In this document: positions 1 to 19,295 of the stretch, in pieces
How positions within the stretch are numbered: the first letter of the stretch is position 1
Layout of the letters: each line of letters starts with the position of its first letter
Virus record (IMG/VR): IMGVR_UViG_2563366887_000005
Span: 1-19,295 of that record
DNA from: a virus
Lineage: Duplodnaviria; Heunggongvirae; Uroviricota; Caudoviricetes
Direction: 5' to 3' (one strand)
Length of the DNA: 19,295 nt
Position numbers and translations under genes: made by a program
Notes under the pieces: model-generated
What the model was told of the DNA's origin: nothing
The model's input: only the letters and a program-made list of their open reading frames with translations
Databases searched by the model: none

Positions 1-1362
1 ATGTTTAAACCGGAACTCCTTTCCCCGGCGGGAACGCTGAAAAATATGCGTTACGCTTTCGCTTATGGCGCAGATGCTGTTTATGCGGGCCAGCCGCGTT
101 ACTCCCTGCGTGTGCGCAACAACGAATTCAACCACGAAAATCTTCAGCTCGGCATCAATGAAGCCCACGCGCTGGGGAAAAAGTTTTATGTCGTGGTCAA
201 CATTGCACCGCACAACGCCAAGCTGAAAACCTTTATCCGTGACCTGAAACCGGTGGTGGAAATGGGGCCGGATGCGCTGATTATGTCCGATCCAGGGCTG
301 ATTATGCTGGTGCGTGAGCACTTCCCTGAAATGCCGATCCACCTTTCGGTGCAGGCTAACGCCGTGAACTGGGCGACGGTGAAATTCTGGCAGCAAATGG
401 GCCTGACCCGCGTGATCCTCTCTCGCGAGCTGTCGCTGGAAGAGATTGAAGAGATCCGCAATCAGGTGCCGGATATGGAGATCGAGATCTTCGTTCACGG
501 CGCGCTGTGCATGGCCTACTCCGGTCGCTGCCTGCTCTCTGGCTATATCAACAAGCGCGACCCGAACCAGGGCACCTGCACCAACGCCTGCCGCTGGGAG
601 TACAACGTCCAGGAAGGGAAAGAAGATGATGTTGGCAACATCGTACACAAGTACGAGCCGATTCCGGTGCAAAATGTTGAGCCGACGCTGGGTATCGGCG
701 CACCAACCGACAAAGTGTTTATGATCGAAGAGGCCCAGCGTCCGGGCGAGTATATGACCGCGTTTGAAGATGAGCACGGCACTTACATCATGAACTCGAA
801 AGATCTGCGCGCCATCGCCCATGTAGAACGCCTGACCAAAATGGGCGTGCATTCGCTGAAAATCGAAGGCCGTACTAAATCTTTCTACTATTGCGCACGC
901 ACCGCACAGGTTTACCGTAAAGCTATCGATGACGCCGCTGCGGGCAAACCGTTCGATACCAGCCTGCTGGAAACTCTGGAAGGTCTGGCGCATCGTGGCT
1001 ATACCGAAGGTTTCCTTCGTCGTCATACTCACGACGATTATCAGAACTACGAATACGGTTATTCAGTTTCTGACCGCCAGCAGTTTGTTGGTGAGTTTAC
1101 CGGTGAGCGCAAGGGGGACCTCGCAGCGGTAGCGGTGAAAAATAAATTCTCCGTTGGCGACAGCCTTGAGCTGATGACGCCGCAAGGCAACATTAACTTT
1201 ACCCTTGAGCACATGGAAAACGCCAAAGGTGAAGCGATGCCGGTCGCACCAGGCGATGGTTATACTGTGTGGCTCCCGGTCCCGCAGGATCTTGAGCTCA
1301 ATTACGCGCTGCTGATGCGTAATTTCTCCGGGGAAACCACGCGTAACCCCCACGGTAAGTGA
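1..1362 (+). CDS. yegQ: Peptidase U32 family protein YegQ (tRNA hydroxylation protein TrhP), 453 aa
   Basis: Full-length ORF from ATG at 1; translation begins MFKPELLSPAGTLKNMRYAFAYGADAVYAGQPRY, recognised as E. coli YegQ; sits upstream of cyaR as in K-12. Confidence 0.9.
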   Translation: MFKPELLSPAGTLKNMRYAFAYGADAVYAGQPRYSLRVRNNEFNHENLQLGINEAHALGKKFYVVVNIAPHNAKLKTFIRDLKPVVEMGPDALIMSDPGLIMLVREHFPEMPIHLSVQANAVNWATVKFWQQMGLTRVILSRELSLEEIEEIRNQVPDMEIEIFVHGALCMAYSGRCLLSGYINKRDPNQGTCTNACRWEYNVQEGKEDDVGNIVHKYEPIPVQNVEPTLGIGAPTDKVFMIEEAQRPGEYMTAFEDEHGTYIMNSKDLRAIAHVERLTKMGVHSLKIEGRTKSFYYCARTAQVYRKAIDDAAAGKPFDTSLLETLEGLAHRGYTEGFLRRHTHDDYQNYEYGYSVSDRQQFVGEFTGERKGDLAAVAVKNKFSVGDSLELMTPQGNINFTLEHMENAKGEAMPVAPGDGYTVWLPVPQDLELNYALLMRNFSGETTRNPHGK

Positions 1363-1396
1363 TTAATTTCGATTATTTTTCCCGGATGGAAAATTC

Positions 1397-1412
1397 TTAG
1401 AAACCGATCACA
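1397..1412 (+). promoter_or_regulatory. Putative CRP half-site region of the cyaR promoter (TCACA at 1408-1412, weak left half)
   Basis: TCACA lies about 40 nt upstream of the CyaR 5' end with a possible -10 (TATCAT) at 1434-1439; CyaR is known to be CRP-activated. The left half-site matches poorly. Confidence 0.4.
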
Positions 1413-1446
1413 TACAGCTGCATTTATTAAGGTTATCATCCGTTTC

Positions 1447-1533
1447 GCTGAAAAACATAACCCATAAAATGCTAGCTGTACCAGGAACCACCTCCTTAGC
1501 CTGTGTAATCTCCCTTACACGGGCTTATTTTTT
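1447..1533 (+). ncRNA. cyaR: CyaR (RyeE) Hfq-dependent small RNA
   Basis: Sequence GCTGAAAAACATAACCCATAAAATGCTAGCTGTACCAGGAACCACCTCCTTAGCCTGTGTAATCTCCCTTACACGGGCTTATTTTTT matches CyaR as I recall it; ends in a hairpin plus U-tract; located between yegQ and ogr as in K-12. Confidence 0.85.
1507..1533. repeat. attL core (27 bp, AATCTCCCTTACACGGGCTTATTTTTT), reverse complement of the P2 att core, overlapping the cyaR 3' end
   Basis: Exact 27-bp direct repeat of 18792-18818; flanks a prophage with ogr at one end and int at the other. Confidence 0.85.
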
Positions 1534-1597
1534 ACGCGTAATACAATGAAATAAAAGGATTTATTTCTGGTCACGTCCACACATTGACCACATCGAC

Positions 1598-1621
1598 AAA
1601 AAAGCCCCTCGACTGAGGGGC
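1598..1621 (-). terminator. Rho-independent terminator downstream of ogr
   Basis: Hairpin GCCCCTC-GACT-GAGGGGC with an A-run on the + strand (a U-run on the - strand) immediately 3' of the ogr stop. Confidence 0.6.
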
Positions 1622-1634
1622 TTCCTGTTTGTAA

Positions 1635-1853
1635 TTACATCCACATAATTTGCTGCCCTGACGGCAACGGGTGCGGTCTTACGGCGTGGACTTCTCCCGG
1701 CTTCACGATGTATCGCTGTACCGACTCATAAGTGATGAACGTGGCGCTGCAATTCACGTTCTGGCACTGGTGATAACGCTCTTTTGTCGTGTCAGTGATA
1801 TAGCGACTTGTACGCGCATGTGCGGCATGCTGGCATAAAGGACAATGAAACAT
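1635..1853 (-). CDS. ogr: Ogr, P2 late-gene transcriptional activator (zinc-finger), 72 aa
   Basis: Translation MFHCPLCQHAAHARTSRYITDTTKERYHQCQNVNCSATF... carries the Cys4 motif; start taken at the internal ATG (1853) because the 93-aa ORF extension is not part of Ogr. Confidence 0.9.
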   Translation of the reverse strand: MFHCPLCQHAAHARTSRYITDTTKERYHQCQNVNCSATFITYESVQRYIVKPGEVHAVRPHPLPSGQQIMWM

Positions 1854-1934
1854 CGCGAGCACCTCTTCCGGTTTTGTTGATGGTGCCATTTTAGTTAATT
1901 TATCCTTATAAAACAAACAGATAAAATAAAAACA

Positions 1935-3098
1935 TCATTCATCATCTTCTGTTTCGTACTCCACATCAGAAAGCCTGACCTCAAGCTCTAAGGACGTCGT
2001 GAAGCCGCTATTATTCAGAAAATGTGTCACCTTAGTGATGGTCCAGTCCTGCTCGTCTATGACGCGCTTAAAGCCTGACACTCTGACCGGTGTTTCCGTG
2101 TAAATATCTGCACGACCGGTAGCCAGGATGATGGAGAACTCCGCTACACCCCGTTGCAGCTTATCCCACTTCGCCTGAGCGGCACGCATGGCCTGCGCTT
2201 TCGTGGCATATACCGTAGTCAGGGCAAAAACGTTGTCAGCCTCACCGGCCATGTATTCACCTTCGCGCGCTTCCGGTACTTTTGGCGCTTTCTTCTGCGT
2301 GACCGGTTTCGCTTTCGGGTGCTCCAGTGCGCGCAGGTGTTTCTCTTTCTTTTTGCGTTTCAGTTTTACCTTCTGCTTTTGTGGCTTCGGGTCTTTGGTG
2401 TGTAACCACTTTGCCGTTACGCCGGTATAGGCTCCACGGTCAGCAATCGCAAAATGATGGCGGTCGCCGTCGCTGCGGGTGATGGTAATCTGCGGGATTT
2501 TTTTACCGCTGGCCGTCACCCCCTGCCCTGCTTTGAGAAACAGCAGTTCTCCCATTTTTACCGACACCTCGCCGCCGTTGCGTTCAGCAAGACGGGTCAG
2601 GAATTTCACATCAGACTCCTGCGACTGGTCGATGTGCGGGATTTTAATTCCGGCCAGTGACGGAGCGACACTGGCTTCCAGCCTGTTACGGGAGGCTATC
2701 GCCTCAACAATCGCACCGAGCGTGGTGTCATGCCAGGAGCCTTCCCGGCGGGAATTGAGCGTCCCACGAAAATCTGCACTCCGGGCACGGATGGTGACCA
2801 CATCCGGTGCGCCCCGGTGTTCAACCTCATCAACGGTAAATTTCCCTTTGCATACCAGGGCAAAACCTTTCCAGCCGATATACACCGTCAGGACAGCGCC
2901 ACGAACAGGCAGCCCGACCTGCCCGTCGGCATCGTTCAGTTCAATATCAAGCTGGTCAGCCTCAAAGCCCCGGTTATCCGTCAGGGTCATGCTCATCAAA
3001 CGGTCGCTGATATTGCCGGTAATATCCCTGCTGTCGAGCATCAGCATGTAATCCGGCGTCAGCGTACTGCCTGCATCAAATGTCAGCGCATCCAGCAT
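1935..3098 (-). CDS. D: P2 gpD-like tail protein, 387 aa
   Basis: Full-length ORF, MLDALTFDAGSTLTPDYMLMLDSRD...; position between ogr and U matches P2 gene order; start overlaps the U stop by 1 nt. Confidence 0.9.
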   Translation of the reverse strand: MLDALTFDAGSTLTPDYMLMLDSRDITGNISDRLMSMTLTDNRGFEADQLDIELNDADGQVGLPVRGAVLTVYIGWKGFALVCKGKFTVDEVEHRGAPDVVTIRARSADFRGTLNSRREGSWHDTTLGAIVEAIASRNRLEASVAPSLAGIKIPHIDQSQESDVKFLTRLAERNGGEVSVKMGELLFLKAGQGVTASGKKIPQITITRSDGDRHHFAIADRGAYTGVTAKWLHTKDPKPQKQKVKLKRKKKEKHLRALEHPKAKPVTQKKAPKVPEAREGEYMAGEADNVFALTTVYATKAQAMRAAQAKWDKLQRGVAEFSIILATGRADIYTETPVRVSGFKRVIDEQDWTITKVTHFLNNSGFTTSLELEVRLSDVEYETEDDE

Positions 3099-3577
3099 TA
3101 TCCCGCCCCCGTCATACCCGTGAATTTAGTCGCCATACTGCCAGCCTTACCGATGAGCGATTCTGCCTGTTTACCGATATCGCCATAAAGCGCGGCCAGT
3201 GATTCATCCACGCGGGTGAGCGACAGCGTAAAATCAATTTTCCGGGGTGTGCCGTCTGCAAAGAAAATACTCCCTGTTTCACTCACCCTGCTGATGACAT
3301 ACATGCCGTAAATCATGCCGGTGCCATCCAGCAACGGCCACGCCCGGCCTTCCTCTGCCATCAGCCTGAGCGTGGTCATCGTCAGCTTCCCGCCGGTCAG
3401 TTCGGGATAAAGCACGCCGGCAAGCGTCATGTTTTCCTCACCCACACCGAGAAACTGGTAGGCATCCCGTTTACCGATACGGGAATTTGACGGCCAGCGA
3501 TAATCTGATTCACGCTGCATGGTCTGGTGTGGCAGCGTCTGGCGCATAAAAACAAACATACCTAACGCGAGCATCAT
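3098..3577 (-). CDS. U: P2 gpU-like tail protein, 159 aa
   Basis: 159-aa ORF with a strong SD (GGAGG) upstream; order T-U-D as in P2. Confidence 0.9.
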   Translation of the reverse strand: MMLALGMFVFMRQTLPHQTMQRESDYRWPSNSRIGKRDAYQFLGVGEENMTLAGVLYPELTGGKLTMTTLRLMAEEGRAWPLLDGTGMIYGMYVISRVSETGSIFFADGTPRKIDFTLSLTRVDESLAALYGDIGKQAESLIGKAGSMATKFTGMTGAG

Positions 3578-3591
3578 TTTTCGTCACCTCC

Positions 3592-5991
3592 TTAACCGTC
3601 ATGCATCATGCTGGCACGGGCGCGCGCACGTTTATCCCGCTCGTATTTTTCGAGCGCATCCTGTAACTGGCGGTCAAGCTGTGTCCCCGGCGCAGTACCA
3701 CCCGTCAGGCTGATGTGATATTCGTTTTTACTCTGGTCCACATAAGAGCGGCCAGCCGGTGCCGTGACCGGCTGATAAACCTGATAGCCTGCATAAGAGC
3801 TGGTCGCCGGAATATAACCACCGCTGCCATACGTGGCGGCTTGAGTTCTGGCGGCGGTCTGGTCAAGTGTGTCTGACTCTTTGTTGATAACACCGAGTTT
3901 TTCCAGTACCCAGTCAATACCGCTGCGCAGTTTGTTGAACGCATTAAGCGGCAGCATCAACGCGTCAGCCAGTGCCTGCCCGAACATGACACCCGTGTCA
4001 CGGCAACGGTTCAGGGTGTCCTGGGTGGCTTTGACGGGGGCAATCAGGTTTTTAAACCACTGCCACGCGGCCTGTAACTTTTCACCCAGCCAGTCAAACA
4101 GCGGCTTAAGTGGCGTGAACAGTTCCCCCACCGGCGCAAATGCCGCTTTCAGCCCTTCCACCACACCGCCAAAGAATGCGCTGACAGGCTCCCAGTATTT
4201 ACGGATAAGCAACGCCCCGGCGACAATTGCAGCCACCACGGCCACAACCGGCCAGCTAATCGCCCCGATGGCCGTCATAACGGCACTACCAACCGTCGTG
4301 AAGATTGCCCCCATTGCGCCTGCTGCCGCGATGATGGCATTGATGCCAGTGATAACCGGCCAGGCTACAAGACCAATTGCACCGATGATGCCAGTAAGCG
4401 CCAGCGCGCCACCGGCAATGATGCCAATGGTTGACGCCAGTGATTTGTTTTTCTGGATCCAGCCGTCGAGTTTTAACACATACTTTGTGGCCGTCTGTGT
4501 GAGCTTACGCAGTGCGCCTTCCTGCTGGTCAAACAGGTCTGTCCCCACCGCCTCATAAGCGGACTGAAACTCCTTAAAGTCACCGCCGAGGTTGTCCTGC
4601 ATGATATTTACCAGCTCGGCAGTCTTCCCGTCTGAGGCTTTAAACGCAGCGGTCAGTTTGTCCAGCTTTCCGGTTGAGGCGGCAGTCATCAGCACGGCAG
4701 CGGCTGAGCTGGCCTCCTCCCCGAAAATAGTTTTCATGTATTCAGCCTGCTGGGCAGTACCGAGCCGGTTTTTCTCAAAACTGGCCTGCATTTCTTTCAG
4801 AATGGTAAATATTGGCCGGGTGTTTCCTTTGCTGTCTGAGGTTTTCACTCCAAGCTCTTTGAGTGCATCCCATGCTTTTCCCGTCGGTGCCTGCAGGCGG
4901 CTTAACACGGCACGGCTTCCCGTCCCCGCCATTGAGCCTGTGATTTTTGCATCATGCAGCGCCCCGACCATTGCGGCGGTTTCTTCAATGCTGACACCGG
5001 CATTTTTTGCCACAGGTGCGGCATAGGTCAGCGCATCGCTCATGCCGTCAAAATCGGCGGCGGTTTTGTTCATCGTCATGGAGAGGACATCCCCGATATG
5101 AGCGACCTTATCGTTTGAAAGCTGAAAGGCGGATTTCATCCCCATCAGCAGGGCGGCGTTTTCTTCCATTGTGCGACGGTTCGCCAGCGCCATATTCAGC
5201 GTGACCGGCGTTGCCGCCTGAATGGCATCAACATCCCCACCGGCTTTCGCAATAATAATCTGCGCACCGGCTGCATCATCTGCCGAGGCTGCGGTATTGT
5301 CGCCGAGCTGGCGCGCCTGCTTGCGTAGTGCAGCCATTTCGGCGGAGTCTTTTGCCACACCGAGCACAGCCTGCAATTCTGAGTTTTTCTGCGCAAACTC
5401 ATAACCGGGCATCAGCAGCTTAACTCCGGCCATCGTTCCCGCCGCCGCAATCCCCACACCGGCAGCGCCCACTGAGGCCATATTTCCGGCCAGTTCCTTT
5501 CCGGCCTGATAACGCTGTTTTACTGCGTTAAGTTTTGCCTGTTGTGCACTGACACGCGCCAGTGCGTCACGCTGACGGTTAAGCTGTGCGGTGGTTTCAC
5601 TGATACGGTTTTTCAGTCCCTGCTCATCATGTGCAAGATTGCGGGTATTAATTCCCACAGCGGCCAGTTCCCGCTGCTGGCGTTTAACGGAGTCCGTCAG
5701 GCGGTTATATTTCGCCTGTAAGTCCTCCGCCGCACGCTTTGCGGATTCGCGCAGTTCCTCAACCAGAATGACCAGATGCCGCATACTACGCCCCAGCCTG
5801 TCCAGCTTCCAGACTACCAGAGTGTCACCTGCTGATAATGTTCTGAGCAGTTTTTTCAGCCCCGGCCTGTCGGACTTCGTGCCGCTGATTTTGTCCTCAA
5901 AAATCAGCTCACATCCTGCGCACTCCAGCGCATTACGCTGCAATTCCGTGTTCTGGTCATTTGTTGACACGCGTACATAGCCAATAAGCAT
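3592..5991 (-). CDS. T: Chimeric ORF: tail tape-measure protein (gpT-like, N-terminus missing) fused in frame to the first ~82 codons of a serine DNA invertase gene
   Basis: C-terminal ~700 aa show tape-measure features (long Ala/Gln-rich helical region, Gly/Ala-rich hydrophobic stretch IGIIAGGALALTGIIGAIGLVAWPV...). N-terminal MLIGYVRVSTNDQNTELQRNALECAGCELIFEDK...TLVVWKLDRLGRSMRHLVILVEELRE is a Pin/Gin/Hin-type resolvase catalytic domain. Junction estimated near 5745. Confidence 0.75.
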   Translation of the reverse strand: MLIGYVRVSTNDQNTELQRNALECAGCELIFEDKISGTKSDRPGLKKLLRTLSAGDTLVVWKLDRLGRSMRHLVILVEELRESAKRAAEDLQAKYNRLTDSVKRQQRELAAVGINTRNLAHDEQGLKNRISETTAQLNRQRDALARVSAQQAKLNAVKQRYQAGKELAGNMASVGAAGVGIAAAGTMAGVKLLMPGYEFAQKNSELQAVLGVAKDSAEMAALRKQARQLGDNTAASADDAAGAQIIIAKAGGDVDAIQAATPVTLNMALANRRTMEENAALLMGMKSAFQLSNDKVAHIGDVLSMTMNKTAADFDGMSDALTYAAPVAKNAGVSIEETAAMVGALHDAKITGSMAGTGSRAVLSRLQAPTGKAWDALKELGVKTSDSKGNTRPIFTILKEMQASFEKNRLGTAQQAEYMKTIFGEEASSAAAVLMTAASTGKLDKLTAAFKASDGKTAELVNIMQDNLGGDFKEFQSAYEAVGTDLFDQQEGALRKLTQTATKYVLKLDGWIQKNKSLASTIGIIAGGALALTGIIGAIGLVAWPVITGINAIIAAAGAMGAIFTTVGSAVMTAIGAISWPVVAVVAAIVAGALLIRKYWEPVSAFFGGVVEGLKAAFAPVGELFTPLKPLFDWLGEKLQAAWQWFKNLIAPVKATQDTLNRCRDTGVMFGQALADALMLPLNAFNKLRSGIDWVLEKLGVINKESDTLDQTAARTQAATYGSGGYIPATSSYAGYQVYQPVTAPAGRSYVDQSKNEYHISLTGGTAPGTQLDRQLQDALEKYERDKRARARASMMHDG
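5746..5991 (-). pseudogene. Serine DNA invertase (Pin/Gin/Hin/Cin family) 5' fragment; C-terminal HTH DNA-binding domain deleted
   Basis: The catalytic-Ser motif YVRVST is present, but the ORF switches to tape-measure sequence after ...LVEELRE; no invertase C-terminal domain is found anywhere in the window. Confidence 0.75.
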
Positions 5992-6058
5992 GATCATCCC
6001 CCTGAATAAAAACCGGGGATGATGCCAGTTAGCCATTATCTCTGCATTTTCATAAACG

Positions 6059-6092
6059 TTGGTTTGGGAGAAGCGGCAAAACGGAATGTAGG
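6059..6092. repeat. Inverted repeat, left arm (34 bp crossover site of the invertible tail-fibre segment)
   Basis: TTGGTTTGGGAGAAGCGGCAAAACGGAATGTAGG is the exact reverse complement of 7606-7639; encodes the conserved [10 protein letters not shown] junction peptide in both orientations. Confidence 0.8.
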
Positions 6093-6426
6093 TAACGGGC
6101 AAAACCAAATTCCGGATATGGCGGCGTTTGCCAGTTCACTTTCATCAACGGGTTTTCAAAAACTTCCTTCAGGTCTGATTATTCAGTGGGGTATTGTCAG
6201 TGGAGCATCAAACTATACGGTGACTTACCCGGTAACATTCCCAAATCGTTCACTTGCGCTGTTGGCTGTGCCACATACAACGTCGGTGGCTGGTATATCT
6301 GCAATGGGCATAGCGAACTGTTCTGATATCAGCAAATCACAGTTCTATATAATTGTTGGCGGTATATCTCAGGGAAAAATTGTCAAATATGAAAGGTCCT
6401 GTTTTTGGGTAGCAATCGGTGTATAG
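6059..6426 (+). CDS. Alternative tail-fibre C-terminal (variable) domain in the silent orientation (Sv'); no promoter or constant region of its own
   Basis: Shares the [20 protein letters not shown] junction and KLPxGxIxQWG pattern with the opposing 7266-7760 ORF; the reading frame begins inside the inverted repeat. Confidence 0.6.
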
Positions 6427-6434
6427 GTATATCT

Positions 6435-6830
6435 ATGATTTATTTCTCAAAATCGACTAATGGTTTTTTCTTTGATGGTATAAACAGCGACATGCCTGCT
6501 GACATTGTTGAGATAAGTACAGACTTATACAATGAATTAATTGCCGGACAGCAGGAAGGGGGTAAATTAATCACGTCAGATGAAAATGGTTTACCGGTAC
6601 TGAAATCTCCGGCGATTGATTATGTCGCACGTGCTGAAAATCAGCGAATGCAGTTACTTGCTCATGCCGATAATGTCACAGCTGACTGGCGGGTGGAATT
6701 AATGCTTGGTGATATCAGCAGTACAGATAAAGAAAAACTATCTGCCTGGATGGACTACAAAAAAGAAGTAAAAGCCGTCGACACTTCGACGGCTCCTGAG
6801 ATTAGCTGGCCTGAGTTACCGGAGGTGTAG
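6435..6830 (+). CDS. Tail-fibre assembly chaperone (Tfa, gpG/U'-like)
   Basis: Translation MIYFSKSTNGFFFDGINSDMPADIVEISTDLYNEL... has the typical Tfa N-terminus; start taken at ATG 6435 rather than the upstream TTG. Confidence 0.75.
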   Translation: MIYFSKSTNGFFFDGINSDMPADIVEISTDLYNELIAGQQEGGKLITSDENGLPVLKSPAIDYVARAENQRMQLLAHADNVTADWRVELMLGDISSTDKEKLSAWMDYKKEVKAVDTSTAPEISWPELPEV

Positions 6831-7245
6831 GCCATTCAATATCTGGAGCACTGGAGGTATCCACCAGTTCCAGTGCGTCCAGGTAATCCAGCCACAAATT
6901 ATATTGCGCCAGTTCCTCACCTTTCAGACGACCAATAGCTGATTTGCCAGGCCATTGCTTACTGTTCATGTATTCGTTAGCCTGGTTAATTAGTAGCTGT
7001 TTTTCTGATTCAGTAATTTCAATAAGCTCTTCATACGTGGGTGGAGGAATATCTGCCCACGCAGGCAGCCCATCATCTCCGGCAATACGGATTTTTCCTT
7101 GTGGCGGTTCAGCCATAAACTCACTGATAATATTTTGATTTACTTCCTTTGCGTCTGATAAATCCCATCCCTCTGATTTATATTTATCAATCATATCCAC
7201 AGGGAAAAAAGCATTATGCCTTGCGCTATAAACATATTCGTTCAT
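6802..7245 (-). CDS. Tail-fibre assembly chaperone (Tfa, gpG/U-like), partner of the currently expressed fibre C-terminus
   Basis: Translation MNEYVYSARHNAFFPVDMIDKYKSEGWDL...; convergent with the other Tfa, 3' ends overlapping. Confidence 0.75.
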   Translation of the reverse strand: MNEYVYSARHNAFFPVDMIDKYKSEGWDLSDAKEVNQNIISEFMAEPPQGKIRIAGDDGLPAWADIPPPTYEELIEITESEKQLLINQANEYMNSKQWPGKSAIGRLKGEELAQYNLWLDYLDALELVDTSSAPDIEWPTPPVTQAS

Positions 7246-7265
7246 ATAAATCACCCTGAATAAAA

Positions 7266-7760
7266 TTACTCACCAACAGCCCACCAACTGTAATTCATCG
7301 ATACTGTGGAGCTGGTTGATGCAGTTCTGTAAGCGGAATTAAAACCGGTTAGTGTTGGACCTTCTGCAGTCATCACGAATCCCCGTCCAGCGCCTAAAGG
7401 CGCACCACCATCACCAGAATGGGTAAGCATGGCGCAGTCCACTTCTTTAGGAAAAGGGATGCTGAATGTAATTCTCATTGTTTGCGTCGATAATGTCGGC
7501 GTAATCGCACCACGACCATATTGCAGGATTTTCCCGTTGGGTAATTTCATCCATCCATCACCACTGGCAAAAGAGGTCATGTCCGGTATCTGATTTTCCC
7601 CTGTTCCTACATTCCGTTTTGCCGCTTCTCCCAAACCAAGGTATGCGAGAAGACCAGCTACATCCTTTCCACTCAAATTAGTCAGCGTATTGTCCAGCGG
7701 TTGTTTACCTGCCAGCGCATTAAGCATTGTCGTGGCAAAGTTCGGATCGAGGAGCTGCAA
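7266..7760 (-). pseudogene. Tail-fibre protein (gpH-like) 3' fragment: short constant-region remnant plus variable C-terminal domain (Sv); most of the gene deleted
   Basis: The ORF runs through the right inverted repeat ([21 protein letters not shown]) but has only about 40 codons upstream of it before meeting terminase P sequence on the opposite strand. Confidence 0.65.
7606..7639. repeat. Inverted repeat, right arm (34 bp crossover site)
   Basis: Exact reverse complement of 6059-6092. Confidence 0.8.
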
Positions 7761-8378
7761 CGCTGCATGGTCGACACGCTGGAAGAATGGGAAGACTATG
7801 CGCCGTTTGCCACCAATCCGTTCGGCTCACGTCCGGTATGGATTGGTTACGACCCGTCACACCGTGGCGACAGCGCCGGATGCGTGGTACTGGCACCGCC
7901 GGTGGTGGCCGGTGGCAAATTCAGGATCCTTGAGCGTCACCAGTGGAAAGGCATGGACTTTGCCACCCAGGCAGAATCCATCCGCAAACTCACCGAAAAA
8001 TATAACGTTGAATACATCGGTATTGATGCCACCGGCCTCGGTGTCGGTGTGTTCCAGCTCGTGCGCTCGTTCTATCCCGCCGCTCGCGATATCCGCTACA
8101 CGCCGGAAATGAAAACCGCAATGGTCCTCAAGGCAAAAGACGTCATCCGCCGTGGCTGTCTGGAATATGACGTCAGCGCCACCGACATCACCAGCTCGTT
8201 TATGGCTATCCGCAAGACCATGACCAGCAGCGGACGCAGCGCCACCTATGAGGCCAGCCGCAGCGAGGAAGCCAGCCACGCCGACCTCGCCTGGGCGACC
8301 ATGCACGCTCTGTTAAATGAGCCACTCACCGCCGGTATCAGCACCCCGCTGACATCCACCATTCTGGAGTTTTACTGA
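7701..8378 (+). pseudogene. P: Terminase large subunit (gpP-like) C-terminal fragment; 5' two-thirds deleted
   Basis: The ORF ends 1 nt into the portal gene start (TGATG overlap), matching the P-Q operon arrangement, but only about 225 codons remain where P2 P is about 590 aa. The 5' boundary is uncertain (junction somewhere in 7640-7760). Confidence 0.7.
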
Positions 8379-9412
8379 TGAGCAAGAAAAAAAGGAAAAC
8401 ACCGCAACCTGCGGCAAAAAAAATGACCGCCAGCGCCCCGAAAATGGAGGCATTCACCTTTGGTGAGCCGGTGCCGGTACTCGACCGCCGTGACATTCTG
8501 GATTACGTCGAATGCATCAGTAACGGCAGATGGTATGAGCCACCAATCAGCTTTACCGGTCTGGCAAAAAGCCTGCGTGCTGCCGTGCATCACAGCTCAC
8601 CGATTTACGTCAAACGCAATATTCTGGCTTCAACGTTTATCCCGCACCCGTGGCTGTCCCAGCAGGATTTCAGCCGCTTTGTGCTGGATTTTCTGGTGTT
8701 CGGTAATGCGTTTCTGGAAAAGCGTTACAGCACCACTGGTAAGGTCATCAGACTGGAAACCTCACCGGCAAAATATACCCGCCGTGGTGTGGAAGAGGAT
8801 GTTTACTGGTGGGTGCCGTCCTTCAACGAGCCGACAGCCTTCGCGCCCGGCTCCGTGTTTCACCTGCTGGAGCCGGATATTAATCAGGAGCTGTACGGCC
8901 TGCCGGAATATCTCAGCGCCCTTAATTCTGCCTGGCTGAATGAGTCGGCCACGCTGTTTCGCCGCAAGTATTACGAAAACGGCGCTCATGCCGGATACAT
9001 CATGTACGTCACCGATGCCGTGCAGGATCGCAACGATATCGAAATGCTTCGCGAAAACATGGTGAAGTCAAAAGGCCGCAATAACTTTAAAAATCTGTTT
9101 CTCTATGCCCCGCAGGGGAAAGCCGACGGCATTAAAATTATCCCCCTCAGTGAAGTGGCAACGAAAGACGATTTTTTTAATATCAAAAAAGCCAGCGCCG
9201 CTGACCTGCTGGACGCGCACCGCATCCCCTTTCAGTTGATGGGCGGCAAGCCGGAGAACGTCGGGTCGCTGGGTGATATTGAGAAAGTGGCAAAGGTCTT
9301 TGTCCGCAATGAGCTTATCCCGTTACAGGACAGGATCCGCGAGATAAACGGCTGGCTTGGTCAGGAGGTCATCCGCTTTAAAAACTACTCACTGGACACT
9401 GACAACGGTTGA
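8378..9412 (+). CDS. Q: Portal protein (gpQ-like), 344 aa
   Basis: Full-length 344-aa ORF immediately upstream of cos, as in P2; basic N-terminus MSKKKRKTPQPAAKK. Confidence 0.85.
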   Translation: MSKKKRKTPQPAAKKMTASAPKMEAFTFGEPVPVLDRRDILDYVECISNGRWYEPPISFTGLAKSLRAAVHHSSPIYVKRNILASTFIPHPWLSQQDFSRFVLDFLVFGNAFLEKRYSTTGKVIRLETSPAKYTRRGVEEDVYWWVPSFNEPTAFAPGSVFHLLEPDINQELYGLPEYLSALNSAWLNESATLFRRKYYENGAHAGYIMYVTDAVQDRNDIEMLRENMVKSKGRNNFKNLFLYAPQGKADGIKIIPLSEVATKDDFFNIKKASAADLLDAHRIPFQLMGGKPENVGSLGDIEKVAKVFVRNELIPLQDRIREINGWLGQEVIRFKNYSLDTDNG

Positions 9413-9417
9413 ACATC

Positions 9418-9439
9418 GCCGCCTGCGGGCGGCTTTTTT
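9418..9439 (+). terminator. Rho-independent terminator after Q
   Basis: GCCGCC-TGCG-GGCGGC hairpin followed by TTTTTT. Confidence 0.7.
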
Positions 9440-9581
9440 ACAGCCCGTCATCACGCCCTCACACGCTCACCACCGTACAAAACATCCCGCAGACACACCA
9501 ACACCCCAACGGGCACACTAAACGCCGCCACGACGCGCTCAGACGCTGAAAAAATAAAATCAGCACCACCGCCAGCGCGCA

Positions 9582-9600
9582 GTGCTTTCCCCGCCTCGCC
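9582..9600. other. cos site (19-nt cohesive-end sequence GTGCTTTCCCCGCCTCGCC, reverse complement of the P2/P4 cos GGCGAGGCGGGGAAAGCAC)
   Basis: Exact match to the P2 cohesive end as I recall it, located about 170 bp past the Q stop in the expected orientation. Confidence 0.75.
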
Positions 9601-9838
9601 CGCCCGCTTCATGGGGCGATTTTAATGCAGTGGCATGATTTAGCCGAATCCGCGCCATTGTTGACATTGATGTTTTGATATGGATATGGCGTAAGCATGC
9701 GAATTCATTCAAGATGATGCAAGAATGATGAAATTATGGTACAGATCGATTAGCCATAATATGCCCCACGTTGTTACATGTGGTTCATAAGAGTTATGGC
9801 TCATAGGGATTTATACAAAATATATATAGGTAATTATC

Positions 9839-10903
9839 ATGTCAGGTGAAACTCAAAATATTTCAGCAATGGCAGAAAAAATATCTTCAGACCTATTCAA
9901 ATGGTTTAAGTGGGAACTCGTTGGTCCAACCAATGAAAACTTTCCATGCATGAAAAAAGATCAACATAAAACACTAGCCGGAACACATCCAACTGATGTT
10001 GTATTTTCTTATAAAGATCCCTATTTGAATAGAACTATTTTTTTAAATACTGATTTAAAAAGCTATATTAAAGGCTCAATTACAGCAACTAAAATGCGCA
10101 ATGCTTTAGTATCTCTGGCTAATTCTATTGACTGTGCTCAAGGTTGTAAAGAATGGAAGGAGCGTTATTCTTATAAAAATGGTGCATCAGAAGTCAGAGG
10201 CATGCTCTTTGTATACAACCATGACGGAGACTTTGACCAATCTTTTTATGATGTATTCTATCAATCTCACAATACTGAAACTGATAAGAAGAAAAGAGGT
10301 ATTAATCTTGACAATATACCGGTAAGAGCCGGTCAAAAAATACACATCATTGAACCAAGAACTATAAACTACTTGCAGTCAATAATCTGCGATTTATCAC
10401 AACTAAGCCACAAAAGAGAGTTTCCACTCGGTAAAAAATATCAATTCTTTTACCCAGACCTTTCACTACATAAAGTAAGCGGTTCGCCCGAAGAACTTCC
10501 AGCAACTGTAGAATTATTGACAGGCCCATTCCTTATTATAAAACATAATGACGTCAGACATTGCAATGAAGAAACATCACAATGGGAAACTACATTTAAA
10601 CATGGTTACATTATTTATTACAATGGCGAAGGAAAAAACGAGCTAGAGTTTATTTATATTCTAGACACGCTATCTAAATATCAATTACTAGATGGCAATG
10701 AAAATATAAGAATTAGAATAGTTAACCCTAACATACATAAAGATGTTCGCAGTATTTTTATGCGTGCGAAGGATAGTTATTGTCAAGAATGGGGGTTCGA
10801 TGAACATAAAAAAACGATAATAGATGCTATTGATTTTCAACAGGTAGAATTTACAAAGCCTCGTTTTAGTTCGGTAGAGATTGGTTGGGAGCGACAGGCA
10901 TGA
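9839..10903 (+). CDS. Hypothetical protein, 354 aa; first gene of the hotspot cassette; possible N-terminal PD-(D/E)xK-like nuclease motif (D53 ... D72-L-K74)
   Basis: Long ORF in an A+T-rich island; no resemblance to any P2 protein I know; stop overlaps the next start (ATGA). The motif assignment is from visual inspection only. Confidence 0.7.
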   Translation: MSGETQNISAMAEKISSDLFKWFKWELVGPTNENFPCMKKDQHKTLAGTHPTDVVFSYKDPYLNRTIFLNTDLKSYIKGSITATKMRNALVSLANSIDCAQGCKEWKERYSYKNGASEVRGMLFVYNHDGDFDQSFYDVFYQSHNTETDKKKRGINLDNIPVRAGQKIHIIEPRTINYLQSIICDLSQLSHKREFPLGKKYQFFYPDLSLHKVSGSPEELPATVELLTGPFLIIKHNDVRHCNEETSQWETTFKHGYIIYYNGEGKNELEFIYILDTLSKYQLLDGNENIRIRIVNPNIHKDVRSIFMRAKDSYCQEWGFDEHKKTIIDAIDFQQVEFTKPRFSSVEIGWERQA

Positions 10904-12012
10904 AAATTGGATTATATAGTGTAAATGATAAGGCAATGTTTGACGCATTGAATCAAACTAAAGTCACTCATGAAGATATGAAAAGTCTCTTTTTTAAAAG
11001 AGGAATGATTATATCCAAAGAGACTAAACGAAAAACATTGGCTTTGGATTTTTCCAGATACTATCATGGCTATTCTGATTTTGAATTTCTTTCAAACATA
11101 CTCGGTTCTGTTGGGCGGAGAGAAAAAGTATCAATTAACATTATTAATACAAATATAGATAAAAATAGTATGGAAAATACTATTAAATCTATTTGTGAAG
11201 ATCTTCAAAAAGAAGGCGATATAACTAATATAAATTACACCGAGAATGGTTTTGAAGTATCAATCAAATATGTGAAACTAGATTTCAAAATGAGCGAGTT
11301 TCGCCAATCCTCATCACGTGAAGCCAAAATACAAGTTGAAATGAATGAAAGCGGTGAATTTATCACCCGTTTCCCTCAAAATGCTAAAGCAAGGGAATTC
11401 AACGAGCGCCTCGTGGAGAAGATCAAAGAAGACAACAATGAGGATCCAGCCAGTCTTGATGAAATTTCGCTCGAAACTGTTAAATCACCAGCGGAAAGAA
11501 GCAAGTTTTTTGAGCAACTAATCTCAAGCATACCTAACTACAAATGCATTGACGTATCGGATGTATACGTTACGCATCCAATTCTTGAGTCAAATAAGTC
11601 TAACGAAAATGAAGATGATTCTGATGATGACGATACAATTATTGACACAGGATATCATATCTCCAAAGCTTCATTAAAAGGGCGCAGCGTTCTTGACTCT
11701 CTCGAGTTTAAAGAGTTGTTAGGAAAAGGATTTTATATTACCAAAATCATTTGGAGTTCTGTTGTTGACACTTATAAAGACTCGGACAAATATGAATTCG
11801 AGGCTCAATTTGTCGACCCAGATAATTGCAAGTTATTCTCGTATATCGTTCGCGGTGTTTATAAGTACAAAAATATAAACGAATATGCAAATCGTCAAAA
11901 TGTAGATAAAGAGAAGGAAAAACTGCTATTATTAGCACTTGAAAAAACCGCTCGCGAAATTTCAAACAGTATTATCGCCTCAAACACAATTGAGGTTGTT
12001 ACTGATAAATAA
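10900..12012 (+). CDS. Hypothetical protein, 370 aa; second gene of the hotspot cassette; contains an acidic DDSDDDD stretch
   Basis: ATG at 10900 overlaps the upstream TGA (translational coupling), with GGGAG 8 nt upstream; the ORF-track start at 10885 is a TTG and is less likely. Confidence 0.7.
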   Translation: MKIGLYSVNDKAMFDALNQTKVTHEDMKSLFFKRGMIISKETKRKTLALDFSRYYHGYSDFEFLSNILGSVGRREKVSINIINTNIDKNSMENTIKSICEDLQKEGDITNINYTENGFEVSIKYVKLDFKMSEFRQSSSREAKIQVEMNESGEFITRFPQNAKAREFNERLVEKIKEDNNEDPASLDEISLETVKSPAERSKFFEQLISSIPNYKCIDVSDVYVTHPILESNKSNENEDDSDDDDTIIDTGYHISKASLKGRSVLDSLEFKELLGKGFYITKIIWSSVVDTYKDSDKYEFEAQFVDPDNCKLFSYIVRGVYKYKNINEYANRQNVDKEKEKLLLLALEKTAREISNSIIASNTIEVVTDK

Positions 12013-12023
12013 AAGGAGTTGTT

Positions 12024-12695
12024 ATGAAAACAAAATGGTTTACTGCCAACTTCCCTGCTGGACTTGATAGTTTATATCAGTCTATCATTAACACTCCTTT
12101 TGATAGTGATAAAGGCTGGGGATTTAGTATCAACTCATATGAAGAAAATGCAATATCATCTCGATACATCGAGAAAGTAGAGGTCAACGAGATAATCGTT
12201 GATCCATATGGAAACGAGACTCAATATACACAGCTAAAATATATTCAATTTAACTTTTGGCTTTACACAACAAAAGGTAAAAACTTCATCTTAATCATTG
12301 AGTCGCCTCCCAGAAGCATTAAGAACTTCATATCAAACATAATTAAATCAACACATTCTGATTTTAATGTGTCAAATCTCAACATCAAAATTGAGGACTT
12401 CATTTATTTCCTGACCCCGCACTTTGAAAAAATACAAGTGCACAAGGCAAAATTAAAAGACTTAACGTTTAGCAAACACACATCCGGCATACTGGAACTT
12501 GAGTCATCAAGTGACGCACTTATGGAAATAAGAAACATTTTCAAAAATGCAAATTTTACAATTGATAAAGTTAAACTTAATGTTAAGGATGTGACCGGTT
12601 ATGAGTCATTAGAAATTAACACAAATGGGTCCATTTCACTTTCAGAGCAAATTTTTGACAAGGTGTATCTAACCATAGAAAGATTTGCCCTTTAA
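12024..12695 (+). CDS. Hypothetical protein, 223 aa; third gene of the hotspot cassette
   Basis: Strong SD (AAGGAG) 6 nt upstream of the ATG; 11-nt gap after gene 2; followed by a terminator. Confidence 0.7.
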   Translation: MKTKWFTANFPAGLDSLYQSIINTPFDSDKGWGFSINSYEENAISSRYIEKVEVNEIIVDPYGNETQYTQLKYIQFNFWLYTTKGKNFILIIESPPRSIKNFISNIIKSTHSDFNVSNLNIKIEDFIYFLTPHFEKIQVHKAKLKDLTFSKHTSGILELESSSDALMEIRNIFKNANFTIDKVKLNVKDVTGYESLEINTNGSISLSEQIFDKVYLTIERFAL

Positions 12696-12735
12696 GTTAA
12701 CAATACAATTCAATTCTTTTGATGTAATAAAAACG

Positions 12736-12766
12736 GCCTCATTAAAAATGAGGCTTATCGTTTTAT
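12736..12766 (+). terminator. Rho-independent terminator ending the hotspot operon
   Basis: GCCTCATT-AAA-AATGAGGC hairpin followed by a T-rich tract (TTATCGTTTTATT). Confidence 0.65.
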
Positions 12767-12860
12767 TATTGTAGCCATGCCATCTGGTTTTCACCTTTTC
12801 CTCCAGCACAGTATTAATACACACCTTATATAGTTTTATCTCTTAGATATTCACACTATT

Positions 12861-15140
12861 TCAATCTATTACAGTTGTGAACCCTGGCCATCCATCAGCG
12901 ACCGGATAAGCGAATTTTTTCCCGTCATAATTTACGGTCGCGCCACGCGCCAGCGCCTCAAGCTCCCATCGCTGTGGCCTGATACCGTTCTGAGCAAGGT
13001 CAACGCGGATACGGGTAATTTGCATTCGTTCCGACCGAGTCAGTCTGGCCGATGGCGCTATTTCATGCGGTTTTAACGGGCTTCCGTTTCTTTGCTGACG
13101 GTTTGGTCTTCTCAGACCGTGTTTTAATGCACCTCTGAGCGCCCTCACGACCTCCTGGTCATTCCATTCGATAACACCGTCATCTACCAGATTAAGCACT
13201 GCTACGGCGTGTTCAGAAGGCGTGGGAGCCGGTAACGAAGTATCACCACCGGTGAGCTTTCCACAGTTATTGACAGGACTCCGAGGCGCGGCGATGCCGC
13301 TTTTTAAAGTCAAAGGCTCAACGACCGGAACTTTCGGCACAATGCGCCAGTCCGTCGTTCTGGTGATATGAATATGACGCGCGCCGAGATGCGGCGCGTA
13401 AATGCCGACCACTCTCTCGACTTCTTCCTCGTACTCGTTAACGTCATCCGACGGGCTACGGGCGACCCTGACAGTCTGACAATCGCGCGGGACATTTGCC
13501 CCGCCCTGCGCGCTGATATACAACGCAAAATCACCACTGTCTGCGGCGGCGCGTGCAGCCTCGACGCGTTCGTCAAACTCATCAGCAATGCTGACGCCGC
13601 GAGGCAATTTGCGTAGCTCACGGTAAGCCCCCATTGTCGGCAGGCCAACCGTTTTAAATTGCGGAATGCGCCACGTTGACGCCCATGCGGTAACAGCCGC
13701 GGCAGTATCTTTCAGCGGCCTGCCAGTATCGTTATCGAGCTGACCATCCAGTGCATAGCCGTCGATGTTTTTTGAGATGTATTTCGCGATATATCCCGCA
13801 GCACCGCCCCGGTTAAGGTGTTTTGCCTGAAAACGGTTTCGCGCAGCGCCTCTTTCGTCACCATCCTCTTTGAGCGCATAGCGACGCATGATTTCGATAA
13901 TCTGGTTACGCTGGCGTGGATTACAAAAAAGCATCATATGCCAGTGCGGCGTTCCGTCGTGGTGTGGCTCGACGACACGCAAACCGTAGACCTGTAAATC
14001 ATTATCCTTGAATGCCGTGCGCATCAGGCTCCAGATATGGCAGAGATAACGCTGCGCATCCTTTGGATTAAATGCCTCATCATTCCAGCCGTGATTTAGC
14101 TGGACGGTTTTACTTTCGCCTTTTCCGACCTGACGTGTCGGGTGATACTTTGACGGCGCGGTCAGCGTGATAAACATCCCCACATCACCCTCTGCGGCGG
14201 CATAACGCTCAATTCCGGCGATGGTGTTCATCAGCTCCATCCGGCGAATTTCAGGATTAGAAATACTGCCCATCACCTTACTGATAAGGTCGATGCGCTC
14301 GCCGGTTTCCCTGTTTTCAAGGTCACACGATTTAAGAAATTCCAGATTTGCCTGGCGGCGTGCACGCACATCACGAATGGCATGTTTACTGGCATAAGGA
14401 GAACGGTCTTTATTGACCTCCCCGACAGCAATCAGTAACGCCTCATGCCAGCGCATACGCTGGCCTTTAAGCTGATGAGTCCACCACTCATCGTTAAACA
14501 GACGGGCAATGGCAGAATATGCCTGCCTCGTGGTTATCTGTCCTTTACGGTATTTTTTCCAGTAGAGCGGGGAAATATTGAAAGCACGTGCAGCGCCAGC
14601 AACATGACCATACAGGTGAGTCTGCGCCTCATCCGTAAACAGCGATTCTTTTTCGCCATGTGCATCAACCCATGCATCGCAGAGTTCCTCATACATCATG
14701 AAAAGCTGCGATGAGATACGGGCGGCAAACTTTTTCAGCTCCTTGTCATTCATCCCCGGCAGGCGCGCATAGTGGTCACGCTCTGCCAGAAACAGTAACG
14801 ACGCGTCGGTGTTCATTTCATGGCGCTGATTCACGCGCTCAATGCGCGGCCATAAACGACGCTGAAAAGTGGATGTGAGGAAATAAAACCCGTGCACCGG
14901 GCTTTTATTGCGCCGGATGTAGTCATAGCGTGAAGTAAACAGCGAGCGCAAAAAGTAAGGCAGGCGGTTAATCGTGGATAAAACACCTTGCACCTGACGC
15001 ATCTCGTCACGTGTAAGGGGTCTTTCGCGCCCGACAGCCTCGCGTGGCGCGTTCCATGCATAAGCACCGGTAAACGCCTTACCGGTGCCTGCGGCAAATG
15101 CTGACGGAGGGACAAAACGCCCGGAGGCTTTAACGGCCAT
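12861..15140 (-). CDS. A: P2 gpA-like replication initiation endonuclease (rolling-circle initiator)
   Basis: Translation MAVKASGRFVPPSAFAAGTGKAFTGAYAWNAPREAVGRERPLTRDEMRQVQGVL... matches P2 A along its length as I recall it; start taken at ATG 15140 rather than the upstream TTG. Confidence 0.9.
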   Translation of the reverse strand: MAVKASGRFVPPSAFAAGTGKAFTGAYAWNAPREAVGRERPLTRDEMRQVQGVLSTINRLPYFLRSLFTSRYDYIRRNKSPVHGFYFLTSTFQRRLWPRIERVNQRHEMNTDASLLFLAERDHYARLPGMNDKELKKFAARISSQLFMMYEELCDAWVDAHGEKESLFTDEAQTHLYGHVAGAARAFNISPLYWKKYRKGQITTRQAYSAIARLFNDEWWTHQLKGQRMRWHEALLIAVGEVNKDRSPYASKHAIRDVRARRQANLEFLKSCDLENRETGERIDLISKVMGSISNPEIRRMELMNTIAGIERYAAAEGDVGMFITLTAPSKYHPTRQVGKGESKTVQLNHGWNDEAFNPKDAQRYLCHIWSLMRTAFKDNDLQVYGLRVVEPHHDGTPHWHMMLFCNPRQRNQIIEIMRRYALKEDGDERGAARNRFQAKHLNRGGAAGYIAKYISKNIDGYALDGQLDNDTGRPLKDTAAAVTAWASTWRIPQFKTVGLPTMGAYRELRKLPRGVSIADEFDERVEAARAAADSGDFALYISAQGGANVPRDCQTVRVARSPSDDVNEYEEEVERVVGIYAPHLGARHIHITRTTDWRIVPKVPVVEPLTLKSGIAAPRSPVNNCGKLTGGDTSLPAPTPSEHAVAVLNLVDDGVIEWNDQEVVRALRGALKHGLRRPNRQQRNGSPLKPHEIAPSARLTRSERMQITRIRVDLAQNGIRPQRWELEALARGATVNYDGKKFAYPVADGWPGFTTVID

Positions 15141-15405
15141 ATGAGCCAAAAGCCTCTGAACAACGCTTGCTGAGTTGCTCAACCTGCGCGTTTAAATCAG
15201 CAAAAGACTTTGCGCTTCCGGTCAGAATATCGTGATGCATCAGGCCGGAAACGAGCTGGCTTAATTTCGGGTAATAACCAACCACCGCCAGCCATTCCTG
15301 ACCGGCGTTTTTACCGCTTTCCGCTCTCTTTTTCTCGTGGAGAATAAACTGAAAGCTGTCACTGGTAACGACATAACGTTCGCCAATTTCGATACGAATA
15401 CTCAT
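15130..15405 (-). CDS. P2 Orf83-like small protein
   Basis: 91-aa ORF translationally coupled to orf82 (ATGA overlap) and abutting A; position matches the P2 orf80-83 block. Confidence 0.65.
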   Translation of the reverse strand: MSIRIEIGERYVVTSDSFQFILHEKKRAESGKNAGQEWLAVVGYYPKLSQLVSGLMHHDILTGSAKSFADLNAQVEQLSKRCSEAFGSYGR

Positions 15406-15626
15406 GCCATTCTCCGGTAATGTTTGTTTTTTGCTTCAAAGACTGACTGACAGGAAACACAACGCGTGGCTGACGGATAAGCCGCACGACGGGCAGCAGG
15501 TATTGGCGCGTCACACTCTTCGCAAACCAGCGCAGAAACACCGCAATGCTTTACCCTTGCCGCGTTAATCTGGCGCTCCAGTAATTCAGCCTTTTGTTCC
15601 TGAATAAAATCTACGTTGTCCGGCAT
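15402..15626 (-). CDS. TraR/DksA-family C4 zinc-finger protein (P2 Orf82-like)
   Basis: Translation has CEECDAPIP...CVSCQ, two CxxC pairs; 74 aa. Confidence 0.75.
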   Translation of the reverse strand: MPDNVDFIQEQKAELLERQINAARVKHCGVSALVCEECDAPIPAARRAAYPSATRCVSCQSVFEAKNKHYRRMA

Positions 15627-15928
15627 TACCAGCTCCTTTTGTCGTTCAGCTTCTTAAATTCATCAGCGCAATAGCTGGCAATTTCTGTCGTTAATTTCGT
15701 CAGTTCATCCACGGAGGAGATTTGCTTGTGAAATACAGCGCGTTTAACAAGTAAATTGACCACATCAGACAGGAGATTTAATTCGTTCTGATAAATCGCG
15801 ATAACAGACTCAGTTATTTCGCGTTTTTCTTTATCAAGACCAAGTTGAATAAGAGACAAATCACCATTTTTCATAACGGCGATTTTTAAGGCGTTATTCA
15901 GTAATACAACTGAACGAGAACAGGACAT
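15626..15928 (-). CDS. P2 Orf81-like hypothetical protein
   Basis: ORF with ATG at 15928 overlapping the upstream stop; conserved position. Confidence 0.6.
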   Translation of the reverse strand: MSCSRSVVLLNNALKIAVMKNGDLSLIQLGLDKEKREITESVIAIYQNELNLLSDVVNLLVKRAVFHKQISSVDELTKLTTEIASYCADEFKKLNDKRSW

Positions 15929-16152
15929 CAAAGCACCTCCCCGCGAGACAATCCGATATTGTGAAATTTTTCCGACTCCTGACTGAGCAGCTCGACTATC
16001 TCCACGCGGGATAACTCCGCCTTTGTGATGTGGCGAATCATGGCGTCAAGATGAGAAGAAAAGCGCGTCGCTGCGTCGGCCTGTGCTTCGGTTCTGGCCT
16101 GTTGCAGCAGTAATGCGTATTTACCGCACTGATTTTCAGAAACTGTATGCAT
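15928..16152 (-). CDS. P2 Orf80-like hypothetical protein
   Basis: ATG at 16152 with a GGAG SD; the ORF-track start (TTG at 16185) is less likely. Confidence 0.6.
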
Positions 16153-16215
16153 GACTTTCTCCAGGCAAAAAGAAGCCCCGCACAATTAAGTGCGTTAAAA
16201 ACTCTGGTTAATTAC

Positions 16216-16716
16216 TTAATGCAGATATTGCTCTGGTTTTACCGACGTCAGAATTGTCGGTGCATACTCAAACAGACTGAATAATTCACGTAATGCACGG
16301 AATAAAGCATCACGCCAGTAACATGACTCTTCATTAATTCGCCAGTATGGCTGGTTGAATTCTTTTTCAGTCAATCCGGCATGCATAAATAAAGTACGGC
16401 GCTGACTGACAGTTAAAAAGCTAATATATGCATACTCACTTGCACCGACCTGACGGCGTTTTGAGAATGCACCACGCAATTCATCAATTGCACAAACCAG
16501 TCGTTCACGTTCGACGTCGTTCATTTCTTCAAAACGCATCGTTGCGTGACGCTGTTTTAACTGCGCATGAAAGCAAACCGTTAGCCGTTCGCGTTCCATC
16601 ATCTGATTATAATAATCGCATGTCTCCTGCCAGCGAGGGACGGCCAGATGCTTACCAATTATCCGGCGCATAGTTGCTGGCTGTTTTTCAACAAGATTGA
16701 GCGTCATCACTGTCAT
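16216..16716 (-). CDS. B: P2 gpB-like replication protein (helicase loader), 166 aa
   Basis: 166-aa ORF, MTVMTLNLVEKQPATMRRIIGKHLAVPRWQETCDYYNQ...; position between cox/orf78 and orf80. Confidence 0.85.
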   Translation of the reverse strand: MTVMTLNLVEKQPATMRRIIGKHLAVPRWQETCDYYNQMMERERLTVCFHAQLKQRHATMRFEEMNDVERERLVCAIDELRGAFSKRRQVGASEYAYISFLTVSQRRTLFMHAGLTEKEFNQPYWRINEESCYWRDALFRALRELFSLFEYAPTILTSVKPEQYLH

Positions 16717-16883
16717 TTCCAGAACCTCCGGCTTTTCAGAAAGGTCAGAGCCTTCTTTAACGGACTCTGTTTTTTGGTGCGGATAATGATTCCCTTACGC
16801 CCCTTACCGTGGGTAATGGTGAAGTCAATCGCCCTGGGGCTTTCGTTACGCAGTAACTGAGCAATACAACGAGGCTCATTCAT
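16713..16883 (-). CDS. P2 Orf78-like small protein
   Basis: Small ORF from ATG 16883, stop overlapping the B start; the ORF-track start at 16907 is GTG. Confidence 0.55.
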   Translation of the reverse strand: MNEPRCIAQLLRNESPRAIDFTITHGKGRKGIIIRTKKQSPLKKALTFLKSRRFWK

Positions 16884-16893
16884 ACGGTTCTCC

Positions 16894-17169
16894 TTAACGT
16901 GGTTCACCGAGACCTAACCACATCAACCAGCCGTCACGAATCTCTTTAGGGCGGCTTTCATAAGCCAGTTTTAGTCCGTTATTCCATGCCGGAAGGTATA
17001 CCCAATATTCACCTGCACGACCTGAAGCTGATTGTGGATCGGTCATATCAATTACAGGCAGCTTTCCTTTATCGATCATCCGACGAACCGCTCCTGTCGA
17101 TTTTCCTATTAGTTTTGCGAACTCCTGATAAGGAATCGCATCAGTCATGAGTGTTACTTGCTTGCTCAT
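16894..17169 (-). CDS. cox: Cox (excisionase / directionality factor and Pc repressor), 91 aa
   Basis: 91-aa ORF divergent from C, MSKQVTLMTDAIPYQEFAKLIGKSTGAVRRMIDKGKLPV... with an HTH. Confidence 0.85.
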   Translation of the reverse strand: MSKQVTLMTDAIPYQEFAKLIGKSTGAVRRMIDKGKLPVIDMTDPQSASGRAGEYWVYLPAWNNGLKLAYESRPKEIRDGWLMWLGLGEPR

Positions 17170-17283
17170 GTCGTCCTCCAGCCCTCATGAATTGCGTTTA
17201 ATGCCTTATAATGCCTTTTAGTGCCCACATCCAAGCACTAAACAATCTACATCTAAACTGAATACTATTGAGATCTAAACACC
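17170..17283. promoter_or_regulatory. Early control region: face-to-face Pe/Pc promoters and C operators between cox and C
   Basis: Divergent cox/C arrangement as in P2; individual promoter and operator elements not resolved. Confidence 0.5.
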
Positions 17284-17583
17284 ATGTCAAACACGATAAG
17301 CGAGAAGATAGTCTTAATGCGAAAATCTGAGTATTTGAGCAGACAACAACTTGCTGATTTAACAGGGGTTCCGTATGGCACGCTGAGTTACTATGAAAGT
17401 GGTCGTTCAACACCTCCAACAGATGTCATGATGAACATCCTGCAGACCCCACAATTCACCAAATACACTTTATGGTTCATGACCAATCAGATCGCTCCTG
17501 AGTCCGGGCAAATTGCGCCCGCTCTCGCACACTTTGGGCAAAACGAAACAACGTCGCCCCACTCCGGTCAAAAGACTGGTTAA
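17284..17583 (+). CDS. C: Immunity repressor C, 99 aa
   Basis: 99-aa ORF with an N-terminal HTH (LSRQQLADLTGVPYGTLSYYESGRSTP). Confidence 0.85.
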   Translation: MSNTISEKIVLMRKSEYLSRQQLADLTGVPYGTLSYYESGRSTPPTDVMMNILQTPQFTKYTLWFMTNQIAPESGQIAPALAHFGQNETTSPHSGQKTG

Positions 17584-17698
17584 CAATTCATCGTGAATAT
17601 ATTCATCACAAGTGCCTACTATTGGTGGCTAAATTTCAGCCACCACGAAAAAAGCGATTAGTAGTCGCAAAAAAACACACCACTCGGAGGGTTTTCTG

Positions 17699-18712
17699 AT
17701 GGCAATCAAAAAACTCGATGATGGTCGATATGAAGTGGACATCCGCCCTACTGGACGTAACGGAAAACGCATCCGTAGGAAGTTTGATAAGAAAAGCGAA
17801 GCTGTCGCTTTCGAGAAATACACGTTGTACAACCACCACAATAAAGAATGGCTATCAAAACCAACAGACAAGCGACGTCTGTCGGAGCTGACACAGATCT
17901 GGTGGGATTTAAAGGGTAAACACGAAGAGCATGGGAAATCTAATCTTGGAAAAATTGAAATCTTCACAAAAATAACGAATGACCCATGCGCATTTCAAAT
18001 TACGAAATCGCTTATCAGCCAGTACTGCGCCACCCGAAGAAGTCAGGGTATTAAACCTTCGAGTATCAATCGTGATTTAACATGTATTAGCGGCATGTTT
18101 ACAGCCCTGATTGAAGCGGAGTTATTCTTTGGTGAGCACCCTATCAGAGGGACAAAAAGGCTTAAGGAGGAAAAACCAGACACAGGCTATCTCACGCAGG
18201 AAGAAATTGCCTTACTGCTTGCTGCTCTTGACGGCGACAACAAAAAGATTGCGATTCTTTGCCTGAGTACTGGAGCACGTTGGGGAGAAGCAGCTCGTTT
18301 GAAAGCAGAAAATATCATCCATAACCGCGTCACGTTTGTTAAAACGAAAACAAACAAACCACGCACCGTCCCGATCTCAGAGGCTGTTGCCAAAATGATC
18401 GCGGATAACAAACGAGGTTTTTTATTCCCTGATGCTGATTACCCTCGCTTCAGACGAACAATGAAAGCAATAAAACCGGATTTGCCAATGGGGCAAGCCA
18501 CACATGCACTAAGGCACAGCTTTGCCACTCATTTCATGATTAATGGAGGAAGTATTATCACGCTACAACGGATACTAGGTCACACGCGGATTGAGCAAAC
18601 TATGGTTTACGCTCATTTTGCGCCAGAGTACCTTCAGGACGCCATTTCTCTTAATCCGCTAAGAGGTGGTACTGAGGCCGAGAGTGTCCACACAGTGTCC
18701 ACAGTAGAGTAA
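17699..18712 (+). CDS. int: Tyrosine integrase (P2 Int-like), 337 aa
   Basis: 337 aa; C-terminal HALRHSFATHF...GHTRIEQTMVYAHF (catalytic R-H-R-Y box); SD GGAGGG upstream; adjacent to attR. Confidence 0.9.
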   Translation: MAIKKLDDGRYEVDIRPTGRNGKRIRRKFDKKSEAVAFEKYTLYNHHNKEWLSKPTDKRRLSELTQIWWDLKGKHEEHGKSNLGKIEIFTKITNDPCAFQITKSLISQYCATRRSQGIKPSSINRDLTCISGMFTALIEAELFFGEHPIRGTKRLKEEKPDTGYLTQEEIALLLAALDGDNKKIAILCLSTGARWGEAARLKAENIIHNRVTFVKTKTNKPRTVPISEAVAKMIADNKRGFLFPDADYPRFRRTMKAIKPDLPMGQATHALRHSFATHFMINGGSIITLQRILGHTRIEQTMVYAHFAPEYLQDAISLNPLRGGTEAESVHTVSTVE

Positions 18713-18791
18713 CGTTTAAGGGCTTTCAGTGGTAATTTATGCCGCTCAAACCCGCATTGTACCGTTGAAAGCCCCTACTGGTGACACCCTA

Positions 18792-18818
18792 AATCTCCCT
18801 TACACGGGCTTATTTTTT
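18792..18818. repeat. attR core (27 bp), direct repeat of 1507-1533
   Basis: Identical 27-mer AATCTCCCTTACACGGGCTTATTTTTT. Confidence 0.85.
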
Positions 18819-18977
18819 TATGCATAAGCCCTATCTCTGGTAACCGTCTTCCATTGACCACATCGATAGAATCCTCCTTCATAGCACGATGCCTTTCACT
18901 TATCGGCATCGTGCTCCCACAGGTTCCGGCTACGCACAGCCAGAACGCGCATATTTGACGCTTACCAAAAAATATTC

Positions 18978-19295
18978 TCACTCTCCACATTTGAATGTCA
19001 GACGAGCGACACCATGTAATCCTACACCTTCTGTCTTCAGCTCAACTATTTGCATTTTTTTGCCCTGAGTAACACAGAAATGAGTTGCATCATTTTTTAC
19101 TATATTTTCTGCACCAGATATTCTGCCCCTGGCTAAAGAAGCTTCGGCTTCGGTGTAGTATTGGTTATCGAGTTTACGCTGAATATTACTTTTATATGCA
19201 AGACCAAATTTACCGATACTTGTCTCATCATTATGCACAGCACAACCAGACATAATAAAAATACTAATTAATGATATAGCAGCTATCTTTTTCAT
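18978..19295 (-). CDS. yegR: Putative lipoprotein YegR, 105 aa
   Basis: MKKIAAISLISIFIMSGC signal peptide with lipobox; 105 aa; sits after the P2 remnant as in K-12. Confidence 0.75.
   Translation of the reverse strand: MKKIAAISLISIFIMSGCAVHNDETSIGKFGLAYKSNIQRKLDNQYYTEAEASLARGRISGAENIVKNDATHFCVTQGKKMQIVELKTEGVGLHGVARLTFKCGE

Follow-up and report, generated by a model that had tools for sequence, protein, structure and literature searches.

A defective P2-type prophage in the 3' end of cyaR in Escherichia coli retains a putative three-gene defence cassette

A class of defective P2-like elements in which defence genes are conserved has been described (NAR 2026, PMC13586616). Sp13, a P2-like prophage of E. 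coli O157 Sakai devoid of genes for head formation and packaging, was excised, amplified and inefficiently packaged by the particles of other prophages (Asadulghani 2009, PMC2669165). That such a remnant could act as a satellite, or 'hitcher', is an idea already published ('proto-hitchers'; the defective P2-like Sp13). A three-gene system found in the P2 hotspot has been reported to protect against P1 (PMC9122126). Here we describe a locus in a 19,295-nt stretch of DNA, analysed as a whole and referred to as the window. The element that it contains is an ordinary decaying P2 prophage and belongs to a known kind. Its att core, cos, origin, C immunity, cox, int and ogr are the same as in P2 (NC_001895) and in the P2-like prophages found between yegQ/cyaR and yegR.

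The prophage occupies positions 1507-18818 and is bounded by identical 27-nt att cores, which equal P2 24356-24382 (BLASTN and alignment). The features of its two ends are:

1445-1530, plus strand: host gene for the CyaR/RyeE sRNA (Rfam RF00112, 100.7 bits, E 1.9e-19)
1507-1533, no strand: att core on the yegQ side, attR of the P2 prophage map, a direct repeat identical to 18792-18818
1534-1600, minus strand: P arm of attP with the Int arm sites, and IHF site (90 nt, 94.4% identical to P2 24293-24382)
18678-18818, minus strand: attL side with Cox boxes, P' arm and att core (18792-18818), 141/141 identical to P2 24356-24496

On one side lies yegQ (trhP)/cyaR and on the other yegR. Since the 3' end of cyaR overlaps the att core, cyaR is the integration target. 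In the P arm, the stretch with the Int arm sites is identical to P2; the five differences are all in the IHF/core spacer, and four of them are common to phage 9W. The excised circle would amount to 17,285 bp (51% of the P2 length) and its dimer to 34,570 bp (1.029 times P2), in keeping with the initial annotation, which gave 17.3 kb between the att cores and a dimer of about P2 length.

BLASTN against P2 gave four matches: 1507-5748 (P2 24382-20141, 97.1% identity), 7747-9600 (P2 1852-1, 96.6%), 9582-9629 (P2 33593-33546) and 12862-18818 (P2 30312-24356, 97.7%). The P2-like portion thus represents 12.05 kb with 96.6-97.7% nucleotide identity, in the P2 gene order. The intactness of the genes was judged by tblastn of the P2 proteins against the window, and domains were assigned with Pfam. 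The retained genes are:

1635-1853, minus strand: ogr, late-gene activator of 72 aa (100% aa identity to P2 Ogr by tblastn; Pfam Ogr_Delta, 2e-21)
1935-3098, minus strand: tail gene D, intact (97.9% aa over 387/387; Phage_GPD)
3098-3577, minus strand: tail gene U, intact (98.1% aa over 159/159; Phage_P2_GpU)
8378-9412, plus strand: Q, portal protein, intact (98.8% aa over 343/344; Phage_portal)
12861-15140, minus strand: A, replication initiator/nickase, intact (97.2% aa over 759/761; Phage_GPA, 2e-124)
15133-16883, minus strand: orf83, orf82, orf81, orf80, B (16216-16716) and orf78, all intact (96-99% aa, full length)
16894-17169, minus strand: cox (100% aa; Phage_Cox, 5.5e-48)
17284-17583, plus strand: C, immunity repressor (100% aa to P2 C)
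17699-18712, plus strand: int (99.7% aa over 337/337; Int_N and Phage_integrase)

All 16 retained P2 genes (16/16) are free of stops and frameshifts, and the genes listed above share 96-100% aa identity with P2. The early, replication and integration module (int, C, cox, B, and A with its internal origin) is full length and in the P2 order; B shares 98.2% aa identity with its P2 counterpart (tblastn), and its terminator is conserved (62/62). The proposal that A and B, int/cox/C and Ogr had been kept was therefore confirmed (full length, 96-100% aa). The statement that capsid genes are lacking holds for N, O, L and M, but not for the portal gene Q, which is intact. Besides Q, the 3' part of the terminase gene P (aa 382-590) is still there, as are D, U and T (aa 98-815) of the tail.

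P2 1853-20140 has no BLASTN counterpart in the window. Compared with P2, the element has lost about 16 kb, comprising P (aa 1-381), O, N, M, L, X, the lysis genes, R, S, V, W, J, I, most of H, FI, FII, E, T (aa 1-97) and the three late promoter regions (no match in the window for pP/pO, pV and pF; 3/3 absent). Since the late set is missing, the element is a defective P2-like (Peduovirus) member. Where P2 has orf91/tin/old it carries the genes Hp1-3, and where P2 has Z/fun it carries an invertase and fibre switch like those of phages Cartapus and pro483. The sequences at and between the deletion junctions are:

3592-5991, minus strand: in-frame fusion, in one ORF of 799 aa, of a DNA invertase (aa 1 to about 84) with the tape measure protein T (aa 98-815) (Pfam Resolvase and PhageMin_Tail)
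6047-7651, no strand: frozen invertible tail-fibre segment (paired Gp53-like_C and Caudo_TAP domains; 89-nt inverted repeat)
7749-8378, plus strand: P', 3' remnant of the gene for the large terminase, aa 382-590 (the called product of 203 aa matches PF17289, Terminase_6C)

The two junctions (5748/5749 and 7748/7749) join unrelated sequences, with a microhomology of at most 2 nt (at most 1 nt at the former). The sequence between them, 5749-7748, does not come from P2; it contains the truncated invertase and an invertible tail-fibre segment like those of Cartapus and pro483, the invertase-fibre region being 93.7-95.5% identical to its Cartapus counterpart. Two C-terminal fibre cassettes (6019-6426, plus strand; 7266-7748, minus strand) and two assembly chaperones (6405-6830, plus; 6802-7254, minus) form mirrored Gp53-like_C/Caudo_TAP pairs, with an inverted repeat at 6047-6135 and 7563-7651 (81% identity), which is the architecture of a switch. 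We take 6047-6072 and 7626-7651 to be crossover-type sites, based on the Hin/Gin/Cin/Pin-type consensus. A full-length serine invertase, with catalytic domain and C-terminal HTH, was not found: the Resolvase match ends at aa 122 of the fusion ORF (invertase aa about 84), where the T sequence takes over (98.6% aa identity to P2). No promoter was found ahead of the fusion in a scan for consensus sequences, and P' lacks both a promoter and the N-terminal ATPase.

These features would be explained if an ancestor with an invertase-controlled fibre switch in place of Z/fun had suffered two deletions. One, of about 12 kb, would have extended between the constant part of H, the fibre gene, and codon 381 of P, taking the baseplate, tail completion and lysis genes, L, M, N and O as well as pP/pO and pV. 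The other, of about 3 kb, would have run from codon 84 or so of the invertase gene to codon 97 of T, taking FI, FII, E/E' and pF. The element would then no longer be able to make heads, tails or terminase, or to lyse its host. Q is cut off from its late promoter pP, the pP/pO region being absent. The gene ogr and its own promoter region (1854-1934) are 98.2% identical to P2 at the nucleotide level, but Ogr has no target in cis because no P2 late promoter region remains; as to its proposed role as late-promoter activator, the gene is thus intact (100% aa) while the promoters are gone from the element. Retention of ogr, int and the att sites follows from the geometry of the deletions, which are internal. 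The small P2 remnant of E. coli K-12 also retains ogr. The stop-free genes and intact cis sites fit a recent deletion; selection for mobility functions would fit too.

The other cis-acting sites are:

9553-9629, minus strand: cos region, with the 19-nt cohesive end at 9582-9600 and flanks that P2 and P4 share (aligned to P4 and to circularised P2)
17170-17294, no strand: Pe/Pc promoters and C operators O1 and O2 (122/125 identical to P2)

The cos 19-mer is GGCGAGGCGGGGAAAGCAC (9582-9600), and the block that is conserved in both P2 and P4 is there in full, so that cos had rightly been described as intact, with no defect in its flank. With a 101-nt query of the cos region, 26 phage records gave one match spanning at least 80% of it. 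Its identity with phage records carrying the same flank suggests that this cos would be recognised by P2 terminase. The origin inside A (13222-13341, nick near 13282) is identical to P2 at 119 of 120 positions. O1, O2 and the -35 and -10 hexamers of Pe are as in P2, with one private change between the -10 hexamer and O2.

Between Q/cos and A, the known hotspot of P2, lies a cargo with 34% GC:

9839-12695, plus strand: Hp1 (9839-10903), Hp2 (10900-12012) and Hp3 (12024-12695) (PADLOC)

These three adjacent, co-oriented genes each match their own PADLOC model over nearly their full length (2.2e-63 for Hp1, 3.7e-37 for Hp2, 5.1e-08 for Hp3). The system is named Rst_3HP in DefenseFinder. By sequence, the cargo matches the known three-gene system of Rousset 2022, with the same arrangement between Q/cos and A, though the prophage hosting it here is defective rather than complete. 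The same cassette occupies the same place in 9 complete E. coli genomes; in one of them, CFSAN061763, the P2-like prophage at this site that carries it is nearly full length, and 8 other complete genomes carry it.

The junctions and the fusion protein were found in one assembly only, GCA_000352945.1 (E. coli), the exact fusion protein being on one contig. Neither junction was spanned in any of the complete E. coli genomes (0/5,426), and neither was found in IMG/VR viral contigs, JGI metagenomes or GTDB representative genomes. Q-cos was carried by 1528 and O-N-M by 1533 of the 5426 complete genomes, so there was no excess of Q-cos. Accordingly, we did not observe a reduced architecture that recurs, conserved, across hosts, as would be the case for a satellite. 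P2 prophages truncated independently at the same locus are found, with other cargo, in E. coli PE15, FT130 and H5. All of these keep ogr, a P fragment with Q, cos, hotspot cargo and the stretch from A to int, and the head and lysis genes are gone from every one of them; their breakpoints and cargo differ, and the two deletions and the invertase::T fusion are peculiar to the present element.

With P4 and its relatives, the element has in common the P2 cos core with its 19 nt and shared flanks, an activator of the Ogr/Delta type and the lack of a head and tail gene set (the portal gene excepted here). Among all 13 P4 proteins compared with the window by tblastn, only Delta found a match, to Ogr (E 4e-10); alpha primase/helicase, sid, psu, epsilon, vis/alpA and a P4-type integrase were not detected, and the cI RNA region is missing too. 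The element is also larger (17.3 kb versus 11.6 kb for P4), and it has the A/ori rolling-circle replication and C immunity of P2. The satellite-like nature that had been suggested is therefore not borne out, the junctions being private to one assembly and the homology to P4 limited to Ogr/Delta, with no P4-type hijacking genes.

We estimate at roughly 0.8 the probability that the locus is a P2-type (Peduovirus) prophage in the 3' end of cyaR, made defective by two illegitimate deletions and retaining its defence cargo. It is hardly credible that the locus is a chimera produced when two different P2-like prophages were merged in a short-read draft. The source is a draft scaffold and the locus mixes P2-type and Cartapus-type segments, but a misjoin is unlikely because the junction partners are unrelated sequences, sharing at most 2 nt, not repeats, and because the window is free of Ns; moreover, one junction yields an in-frame fusion, the flanks and att cores are consistent, and similar, real truncations exist in closed genomes. 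We also find it very unlikely that the remnant is fully inert, with only the cassette and perhaps C still expressed or functional and the other genes intact through the short time since the deletions. Its private, single-assembly architecture does suggest a recent event, and Q, P', D, U and T' have no late promoters, nor did the scan find one ahead of the invertase fusion. However, the Pe/Pc region, operators, att arms and origin are unchanged, there is no positive sign that the early and integration module was inactivated, and Sp13 indicates that excision and replication can survive in such remnants.

Spread by helper phages is mechanistically conceivable, though improbable. The element would excise by its own Int and Cox, replicate through the cis-acting A, and be packaged through cos, mostly as the dimer of 34.6 kb in normal T=7 heads, by a P2-like helper that is co-resident or heteroimmune, with dissemination of the defence cassette to new hosts. 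The sites and genes concerned (cos, ori, A, B, int, cox, att arms, operators) are intact, and the dimer is within the demonstrated capacity of P2 heads. P2 rolling-circle replication gives monomer circles, so that dimers would need recombination. Three P4 genomes (34.9 kb, 1.038 times P2) fit P2-size heads at low efficiency (PMC6893505), circular DNA is a substrate of P2 terminase (PMC5557969), and defective prophages have been proposed in this role (PMC11389934). Sp13, P2-like and without head and packaging genes, offers an experimental precedent for the proposal of the initial annotation, having been excised, amplified and protected from DNase (PMC2669165). On the other hand, Sp13 has a gene like P4 epsilon, which may explain its induction by mitomycin C, while no epsilon homologue is present here; P2 is not SOS-inducible; and the marked Sp13 was not one of the four prophages for which marker transfer was observed (PMC2669165). 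The monomer is about half the length of P2 and packaging requires genome-sized DNA (PMC9942202). Homologues of sid, psu, epsilon and alpha are missing, and so is size redirection. P2-immune (homoimmune) helpers would be blocked because the C protein is 100% that of P2, and heteroimmune ones have no known way of derepressing the element; the review itself names immunity and exclusion as a bottleneck (PMC11389934). The restriction of the junctions to one assembly also speaks against such spread. Slightly more doubtful still is a working P2-derived hitcher, in which C would be removed, for instance by P4 epsilon or by spontaneous derepression with a co-resident helper, the element would excise and replicate through its own A/ori, and a P2-like helper would package head-full dimers and move the defence system between strains.

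For the defective prophage that we favour, the benefit to the host would plausibly be immunity to P2, C being identical to that of P2, together with the three-gene anti-phage system. Excision and replication may still follow derepression, as the early operon, A/ori, int/cox and the two att sites appear functional, and a helper might conceivably, though rarely, package the element by way of its intact cos. On its two sides the cargo has about 1.9 kb and 6 kb of P2 DNA (97% identical), and it would more likely spread by homologous recombination into a superinfecting P2-like phage.

As found, the element is of little importance: another defective P2 prophage joins those described, and its Q-A hotspot, itself known, holds a known defence cassette. 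The case illustrates the retention of phage-borne immunity by bacteria once the phage itself has decayed. Were helper-dependent transfer demonstrated, the element would exemplify, in nature, the first step by which a defective prophage becomes a satellite, and would show whether a replication-competent remnant carrying cos passes the immunity and size bottlenecks named in reviews; as a hitcher, it would capture the birth of a satellite out of the lineage of its own helper. Recombination that transfers the cassette to an incoming P2-like phage, the more probable route, bears on whether defence genes still pass between defective elements and active phages.

The element at 1507-18818 of the window is a defective P2 prophage that carries a known defence system. 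Comparison of the window with P2 (NC_001895) by BLASTN gave a map of five segments, in which the att, ogr-D-U-T', P'-Q-cos and A-to-int blocks are shared with P2, with 97.1-97.7% identity in the two longest segments. The features are as follows (window coordinates).

Features of the window
1-1362, yegQ/trhP (Pfam Peptidase_U32), which opens the window
1445-1530, + strand, host sRNA gene cyaR/ryeE (Rfam RF00112, 100.7 bits)
1507-1533 and 18792-18818, identical 27-nt att cores delimiting the P2-type prophage
1507-5748, segment 1 (P2 24382-20141, 97.1%): att, ogr, D, U, T minus its first 97 codons
3592-5991, - strand, invertase::T fusion ORF of 799 aa: N-terminal ~84 residues of a DNA invertase of the Hin/Gin/Cin/Pin type, then residues 98-815 of the tape-measure protein T
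5749-7748, segment 2, non-P2
6047-6072, - strand, candidate invertase crossover site, 26 bp, TTCTCCCAAACCAACGTTTATGAAAA
7626-7651, + strand, candidate invertase crossover site, 26 bp, TTCTCCCAAACCAAGGTATGCGAGAA
7749-9629, segment 3 (P2 1850-1 and 33593-33546): last 209 codons of P, whole Q, cos
9630-12861, segment 4, non-P2, 34% GC
9839-12695, three cargo genes: Hp1 (9839-10903; PADLOC Hp1 match, 2.2e-63), Hp2 (PADLOC Hp2 match, 3.7e-37) and Hp3 (PADLOC Hp3 match, 5.1e-08)
12862-18818, segment 5 (P2 30312-24356, 97.7%): A, orf83-80, B, orf78, cox, C, int, att
18978-19295, yegR, which closes the window

The 3' end of cyaR falls within the 27-nt att core and is the insertion point of the prophage, which provides a substitute 3' end. 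Immediately beyond the int-side att core, at 18832-18871, 35-40 nt resemble the P2 P arm (P2 24293-24327, 75-83% identity; the element's own copy is at 1562-1601); this stretch may be the leftover of an earlier P2 integration at the same site.

Two deletions together remove ~16 kb, and with it all head, packaging, lysis, baseplate, sheath and tube functions. At junction 1 (5748/5749), invertase codon ~84 is in frame with codon 98 of T, and at junction 2 (7748/7749) the constant part of H runs into codon 382 of P. Microhomology was at most 2 nt at both junctions, which therefore represent illegitimate deletions rather than repeat-mediated assembly errors. An assembly artefact was rejected, as the junctions join non-homologous sequences. 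The DNA between them (5749-7748) is 93.7-95.5% identical to the DNA-invertase/invertible fibre region of phage Cartapus, which lies in the same orientation between H and FI. In it, an 89-nt inverted repeat encloses mirrored cassettes for fibre C-termini and for chaperones; the two candidate crossover sites, which we take to resemble the invertase crossover consensus, lie at the outer ends of the repeat. The middle segment derives from a P2 relative whose tail-fibre switch is under the control of an invertase. Because the truncated invertase in the fusion has no DNA-binding end, the switch is frozen, unless a different invertase is supplied in trans. Scanning for the promoter consensus upstream of the fusion gave no sigma-70-like site; constitutive transcription of T'-U-D-ogr by readthrough from the invertase promoter is speculation.

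The P2 genes kept in the element are all full length and stop-free (tblastn against P2), with amino acid identities of 100% for ogr, C and cox, 99.7% for int, 98.8% for Q, 98.2% for B, 98.1% for U, 97.9% for D, 97.2% for A and 96-99% for orf78 and orf80-83. The cos cohesive-end 19-mer is at 9582-9600, with the P2/P4-common block complete on either side, and P2 homology at cos ends at 9629, exactly the point where P2/P4 homology ends; a 101-nt cos-region query was covered to 80% or more by one match in each of 26 phage records. The origin within A is identical to that of P2 at 119/120 positions, and the P' arm, Cox boxes and core at 141/141. The P-arm Int sites are identical; the five differences fall in the IHF/core spacer, and four of them also occur in phage 9W. 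Operators O1 and O2 and the Pe hexamers are the same as in P2. At ~17260, between the Pe -10 and O2 and outside operators and hexamers, there is a private T-to-C change, which P2, phage 9W and three other prophages lack.

The anatomy described in the initial annotation was thus right as regards the intact cos, the A/B replication genes with the origin inside A, the retention of int, cox and C, and the ~17.3 kb between att cores (the excised circle was computed to measure 17,285 bp). The absence of capsid genes holds for head and packaging functions, which are deleted, but the element still has Q, which encodes the portal protein, as well as part of the terminase gene and three tail genes. Ogr, cited as the activator of late promoters, is intact, but the element has lost all three late promoter regions of P2 (pP/pO, pV, pF), so that the protein has no target in cis. 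The cryptic ogr genes of K-12 and B are functional. The presence of ogr, int and att carries no information, because they are located at the prophage ends and are kept by any internal deletion.

The three cargo genes occupy the Q-A hotspot adjoining cos (Rousset et al. 2022). Their proteins had no Pfam match at E<=0.001, and nothing above curated cut-offs in NCBIfam. The three-gene system is called Rst_3HP in DefenseFinder. In the precomputed Pfam table the Hp1 protein is assigned PF26115 (PDDEXK_GAPS4), and RefSeq annotates it as a PD-(D/E)XK nuclease, which hints at a putative nuclease effector within the system. Nine complete E. coli genomes have the same cassette in this position (98.5-99.6% identity), and it occurs on different P2 backbones. 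In one of the nine, CFSAN061763, its carrier is a P2-like prophage of almost full length that occupies the same chromosomal site. The tape-measure gene of this prophage is interrupted by the IS21-family element ISEc12 (locus 32115-34668), a second, independent route of inactivation for this phage type. Since P2 homology (97%) extends for ~1.9 kb on one side of the cargo and for about 6 kb on the other, its acquisition by an incoming P2-like phage through recombination is the more likely route of spread. Chimera formation has been shown for O157 prophages (PMC2669165).

Neither junction was spanned in any of 5,426 complete E. coli genomes (query 5450-8050), and junction 30-mers had no match in IMG/VR, JGI metagenomes or GTDB representative genomes. 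An exact-sequence look-up of the fusion protein gave a single contig (GCA_000352945.1, KB733185.1). Among the sets searched, the architecture is private to its source assembly. P2 prophages that were truncated independently are present at this locus in other closed genomes, PE15 (17 kb), FT130 (12.8 kb) and H5 (13.7 kb). All of them retain ogr, a P fragment with Q, cos and A-to-int, with different hotspot cargo. The retention of Q and cos in all four was rejected as a sign of selection: the loci, ranked by similarity to the window, are a biased sample, at most three of them are independent, the figure for chance alone is about 0.2, and genome counts reveal no surplus of cos-only carriers; because they were found through resemblance to the window, the shared cos pattern is unreadable as selection. 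PE15 (7323) and H5 (3022) have the same P-side breakpoint to the base (P2 1501/1502, followed by ACACACCGGAAATG), with different partners (FII at 19067 and 18756, respectively) and different cargo. This suggests either a mechanism of deletion in which one end is fixed or a defective lineage in which cargo has been exchanged.

The initial annotation proposed a possible satellite-like carrier that depends on a helper phage. We consider it unlikely that a helper detectably transfers the element as a unit, even though its cis sites and genes for excision, for replication and for cleavage at cos are intact and a dimer (34,570 bp, 1.029 x P2) does approximate the P2 genome length. Three P4 genomes (34,872 bp) can be packaged, inefficiently, in P2-size capsids (PMC6893505), circular DNA is packaged by P2 (PMC5557969), and Sp13, a defective P2-like prophage of O157 Sakai without head and packaging genes, is still excised, amplified and recovered DNase-protected (PMC2669165). 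However, marked Sp13 was not among the prophages whose marker transfer was observed, P2 is not SOS-inducible (both PMC2669165), and the monomer is just 51% of P2 length, whereas efficient P2/P4 packaging wants genome-sized substrates (PMC9942202). Hijacking genes are absent: the element has in common with P4 the cos block and Ogr/Delta homology, and P4 proteins matched only Ogr/Delta in the window. Membership of the P4-like or other satellites was rejected on this result together with the Pfam and NCBIfam results for the cargo proteins.

The C protein is identical to that of P2, so homoimmune helpers would be repressed, and we know of no means by which a heteroimmune helper would derepress the element. 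P2 replicates as monomer circles, and its A protein is cis-acting; as SOS induction does not operate either, replication requires the element's own derepression. The junctions gave no indication of spread, and the population signal is missing, carriers of Q-cos (1528 genomes) showing no excess over carriers of O-N-M (1533).

A satellite-like function of this defective prophage is conceivable but unsupported. There is an earlier description of defective P2 elements in which defence genes are conserved (PMC13586616). The idea that defective prophages are 'proto-hitchers' has already been put forward, the stated bottleneck being immunity and exclusion, and the concept of a satellite arising from a defective prophage is thus not new (PMC11389934).

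Follow-up and report, generated by a model that had tools for sequence, protein, structure and literature searches.

The minus-strand open reading frame at positions 3592 to 5991 of the window (the whole 19,295-nt stretch of DNA analyzed here) joins the start of a DNA invertase gene, in frame, to most of a phage tape-measure gene, and we consider it very probably a by-product of prophage decay, generated by a microhomology-associated deletion of about 2.9 kb in a P2-like prophage of E. coli KTE197. The frame opens with an ATG at 5991-5989 and closes with a stop codon at 3594-3592, and its 799 residues (800 codons with the stop) comprise invertase residues 1-82 followed by residues 99-815 of the P2 tape measure gpT (chimera residues 83-799; 717 codons). 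The original prediction had given these limits and had set the switch between the two parts after LVEELRE; ungapped comparison places it at the Glu82 codon, exactly where it had been put. GenBank already lists the chimera, misleadingly named: the exact protein has a single record, on one contig, as ELH48205.1 of KTE197, 'DNA-invertase lambdoid prophage e14'.

The window is identical to scaffold KB733185.1 of E. coli KTE197 (GCA_000352945.1; 100% over the 15,991 nt compared) and contains no N. Its ends are occupied by yegQ (1-1362) and yegR (18978-19295), and between them two att cores bound a P2-like remnant of 17.3 kb, compared with 33.6 kb for P2 (Table 1). The gene order of the remnant is ogr, D, U, chimera, fibre segment, P fragment, Q, cos, cargo, A, early genes, B, cox, C, int. 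Deletions aside, T, U, D, Q and the early genes keep their full length, and FI, FII, E/E' and the promoter pF are absent. The three AT-rich cargo genes are a candidate defence cassette. A Pfam search of the three cargo proteins returned no match; PDDEXK_GAPS4 is listed among the precomputed matches of the first. The source of the window is a draft scaffold, and junction 1, where the two parts of the chimera meet, is known from the assembly alone.

Table 1. Positions in the window of the chimeric frame, its parental parts and the surrounding features of the prophage remnant.
Feature	Positions	Strand	Basis or remark
att core, yegQ side, AATCTCCCTTACACGGGCTTATTTTTT	1507..1533		27-nt exact direct repeat with 18792-18818; aligns with P2 attP core
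gpD, full length	1935..3098	-	Pfam Phage_GPD; collinear with P2
gpU, full length, downstream of chimera	3098..3577	-	Pfam Phage_P2_GpU, E 4.8e-44
Chimeric ORF, 799 aa	3592..5991	-	translation; Pfam Resolvase and PhageMin_Tail; exact protein look-up, GenBank ELH48205.1, E. coli KTE197
Tape-measure-derived part, P2 gpT residues 99-815 and stop codon	3592..5745	-	P2 T comparison
Deletion junction 1, 3-nt microhomology TTC (plus strand)	5746..5748		ungapped comparison with P2 T, pro483 T, pro483 and Cartapus invertases
Invertase-derived part, codons 1-81	5749..5991	-	DNA identity 94% to pro483 invertase, 90.6% to Cartapus invertase; Gin structures
Invertase 5' leader, GGGGGA ribosome-binding site and hairpin	5992..6046	-	sequence; fold; collinear with pro483 invertase upstream region
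Crossover site beside invertase, TTCTCCCAAACCAACGTTTATGAAAA	6047..6072	-	outer end of 89-nt inverted repeat
Invertible fibre segment, orphaned	6047..7651 (fibre region about 6019-7760)		Pfam Gp53-like_C, Caudo_TAP; 95% to Cartapus segment
Two alternative fibre C-termini	6019-6426; 7266-7760	+; -	Pfam Gp53-like_C, Caudo_TAP (segment)
Two fibre-assembly genes	6405-6830; 6802-7254	+; -	Pfam Gp53-like_C, Caudo_TAP (segment)
Distal crossover site, TTCTCCCAAACCAAGGTATGCGAGAA	7626..7651	+	inverted repeat arms 6047-6135, 7563-7651
Deletion junction 2, overlap TC (2 nt)	7747..7748		comparison with Cartapus H and P2 P
Terminase gpP fragment, C-terminal ~210 codons only	7749..8378	+	Pfam Terminase_6C; P2 coordinates 1221-1852
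Portal gene Q	8378-9412		between P fragment and cos region
Three AT-rich cargo genes	9839-12695		between cos region and A
att core, int/yegR side	18792..18818		exact 27-nt repeat of 1507-1533

The assignment of the first 82 or so residues to a Pin/Gin-type serine recombinase is borne out by both profile and structure comparisons. Chimera residues 3-83 match positions 2-92 of the 145 in the Pfam Resolvase profile (E 1.9e-26), and residues 1-84 of 193 in the Mu Gin structures 4m6f and 3uj3 align to the chimera N-terminus (E 1.5e-39), as do the gamma-delta, Tn3 and Sin resolvases in the structure-sequence comparison. The catalytic Ser9 motif YVRVSTNDQ is kept, with Ser9 lying within MLIGYVRVSTNDQ, and so is the DRLGRS motif (D64-R65-L-G-R68). 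Like the Gin, Pin, Cin and Hin invertases, to whose intact E. coli prophage representatives its first 82 residues are 96-100% identical (the P0018 and pro483 invertases differ from it by one to two residues), the chimera is encoded beside an invertible fibre segment with 26-nt crossover sites. Unlike them, it lacks the remainder of the catalytic domain, helix E and the C-terminal helix-turn-helix (HTH) domain. The invertase-derived part ends inside the helix preceding helix E, so that the catalytic domain is incomplete, without the helix of the dimer and tetramer interface, and no Pfam match to an HTH domain (HTH_7) was found in the chimera; the intact relatives, of 183-197 aa, have PF02796. 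At the DNA level, the pro483 invertase and its upstream region are 94% identical to the window from 5746/5749 to 6073, and the Cartapus sequence is 95% identical to it from 5749 to 7005.

Beyond the switch point the frame reads on without a stop into tape-measure sequence, as had been proposed. P2 gene T is 97.3% identical to positions 3592-5748 over 2157 nt, gap-free to the T stop codon, and chimera residues 223-424 match the whole PhageMin_Tail profile (PF10145; positions 1-201, E 2.3e-45). The chimera thus resembles P2 gpT (AAD03293.1, 815 aa) in having a complete PhageMin_Tail domain and in being followed by gpU, gpD and ogr, and differs from it in lacking residues 1-97, in having a foreign N-terminus and in the loss of E/E', FII, FI and pF upstream. 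The native gpT N-terminus, 97 residues unrelated to any recombinase, has been replaced by invertase residues 1-81. Where the T part and P2 T differ, the differences are synonymous in 46 codons and non-synonymous in 10 (n=719), a pattern that marks its past as a functional gene of a phage and not any later adaptation. Because the T differences are mostly synonymous and the genes otherwise full length, the deletion looks recent, with no sign of adaptation since.

The breakpoint can be placed to the nucleotide. The T match stops at 5748 and the invertase match starts at 5746, leaving an overlap of 3 nt, the microhomology listed in Table 1. The shared codon, GAA, is at once Glu82 of the invertase (LVEELRE, continuing RGVNF in the intact protein) and Glu98 of gpT (AQAKVLE, continuing SAKRAAEDLQ), and the alignment to P2 gpT fixes the breakpoint exactly at this Glu98 codon. 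Intact relatives that have an invertible fibre segment, the Peduovirus pro483 and Cartapus, supply the ancestral order: fibre switch, invertase, FI (sheath), FII (tube), E/E', T, U and D, co-oriented, and then ogr, with the intact invertase gene directly upstream of FI. In P2, where there is no invertase, FI is immediately preceded by the Ogr-dependent late promoter pF. Both flanks of junction 1 are collinear with pro483 and P2, and the genes between are missing; the interval lost between invertase codon 82 and T codon 98 measures about 2.9 kb on pro483 (L003, 4104 to 7001). Since the intact relatives run invertase-FI-FII-E/E'-T-U-D, a single deletion of this size explains the join. By comparison with pro483, Cartapus and P2, it took the 3' part of the invertase gene, pF, FI, FII, E/E' and T codons 1-97, which bears out, in all structural points, the original prediction that the invertase 3' half, the sheath, tube and E/E' genes and the T 5' end were removed with the frame kept open.

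A second large deletion lies 1.8 kb away; neither it nor the loss of pF figured in the original prediction. At junction 2, a fragment of the fibre gene H (minus strand) meets a C-terminal fragment of the terminase gene P (plus strand) head to head, and, by comparison with Cartapus and P2, more than 10 kb were lost here: the 5' parts of P and H together with the capsid, lysis and baseplate genes, R and S. The fibre segment adjacent to the chimera is bounded by two inverted 26-nt crossover sites, and the arms of its 89-nt inverted repeat (6047-6135 and 7563-7651) are 81% complementary. With the losses at the second deletion the fibre switch is orphaned, its fibre gene lacking the 5' part and its invertase gene the 3' part.

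We propose that E. coli KTE197 once carried, between yegQ and yegR, a P2-like prophage equipped with an invertible fibre switch of the Gin/Pin type. Illegitimate recombination at a microhomology would have deleted about 2.9 kb of it, from invertase codon 82 to tape-measure codon 98; the frames would have matched by chance (1 in 3), so that invertase codons 1-82 read into T codons 99-815. The open T frame is the native one, and the prior for an in-frame outcome is likewise 1 in 3. The capsid, lysis and baseplate genes would have gone with the second deletion, which took more than 10 kb. In randomly joined sequence, by our own calculation, an overlap of at least 3 nt is expected in about 5% of cases and one of at least 2 nt in about 16%; the 3-nt and 2-nt overlaps at the two junctions fit illegitimate microhomology-associated recombination, and are suggestive but not conclusive. 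The chimera would be transcribed from invertase signals, a step that we infer, and its product would be incapable of the dimerization and DNA binding that a recombinase needs, with no tail left for it to measure.

Other P2-like remnants at the same site have decayed in a comparable manner. The yegQ-yegR remnant of FORC_082 contains the fused fragments sheath'-I' and M'-O', and that of PE15 the fused fragment tube'-P'; K-12 ogrK-yegZ is a further defective P2-like prophage at this site. The FORC_082 and PE15 remnants share with KTE197 the integration site, the backbone and large internal deletions with fused fragments. Unlike in KTE197, the only one with the invertase-T join and a long in-frame chimeric ORF, their breakpoints lie elsewhere, differing in each strain, and their internal deletions are independent. 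Junction 1 itself was found in 0 of 5,426 complete E. coli genomes (1,900 matched on one side, and none covered 80% of the junction probe), and no match was obtained among GTDB species representatives, metagenome contigs and viral contigs. Likewise, the homologue search found no database protein spanning both sides of the junction, and a search of the literature for an invertase/tape-measure fusion turned up nothing specific.

The homologue search with the first 170 residues did recover many disrupted invertases. Invertase N-termini are fused to GpU (P0042, P0026), to the tube protein (P0065), to GpD (P0079) and to fibre-assembly proteins (P0024, P0078, P0080, P0118), and in P0034 the invertase N-terminus runs into GLGEAA..., fibre sequence whose coding DNA lies at the crossover site. 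A breakpoint hotspot near residues 79-90 was considered and rejected: when all 120 hits were aligned to a full-length invertase, the breakpoints spread over residues 79-178, and the apparent cluster near residue 82 arose because the invertase part of the query stopped there. The chimera is neither conserved nor recurrent; it is an ordinary singleton of prophage decay and does not represent a new kind of protein.

Two alternative accounts dispute how the join came about. Junction 1 could be a false join between invertase and tape-measure sequences in the draft KTE197 scaffold, and it is true that the chimera sequence comes from one draft assembly only and that P2-like sequences are repeated across many E. 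coli genomes. We regard such an artefact as very unlikely, because the window is free of N and matches the scaffold at 100%, the parental sequences share just 3 nt at the join, far too few for a k-mer-based misjoin, and both sides of the join follow the order of one prophage, with matching att cores at one locus; moreover, the second deletion, together with comparable remnants in finished genomes, demonstrates that such decay does occur. Alternatively, the invertase might have made the deletion itself, acting on pseudo-crossover sites in its own gene and in T. Serine invertases act occasionally on secondary sites, and P0034, with its crossover-site-encoded fibre sequence, can be read in favor of such an event. 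This route is highly improbable, however: the best matches to the 26-nt site within 25 nt of the parental breakpoints (11/26 and 13/26) are no better than background (median 12), which led us to reject pseudo-crossover sites; the overlap is TTC and not the central AA/TT dinucleotide of the sites; and junction 2 shows the same short-microhomology pattern without an invertase gene.

The remaining alternatives would give the chimera a function or a natural origin. It might have been kept because it is useful, either as a truncated tape measure, produced in the lysogen, that poisons the tail assembly of superinfecting P2-like phages or as a catalytic-domain fragment that interferes with related invertases. 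Consistent with this, all 799 codons are open, U and D downstream are intact, and a candidate defence cassette is kept in the remnant, parts of which may be under selection. In the most specific version, the lysogen would produce the chimera, with intact gpU and gpD behind it, constitutively, the invertase signals driving it now that the Ogr-dependent pF is deleted, and the tape measure with its altered N-terminus would be a dominant-negative subunit in the tail assembly of superinfecting P2-like phages; if true, prophage decay would by accident have created an exclusion factor that adds to the candidate defence cassette. We consider both usefulness in general and, separately, this constitutive dominant-negative effect to be highly unlikely, and nothing in the analysis supports an exclusion role. 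Against usefulness, no second copy of the junction turned up in any of the collections searched, chance alone opens the frame 1 time in 3, the T divergence is pre-existing and mostly synonymous, and residues 1-82 end at position 92 of the 145 in the Resolvase profile. Finally, the recombinase-like N-terminus could be a natural domain of tape measures in this phage group, a reading for which we found no supporting evidence and which is refuted, its probability being close to nil. All 75 phage records with at least 80% query coverage lose the match at the junction, more than 75 P2-like phage records show a normal T 5' end, the P2 gpT N-terminus is unrelated, no protein in the homologue search spans the junction, and the 90%-identity cluster that includes the chimera otherwise consists of 815-aa tape measures and partial ones. 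No result of the analysis spoke against the microhomology-associated deletion, our preferred explanation.

As to expression, the chimera had been credited with the invertase promoter and start. The 82 nt upstream of the ATG are 94% identical to the upstream sequence of the intact invertase gene, and because of this match the chimera probably inherits the weak expression signals of the invertase, whatever those were. A promoter in the stricter sense did not emerge, since a sigma-70 consensus scan of the minus strand upstream of the chimera found no site, and its attribution derives from synteny. In the predicted fold (-26.6 kcal/mol, z -2.8) a leader hairpin covers both the ATG and the ribosome-binding site and may limit translation. 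The further expectation that the chimera could serve neither as an active recombinase nor as an ordinary tape measure agrees with what it lacks: recombination activity is predicted to be absent because helix E and the HTH domain are missing, and without the T N-terminus and the partner genes it is not predicted to act as a normal tape measure. Most likely the protein does nothing useful and is an inert by-product.

The retention of the early genes, the att sites and the candidate cassette, together with the loss of structural genes, is the usual pattern of a defective prophage. The importance of the chimera is small beyond annotation hygiene and its use as an illustration of how precisely a deletion junction can be placed. 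It provides a base-pair-resolved case in which one microhomology-associated deletion has yielded a long open chimeric ORF that was annotated as a real protein. Fusions of invertase N-termini to other tail genes are scattered in the databases, and they should accordingly be flagged as pseudogene remnants and not as new domain architectures.

Next to the fibre switch, the invertase gene still has its first 243 nt, and in Gin, Hin and Cin systems the Fis-dependent enhancer lies within this 5' part of the gene. Because this stretch and both crossover sites (Table) have been retained, the fibre segment might still be inverted in trans by the invertase of another prophage, although its fibre gene is dead. 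The ribosome-binding site and start codon of the invertase both lie inside a leader hairpin with a predicted folding energy of -26.6 kcal/mol (z -2.8), which was also flagged by the terminator scan; in the parental invertase gene, this hairpin probably served to control translation.

Features around the chimera
Feature	Position	Strand	Details
Leader hairpin, invertase	5975-6036	-	ATCATCCCC ... GGGGATGAT
Invertible fibre switch, orphaned	6047-7651	.	both crossover sites retained
Second deletion junction	7747-7748		H fragment 7266-7760 (-), P fragment 7701-8378 (+); 2-nt microhomology TC
Three cargo genes, AT-rich	9839-12695	+	cos/Q end on one side, gene A on the other

The chimera (799 aa, 3592-5991) is recorded in GenBank (ELH48205.1) as 'DNA-invertase lambdoid prophage e14'. 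This name is misleading, because invertase origin is limited to the first 82 residues and the prophage belongs to the P2-like type rather than being e14. In other database proteins, too, an invertase N-terminal fragment continues in frame into sequence of a fibre, GpU, tube, GpD or fibre-assembly protein (P0034, P0042, P0026, P0065, P0079, P0024, P0078, P0080 and P0118 in our homologue search). In P0034, the join, between …ERGV and GLGEAATRNVG…, falls exactly at the fibre sequence that the crossover site encodes, and this fusion could be a true invertase-mediated event.

At the second deletion, also a large one, what is left of tail-fibre gene H meets terminase gene P head-to-head; of P, only the C-terminal 210 codons remain, and the capsid, lysis and baseplate genes were lost. 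P2-like prophages of E. coli FORC_082 and PE15 also occupy the yegQ-yegR site and, compared as whole loci, have decayed independently; the fused fragments vary by remnant (sheath'-I', M'-O' and tube'-P' in these two strains).

Decay of the prophage has left all three cargo genes unbroken. Their GC content is 0.33-0.35, versus ~0.55 in the phage backbone, and their PADLOC hits are to the consecutive candidate-defence models Hp1, Hp2 and Hp3 (PDLC03004-6; E values 2e-63, 4e-37 and 5e-8, respectively); precomputed Pfam matches assign PDDEXK_GAPS4 to the first protein. They occupy the same slot that usually holds tin/old-type cargo in P2, and this slot has other content in FORC_082 (a SacI-type restriction-modification system) and PE15 (a DUF4325-containing set).

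Follow-up and report, generated by a model that had tools for sequence, protein, structure and literature searches.

The DNA analysed here (a stretch of 19,295 nucleotides, called the window) very probably represents a recently decayed P2-like prophage, in which an intact inversion cassette of the Fis-dependent Pin/Gin type lies between two deletions and could be flipped only in trans. In the mechanism proposed, the tail-fibre host-range switch would be a serine-invertase inversion cassette of this type whose cis elements are intact, namely two inverted pix-type sites that share a TT core and, ~100 bp from the left one, the 5' portion of the invertase gene, in which the enhancer would lie. The prophage's own invertase, with 82 residues, neither an E helix nor a DNA-binding domain, and a fusion to the tape-measure protein, would be dead; therefore, inversion could occur only with an invertase acting in trans. 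It would take place between 6059/6060 and 7638/7639 and would need a compatible Pin-family invertase of another prophage as well as host Fis. As no virion can be made, the switch would no longer set the host range of the phage.

Taken alone, the locus has little weight: it adds a further example of prophage decay, here with a well-understood Pin/Gin-type switch left without its enzyme and its fibre. It offers a clean natural substrate for asking whether an invertase from another prophage works on orphan sites. Interest in this question has risen since the e14 cassette was reported to have an anti-phage role, with PinQ flipping the cassette and blocking T2 adsorption (PMC12529663).

The P2-like host element

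By its gene content, the window is what remains of a P2-like (Peduoviridae) prophage that E. coli KTE197 carries at its yegQ/ogrK-yegR locus. The genes of P2 follow the order ogr, D, U, T ... H ... P, Q, cos-side cargo, A, C/cox, int. In the window, the prophage genes ogr, D, U, T', P', Q, A, and int lie between yegQ and yegR, and the Pfam matches appear in the P2 order (Ogr_Delta, Phage_GPD, Phage_P2_GpU, PhageMin_Tail, Terminase_6C, Phage_portal, Phage_GPA, Phage_integrase). The window lacks genes for the head, lysis, baseplate, sheath, and tube.

The parental type is represented by invertase-bearing P2-like phages and prophages (Cartapus, pro483, and the O157:H7 prophage in SS TX 754-1). 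Their cassettes are 95-98% identical to that of the window and have the same crossover sites, and their invertase gene has the fibre cassette on one side and the sheath gene FI on the other. They differ in having a full invertase and a complete set of virion genes, with a full fibre of 474 aa in Cartapus, and the window is without ~16-17 kb present in these relatives. Together with both of its flanks, the cassette of the window matches an intact O157:H7 prophage at 98.4% identity, with no indels and with four ORFs of equal length; on its own, it reaches up to 99.6% identity to other genomes. Such high identities argue that the decay is recent.

Inverted repeats and crossover sites

The exact inverted repeat described in a sequence-only reading of this DNA was found again by repeat search, neither imperfect nor shorter than the 34 nt given there. 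Its left arm (TTGGTTTGGGAGAAGCGGCAAAACGGAATGTAGG) occupies 6059-6092 and its right arm, the reverse complement, 7606-7639; the chance expectation of a 34-nt exact repeat is ~6e-13 in 19.3 kb. Imperfect complementarity runs on inward from the exact repeat, in arms of 89 nt (81%).

Systems of the Gin/Pin/Cin/Hin type have two inverted sites of 26 bp, in which imperfect half-sites of 12 bp surround a 2-bp core, the two cores being identical. Comparison with known sites indicates that the crossover sites of the window are 26-bp sites of the pix type, each lying across the outer end of a repeat arm. The left site, on the invertase side, lies at 6047-6072 (TTTTCATAAACG-TT-GGTTTGGGAGAA, core 6059-6060), and the right site, on the fibre side, at 7626-7651 (reverse complement TTCTCGCATACC-TT-GGTTTGGGAGAA, core 7638-7639). 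The left site is identical at 26 of 26 positions to the pinE-proximal site of e14 in K-12, and the right site at 23 of 26 to the stfP-side site; the e14 repeats have been given as TTGGTTTGGGAGAAGG (PMC12529663). The recombination sites had been called intact, and two inverted 26-bp sites with the common core dinucleotide TT bear this out. Their extent had to be revised, as they reach 12 bp beyond the perfect repeats.

Genes of the invertible segment

Four ORFs lie between the arms. Pfam matches and gene calls identify two fibre tips with Gp53-like_C and two chaperones with Caudo_TAP, as expected from the earlier description of two alternative fibre C-termini and two convergent assembly-chaperone genes between the repeats. 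The plus strand carries the ORF of fibre tip A (6019-6426, 135 aa; Gp53-like_C) and the gene of tail-fibre assembly chaperone A (6435-6830, 131 aa; Caudo_TAP and gene call). The minus strand carries chaperone B (6802-7245, 147 aa; Caudo_TAP) and the ORF of fibre tip B (7266-7760, 164 aa; Gp53-like_C and translation). The convergent chaperone genes overlap by 29 nt. Chaperone A has the same length as in an intact relative, L001, and chaperone B is 52% identical to TfaP of e14 over 112 aligned residues (BLASTP). With opposed tips and chaperones inside the segment and a remnant of the constant part outside the right site, the layout is that of an invertible tail-fibre cassette.

Tip A begins with a leader of 13 codons (MMPVSHYLCIFINVGLGE...), whose start lies between the invertase gene and the crossover site. 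This leader resembles that of StfE of e14 (MMPVSHYLCIFINVGLGE versus MPFACYFFIFINVGLGE), and in alignments ATGATGCCA is kept upstream of pinE and gin. Tip A is 35% identical to StfP over 84 residues, both tips being weakly related to StfP/StfE. The ORF of tip B starts in antisense terminase, crosses what is left of the fibre constant region and then the right crossover site, and continues into the tip itself. A scan for promoters and terminators beside the cassette ORFs gave nothing above shuffled sequences, with no consensus promoter next to the ORF of tip A or tip B, and PADLOC gave no match for the fibre tips or for the invertase::T fusion protein.

The truncated invertase and the putative enhancer region

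Systems of the Gin/Pin/Cin/Hin type have an adjoining gene for a complete small serine invertase, with a catalytic domain, an E helix, and a C-terminal helix-turn-helix. In the window, homology to the intact 197-aa invertase ends at 5746, and a 5' fragment of 82 codons is left (5746-5991, minus strand). It keeps the catalytic-serine motif VRVSTNDQ and is without the E helix and the helix-turn-helix DNA-binding domain; the Pfam Resolvase match covers profile positions 2-92 of 145. The sequence-only reading was right that the gene is cut to a 5' fragment, codons 1-82 of 197, but the fragment does not stand alone: it continues in frame into the tape-measure gene. The fusion ORF (3592-5991, minus strand) encodes a protein of 799 aa with a Resolvase N-terminal domain and PhageMin_Tail (ELH48205.1, E. 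coli KTE197). Alignment with an intact invertase and with T of L001 places invertase residues 1-82 before a tape-measure protein that runs from about residue 98 to its end.

The enhancer of Gin/Hin-type systems comprises two Fis sites ~48 bp apart in the 5' coding region of the invertase, ~100 bp from one crossover site. That this region might be intact had been proposed, and it is indeed retained, at 5907-5970, and conserved with pinE and gin in the alignment. A strict match to the Fis consensus at 5907-5921 (GCGCAGGATGTGAGC) holds the same coding position in all four genes scanned. The proximal site is probably 5956-5970 (GTGTCAACAAATGAC), which lacks a strict-consensus fit, leaving just one of the two expected Fis sites with such a fit. 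The two putative sites would be 49 bp apart, with the proximal one ~97 bp from the left crossover core. By its homology to the enhancer of Gin/Hin-type invertase genes, the region may function as an enhancer; the enhancer location in gin, hin, and cin has been described (PMC3798978, alongside established literature).

Orientation in relatives and occurrence of the orphan state

The same cassette is found beside intact invertases in complete E. coli genomes, in the orientation of the window (n=60) and flipped (n=277). The sibling O157:H7 isolates AC-3 and AC-5 carry it in opposite orientations at identical coordinates. The KTE197 assembly is a short-read scaffold, so that the orientation shown may be arbitrary.

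The orphan locus was found in one assembly only. None of the complete E. coli genomes spans either deletion junction, and the exact 799-aa fusion protein and the exact protein of the fibre-remnant ORF occur on one contig only. The exact 30-mers of both junctions are absent from metagenome contigs, and that of the invertase::T junction is absent from species-representative genomes. The 203-aa truncated terminase product is matched by two other contigs. One (L010) has a different deletion, which joins D to P further upstream, and the other (L011) is 1 kb long with no junction visible. A homologue of this invertase is detectable by megablast in 2040 of the 5426 complete E. coli genomes (~38%).

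The cassette may also be locked, either for lack of a compatible invertase in KTE197 or because its cis elements are insufficient, in which case the segment would be frozen, decaying DNA. This is a real possibility, although on the unlikely side. It would agree with a resident invertase that has no DNA-binding domain, with the presence of a detectable invertase homologue in just those 2040 genomes, and with a fusion protein and two junctions that are unique to one strain and thus give no population evidence of flipping in the orphan state. However, both crossover sites are perfect, core dinucleotides included, and match one on which PinE acts, the putative enhancer region has been kept, and many E. 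coli carry the pin genes of e14, Rac, or Qin. Pin-family enzymes act across systems and across prophages, and the P segment of e14 is reported to be inverted in trans by PinE, PinQ, and PinR (PMC12529663). Inversion in trans is backed by these data, by the 26/26 identity of the left site with the PinE-used site of e14, and by the two orientations in relatives; the orphan cassette is probably competent for it.

Comparison with known inversion systems

The P segment of e14 (stfP-tfaP-tfaE-stfE-pinE) has the same succession of tip, chaperone, chaperone, and tip between inverted pix sites beside an invertase gene. It also has in common with the window the invertase-side site, the core and inner half-site TTGGTTTGGGAGAAG, a short leader ORF that runs from the invertase side across the crossover site, and residence in a defective prophage. 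It differs in its intact pinE, its StfP of 209 aa, its 16-bp repeat, and its segment of 1797 bp, whereas the window has an invertase of 82 residues, a fibre constant part of ~36 codons, a segment of 1581 bp, and a P2-like rather than lambdoid element.

In the G segment of Mu with Gin (and the C segment of P1 with Cin), the alternative S/S' C-termini and U/U' chaperones likewise lie between inverted sites with the invertase gene adjoining, and the 5' coding region of the invertase is conserved. The Mu G segment is larger (~3 kb), Gin is intact, and the site sequences differ, with a core of TC instead of TT. The likeness to Mu G had been drawn from organisation and repeat length. The organisation agrees, and the exact repeat is 34 bp in both, but this equality is coincidental, since the exact repeats of relatives are 15, 16, 25, or 34 bp long. 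The composition also differs: the repeat of Mu G holds the entire 26-bp gix site (TTATCCAAAACCTCGGTTTACAGGAA), whereas that of the window holds just the 2-bp core, the inner half-site, and 20 bp of shared coding sequence.

The action of PinQ and PinR on e14 P and that of Fin of Fels-2 on the H segment of Salmonella resemble the residual flipping proposed here, in which a Pin-family enzyme from elsewhere would act on pix-type sites. For those systems, inversion has been measured and a phenotype described, whereas for the window both the enzyme and the inversion are putative. With the StfE2/PinQ adsorption block of e14, it has in common the ORF architecture only. The switch had been described as having no function left to serve. 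This would hold for the host range of the virion; beyond that, given the anti-phage role reported for e14, a lack of function is best regarded as probable.

If the cassette had an e14-like host function, short fibre-tip proteins, produced from the leader ORF on the side of the invertase (6019-6426) or from the ORF with the fibre remnant (7266-7760), would mask surface receptors, and a flip by Pin in trans would switch the tip, giving phage protection under the control of the recombinase. Such a role could explain the survival of the cassette in between two deletions to which nearly all of its surroundings were lost. The architecture of leader and crossover-site ORF in common with stfE, the intactness of all four cassette ORFs, and the precedent of e14 (PMC12529663) are in agreement with it. 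Nevertheless, it seems improbable: the 98-99.6% identity to the cassettes of intact prophages is explained by recent deletion, so that selection is not needed, the tips are only weakly related to StfP/StfE, PADLOC gave no match and no consensus promoter lies beside either tip ORF, and the configuration occurs in a single strain.

Fibre and terminase remnants and the two deletions

The decayed prophage with a cassette flippable in trans, which is the preferred reading, involves two deletions. Outside the right site, a remnant of the fibre (gpH) constant region, ~36 codons from a DPNFATTM motif, lies at 7640-7748 (minus strand), as indicated by alignments to L001 and to H of Cartapus, the latter ending at 7748. 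The sequence-only reading had put the constant region at about 40 codons. The ORF does reach 40 codons past the repeat, but ~36 of them are fibre and the rest antisense terminase. With the constant part cut to this length, no fibre can be made. Of the large terminase gene, a 3' portion is left at 7747-8378 on the plus strand (gpP nuclease domain, ~210 codons; Pfam Terminase_6C), the alignment to intact terminases beginning at 7741-7747. It is followed by an intact portal gene (8378-9412; Pfam Phage_portal).

A first illegitimate deletion, of ~2.9 kb, would have taken the 3' two-thirds of the invertase, FI, FII, E, and the 5' end of T. A second, of ~13-14 kb, would have taken the stretch from the 5' part of H to gene O, along with the 5' part of P. 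Both junctions have a microhomology of 2-3 nt, which is TTC at the invertase::T junction (~5744-5748). Deletion by the invertase at pseudo-sites was rejected, because the sequence around neither junction resembles a pix half-site, and the true crossover sites are 108 bp and about 310 bp away.

That the deletions are assembly chimeras, in which two P2-like prophages were collapsed and the real genome has an intact invertase and fibre gene, might be thought of for a scaffold-level assembly (GCA_000352945.1) and for prophages of which E. coli genomes often hold several copies (a median of 2 matching places per genome), but it is highly improbable. A microhomology of 2-3 nt is much shorter than the overlap used by any assembler, the sequence contains no Ns, and the invertase::T fusion keeps the reading frame. 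A fibre::terminase junction occupies the same position in an independent complete genome (B2C), and further P2-like remnants that decayed independently occur at this locus or at similar ones.

A longer hidden microhomology behind the junction shared with B2C was considered and rejected. The Cartapus fibre allele reads ...ASALGN|DPNF..., and the perfect overlap is just 2-3 nt (TTCnGnTC, imperfect). In E. coli B2C, this junction involves a divergent terminase allele. That KTE197 and an unrelated genome, B2C, share this position may point to a hotspot of recurrent deletion among P2-like prophages, which, if confirmed, would inform how these prophages become inactivated.

Cassette and recombination sites

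The invertible tail-fibre segment is real: it belongs to a well-known class of switches, here orphaned within an ordinary decaying prophage, and the sequence-only reading of this DNA was essentially right. The perfect 34-bp inverted repeats proposed there are exact on alignment, with TTGGTTTGGGAGAAGCGGCAAAACGGAATGTAGG at 6059-6092 and its exact reverse complement at 7606-7639, an exact pair expected by chance about 6e-13 times in 19.3 kb. Weaker complementarity extends the arms inward by 40-odd bases to 89 nt (81%), because the alternative tips are related in their N-terminal portions. The arms enclose four ORFs: by Pfam, fibre tip A (Gp53-like_C, 6019-6426) and chaperone A (Caudo_TAP, 6435-6830) lie on the plus strand, and chaperone B (Caudo_TAP, 6802-7245) and fibre tip B (Gp53-like_C, 7266-7760) on the minus strand. 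Chaperone gene A contains, in its 3' end, a hairpin with a 12-bp stem and a following T run (6770-6797, reported on the minus strand), which stops some 5 bp short of the overlap with chaperone B (6802-6830) and is a possible in-cassette terminator for the convergent chaperone pair.

Both recombination sites, also read earlier as intact, are present with a TT core. From outside to inside, the invertase-side site is TTTTCATAAACG-TT-GGTTTGGGAGAA (6047-6072) and the fibre-side site is TTCTCGCATACC-TT-GGTTTGGGAGAA (reverse complement of 7626-7651). The former is identical at 26/26 positions to the pinE-proximal site of e14, a prophage of K-12, and the latter at 23/26 to the e14 stfP-side site. The e14 repeats have been given as TTGGTTTGGGAGAAGG (PMC12529663). 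The 34-bp repeat begins with the crossover core as its first two bases and leaves the outer half-sites outside, whereas in Mu the 34-bp repeat holds the whole gix site. Because of this, and because the exact repeats of cassette relatives measure 15, 16, 25 or 34 bp, the 34-bp length held in common with the Mu G segment is a correct observation of numerical meaning only.

It is well established for Gin, Hin and Cin that the Fis-dependent enhancer resides within the 5' portion of the invertase coding sequence (Kahmann 1985; Johnson and Simon 1985; Huber 1985). The 246 bp of invertase gene kept in the window align closely with pinE and gin across this region. All four invertase genes compared share a 15-mer matching the strict Fis consensus, at coding positions 71-85 (5907-5921 of the window); the proximal Fis site would be expected at 5956-5970, at a distance of 49 bp from this 15-mer and some 97 bp from the left core, with CGTAATGCG between them. 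The enhancer, previously suggested as possibly intact, is very probably retained, to judge from homology with pinE and gin.

Inversion and action in trans

Two 655-nt constructs, with the invertase-side junction as in the window or as after inversion, were used to query complete E. coli genomes at a coverage of at least 80%. The window arrangement was found in 60 genomes and the inverted one in 277. In the O157:H7 isolates AC-3 and AC-5, which share one greenhouse-soil source, the cassette occupies the same coordinates, 18963-19617 (NZ_CP169544.1, NZ_CP169546.1), in opposite arrangements, which points directly to recent inversion within an intact prophage. Together, these observations indicate that the cassette works as an active switch as long as its own invertase is intact. 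Pin, Gin, Cin and Hin cross-complement. The e14 P segment is reported to be inverted by PinQ, PinR and PinE alike (PMC12529663), and Fin of Fels-2 acts on the Salmonella H segment (cited in PMC12529663). A megablast homologue of the cassette-type invertase occurs in 2040 of 5426 complete E. coli genomes, at full length in 593, counts that miss divergent Pin-family genes.

Deletions on both sides of the cassette

The deletions were mapped against an intact O157:H7 prophage (L001) and a second remnant at the yegQ locus (L002, in Z217-4). The window is 98.4% identical to L001 over 5746-7721, with no indels, and its invertase homology is limited to the stretch from the ATG at 5991 down to 5746. 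Residues 1-82 of 197 (MLIGYVRVSTNDQ...VEELRE) are kept, confirming that the invertase has been cut to a 5' fragment, and in translation the tape-measure protein follows in frame from about residue 98. The loss of about 2.9 kb at this join (about 5744-5748, overlap TTC) took away the remainder of the invertase gene, the genes for sheath and tube, gene E and the 5' end of T. The fusion ORF (799 aa, 3592-5991, minus strand) bears the GenBank name 'DNA-invertase lambdoid prophage e14', and the invertase promoter presumably now drives it along with U and D.

On the fibre side, homology to the complete 474-aa fibre of phage Cartapus stops at 7748, the remnant starting at the motif DPNFATTM, and terminase homology begins at 7741-7747, with a perfect overlap of TC at the join. 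The fibre constant region, described before as some 40 codons, is indeed truncated, but for this reason only about 36 fibre codons lie outside the right repeat; the remaining codons of the 164-aa tip B ORF (7266-7760) are antisense terminase. Gone at this join are the 5' part of H, the baseplate, lysis and head genes, and the 5' two-thirds of P, a deletion that would amount to about 13-14 kb in P2-type gene order. Exact-protein matching assigns the window to E. coli KTE197 (GCA_000352945.1, scaffold KB733185.1), and among all collections queried this strain alone has the fusion protein, the remnant ORF of 164 aa and the two junctions.

In the complete, unrelated genome of E. coli B2C (NZ_CP035874.1, L006), a P2-like element has intact invertase and tail genes and a different cassette interior, and its fibre remnant is 98% identical to window 7625-7746. 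This remnant meets terminase at the same position (window 7747, L006 7098; regions 7625-7800 and 6976-7150, respectively), with a perfect overlap of 2-3 nt at the common join. From the first base past it, terminase and portal are about 69% identical to those of the window, and the terminase remnants of both elements are each essentially identical to intact terminases of their own type. The shared join points to a deletion hotspot used more than once or else to some unknown mechanism; two independent deletions sharing end points in both genes by chance are unlikely. Pix half-sites as the cause were rejected, as the sequence bears no resemblance to them.

Leader ORF and remaining function

With head, baseplate, sheath, tube and fibre shaft absent, the switch is unable to serve phage host range, and to this extent the earlier view of a switch without function holds. 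The interval from the invertase start to the crossover site contains TGGCATCAT (opposite strand, ATGATGCCA; 6010-6030, columns 53-61 of alignment A1). Conserved among the window, the O157 prophage and e14, and for the most part in Mu, this sequence supplies the ATG of an stfE-type leader ORF. From this ATG, which lies 28 bp away from the invertase start, a leader of 13 codons (MMPVSHYLCIFINVGLGE, versus MPFACYFFIFINVGLGE in e14 stfE) runs through the left site and on into either tip, depending on which one faces it. The same architecture gives rise to the reported StfE2 adsorption blocker of e14. Neither the leader architecture nor the presumed promoter use amounts to evidence for a function. 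Identity to the cassettes of intact prophages is 98-99.6%, a likeness that recent deletion accounts for. PADLOC returned no match for the cassette fibre-tip or fusion proteins, and a promoter scan of the window revealed no consensus promoter adjoining the cassette ORFs.

Prophage context

The left end of the window is E. coli chromosome (yegQ/trhP with ogrK), and the right end comprises a P2-type integrase and chromosomal yegR. The gene order is P2-like: ogr, D (1935-3098), U (3098-3577), the tape-measure ORF, the cassette, a C-terminal terminase remnant, portal (8378-9412), three cargo genes, A (12861-15182, replication), a repressor-like HTH gene and int (17699-18712). The cargo genes (9839-12695, plus strand; 354, 375 and 223 aa) separate the portal/cos region from A and match the consecutive PADLOC models Hp1, Hp2 and Hp3 (E = 2e-63, 4e-37 and 5e-8); the first is tagged PF26115 PDDEXK_GAPS4 in a precomputed table. 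As a set they are a candidate for an anti-phage system, in a position known as a P2 cargo hotspot, and B2C carries a syntenic but divergent trio. Other P2-like remnants have decayed independently: at the same yegQ/ogrK locus, Z217-4 has a different deletion set with the invertase intact, and in L010 (Logan SRR21826592) gene D is joined straight to a terminase remnant. Large internal deletions seem to be a repeated route of decay for P2-like prophages here.

What the first reader, a model, noticed from the sequence alone, without database searches (positions are those of the whole stretch)
7640..7760. Second deletion joint: tail-fibre gene remnant abuts a terminase P fragment on the opposite strand
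In P2 about 13 kb (O, N, M, L, X, Y, K, R, S, V, W, J, I and most of H) separate P from the fibre C-terminus. Here the two meet within about 120 bp with overlapping opposite-strand ORFs. Together with the T/invertase joint, this means the whole capsid and baseplate module is gone while the prophage ends, immunity, replication and hotspot cargo are kept.
Basis: partly seen in the sequence, partly recalled or inferred. Interest (0 to 1): 0.45.

Follow-up and report, generated by a model that had tools for sequence, protein, structure and literature searches.

The report
Shared deletion scar in defective P2 prophage
This is the scar of an 11-12 kb deletion that removed the head, lysis and baseplate genes from a P2-type prophage of E. 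coli KTE197. That is ordinary prophage decay, except that the identical joint also occurs in other E. coli prophages carrying different flanking alleles.

Summary
At window 7747/7748 the last 160 codons of a tail-fibre gene (7269-7748, minus strand) are joined head-to-head to the last 209 codons of terminase gene P (7749-8378, plus strand). The two parents share only the dinucleotide TC.

Compared with intact relatives, 10.8-11.8 kb is missing: the P N-terminus, both late promoters, O through S, V through I, and the H N-terminus. The overlapping ORFs are an artefact, because each reads past the joint into foreign DNA.

- The fibre is not P2 H. It belongs to a Gin/Pin-type invertible fibre cassette, now frozen.
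- The portal gene Q survives.
- The gap is about 11.8 kb in P2 coordinates, not 13 kb.

New findings:
- The window is E. coli KTE197.
- The T/invertase joint is private to that strain.
- The H'|P' joint is not private. The same joint, to the nucleotide, occurs in other E. coli prophages that keep T and the invertase. These carry three other fibre alleles, and one (strain B2C) is a 186-like prophage whose P is only about 70% identical.

Most likely an old deletion allele persisted and spread, with its flanks replaced up to the joint by gene conversion. A site-preferred recurrent deletion is not excluded. The joint has no function.

The parts
7747..7748 (.). Deletion joint 2: the dinucleotide TC, shared by both parents
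   Evidence: Fibre homology ends at 7748 and P2 P homology begins at 7747.
7269..7748 (-). Tail-fibre remnant H': the last 160 codons, with no start codon or promoter of its own. The stop codon is at 7266-7268.
   Evidence: 100% identical over 299 nt to the fibre gene of the strain 1105 prophage. Pfam Gp53-like_C at residues 68-159.
7652..7748 (-). All that is left of the fibre constant region (32 codons, [16 protein letters not shown]...)
   Evidence: Lies between the joint and the right crossover site. In intact alleles the break falls at N|DPNF.
7626..7651 (.). Right crossover site of the invertible fibre segment (TTCTCCCAAACC AA GGTATGCGAGAA)
   Evidence: Outer end of inverted repeat I1 and inverted copy of 6047-6072. 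The resemblance to hix/gix/pix sites is from my own knowledge.
6047..7651 (.). Invertible segment. It holds two fibre C-terminal arms and two tail-fibre assembly genes: 6019-6426 (+), 6405-6830 (+), 6802-7254 (-) and 7266-7651 (-).
   Evidence: 89-nt inverted arms at 6047-6135 and 7563-7651, 81% complementary. Pfam Gp53-like_C and Caudo_TAP.
7749..8378 (+). Terminase large-subunit remnant P': the last 209 of 590 codons (the nuclease domain) plus the stop codon
   Evidence: 96.6% identical to P2 nt 1852-1221. Pfam Terminase_6C, 163.6 bits.
8378..9412 (+). Intact portal gene Q
   Evidence: Phage_portal.
9582..9629 (.). Joined cos region (P2 cosL/cosR)
   Evidence: Window 7747-9600 equals P2 1852-1, and 9582-9629 equals P2 33593-33546.
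5746..5748 (.). Deletion joint 1 (T'/invertase'), microhomology TTC. It creates a 799-codon in-frame fusion at 3592-5991 (-).
   Evidence: The fusion protein was found only in KTE197.

Best explanation
Window 7747/7748 is the scar of one illegitimate deletion of about 11-12 kb inside a P2-type prophage that carried an invertible fibre cassette.

What was lost:
- the first 381 codons of P;
- the divergent late promoters P_P and P_O;
- O, N, M, L, X, the lysis genes, R, S, V, W, J and I;
- the first 240-310 codons or so of the fibre gene.

What remains is a promoterless, start-less fibre C-terminus facing a promoterless, start-less terminase nuclease domain. Neither is expected to be made, and the joint has no function of its own. 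The cos-Q-P' stub probably survives by hitch-hiking next to the defence cargo in the cos/Q-A hotspot.

The deletion did not arise in this strain. The same joint exists in other E. coli prophages that still have T, E, FII, FI and an intact invertase. So it predates KTE197's private T/invertase deletion.

Inferred, not shown: the joint arose once or a few times. It has since sat in the recombining pool of P2-like prophages. Repair or gene-conversion tracts copied from intact relatives replaced the flanks. These tracts stop exactly at the joint, because homology ends there.
For: Shown:
- Homology map and nucleotide-level break.
- Domain identities.
- Host flanks baeSR-yegP-yegQ and int-yegR, with no structural genes outside them.
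- An intact relative with the same cargo and the same backbone plus an invertase cassette (strain 1409).
- Source strain KTE197.
- The T-invertase fusion protein occurs on one contig only.
- Identical joint ...GG(A/G)TC|GAGGAGCTGCAACGC in L013 (intact T, FI, invertase; different att site and integrase) and in L008/L019 (P2-type H at P2 nt 13664 joined to P nt 1852).

For a single origin with one-sided flank replacement:
- In the first 400 nt right of the joint, L008/L019 is the nearest of 120 P2-type sequences to the window (7 differences, next best 11, median 17).
- The window and L008/L019 share five derived alleles that none of 117 joint-free sequences carries together. Yet their fibre flanks are different alleles right up to the joint.
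- The joint is rare and was seen only in E. coli. It gave 1 hit in IMG/VR against at least 120 intact sites, 0 in JGI metagenomes and 0 relevant in GTDB representatives.
- It occurs in 1 of 5426 complete genomes.
- No sequence feature at the two sites would direct recurrence.
Against: E. coli B2C carries the homologous joint in a 186-like prophage (...GTTCGGGTC|AGCGAACTGCAGG). There the P' flank is 186-type from the first base and 100% identical to intact 186-type P genes. P2-type and 186-type P are only about 67-70% identical, too diverged for ordinary RecA recombination. A templated copy should have left the donor's first three bases, and it did not. B2C therefore looks like an independent event at the same nucleotide, which argues for some site preference.

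The fibre flanks of L008 and the window are only about 80% alike near the joint, which is also a poor substrate for conversion.

The haplotype argument rests on five sites.
Confidence: 0.6

Rival explanations
1. Site-preferred recurrent deletion. Some property of the two positions (N|DPNF in the fibre gene, F/L|E/S-ELQxCMVD in P) makes P2-like prophages break and rejoin there repeatedly. On this view the window, L013, L008 and B2C are independent events.
For: The same joint, to the nucleotide, occurs in four allele combinations, including a 186-like prophage whose P' flank is 186-type from base +1. Each flank is 97-100% identical to intact contemporary alleles right up to the joint. The core is always TC, a 2-bp overlap. 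Both breaks fall at protein domain boundaries.
Against: - No in-register homology beyond TC/TCA: matches within +-10 nt are 8-10 of 20, reached by 1-10% of other registers.
- No shared k-mer or inverted repeat and no Chi site.
- No resemblance to the invertase crossover site, which lies 96 nt away, nor to the P2 ori nick site.
- L008 has no invertase in cis.
- The joint was not found outside E. coli although P2-like phages are common in other genera.
- The window and L008 share a P' haplotype absent from 117 other sequences.
Confidence: 0.25
2. A deletion private to KTE197, i.e. recent strain-specific decay. The first reader left this possibility open.
For: The exact allele combination of the window (this fibre remnant protein and the T-invertase fusion) is found only in KTE197. 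No complete E. coli genome carries the window's joint.
Against: The same joint sequence occurs in L013, L008 and L019 with the same P2 coordinate. These loci lack joint 1.
Confidence: 0.05
3. Product of a site-specific recombinase (the adjacent Gin/Pin-type invertase or the P2 integrase) acting on pseudo-sites, or an IS-mediated adjacent deletion.
For: A serine invertase gene and its crossover sites lie next to the joint. The 2-bp overlap equals the stagger of serine recombinases. Several other deletions end close by in P.
Against: - The joint is 96 nt outside the crossover site, and neither flank resembles a half-site.
- No IS or extra bases lie at the joint.
- B2C uses a different integrase.
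- The clustering of other P endpoints near the conserved Met is explained by how ~203-aa ORFs were ascertained.
Confidence: 0.04
4. Assembly artefact: a false join in short-read assemblies.
For: KTE197 and most other carriers are draft assemblies. None of 5426 complete genomes has the P2-type joint.
Against: There is no shared k-mer that could cause a false join, only 2 nt. The joint recurs in independent assemblies from different sources (NCBI, Logan, IMG/VR). Its 186-type form is in a complete genome. Its frequency in complete genomes (1/5426) is in line with its rarity in drafts.
Confidence: 0.02

Closest known systems
Cryptic P2 remnant of E. coli K-12 between yegQ and yegR (ogrK, yegZ = D'), and defective P2-like prophages generally
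   Same: Same chromosomal site, with CyaR and yegQ on one side and yegR on the other. Same kind of decay by internal deletion of morphogenesis genes, with the prophage ends retained.
   Different: Here much more is kept: int, C, cox, B, A, cargo, cos, Q, P', a fibre cassette, T', U, D and ogr. Two distinct joints can be mapped to the nucleotide. The description of the K-12 remnant is from my own knowledge and was not re-examined here.
Gin/Cin/Pin/Hin-type invertible tail-fibre switches (Mu G segment, P1 C segment, e14 P segment) as carried by P2-like phages such as Cartapus and pro483
   Same: A serine invertase gene lies next to two inverted 26-bp crossover sites. These bracket two alternative fibre C-termini, each with its own assembly gene.
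   Different: The invertase is cut to 81 codons and fused to T'. The fibre constant region is cut to 32 codons. So the switch is frozen and the fibre cannot attach to a baseplate.
P2 cos/Q-A defence hotspot (Rousset et al., bioRxiv 10.1101/2021.01.21.427644)
   Same: The cargo at 9839-12695 lies between Q/cos and A. It matches PADLOC Hp1-Hp3.
   Different: This concerns the neighbourhood, not the joint. It offers a reason why the cos-Q-P' stub is retained.

Membership tests
Defective P2-like (Peduoviridae) prophage with internal deletion | Collinear homology to P2 on both sides of the break, bounded by att sites and host genes | tested here: met
   Window 1507-5748, 7747-9629 and 12862-18818 are 96.6-97.7% identical to P2, in P2 prophage order. 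The flanks are yegQ/CyaR and yegR.
Defective P2-like (Peduoviridae) prophage with internal deletion | Essential morphogenesis genes are absent from the locus and not displaced just outside it | tested here: met
   No O, N, M, L, lysis, R, S, V, W, J or I genes appear in the window or in 10 kb of flanks. An intact relative has them between the two break points.
Illegitimate (microhomology) deletion | The parents share only a few bases at the joint, with no inserted DNA and no long repeat | tested here: met
   TC at joint 2 and TTC at joint 1. No in-register homology or repeat.
Gin/Hin-type invertible fibre switch (functional) | Inverted crossover sites bracketing alternative fibre C-termini | tested here: met
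   Sites at 6047-6072 and 7626-7651, 89-nt inverted arms, and two Gp53-like_C plus two Caudo_TAP genes.
Gin/Hin-type invertible fibre switch (functional) | Complete serine invertase with its C-terminal DNA-binding domain | tested here: not met
   Only Resolvase positions 2-92 of 145 are present, fused to the tape-measure domain. No HTH_7 domain is present (compare L013's 197-aa invertase).
Site-specific (invertase- or integrase-mediated) deletion | Joint located at a recombinase crossover site or a recognisable pseudo-site | tested here: not met
   The joint is 96 nt from the crossover site and its flanks do not resemble it. Only weak partial likeness to the attP core was seen by eye, and B2C has another integrase.
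IS-mediated adjacent deletion | IS element or its end at the joint | tested here: not met
   Parental sequences abut directly.
Helper-dependent satellite (P4-like) | Own replication and cos but no capsid genes, plus capsid-size or helper-manipulating genes (sid, psu, delta, epsilon) | tested here: inconclusive
   cos, A, B, int and cox are present and the capsid genes are absent. No sid/psu-like genes were seen among the called genes. Mobilisation cannot be tested with these tools.

The most novel reading that the evidence does not exclude
The H'|P' joint may be a recurrent, position-specific rearrangement of P2-like prophages. It would be formed independently in P2-type and 186-type genomes by an unrecognised mechanism that acts at two conserved coding motifs (N|DPNF in the fibre gene, F/L|E/S-ELQxCMVD in the terminase gene). 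Alternatively, it may be a deletion allele that propagates through the prophage pool by copying itself into intact relatives, a 'selfish' grounding allele.
Probability: 0.25. Interest if true: 0.55.

Novelty: new member of a known kind. Interest (0 to 1): 0.3.

Why it matters
By itself the joint only documents how one P2 prophage was grounded. This happened in two steps that can be ordered: a shared H-P deletion first, then a private T-invertase deletion.

The wider point is that a deletion scar can be identical to the nucleotide across prophages whose flanking alleles differ by 8-30%. If one scar is being carried around and 'repainted' by conversion up to the heterology boundary, scars become useful markers. 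They could be used to trace recombination among prophages, and to separate descent of a lesion from descent of the DNA around it.

If instead the scar forms repeatedly, there is an unknown hot spot for prophage inactivation in a very common phage family.

Tried and rejected
1. Hidden homology between the fibre and P sites. In-register identity was unremarkable for P2xP2, 1105x1105 and 1105xP2 parents, and there are no shared direct or inverted k-mers of 10 nt or more near the sites.
2. Chi sites: none in the window.
3. A new promoter or terminator at the joint: none found.
4. P2 A-protein ori nick site as a model for pseudo-site cleavage: only a CCTC|G likeness on the P side and none on the fibre side.
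5. Invertase crossover-site likeness at the joint: none.
6. A mosaic boundary in the fibre gene at the break: rejected. The break lies in the middle of an 80-86% conserved island.
7. A P-side hot spot inferred from many ~200-aa P' ORFs (E. coli, Serratia, Enterobacter, Iodobacter, S. bongori, a metagenome): rejected as ascertainment. Such ORFs are called only when the frame is broken just upstream of the conserved Met of MVD. Otherwise, an antisense ORF open up to the TTG 7 nt before that ATG forces the call.
8. Shared P endpoints 2117/2118 with different left partners (L011, L014, L006). These are better read as a nested second deletion through GGxTAxC microhomology in closely related elements.
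9. Listing joint-bearing fibre remnants by protein search. The output was swamped by ~239-nt contigs of the conserved fibre island.

Full report
**What is at the coordinates**

The window is a P2-type prophage lying between yegQ (1-1362, with CyaR at 1445-1530) and yegR. It comes from E. coli KTE197, scaffold KB733185.1.

BLAST against phage P2 gives three collinear blocks in prophage order:
- 1507-5748 equals P2 24382-20141 (attR, ogr, D, U, most of T).
- 7747-9629 equals P2 1852-1 plus the cosR end (the C-terminal part of P, Q, cos).
- 12862-18818 equals P2 30312-24356 (A to int, attP).

The 2.0 kb between the first two blocks (5749-7748) is not P2 DNA. It is 97.7% identical to the invertase and invertible fibre region of an Elveevirus/186-like prophage of strain 1105, and 95-97% identical to phage Cartapus.

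**The joint itself**

A 601-nt probe across the finding hits thousands of E. coli genomes, but always as two halves, 1-299 and 298-601. Nucleotide alignment to both parents shows fibre homology ending at 7748 and P homology starting at 7747. Only TC is shared.

- To the left lie the last 160 codons of a fibre gene (7269-7748, minus strand; Gp53-like_C).
- To the right lie the last 209 of 590 codons of gpP (7749-8378; a complete Terminase_6C nuclease domain), followed by an intact Q.
Their TTG starts lie in the other gene's DNA.
- No promoter-like or terminator-like site is created.

**What the fibre remnant is**

An 89-nt inverted repeat (6047-6135 and 7563-7651) ends in two 26-bp sites in inverted orientation:
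- TTTTCATAAACG TT GGTTTGGGAGAA
- TTCTCCCAAACC AA GGTATGCGAGAA

The sites bracket two fibre C-termini and two Caudo_TAP assembly genes. A serine-recombinase gene lies next to them. By my own knowledge this is the Gin/Cin/Pin/Hin arrangement. Only 97 nt (32 codons) of the fibre constant region survive between the right site and the joint. The invertase itself is cut to 81 codons and fused in frame to T' at joint 1 (5748/5749, microhomology TTC). So the switch is frozen.

**What is missing**

Strain 1409 carries an intact prophage with the same hotspot cargo (99.9% identical), a P2-type backbone and an invertase cassette between FI and H. Against it, the window lacks about 10.8 kb between the fibre gene and P, and 2.9 kb between T and the invertase.

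In P2 coordinates the second gap is 1853-13663, about 11.8 kb. It removes the P N-terminus, both late promoters, O, N, M, L, X, Y, K, lysABC, R, S, orf30, V, W, J, I and the first 310 codons of H.

- 11-12 kb is missing rather than 13 kb.
- The fibre is not P2 H.
- Q and the P nuclease domain remain.

**Shared or private**

Neither joint occurs in 5426 complete E. coli genomes in the window's form. The T-invertase fusion protein and the 164-aa fibre ORF occur only in KTE197 among about 15 billion proteins. But a one-residue variant of the 203-aa P' ORF is widespread, and its contigs show many different left neighbours.

Mapping them to P2 gives several different joints:
- D'|P at 2118
- FI'|P at 2117
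- FII'|P at 2003
- I|P at 1863
- ogr side|P at 1859
- two nonsense mutants

It also gives the window's own joint in other backgrounds.
- L013 has ...AAAGTTAGGATC|GAGGAGCTGCAACGC. It keeps an intact T, E, FII, FI and a 197-aa invertase, carries a third fibre allele (about 9% different in the 97-nt stub), and uses another integrase and att site.
- L008 (with eight similar contigs) and the IMG/VR contig L019 have P2's own H, at nt 13664, joined to P nt 1852...AAAATTCGGGTC|GAGGAG.

Joint 2 is therefore older than, or at least independent of, KTE197's private joint 1.

**The puzzle**

The complete genome of strain B2C carries a 186-like prophage at ybjL-rcdA, 94-96% identical to the intact one of strain 1105. 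It has ...GTTCGGGTC|AGCGAACTGCAGGCGTGCATGG. That is the same fibre codon (N|DPNF) joined to the homologous P codon (SVFPL|SELQACMVD, against SVFPF|EELQRCMVD in P2). The P flank is 186-type from the first base. So one joint, exact to the nucleotide, exists with four fibre alleles and two P lineages that are about 70% identical.

I looked for a cause in the sequence and found none:
- no in-register homology beyond TC/TCA;
- no shared repeats;
- no Chi site;
- no likeness to the invertase site 96 nt away or to the P2 ori nick site;
- no mosaic boundary in the fibre gene.

The apparent crowding of other deletion endpoints just upstream of the conserved Met of the nuclease domain, including cases in Serratia, Iodobacter, Enterobacter and a metagenome, is an ascertainment effect of how ~200-aa ORFs get called.

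**Most likely account**

Two observations favour descent of one scar over repeated formation.

First, the joint is rare and was seen only in E. coli:
- one IMG/VR contig, against at least 120 contigs with the intact P site;
- none in JGI metagenomes;
- none relevant in GTDB representatives;
- one in 5426 complete genomes.

Second, the P' flank of the window is closest to that of L008/L019 among 120 P2-type sequences (7 differences in 400 nt, next best 11, median 17). The two share five derived alleles that no joint-free sequence carries together (0 of 117). Yet their fibre flanks are different alleles right up to the joint.

That is the pattern expected if a break in one flank is repaired from an intact relative. 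The copied strand anneals back only as far as homology reaches, and the non-homologous tail is clipped at the joint. The flank is then repainted while the scar is preserved. This last step is inference from established recombination models, not shown here.

B2C does not fit this account easily, because of the 67-70% identity and the absence of donor bases at +1 to +3. I therefore keep a site-preferred recurrent deletion as a serious rival (0.25). Invertase-, integrase- or IS-mediated deletion, a KTE197-private event and an assembly error are each unlikely, for the reasons given under the rival explanations.

**Function**

None is proposed for the joint. The retained cos-Q-P' stub lies next to a three-gene cargo that matches PADLOC Hp1-Hp3. 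This cargo sits in the known P2 defence hotspot between gpA and gpQ (bioRxiv 10.1101/2021.01.21.427644). Selection on that cargo is a sufficient reason for the stub to persist.

**Verdict**

This is a real, precisely mapped deletion scar of an ordinary kind. Its one unusual property is that it is invariant across different flanking alleles.

Noticed in passing
window 1445-1530 (+): CyaR/RyeE sRNA gene (Rfam, 100.7 bits). Its 3' end overlaps the start of P2 homology at 1507 (attR), so the prophage sits at the cyaR-associated P2 attachment site between yegQ and yegR.
   Followed up: partly
window 3592-5991 (-), joint at 5748/5749: In-frame fusion of the first 81 codons of a serine invertase to the tape-measure protein T (799 aa). 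The microhomology is TTC and 2.9 kb is lost (invertase C-terminus, FI, FII, E/E', T N-terminus). The exact protein was found only in KTE197.
   Followed up: yes
window 9839-12695 (+): The three-gene hotspot cargo matches PADLOC Hp1, Hp2 and Hp3 (E = 2e-63, 4e-37, 5e-8) and has no Pfam hit here. The same cargo is present in 10 of 5426 complete E. coli genomes, including an intact prophage at pflA in strain 1409.
   Followed up: partly
window 6047-7651: Invertible fibre segment with crossover sites at 6047-6072 and 7626-7651. It is frozen because the invertase is truncated. The arm in frame with the constant stub is 7266-7651.
   Followed up: yes
L010, L015, L016, L017 (yegQ-yegR locus in other strains): The same locus shows other decay states. 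Deletions run from the ogr side to P nt 1859 and from FII to P nt 2003. Two otherwise complete prophages have adjacent nonsense mutations in P (CAA>TAA and TGC>TGA, two codons apart).
   Followed up: partly
L006:1496, L014:9717, L011:9719: The D'|P' joint (P2 ~23190|2118) occurs in two elements with different cargo and immunity. An FI'|P' joint (18029|2117) in a close relative of one of them shares the P endpoint. This looks like a nested second deletion through GGxTAxC microhomology.
   Followed up: partly
RefSeq annotation of P' fragments (e.g. L020:15122-15757): C-terminal terminase fragments of P2-like prophages are named 'oxidoreductase' by the annotation pipeline. This is a misleading name that has propagated to many records.
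   Followed up: no
fibre island around window 7650-7800 equivalents: A protein search with the fibre stub returned about a hundred separate ~239-nt E. coli contigs. The conserved island around N|DPNF therefore behaves as a multi-copy repeat that breaks short-read assemblies.
   Followed up: no
L009 (GCA_949281755.1, CASDNL010000173.1): Scrambled, duplicated pieces of P2 head genes with runs of N next to P'. This is probably a mis-assembly rather than biology.
   Followed up: no

Follow-up and report, generated by a model that had tools for sequence, protein, structure and literature searches.

The three co-directional genes between cos and replication gene A of the degraded P2-like prophage analyzed here (the window, 19,295 nucleotides) are almost certainly a divergent subtype of 3HP, an anti-phage system of P2-like prophages whose discovery, naming, and testing date back to 2022 and which standard defence-annotation tools detect. 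We consider it probable, at roughly 60%, that this divergent 3HP would be a three-component relative of GAPS4, i.e. a DNA-sensing, abortive-infection DNase with an additional RdgC-fold subunit. Judged by profile comparisons, 3HP is built on the same nuclease and partner pair as GAPS4, which is new here; our literature searches found no report linking 3HP with GAPS4 or with RdgC.

Table 1. Features of the three-gene cassette and of its flanks, in window positions
Feature	Position	Strand	Description
Gene 1, Hp1	9839-10903	+	354 aa; GAPS4a-like PD-(D/E)xK nuclease, predicted effector
Gene 2, Hp2	10900-12012	+	370 aa counted from ATG; GAPS4b-like partner
Gene 3, Hp3	12024-12695	+	223 aa; third component, RdgC/Iml3/CENP-L fold (predicted)
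Hairpin, bidirectional intrinsic-terminator-like	12735-12755	.	9-bp stem and T-rich tail, both strands
P2 cos cohesive-end 19-mer (GGCGAGGCGGGGAAAGCAC)	9582-9600	-	exact match; left boundary of hotspot
A+T-rich leader 5′ of Hp1	9640-9838	+	G+C falls here; presumed native promoter region
Portal gene Q	8378-9412	+	Pfam Phage_portal; conserved left flank of hotspot
Replication endonuclease gene A	12861-15182	-	Pfam Phage_GPA, E 2e-124; conserved right flank

The first-pass annotation had placed the cassette in the interval of P2 that holds old, tin, and orf91, and its boundaries bear this out, with cos on the left (the 19-mer gave no match in 200 shuffles) and gene A on the right (Table 1). The same cos sequence also flanks cloned P2 hotspot inserts (Rousset et al., 2022, PMC9122126, Table S2A). 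The cassette thus shares with the P2 genes both the slot and the role of prophage-borne defence cargo, but there is no sequence relationship between their products and Hp1-Hp3; searches with PADLOC, Pfam, and NCBIfam gave nothing resembling Old (an OLD-family ATPase-nuclease) or Tin, in line with what had been noted from the sequence. Genes equivalent to Q are labelled ‘phage portal protein’ in RefSeq, and Cox, a C-type repressor, and an integrase are encoded to the right of gene A. The A+T richness of the cassette relative to its flanks is clear (G+C 0.339, versus 0.525 for Q and 0.534 for A), and the tight linkage of the genes is as had been described: Hp1 and Hp2 overlap as ATGA (10900–10903), a strong Shine-Dalgarno sequence (AAGGAG) lies in the 11-nt spacer between Hp2 and Hp3, and the terminator-like hairpin ends the unit, facing gene A. 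The Hp2 open frame extends 5′ to a TTG at 10885. No convincing sigma-70 promoter was found upstream of Hp1, the best candidate matching 9 of 12 positions (9812–9840) in A+T-rich DNA, where such matches commonly occur. An Rfam scan gave no match inside the cassette, and comparison of the cassette with sequenced phages by megablast gave a sole match of 39 nt, on the cos side. Decay of the prophage is likewise evident: capsid, lysis, and baseplate genes are absent from it as annotated in the window, terminase P is represented by its C-terminal half only (7701–8378), and a truncated tape-measure gene is joined to the N-terminus of a resolvase.

3HP (Rst_3HP, ‘hp + hp + hp’) was described from E. 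coli E1114, on plasmid pFR109, and protects against phage P1, one of the eight phages tested (Rousset et al., 2022, PMC9122126); a later paper credits the system to the same study. At the single-protein level, PADLOC HMMs matched the cassette with the Hp1, Hp2, and Hp3 models and no others (PDLC03004, E 2e-63; PDLC03005, 4e-37; PDLC03006, 5e-8, respectively), all near full length, and the adjacent genes follow the 3HP order Hp1-Hp2-Hp3 on one strand. BLASTP against the pFR109 proteins (333, 359, and 227 aa) gave collinear matches for all three (E 1e-67, 2e-39, and 1e-10), and the pFR109 system has the same genes, in the same order, in the P2 hotspot. Because identity to the pFR109 proteins is just 35% (Hp1), 31% (Hp2), and 19% (Hp3, a weak match), we assign the cassette to a distinct 3HP subtype that is common in both E. 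coli and Salmonella; P1 protection is reported for the E1114 homologue only. A homologous triad in a Vibrio phage is annotated Rst_3HP__Hp1/2/3, and a cassette 99.2% identical to that of the window (WP_024160514, WP_001398851, and WP_032238998) is listed among P2 cargoes in Table S5 of Rousset et al. (2022; PMC9122126). No pFR109 entries were found in the HHpred table of that study. In favor of the view of the first-pass annotation that this is a previously unrecognised, novel defence system, scanning Hp1-Hp3 with Pfam and NCBIfam returned sub-threshold noise only, and RefSeq labels are mostly ‘hypothetical’, but the view is scarcely tenable given the PADLOC models, confident homology to a system with validated activity, and the entry in a published cargo table. 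PHROGs gave strong matches for all three proteins, to families of unknown function.

What stands of the earlier proposal is that the cassette is horizontally acquired defence cargo in an exchangeable slot. At the same yegQ-yegR site, a sibling prophage carries a different three-gene cargo in the equivalent slot, and in strain 1409 the same cassette lies between Q and A of an intact P2-like prophage. The triad is retained both at distant loci and by other mobile elements, including unrelated ones without attached phage replication genes. Hp3 was found at all of the 3HP loci examined but at none of the 15 GAPS4 loci. The genes of the cassette are all intact, and codon changes relative to the 99.2%-identical lineage (22 synonymous, 2 non-synonymous) make purifying selection plausible for the gene family. 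The earlier suggestion that retention in a decayed prophage reflects selection on the cargo is therefore plausible at the level of the family, but is not borne out for this particular remnant, in which the cassette is protein-identical to a copy in an intact prophage and so may simply be young.

The first-pass annotation saw no known signature in the proteins. Hp1, however, has an HPxD...DxK motif of the PD-(D/E)xK type (H50-P51-x-D53 ... D72-x-K74), of which H50, P51, D53, D72, and K74 are invariant, and Hp1 homologues carry PF26115 (PDDEXK_GAPS4). Alignment of the Hp1 and GAPS4a families with hhalign scored 97.5% (E 8e-12, 243 columns), and the Hp1 family HMM scored 25.6 bits against GAPS4a-RiKo, the highest score among 400 shuffles being 5.0. 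The two families align at the catalytic positions H-x-x-D and x-K, the motif reading H-P-x-D ... D-x-K in Hp1 and H-G-x-D ... S-x-K in GAPS4a. BLASTP between Hp1 and GAPS4a was marginal (E 0.055), and searching PDB sequences with the Hp1 profile gave nothing useful. By these sequence criteria Hp1 is homologous to GAPS4a, the PD-(D/E)xK nuclease of GAPS4, and is the predicted effector of 3HP.

A GAPS4b-type partner, Hp2, is encoded directly 3′ of Hp1. Alignment of Hp2 with GAPS4b by hhalign scored 96.8% (E 3e-10) over ~250 residues, with all controls (cross-pair, reversed, and 20 column-shuffled) at ≤1.6%; when the HMMs for Hp1 and Hp2 were run on 519 ORFs, nothing was selected but GAPS4a and GAPS4b at GAPS4 loci. 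The Hp2-GAPS4b signal required rich profiles (150 representatives, together with a genome scan). A first Hp2 profile, of low diversity (Neff 3.3), scored 0.3–6% against one to four GAPS4b sequences, RiKo-type GAPS4b alone gave just 4.5 bits, and BLASTP of Hp2 against GAPS4b gave no match; tblastn of GAPS4b against plasmids returned two near-identical matches and no others. The GAPS4a-RiKo and GAPS4b-RiKo sequences were transcribed from the AlphaFold3 cif file of the GAPS4 preprint, and the GAPS4b-RiKo transcription was confirmed by a 94%-identical plasmid gene. On profile evidence, Hp2 is a homologue of GAPS4b, the GAPS4 partner protein, and is predicted to be a DNA-binding sensor or scaffold.

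Single-chain structure predictions give Hp2 an N-terminal four-helix domain followed by an RdgC/CENP-L-like body, and Hp3 an RdgC/Iml3/CENP-L fold, i.e. the predicted Hp2 fold minus the N-terminal docking domain. In these models both proteins resemble RdgC, a ring-forming DNA binder. The likeness is one of predicted fold: neither has sequence similarity to RdgC (E. coli, PDB 2OWL) or to Iml3/CENP-L and Chl4/CENP-N, Hp2 bears a helical domain that RdgC lacks, Foldseek matches for the Hp2 fold were weak (E 1.7e-3, TM 0.24–0.35) with RdgC outside the top 50, and Pfam searches of Hp2 and Hp3 at E values up to 1 gave no match, including to the RdgC model. No similarity was detectable between the Hp2 and Hp3 sequences, and Hp3 gave no sequence signal against Hp2, Hp1, GAPS4a, or GAPS4b; these comparisons led us to reject, at the sequence level, the ideas that Hp3 is a paralogue of Hp2 recognizable by sequence or a fragment split from GAPS4. 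RdgC forms ring dimers that encircle DNA, and Iml3-Chl4 heterodimers contact DNA; since RdgC is also reported to bind circular DNA (by the title of a cited reference), sensing of DNA ends is not implied by the fold. RexA, part of the RexAB exclusion system of lambda, has the same fold as RdgC, but its structural similarity to the 3HP proteins is much weaker than that of RdgC itself. As its effector, Rex uses the membrane protein RexB and not a nuclease.

GAPS4 consists of GAPS4a and GAPS4b, which are reported to form a 2:2 complex (heterotetramer) with GAPS4a docked on the helical domains of a GAPS4b ring; the complex is described as a DNase that responds to DNA breaks and is not selective, and that can be set off by nalidixic acid and by a T6SS DNase (PoNe) (Mahata et al., bioRxiv 10.1101/2023.03.28.534373 and 10.1101/2025.09.07.674715). 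Two homing endonucleases, bas24_0090 and T7 gp3.8, attenuate GAPS4. The resemblance to 3HP covers ~240 residues of Hp1 and GAPS4a, with the catalytic site, and ~250 residues of Hp2 and GAPS4b, and extends to gene order, overlap-style coupling, and protein sizes; GAPS4-RiKo, like 3HP, is also found on a P2-like phage. In contrast to the two genes of GAPS4 (separate or fused), 3HP has the conserved third gene Hp3, and the families are far apart (cross-family HMM E values from 1e-11 to 4e-3). GAPS4-RiKo gives broad phage protection, whereas the tested 3HP covers P1 only, one phage in eight, implying that the triggers of the two systems may differ.

By analogy with GAPS4, we infer both a similar mode of action for 3HP and the role of Hp3. 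The PD-(D/E)xK DNase Hp1 would be held by Hp2, the N-terminal helical domain of which would dock the nuclease while its RdgC-like body binds or encircles DNA; the second protein with an RdgC fold, Hp3, would either join Hp2 to make up the full DNA-binding assembly or serve as its gate. Abnormal DNA arising from infection (free ends or breaks) would activate the complex, and infection would abort because degradation by activated Hp1 would not distinguish phage from host DNA. More tentatively, a hetero-assembly of Hp2 and Hp3 might replace or gate the homodimeric GAPS4b ring, as Iml3-Chl4 replaces the RdgC homodimer. Such an arrangement, if correct, would provide a concrete, testable model for 3HP, in which a different DNA state is sensed, accounting for its much narrower phage range, and would point to a wider clade of defence nucleases with RdgC-fold DNA sensors, with RexA as a distant cousin.

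The narrow range can also be read in another way, which we regard as unlikely although it is the strongest competitor: Hp1-Hp2 could be a constitutively competent GAPS4-type nuclease on which Hp3 acts as a brake, either as an antitoxin-like inhibitor or as a DNA mimic-like RdgC-fold decoy, to be removed or titrated by a phage cue, in which case the trigger would be a phage product and not DNA breaks. Hp3 is the sole part missing from two-gene GAPS4, it has the predicted Hp2 fold without the docking domain, and its gene is last in the operon, translationally coupled through a strong Shine-Dalgarno sequence, all of which would suit a brake. However, toxicity of Hp1-Hp2 alone is unsupported, conservation of Hp3 is as strict as expected of a structural subunit, and RdgC/Iml3-fold proteins are known as DNA-binding dimer partners rather than as inhibitors.

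The abortive outcome bears on a further, still less probable alternative, in which the complex would destroy only incoming phage DNA (ends, or replication or recombination intermediates), so that the cell survives. In Shedu and Hachiman, PD-(D/E)xK effectors target DNA in particular states, GAPS4 degrades incoming lambda DNA, and no loss of viability was seen for GAPS4 at low multiplicity of infection; against this, GAPS4 degrades host as well as phage DNA and reduces viability by a factor of ~40 at a multiplicity of infection of 5, according to the preprint, and the cassette has no means of marking self DNA, as PADLOC, Pfam, and NCBIfam scans gave no methyltransferase. That the cassette serves the phage as a DNA-metabolism module (RdgC-like modulation of RecA plus a recombination nuclease), or is an inactive passenger in a dying prophage, is very improbable: RdgC does inhibit RecA functions, the prophage is defective, and protection was measured on a homologue rather than this variant, but the genes are intact with signs of purifying selection, the homologue defends, the slot is exchanged among defence cargoes, and the cassette travels without phage replication genes.

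The value of relating 3HP to GAPS4 lies in mechanism, not in discovery; until now, 3HP has carried the description ‘mechanism unknown, no predicted domains’. Hp1 and Hp2, two of the three proteins, are now tied to GAPS4, and a predicted RdgC DNA-ring fold is assigned to Hp2 and Hp3, giving specific and cheaply testable predictions with respect to the catalytic residues D53, D72, and K74, nalidixic-acid sensitisation, and complex formation. These observations suggest placing GAPS4 and 3HP in a single superfamily, which has repeatedly ridden in both P2 hotspots.

The three-gene cassette of the window is the known 3HP system, a defence cargo that has already been recognised. The consecutively numbered PADLOC-DB models Hp1, Hp2 and Hp3 match its proteins over near full length (E 2e-63, 4e-37 and 5e-8). 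Eight P2-hotspot cargoes were cloned by Rousset et al. (2022; PMC9122126), whose Table S2A lists plasmid pFR109 as 'hp + hp + hp' from E. coli E1114, with protein sequences; later literature using the name 3HP cites this work. The window proteins are, in order, 35% (E 1e-67), 31% (E 2e-39) and 19% (E 1e-10) identical to those of pFR109. Table S5 of the same paper gives WP_024160514 + WP_001398851 + WP_032238998 as a 'hypothetical x3' P2 cargo, and these are the three CDS of a cassette 99.2% identical to that of the window. A homologous triad in a Vibrio phage record is also annotated with the notes Rst_3HP__Hp1, Hp2 and Hp3. The first-pass annotation had proposed a candidate novel anti-phage system, to be given up on homology to a characterised one; the PADLOC, pFR109 and Table S5 matches constitute such homology, and therefore the defence cargo stands while the terms 'unrecognised' and 'novel' do not.

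The physical description of the cassette was borne out: three tightly linked genes lie on one strand, with an ATGA overlap at the gene 1/gene 2 junction, an 11-nt spacer containing AAGGAG before gene 3, a closing terminator-like hairpin, and a G+C content of 33.9% versus 52.5% for portal gene Q and 53.4% for gene A. A search upstream of the cassette returned no convincing promoter. Pfam scans and the cos match likewise place it, as proposed, in the P2 hotspot of a degraded prophage, between an exact cos 19-mer and replication gene A (E 2e-124), the degradation being evident in a terminase P reduced to its C-terminal half and a tape-measure gene in which a resolvase N-terminal domain stands in place of the native N-terminus. 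The DNA of the window comes from E. coli, at the yegQ-yegR site, where E. coli K-12 has the ogrK/yegZ P2 remnant. Rightward from yegQ/trhP, Pfam identified gpD, gpU, the tape-measure gene, tail-fibre pairs, the terminase P remnant and portal Q; to the right of the cassette, gene A is accompanied by DUF5405 and TraR-type genes, cox, a C-type repressor and an integrase.

Features of the window and the basis of their assignment
Feature	Position	Strand	Basis
yegQ/trhP (leftmost in window)	1-1362		Pfam
CyaR/RyeE sRNA gene	1445-1530	+	Rfam RF00112, 100.7 bits
Resolvase/tape-measure fusion ORF, 838 aa	3592-6108	-	Pfam
Two inverted tail-fibre C-terminal tip (Gp53-like_C) copies, each with a Caudo_TAP assembly gene	6019-7760		Pfam
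Terminase P, C-terminal half only	7701-8378		Pfam
P2 cos 19-mer	9582-9600		exact match
Gene 1 (Hp1, 354 aa)	9839-10903	+	ORF
Gene 2 (Hp2, 370 aa counted from ATG)	10900-12012	+	ORF
Gene 3 (Hp3, 223 aa)	12024-12695	+	ORF
Terminator-like hairpin, bidirectional	12735-12755		

The sRNA gene sits between yegQ/trhP and the ogr-side end of the prophage. The 838-aa ORF, with a resolvase/invertase N-terminal domain at residues 41-121 and a tape-measure domain at residues 261-462, looks like a deletion junction at which FI, FII, E and the start of T were lost and a tail-fibre DNA invertase was fused to gpT. The tail-fibre stretch, of lower G+C (about 0.42) and directly adjoining the terminase P remnant, looks like an invertible host-range segment beside the truncated invertase.

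The exact arrangement of the window is absent from all complete genomes of the collection searched, and the cassette itself is present in 10 of the 5,426 complete E. coli genomes. The copy in strain 1409 occupies the Q-A interval of an intact P2-like prophage integrated at a different site. In E. coli PE15 (NZ_CP041628.1) the yegQ-yegR site is likewise occupied by a sibling prophage, whose flanks are about 98% identical. Its internal deletion differs, and its Q-A slot holds another set of three genes, on the opposite strand, so that cargo swapping is seen directly. The PE15 prophage (slot region 8959-11118) is degraded and P2-like, with gene A annotated as incomplete, and its cargo comprises a 220-aa hypothetical protein, a DUF4325 protein and a 376-aa hypothetical protein. 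Further afield, the triad architecture is kept in Vibrio, Marinobacterium and metagenome loci sharing just 36-40% identity with that of the window, in a Klebsiella Peduoviridae phage (same portal-to-A slot), in a Vibrio temperate phage and in a filamentous Pseudomonas phage. The last, the 13.5-kb phage 99-2 (Tubulavirales; OR621024.1, 1402-4299), has a complete 3HP-like triad of 359, 364 and 229 aa adjoining repressor and excisionase genes; three-gene defence systems are unusual cargo for a filamentous phage. At a Vibrio parahaemolyticus locus (JANFRQ010000099.1, 2141-5761) an Endonuclease_1 gene precedes the triad, and the flanks, with RecT/SSB at one end and TraN at the other, indicate that 3HP is also carried on a conjugative element.

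GAPS4 was discovered in Vibrio GMT islands. Its 2025 characterisation (bioRxiv 10.1101/2025.09.07.674715) describes GAPS4a as a PD-(D/E)xK protein with an HGxD...SxK site whose aspartate is essential, and GAPS4b as a required partner; the two form a 2:2 complex of 164 kDa, modelled by AlphaFold3 with GAPS4a borne on helical domains of a GAPS4b ring. Defence is abortive, host and phage DNA are both degraded, and triggers include nalidixic acid and a T6SS DNase (bioRxiv 10.1101/2025.09.07.674715).

Judged by sequence, Hp1 is a putative GAPS4a-type nuclease. Its homologues carry precomputed Pfam PF26115 (PDDEXK_GAPS4), one being named PD-(D/E)XK nuclease by RefSeq; the Pfam copy scanned here did not return PF26115 for the window protein. 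Conservation across 121 family members is at least 95% at H50, P51 and D53 and at every position of the run N70-T71-D72-L73-K74-S75-Y76. With GAPS4a-RiKo and GAPS4b-RiKo transcribed from the preprint's model file and additional GAPS4a sequences drawn from File S1 of that preprint, BLASTP aligned Hp1 collinearly with GAPS4a-RiKo (E 0.055), the Hp1 family HMM scored it at 25.6 bits (at most 5.0 for 400 shuffles), and hhalign gave 94.5-94.6% for profile against single sequence in both directions and 97.5% for profile against profile (E 8e-12 over 243 columns, with the catalytic residues in register).

Hp2 is, by homology, a GAPS4b-type partner. Initial sequence comparisons gave no match until both sides were broadened: an exhaustive profile search yielded 616 Hp2 representatives at 50% clustering, of which 150 diverse members were used, and scanning the GAPS4a alignment against viral and genome collections yielded 15 GAPS4 loci, GAPS4b being the gene directly downstream of GAPS4a. 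A 149-sequence Hp2 profile then aligned with 11 diverse GAPS4b sequences at 96.8% (E 2.7e-10, 252 collinear columns), and all controls stayed at background: Hp1 with GAPS4b (0.2%), Hp2 with GAPS4a (0.3%), with reversed GAPS4b (0.9%) and with 20 column-shuffled GAPS4b (<=1.6%). Run with the Hp2 profile over all 519 ORFs from the loci collected, plain HMMER matched GAPS4b in 12 of the 15 GAPS4 loci, at E 9e-11 to 2e-4, without selecting any other ORF. By reading of ORFs, the experimentally studied GAPS4-RiKo pair (IMGVR_UViG_2579779007_000009, 4001-6074) lies between a tail-fibre assembly-like and an FI tail sheath-like ORF; the contig looks like a P2-like phage, in which this interval would correspond to Z/fun, the other variable slot of P2. 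Read in the same way, the pair in locus L006 adjoins an integrase-like ORF. Loci L009 and L014 have a short GAPS4b ORF (278 and 298 aa) followed by a small ORF, and may hold frameshifted or truncated copies or draft-assembly sequencing errors.

Hp3 distinguishes 3HP from GAPS4 as an extra component: its profile matches the third gene at E 1e-27 to 1e-40 in all 3HP loci examined, and has no hit in any of the 15 GAPS4 loci (best E 3.4). In confident AlphaFold2 models (Hp2, pLDDT 83.7, pTM 0.73; Hp3, pLDDT 91.4, pTM 0.84) both proteins look RdgC-like, with no sequence similarity between them; Foldseek matched Hp2 weakly to the related Iml3 and CENP-N folds (E about 2e-3, low TM-scores). The lambda RexA structure paper states that RdgC dimers are ring-shaped and bind DNA within a basic pore, that Iml3-Chl4 heterodimers contact DNA, and that RexA, itself a prophage exclusion protein, has the RdgC/Iml3-Chl4 fold.

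As analysed here, 3HP joins a GAPS4a-like nuclease and its GAPS4b-like partner to a further protein of predicted RdgC fold. Hp2, alone or with Hp3, would form a DNA-binding ring or clamp, with its N-terminal helical domain as a docking site for Hp1; abnormal DNA arising on infection would activate indiscriminate DNA cleavage and abort the infection. We give this GAPS4-like mechanism a probability of roughly 0.6. The main rival, that Hp3 is a brake released by a phage cue, would account for the narrow reported range of 3HP (P1 only, 1/8 phages) compared with GAPS4, and we consider it unlikely.

The proteins of the cassette are identical to those of its copy in strain 1409, where the prophage is intact, and the cassette differs from the 99.2% identical lineage by 22 synonymous and two non-synonymous codon changes, a ratio that indicates purifying selection on the family. 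The earlier suggestion of selection on the cargo is plausible at that level; it leaves retention by selection in the window's own remnant unproven. The original finding as stated is already known and of low interest. GAPS4 and 3HP were not mentioned together in any paper of the searchable library, so that the GAPS4 homology and the assignment of an RdgC fold seem to be new annotations for 3HP. The mechanistic link between the two systems is of modest interest, and these annotations make the mechanism of 3HP testable.

Follow-up and report, generated by a model that had tools for sequence, protein, structure and literature searches.

The three-gene anti-phage system 'hp + hp + hp' (3HP), named Rst_3HP in DefenseFinder, was still unclassifiable in a 2024 survey. 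It was cloned from E. coli E1114, with its sequences given in Table S2A and its products described as having 'no clear predicted domain'; the tested system protected against P1 only among eight phages, and no mechanism was reported for it (Rousset et al. 2022, PMC9122126). The cos-proximal gpQ-gpA hotspot of P2 was defined in the same study (PMC9122126). GAPS4 is a two-gene system (GAPS4a + GAPS4b) of Vibrio parahaemolyticus and E. coli RiKo 2299/09. GAPS4a and GAPS4b assemble into a 2:2 complex; the system responds to DNA breaks, e.g. from nalidixic acid, by degrading the DNA of both host and phage, and it protects against many phages (Mahata et al., bioRxiv 10.1101/2025.09.07.674715). GAPS4a carries the motif H-G-x-D ... 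S-x-K, and GAPS4 defence is lost with the substitution D59A in the Vibrio protein or D49A in that of E. coli RiKo (bioRxiv 10.1101/2025.09.07.674715).

The window analysed here, a stretch of 19,295 nucleotides (positions 1-19,295 of virus record IMGVR_UViG_2563366887_000005), contains a low-GC island (9700-12860) corresponding to the P2 defence hotspot, with the portal gene gpQ (8378-9412) on its left and the replication endonuclease gene gpA (12861-15182), convergent with gene 3, on its right. The cassette inside the island (9839-12695) has a GC content of 33.9%, compared with 52.3% and 47.9% in the flanks, and positions 9500-9660 match, at 92-94%, genomes of P2-like phages at their cos-proximal end. 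A terminator-like hairpin right after gpQ (9418-9433, + strand) forms the left boundary of the hotspot, and a bidirectional one between gene 3 and gpA (12735-12755, both strands) forms the right end of the cassette. No convincing promoter was found by a scan upstream of gene 1.

The three genes of the cassette, located between gpQ and gpA, are Hp1, Hp2 and Hp3 of an intact copy of 3HP. Gene 1 (9839-10903, + strand) encodes a protein of 354 aa and 41 kDa; the ATG of gene 2 (10900-12012, + strand, 370 aa) overlaps the gene 1 stop codon (ATGA); and gene 3 (12024-12695, + strand, 223 aa) has an AAGGAG ahead of its start. These adjacent and co-oriented genes were matched near full length by the PADLOC models of Hp1 (PDLC03004, E 2e-63), Hp2 (PDLC03005, E 4e-37) and Hp3 (PDLC03006, E 5e-8), and BLASTP against the tested E1114 proteins gave 35%, 31% and 19% identity (E 1e-67, 2e-39 and 1e-10) for Hp1, Hp2 and Hp3 respectively. 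The E1114 system has the same gene order in the same gpQ-gpA locus of a P2-like prophage, and its Hp1 shares with that of the window the motif T-H-P-x-D ... L-N-T-D-L-K (T-H-P-S-D in the E1114 protein). The trio of the window is a divergent allele. Protection against P1 was shown for the E1114 allele only, to which the window allele is 19-35% identical. A second E. coli genome has a copy of the locus with 99% identity, whose products WP_024160514, WP_001398851 and WP_032238998 are the trio listed in Table S5A of Rousset et al. (PMC9122126).

Among the 72 loci in which an Hp1 gene is followed by 2 kb or more of sequence, homologues of both Hp2 and Hp3 were found directly downstream on the same strand in 70, and Hp3 in all 72. 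The trio is obligate. In the two remaining loci (L056 and L078), Hp1 and Hp3 are separated by a spacing with room for Hp2 but without a detectable intact Hp2 open reading frame, which may reflect frameshifts, assembly errors or decayed copies. The cassette itself is rare, being covered over at least 80% of its length in only 10 of 5,426 complete E. coli genomes, nine of which are 98.9-99.9% identical to it while one carries a variant at 76% nucleotide identity.

The initial annotation of this DNA had proposed a possible PD-(D/E)xK nuclease signature near the N-terminus of gene 1, at residues D53, D72 and K74, with the caution that short motifs of this type arise by chance. The residue numbering agrees with the ORF translation, the stretch reading ...AGTHPTD53VVFSYKDPYLNRTIFLNTD72LK74SY..., where H50-P51-T52-D53 (9986-9997, + strand) is the 'PD' half and D72-L73-K74 (10052-10060, + strand) the '(D/E)xK' half of the motif. 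The caution was well placed, as Hp1 contains the loose pattern D-x(10-30)-[DE]-x-K 9 times and 95% of its shuffled copies have it as well, and a stricter form (with a Pro no more than two residues ahead of the Asp, plus a hydrophobic residue at the third position ahead of [DE]-x-K) was still found in 15% of the shuffles. The bare pattern is consequently not significant, and the case for a nuclease rests on conservation, predicted fold and homology, which together show that the signature is real.

Regarding conservation, H50, P51, D53, D60, P61, N70, D72, L73 and K74 are invariant across 76 Hp1 homologues (43-87% identity). In a wider alignment of 81 sequences, comprising 79 database loci at 31-87% identity and spanning Proteobacteria, Cyanobacteria, Bacteroidota, Desulfobacterota, Verrucomicrobiota and Acidobacteriota, H50, P51, D53, D72, L73, K74, S75 and Y76 are present in all 81. 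Because of this conservation across Hp1 sequences, the motif stands above chance. A further candidate active-site residue is E4 (9848-9850, + strand), a Glu situated where helix 1 starts and kept in 77 of the 81 sequences, the other four having gaps at this position; it may take part in catalysis. E4, H50, D53, D72 and K74 are predicted to constitute a metal-dependent active site, and by analogy with GAPS4 Hp1 may cleave phosphodiester bonds in a divalent-metal-dependent manner. An N-H-D triplet, N127-H128-D129 (window 10217-10225), was also observed at the end of core strand 4, its residues being kept in 81, 78 and 80 of the 81 sequences respectively, with no conservation in GAPS4a; it may be an extra active-site or metal-binding element peculiar to the 3HP branch.

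An AlphaFold2 model of Hp1, obtained with the 76-sequence alignment (mean pLDDT 88.0, pTM 0.87), displays an N-terminal PD-(D/E)xK nuclease domain followed by a C-terminal alpha/beta region. Its N-terminus consists of helix 2-22, strands 49-52, 54-60 and 65-76, helix 83-100 and strand 117-127, so that the alpha-beta-beta-beta-alpha-beta restriction-endonuclease core, for which a structure prediction had been suggested as a check, is present in the model and predicted to occupy about aa 1-135 (9839-10243, + strand). D53, placed between strands 49-52 and 54-60, opens the second strand and D72-x-K74 lies within the third (strand 65-76), which is the canonical catalytic placement, and these secondary-structure positions suggest that the side chains of E4, D53, D72 and K74 would be in proximity with a suitable geometry. 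Comparison of the model with the PDB by Foldseek gave nothing at E<=1e-3, and the weak matches above this value include several proteins of the PD-(D/E)xK fold. When compared with classical PD-(D/E)xK nucleases (Upx, AF1548/Mrr-like, NucS, the FokI cleavage domain, Shedu SduA, Hachiman HamA and Hjc), Hp1 is only 8-15% identical, and its sequence matches that of no solved structure. It carries in addition an invariant His three positions ahead of the Asp, and differs from them in its C-terminal region and in its partners.

PDB sequence searches with Hp1, and with profiles of Hp1, Hp2 and Hp3, returned no relevant match; NCBIfam gave no match for the three proteins (for Hp1, none at E<=1); and PHROGs gave families of 'unknown function' only. 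A Pfam scan with a set lacking PF26115 and PF26110 also returned nothing for Hp1-Hp3, but true GAPS4a and GAPS4b were unmatched in the same set, and the scan is therefore uninformative for Hp1 and Hp2. The precomputed domain PF26115, on the other hand, is present in 119 of the 120 Hp1 homologues listed, among them the 100%-identical cluster P0001; the sole exception is a partial sequence of 231 aa. Some Hp1 homologues are named 'GAPS4 PD-(D/E)XK nuclease domain-containing protein' in UniRef, and WP_024160514.1 is labelled 'PD-(D/E)XK nuclease domain-containing protein' in RefSeq. The nuclease call for Hp1 is thus correct and already known from Pfam PF26115 and some RefSeq records. RefSeq labels are inconsistent for near-identical Hp1 proteins, which appear either as 'hypothetical protein' or under the nuclease name.

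With GAPS4a and GAPS4b sequences taken from the supplements of the preprint (bioRxiv 10.1101/2025.09.07.674715), Hp1 was found to be a full-length remote homologue of GAPS4a, best described as a sister family. BLASTP between the two gave E 1e-6 and hhalign gave 95% (E 3e-8) and 93% (E 3e-7) over ~200 collinear columns. In these alignments T-H-P-T-D53 of Hp1 falls on T-H-G-I-D49 of GAPS4a, and G3, E4, W25, C37, H43, H50, D53, C99, F124 and E225 are common to both, the equivalent of E4 being kept in 5 of 5 GAPS4a sequences (G-E). Where GAPS4a has H-G-x-D ... S-x-K, Hp1 has H-P-x-D followed by a canonical D-x-K. The correspondence of S-x-K to D-x-K appears ambiguous by two residues, since both MAFFT and hhalign put the GAPS4a Lys under D72, two residues off K74 and on the same strand face. 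By NCBIfam Hp1 is not a GapS4a family member, as the GapS4a model NF047933 (cut-off 270 bits) scores a true GAPS4a at 291 bits and gives no match to Hp1, and the protein accessions of the window are absent among the GAPS4 homologues in the part of the preprint supplements that was searched. The two systems have in common the PF26115 nuclease domain of GAPS4a and Hp1 homologues and a gene order in which the nuclease gene comes first, followed by that of its partner. They differ in that two genes suffice for GAPS4, while 3HP has an obligatory third gene without GAPS4 counterpart.

Hp2 is likewise a remote homologue of GAPS4b, of similar size, a relationship visible by profile-profile comparison only. 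With a broad profile of 77 sequences, hhalign aligned the two at 92% (E 6e-7) over 245 collinear columns starting from the N-terminus, the signal being weak with a narrower profile (13.6%, E 2e-3). The GapS4b model NF047934 did not match Hp2, and PF26110 is absent from Hp2 homologues, which have no precomputed Pfam domain. In the AlphaFold2 model of Hp2 (pLDDT 82.7), a four-helix domain at the N-terminus is followed by an alpha/beta body which, in this one predicted model, is RdgC-like. No trace of this resemblance was seen at the sequence level: Pfam RdgC was found in none of 48 Hp2 homologues (alignment A2), hhalign of Hp2 against E. coli RdgC gave 0.3%, with neither Hp2 nor GAPS4b giving a signal, and Hp2 has no sequence similarity to RdgC (the E. 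coli recombination-associated ring protein, PDB 2OWL), RexA, Iml3/Chl4 or CENP-L/N. RdgC is not mentioned in the GAPS4 preprint (bioRxiv 10.1101/2025.09.07.674715). As the RdgC-like fold is that of a ring dimer encircling DNA, Hp2 is likely a DNA-binding sensor or scaffold, and on the basis of the model it may itself form a ring.

Compared with RdgC and RdgC-like proteins, Hp2 has in addition an N-terminal helical domain and a conserved acidic, predicted-disordered loop (aa 226-252, HPILESNKSNENEDDSDDDDTIIDTGY; 11575-11655, + strand). This loop contains NENEDDSDDDD, lies inside the RdgC-like body and has a pLDDT below 50 at aa 230-247. Its sequence varies among homologues but its charge is kept, with 10 D/E per 26 residues as the median and a net charge of -5 or lower in 79% of 77 homologues. 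GAPS4b of RiKo, read by eye, has no comparable acidic run at the matching position. The loop could be an autoinhibitory DNA mimic.

Hp3, typically about 225 aa long, constitutes a stand-alone family of 477 cluster representatives, of which the 150 listed are mostly full-length at about 220-240 aa. It has no Pfam or PDB sequence match and no recognisable domain, and neither a transmembrane nor an enzymatic signature was found in any library searched. Hp3 was also considered as a second RdgC-like half, in the manner of Iml3/Chl4, and this was left unsupported because hhalign of Hp3 against GAPS4b, Hp2, Hp1 and RdgC revealed no significant similarity. Hp3 is an obligatory third subunit and possibly acts as a regulator or gate.

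In the mechanism that we propose, Hp1 would be a metal-dependent DNase held by Hp2. Hp2 would form a ring or clamp on DNA, of the RdgC-like type, that senses broken or linear DNA as it appears during infection and that holds and licenses Hp1. Once activated, presumably by DNA ends or breaks, the system would degrade DNA and abort the infection in the way GAPS4 does, with Hp3 modulating the response. Hp1 would thereby cleave DNA, most likely as the effector. This supports the initial annotation, according to which, were the signature real, gene 1 would be the effector nuclease and genes 2 and 3 sensor or regulatory partners. Taken together, an intact 3HP system in the P2 hotspot, with Hp1 as a DNA-cleaving effector, a relationship to GAPS4, Hp2 as sensor or scaffold and Hp3 as third subunit, is given a probability of roughly 0.75. 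A broader proposal is more tentative and falls somewhat short of even odds, namely that 3HP and GAPS4 form one family in which a PD-(D/E)xK nuclease sits on an RdgC-like ring that licenses it on broken or linear DNA, and in which the ring may be gated by Hp3 and by the acidic loop of Hp2, the trigger perhaps becoming narrower or different as a result. Since the tested 3HP protects against P1 only and GAPS4 is broad, the trigger and range of 3HP may indeed differ.

The same difference in range can be read in another manner, with Hp1 as an active nuclease in a system unlike GAPS4, either restriction-like and directed at a feature of phage DNA (a modification, a replication intermediate or a structure) without killing of the host, or an RNase. 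The extra subunit of 3HP, the canonical D-x-K of Hp1 against the S-x-K of GAPS4a, the failure of Hp1 and Hp2 to reach the GapS4a/b family models and the occurrence of RNA cleavers such as tRNA-splicing endonucleases within the PD-(D/E)xK fold all speak in its favour. Hp1 and Hp2 are nevertheless homologous to GAPS4a and GAPS4b over their full length and in collinear fashion, the RdgC-like fold, that of a non-specific DNA ring, suits the sensing of DNA topology or ends, and the cassette holds no methyltransferase or other self-protection gene, leaving this explanation improbable. Somewhat more doubtful is an arrangement where Hp1, although of PD-(D/E)xK fold, senses or binds DNA, or nicks it for a signal, and where Hp3 or Hp2 brings about the growth arrest or the inhibition of the phage. 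A fold alone is no proof of catalysis, and Hp3, obligatory in 72 of 72 loci and without a recognisable domain, might be the effector; all canonical catalytic positions of Hp1 are, however, invariant over deep divergence, as is seldom seen in PD-(D/E)xK domains that have lost activity, the homologous GAPS4 requires no components beyond a and b, with the Asp of the former essential, and Hp3 lacks the transmembrane or enzymatic signatures looked for in the libraries. As for the idea that the motif arose by chance in a protein without nuclease fold, to which the shuffling frequencies and the absence of Pfam, NCBIfam and PDB sequence matches would lend themselves, it was ruled out computationally by the conservation and the predicted fold, and its probability is very low.

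As the nuclease call was already in Pfam and RefSeq, the gain from it is modest. A relationship of 3HP and GAPS4 as one family, an RdgC-like fold for Hp2 and Hp3 as an extra, unexplained subunit were, on the other hand, found in none of the papers searched, and none of these contains both system names. Since 2022, 3HP has been a validated anti-phage system without predicted domains or mechanism. A conserved Hp1 nuclease related to GAPS4a provides E4, H50, D53, D72 and K74 as targets for mutagenesis, and the proposed scheme offers a concrete hypothesis for the system, in which an RdgC-like DNA ring mediates the degradation of DNA in response to breaks. If 3HP and GAPS4 do form one family, this would be the first mechanism for 3HP and would also name the fold of the GAPS4 sensor.

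The prophage carrying the cassette is defective, as its gene for the P2 terminase ATPase subunit (7701-8378, + strand) is reduced to the part for the C-terminal 225 aa; in a related genome this remnant bears a pseudogene annotation and is fused to a tail tube gene, itself truncated. The integrase gene and the cox/C region, like gpA and the defence cassette, seem to be intact. At 6019-7760, a segment of about 44% GC contains mirrored tail-fibre genes, with C-terminal fragments at 6019-6426 (+) and 7266-7760 (-) and assembly genes at 6405-6830 (+) and 6802-7254 (-), a layout as in Gin/Cin-type invertible host-range segments. An ORF of 838 aa (3592-6108, - strand) is a chimera in which residues 36-122 correspond to the DNA invertase family phrog_125 and residues 112-834 to the tail tape measure protein, which suggests that the tape measure gene was joined by a deletion to part of an invertase gene.

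Two terminal segments of the window, 1-1362 (+) and 18978-19295 (-), bear on the site of the prophage, and the left end of the window is the chromosomal gene trhP (yegQ). A near-identical cassette is found in a prophage bordered by yegR in another genome and beside pflA in a third. The same 3HP allele is thus carried by P2-like prophages whose attachment sites differ.
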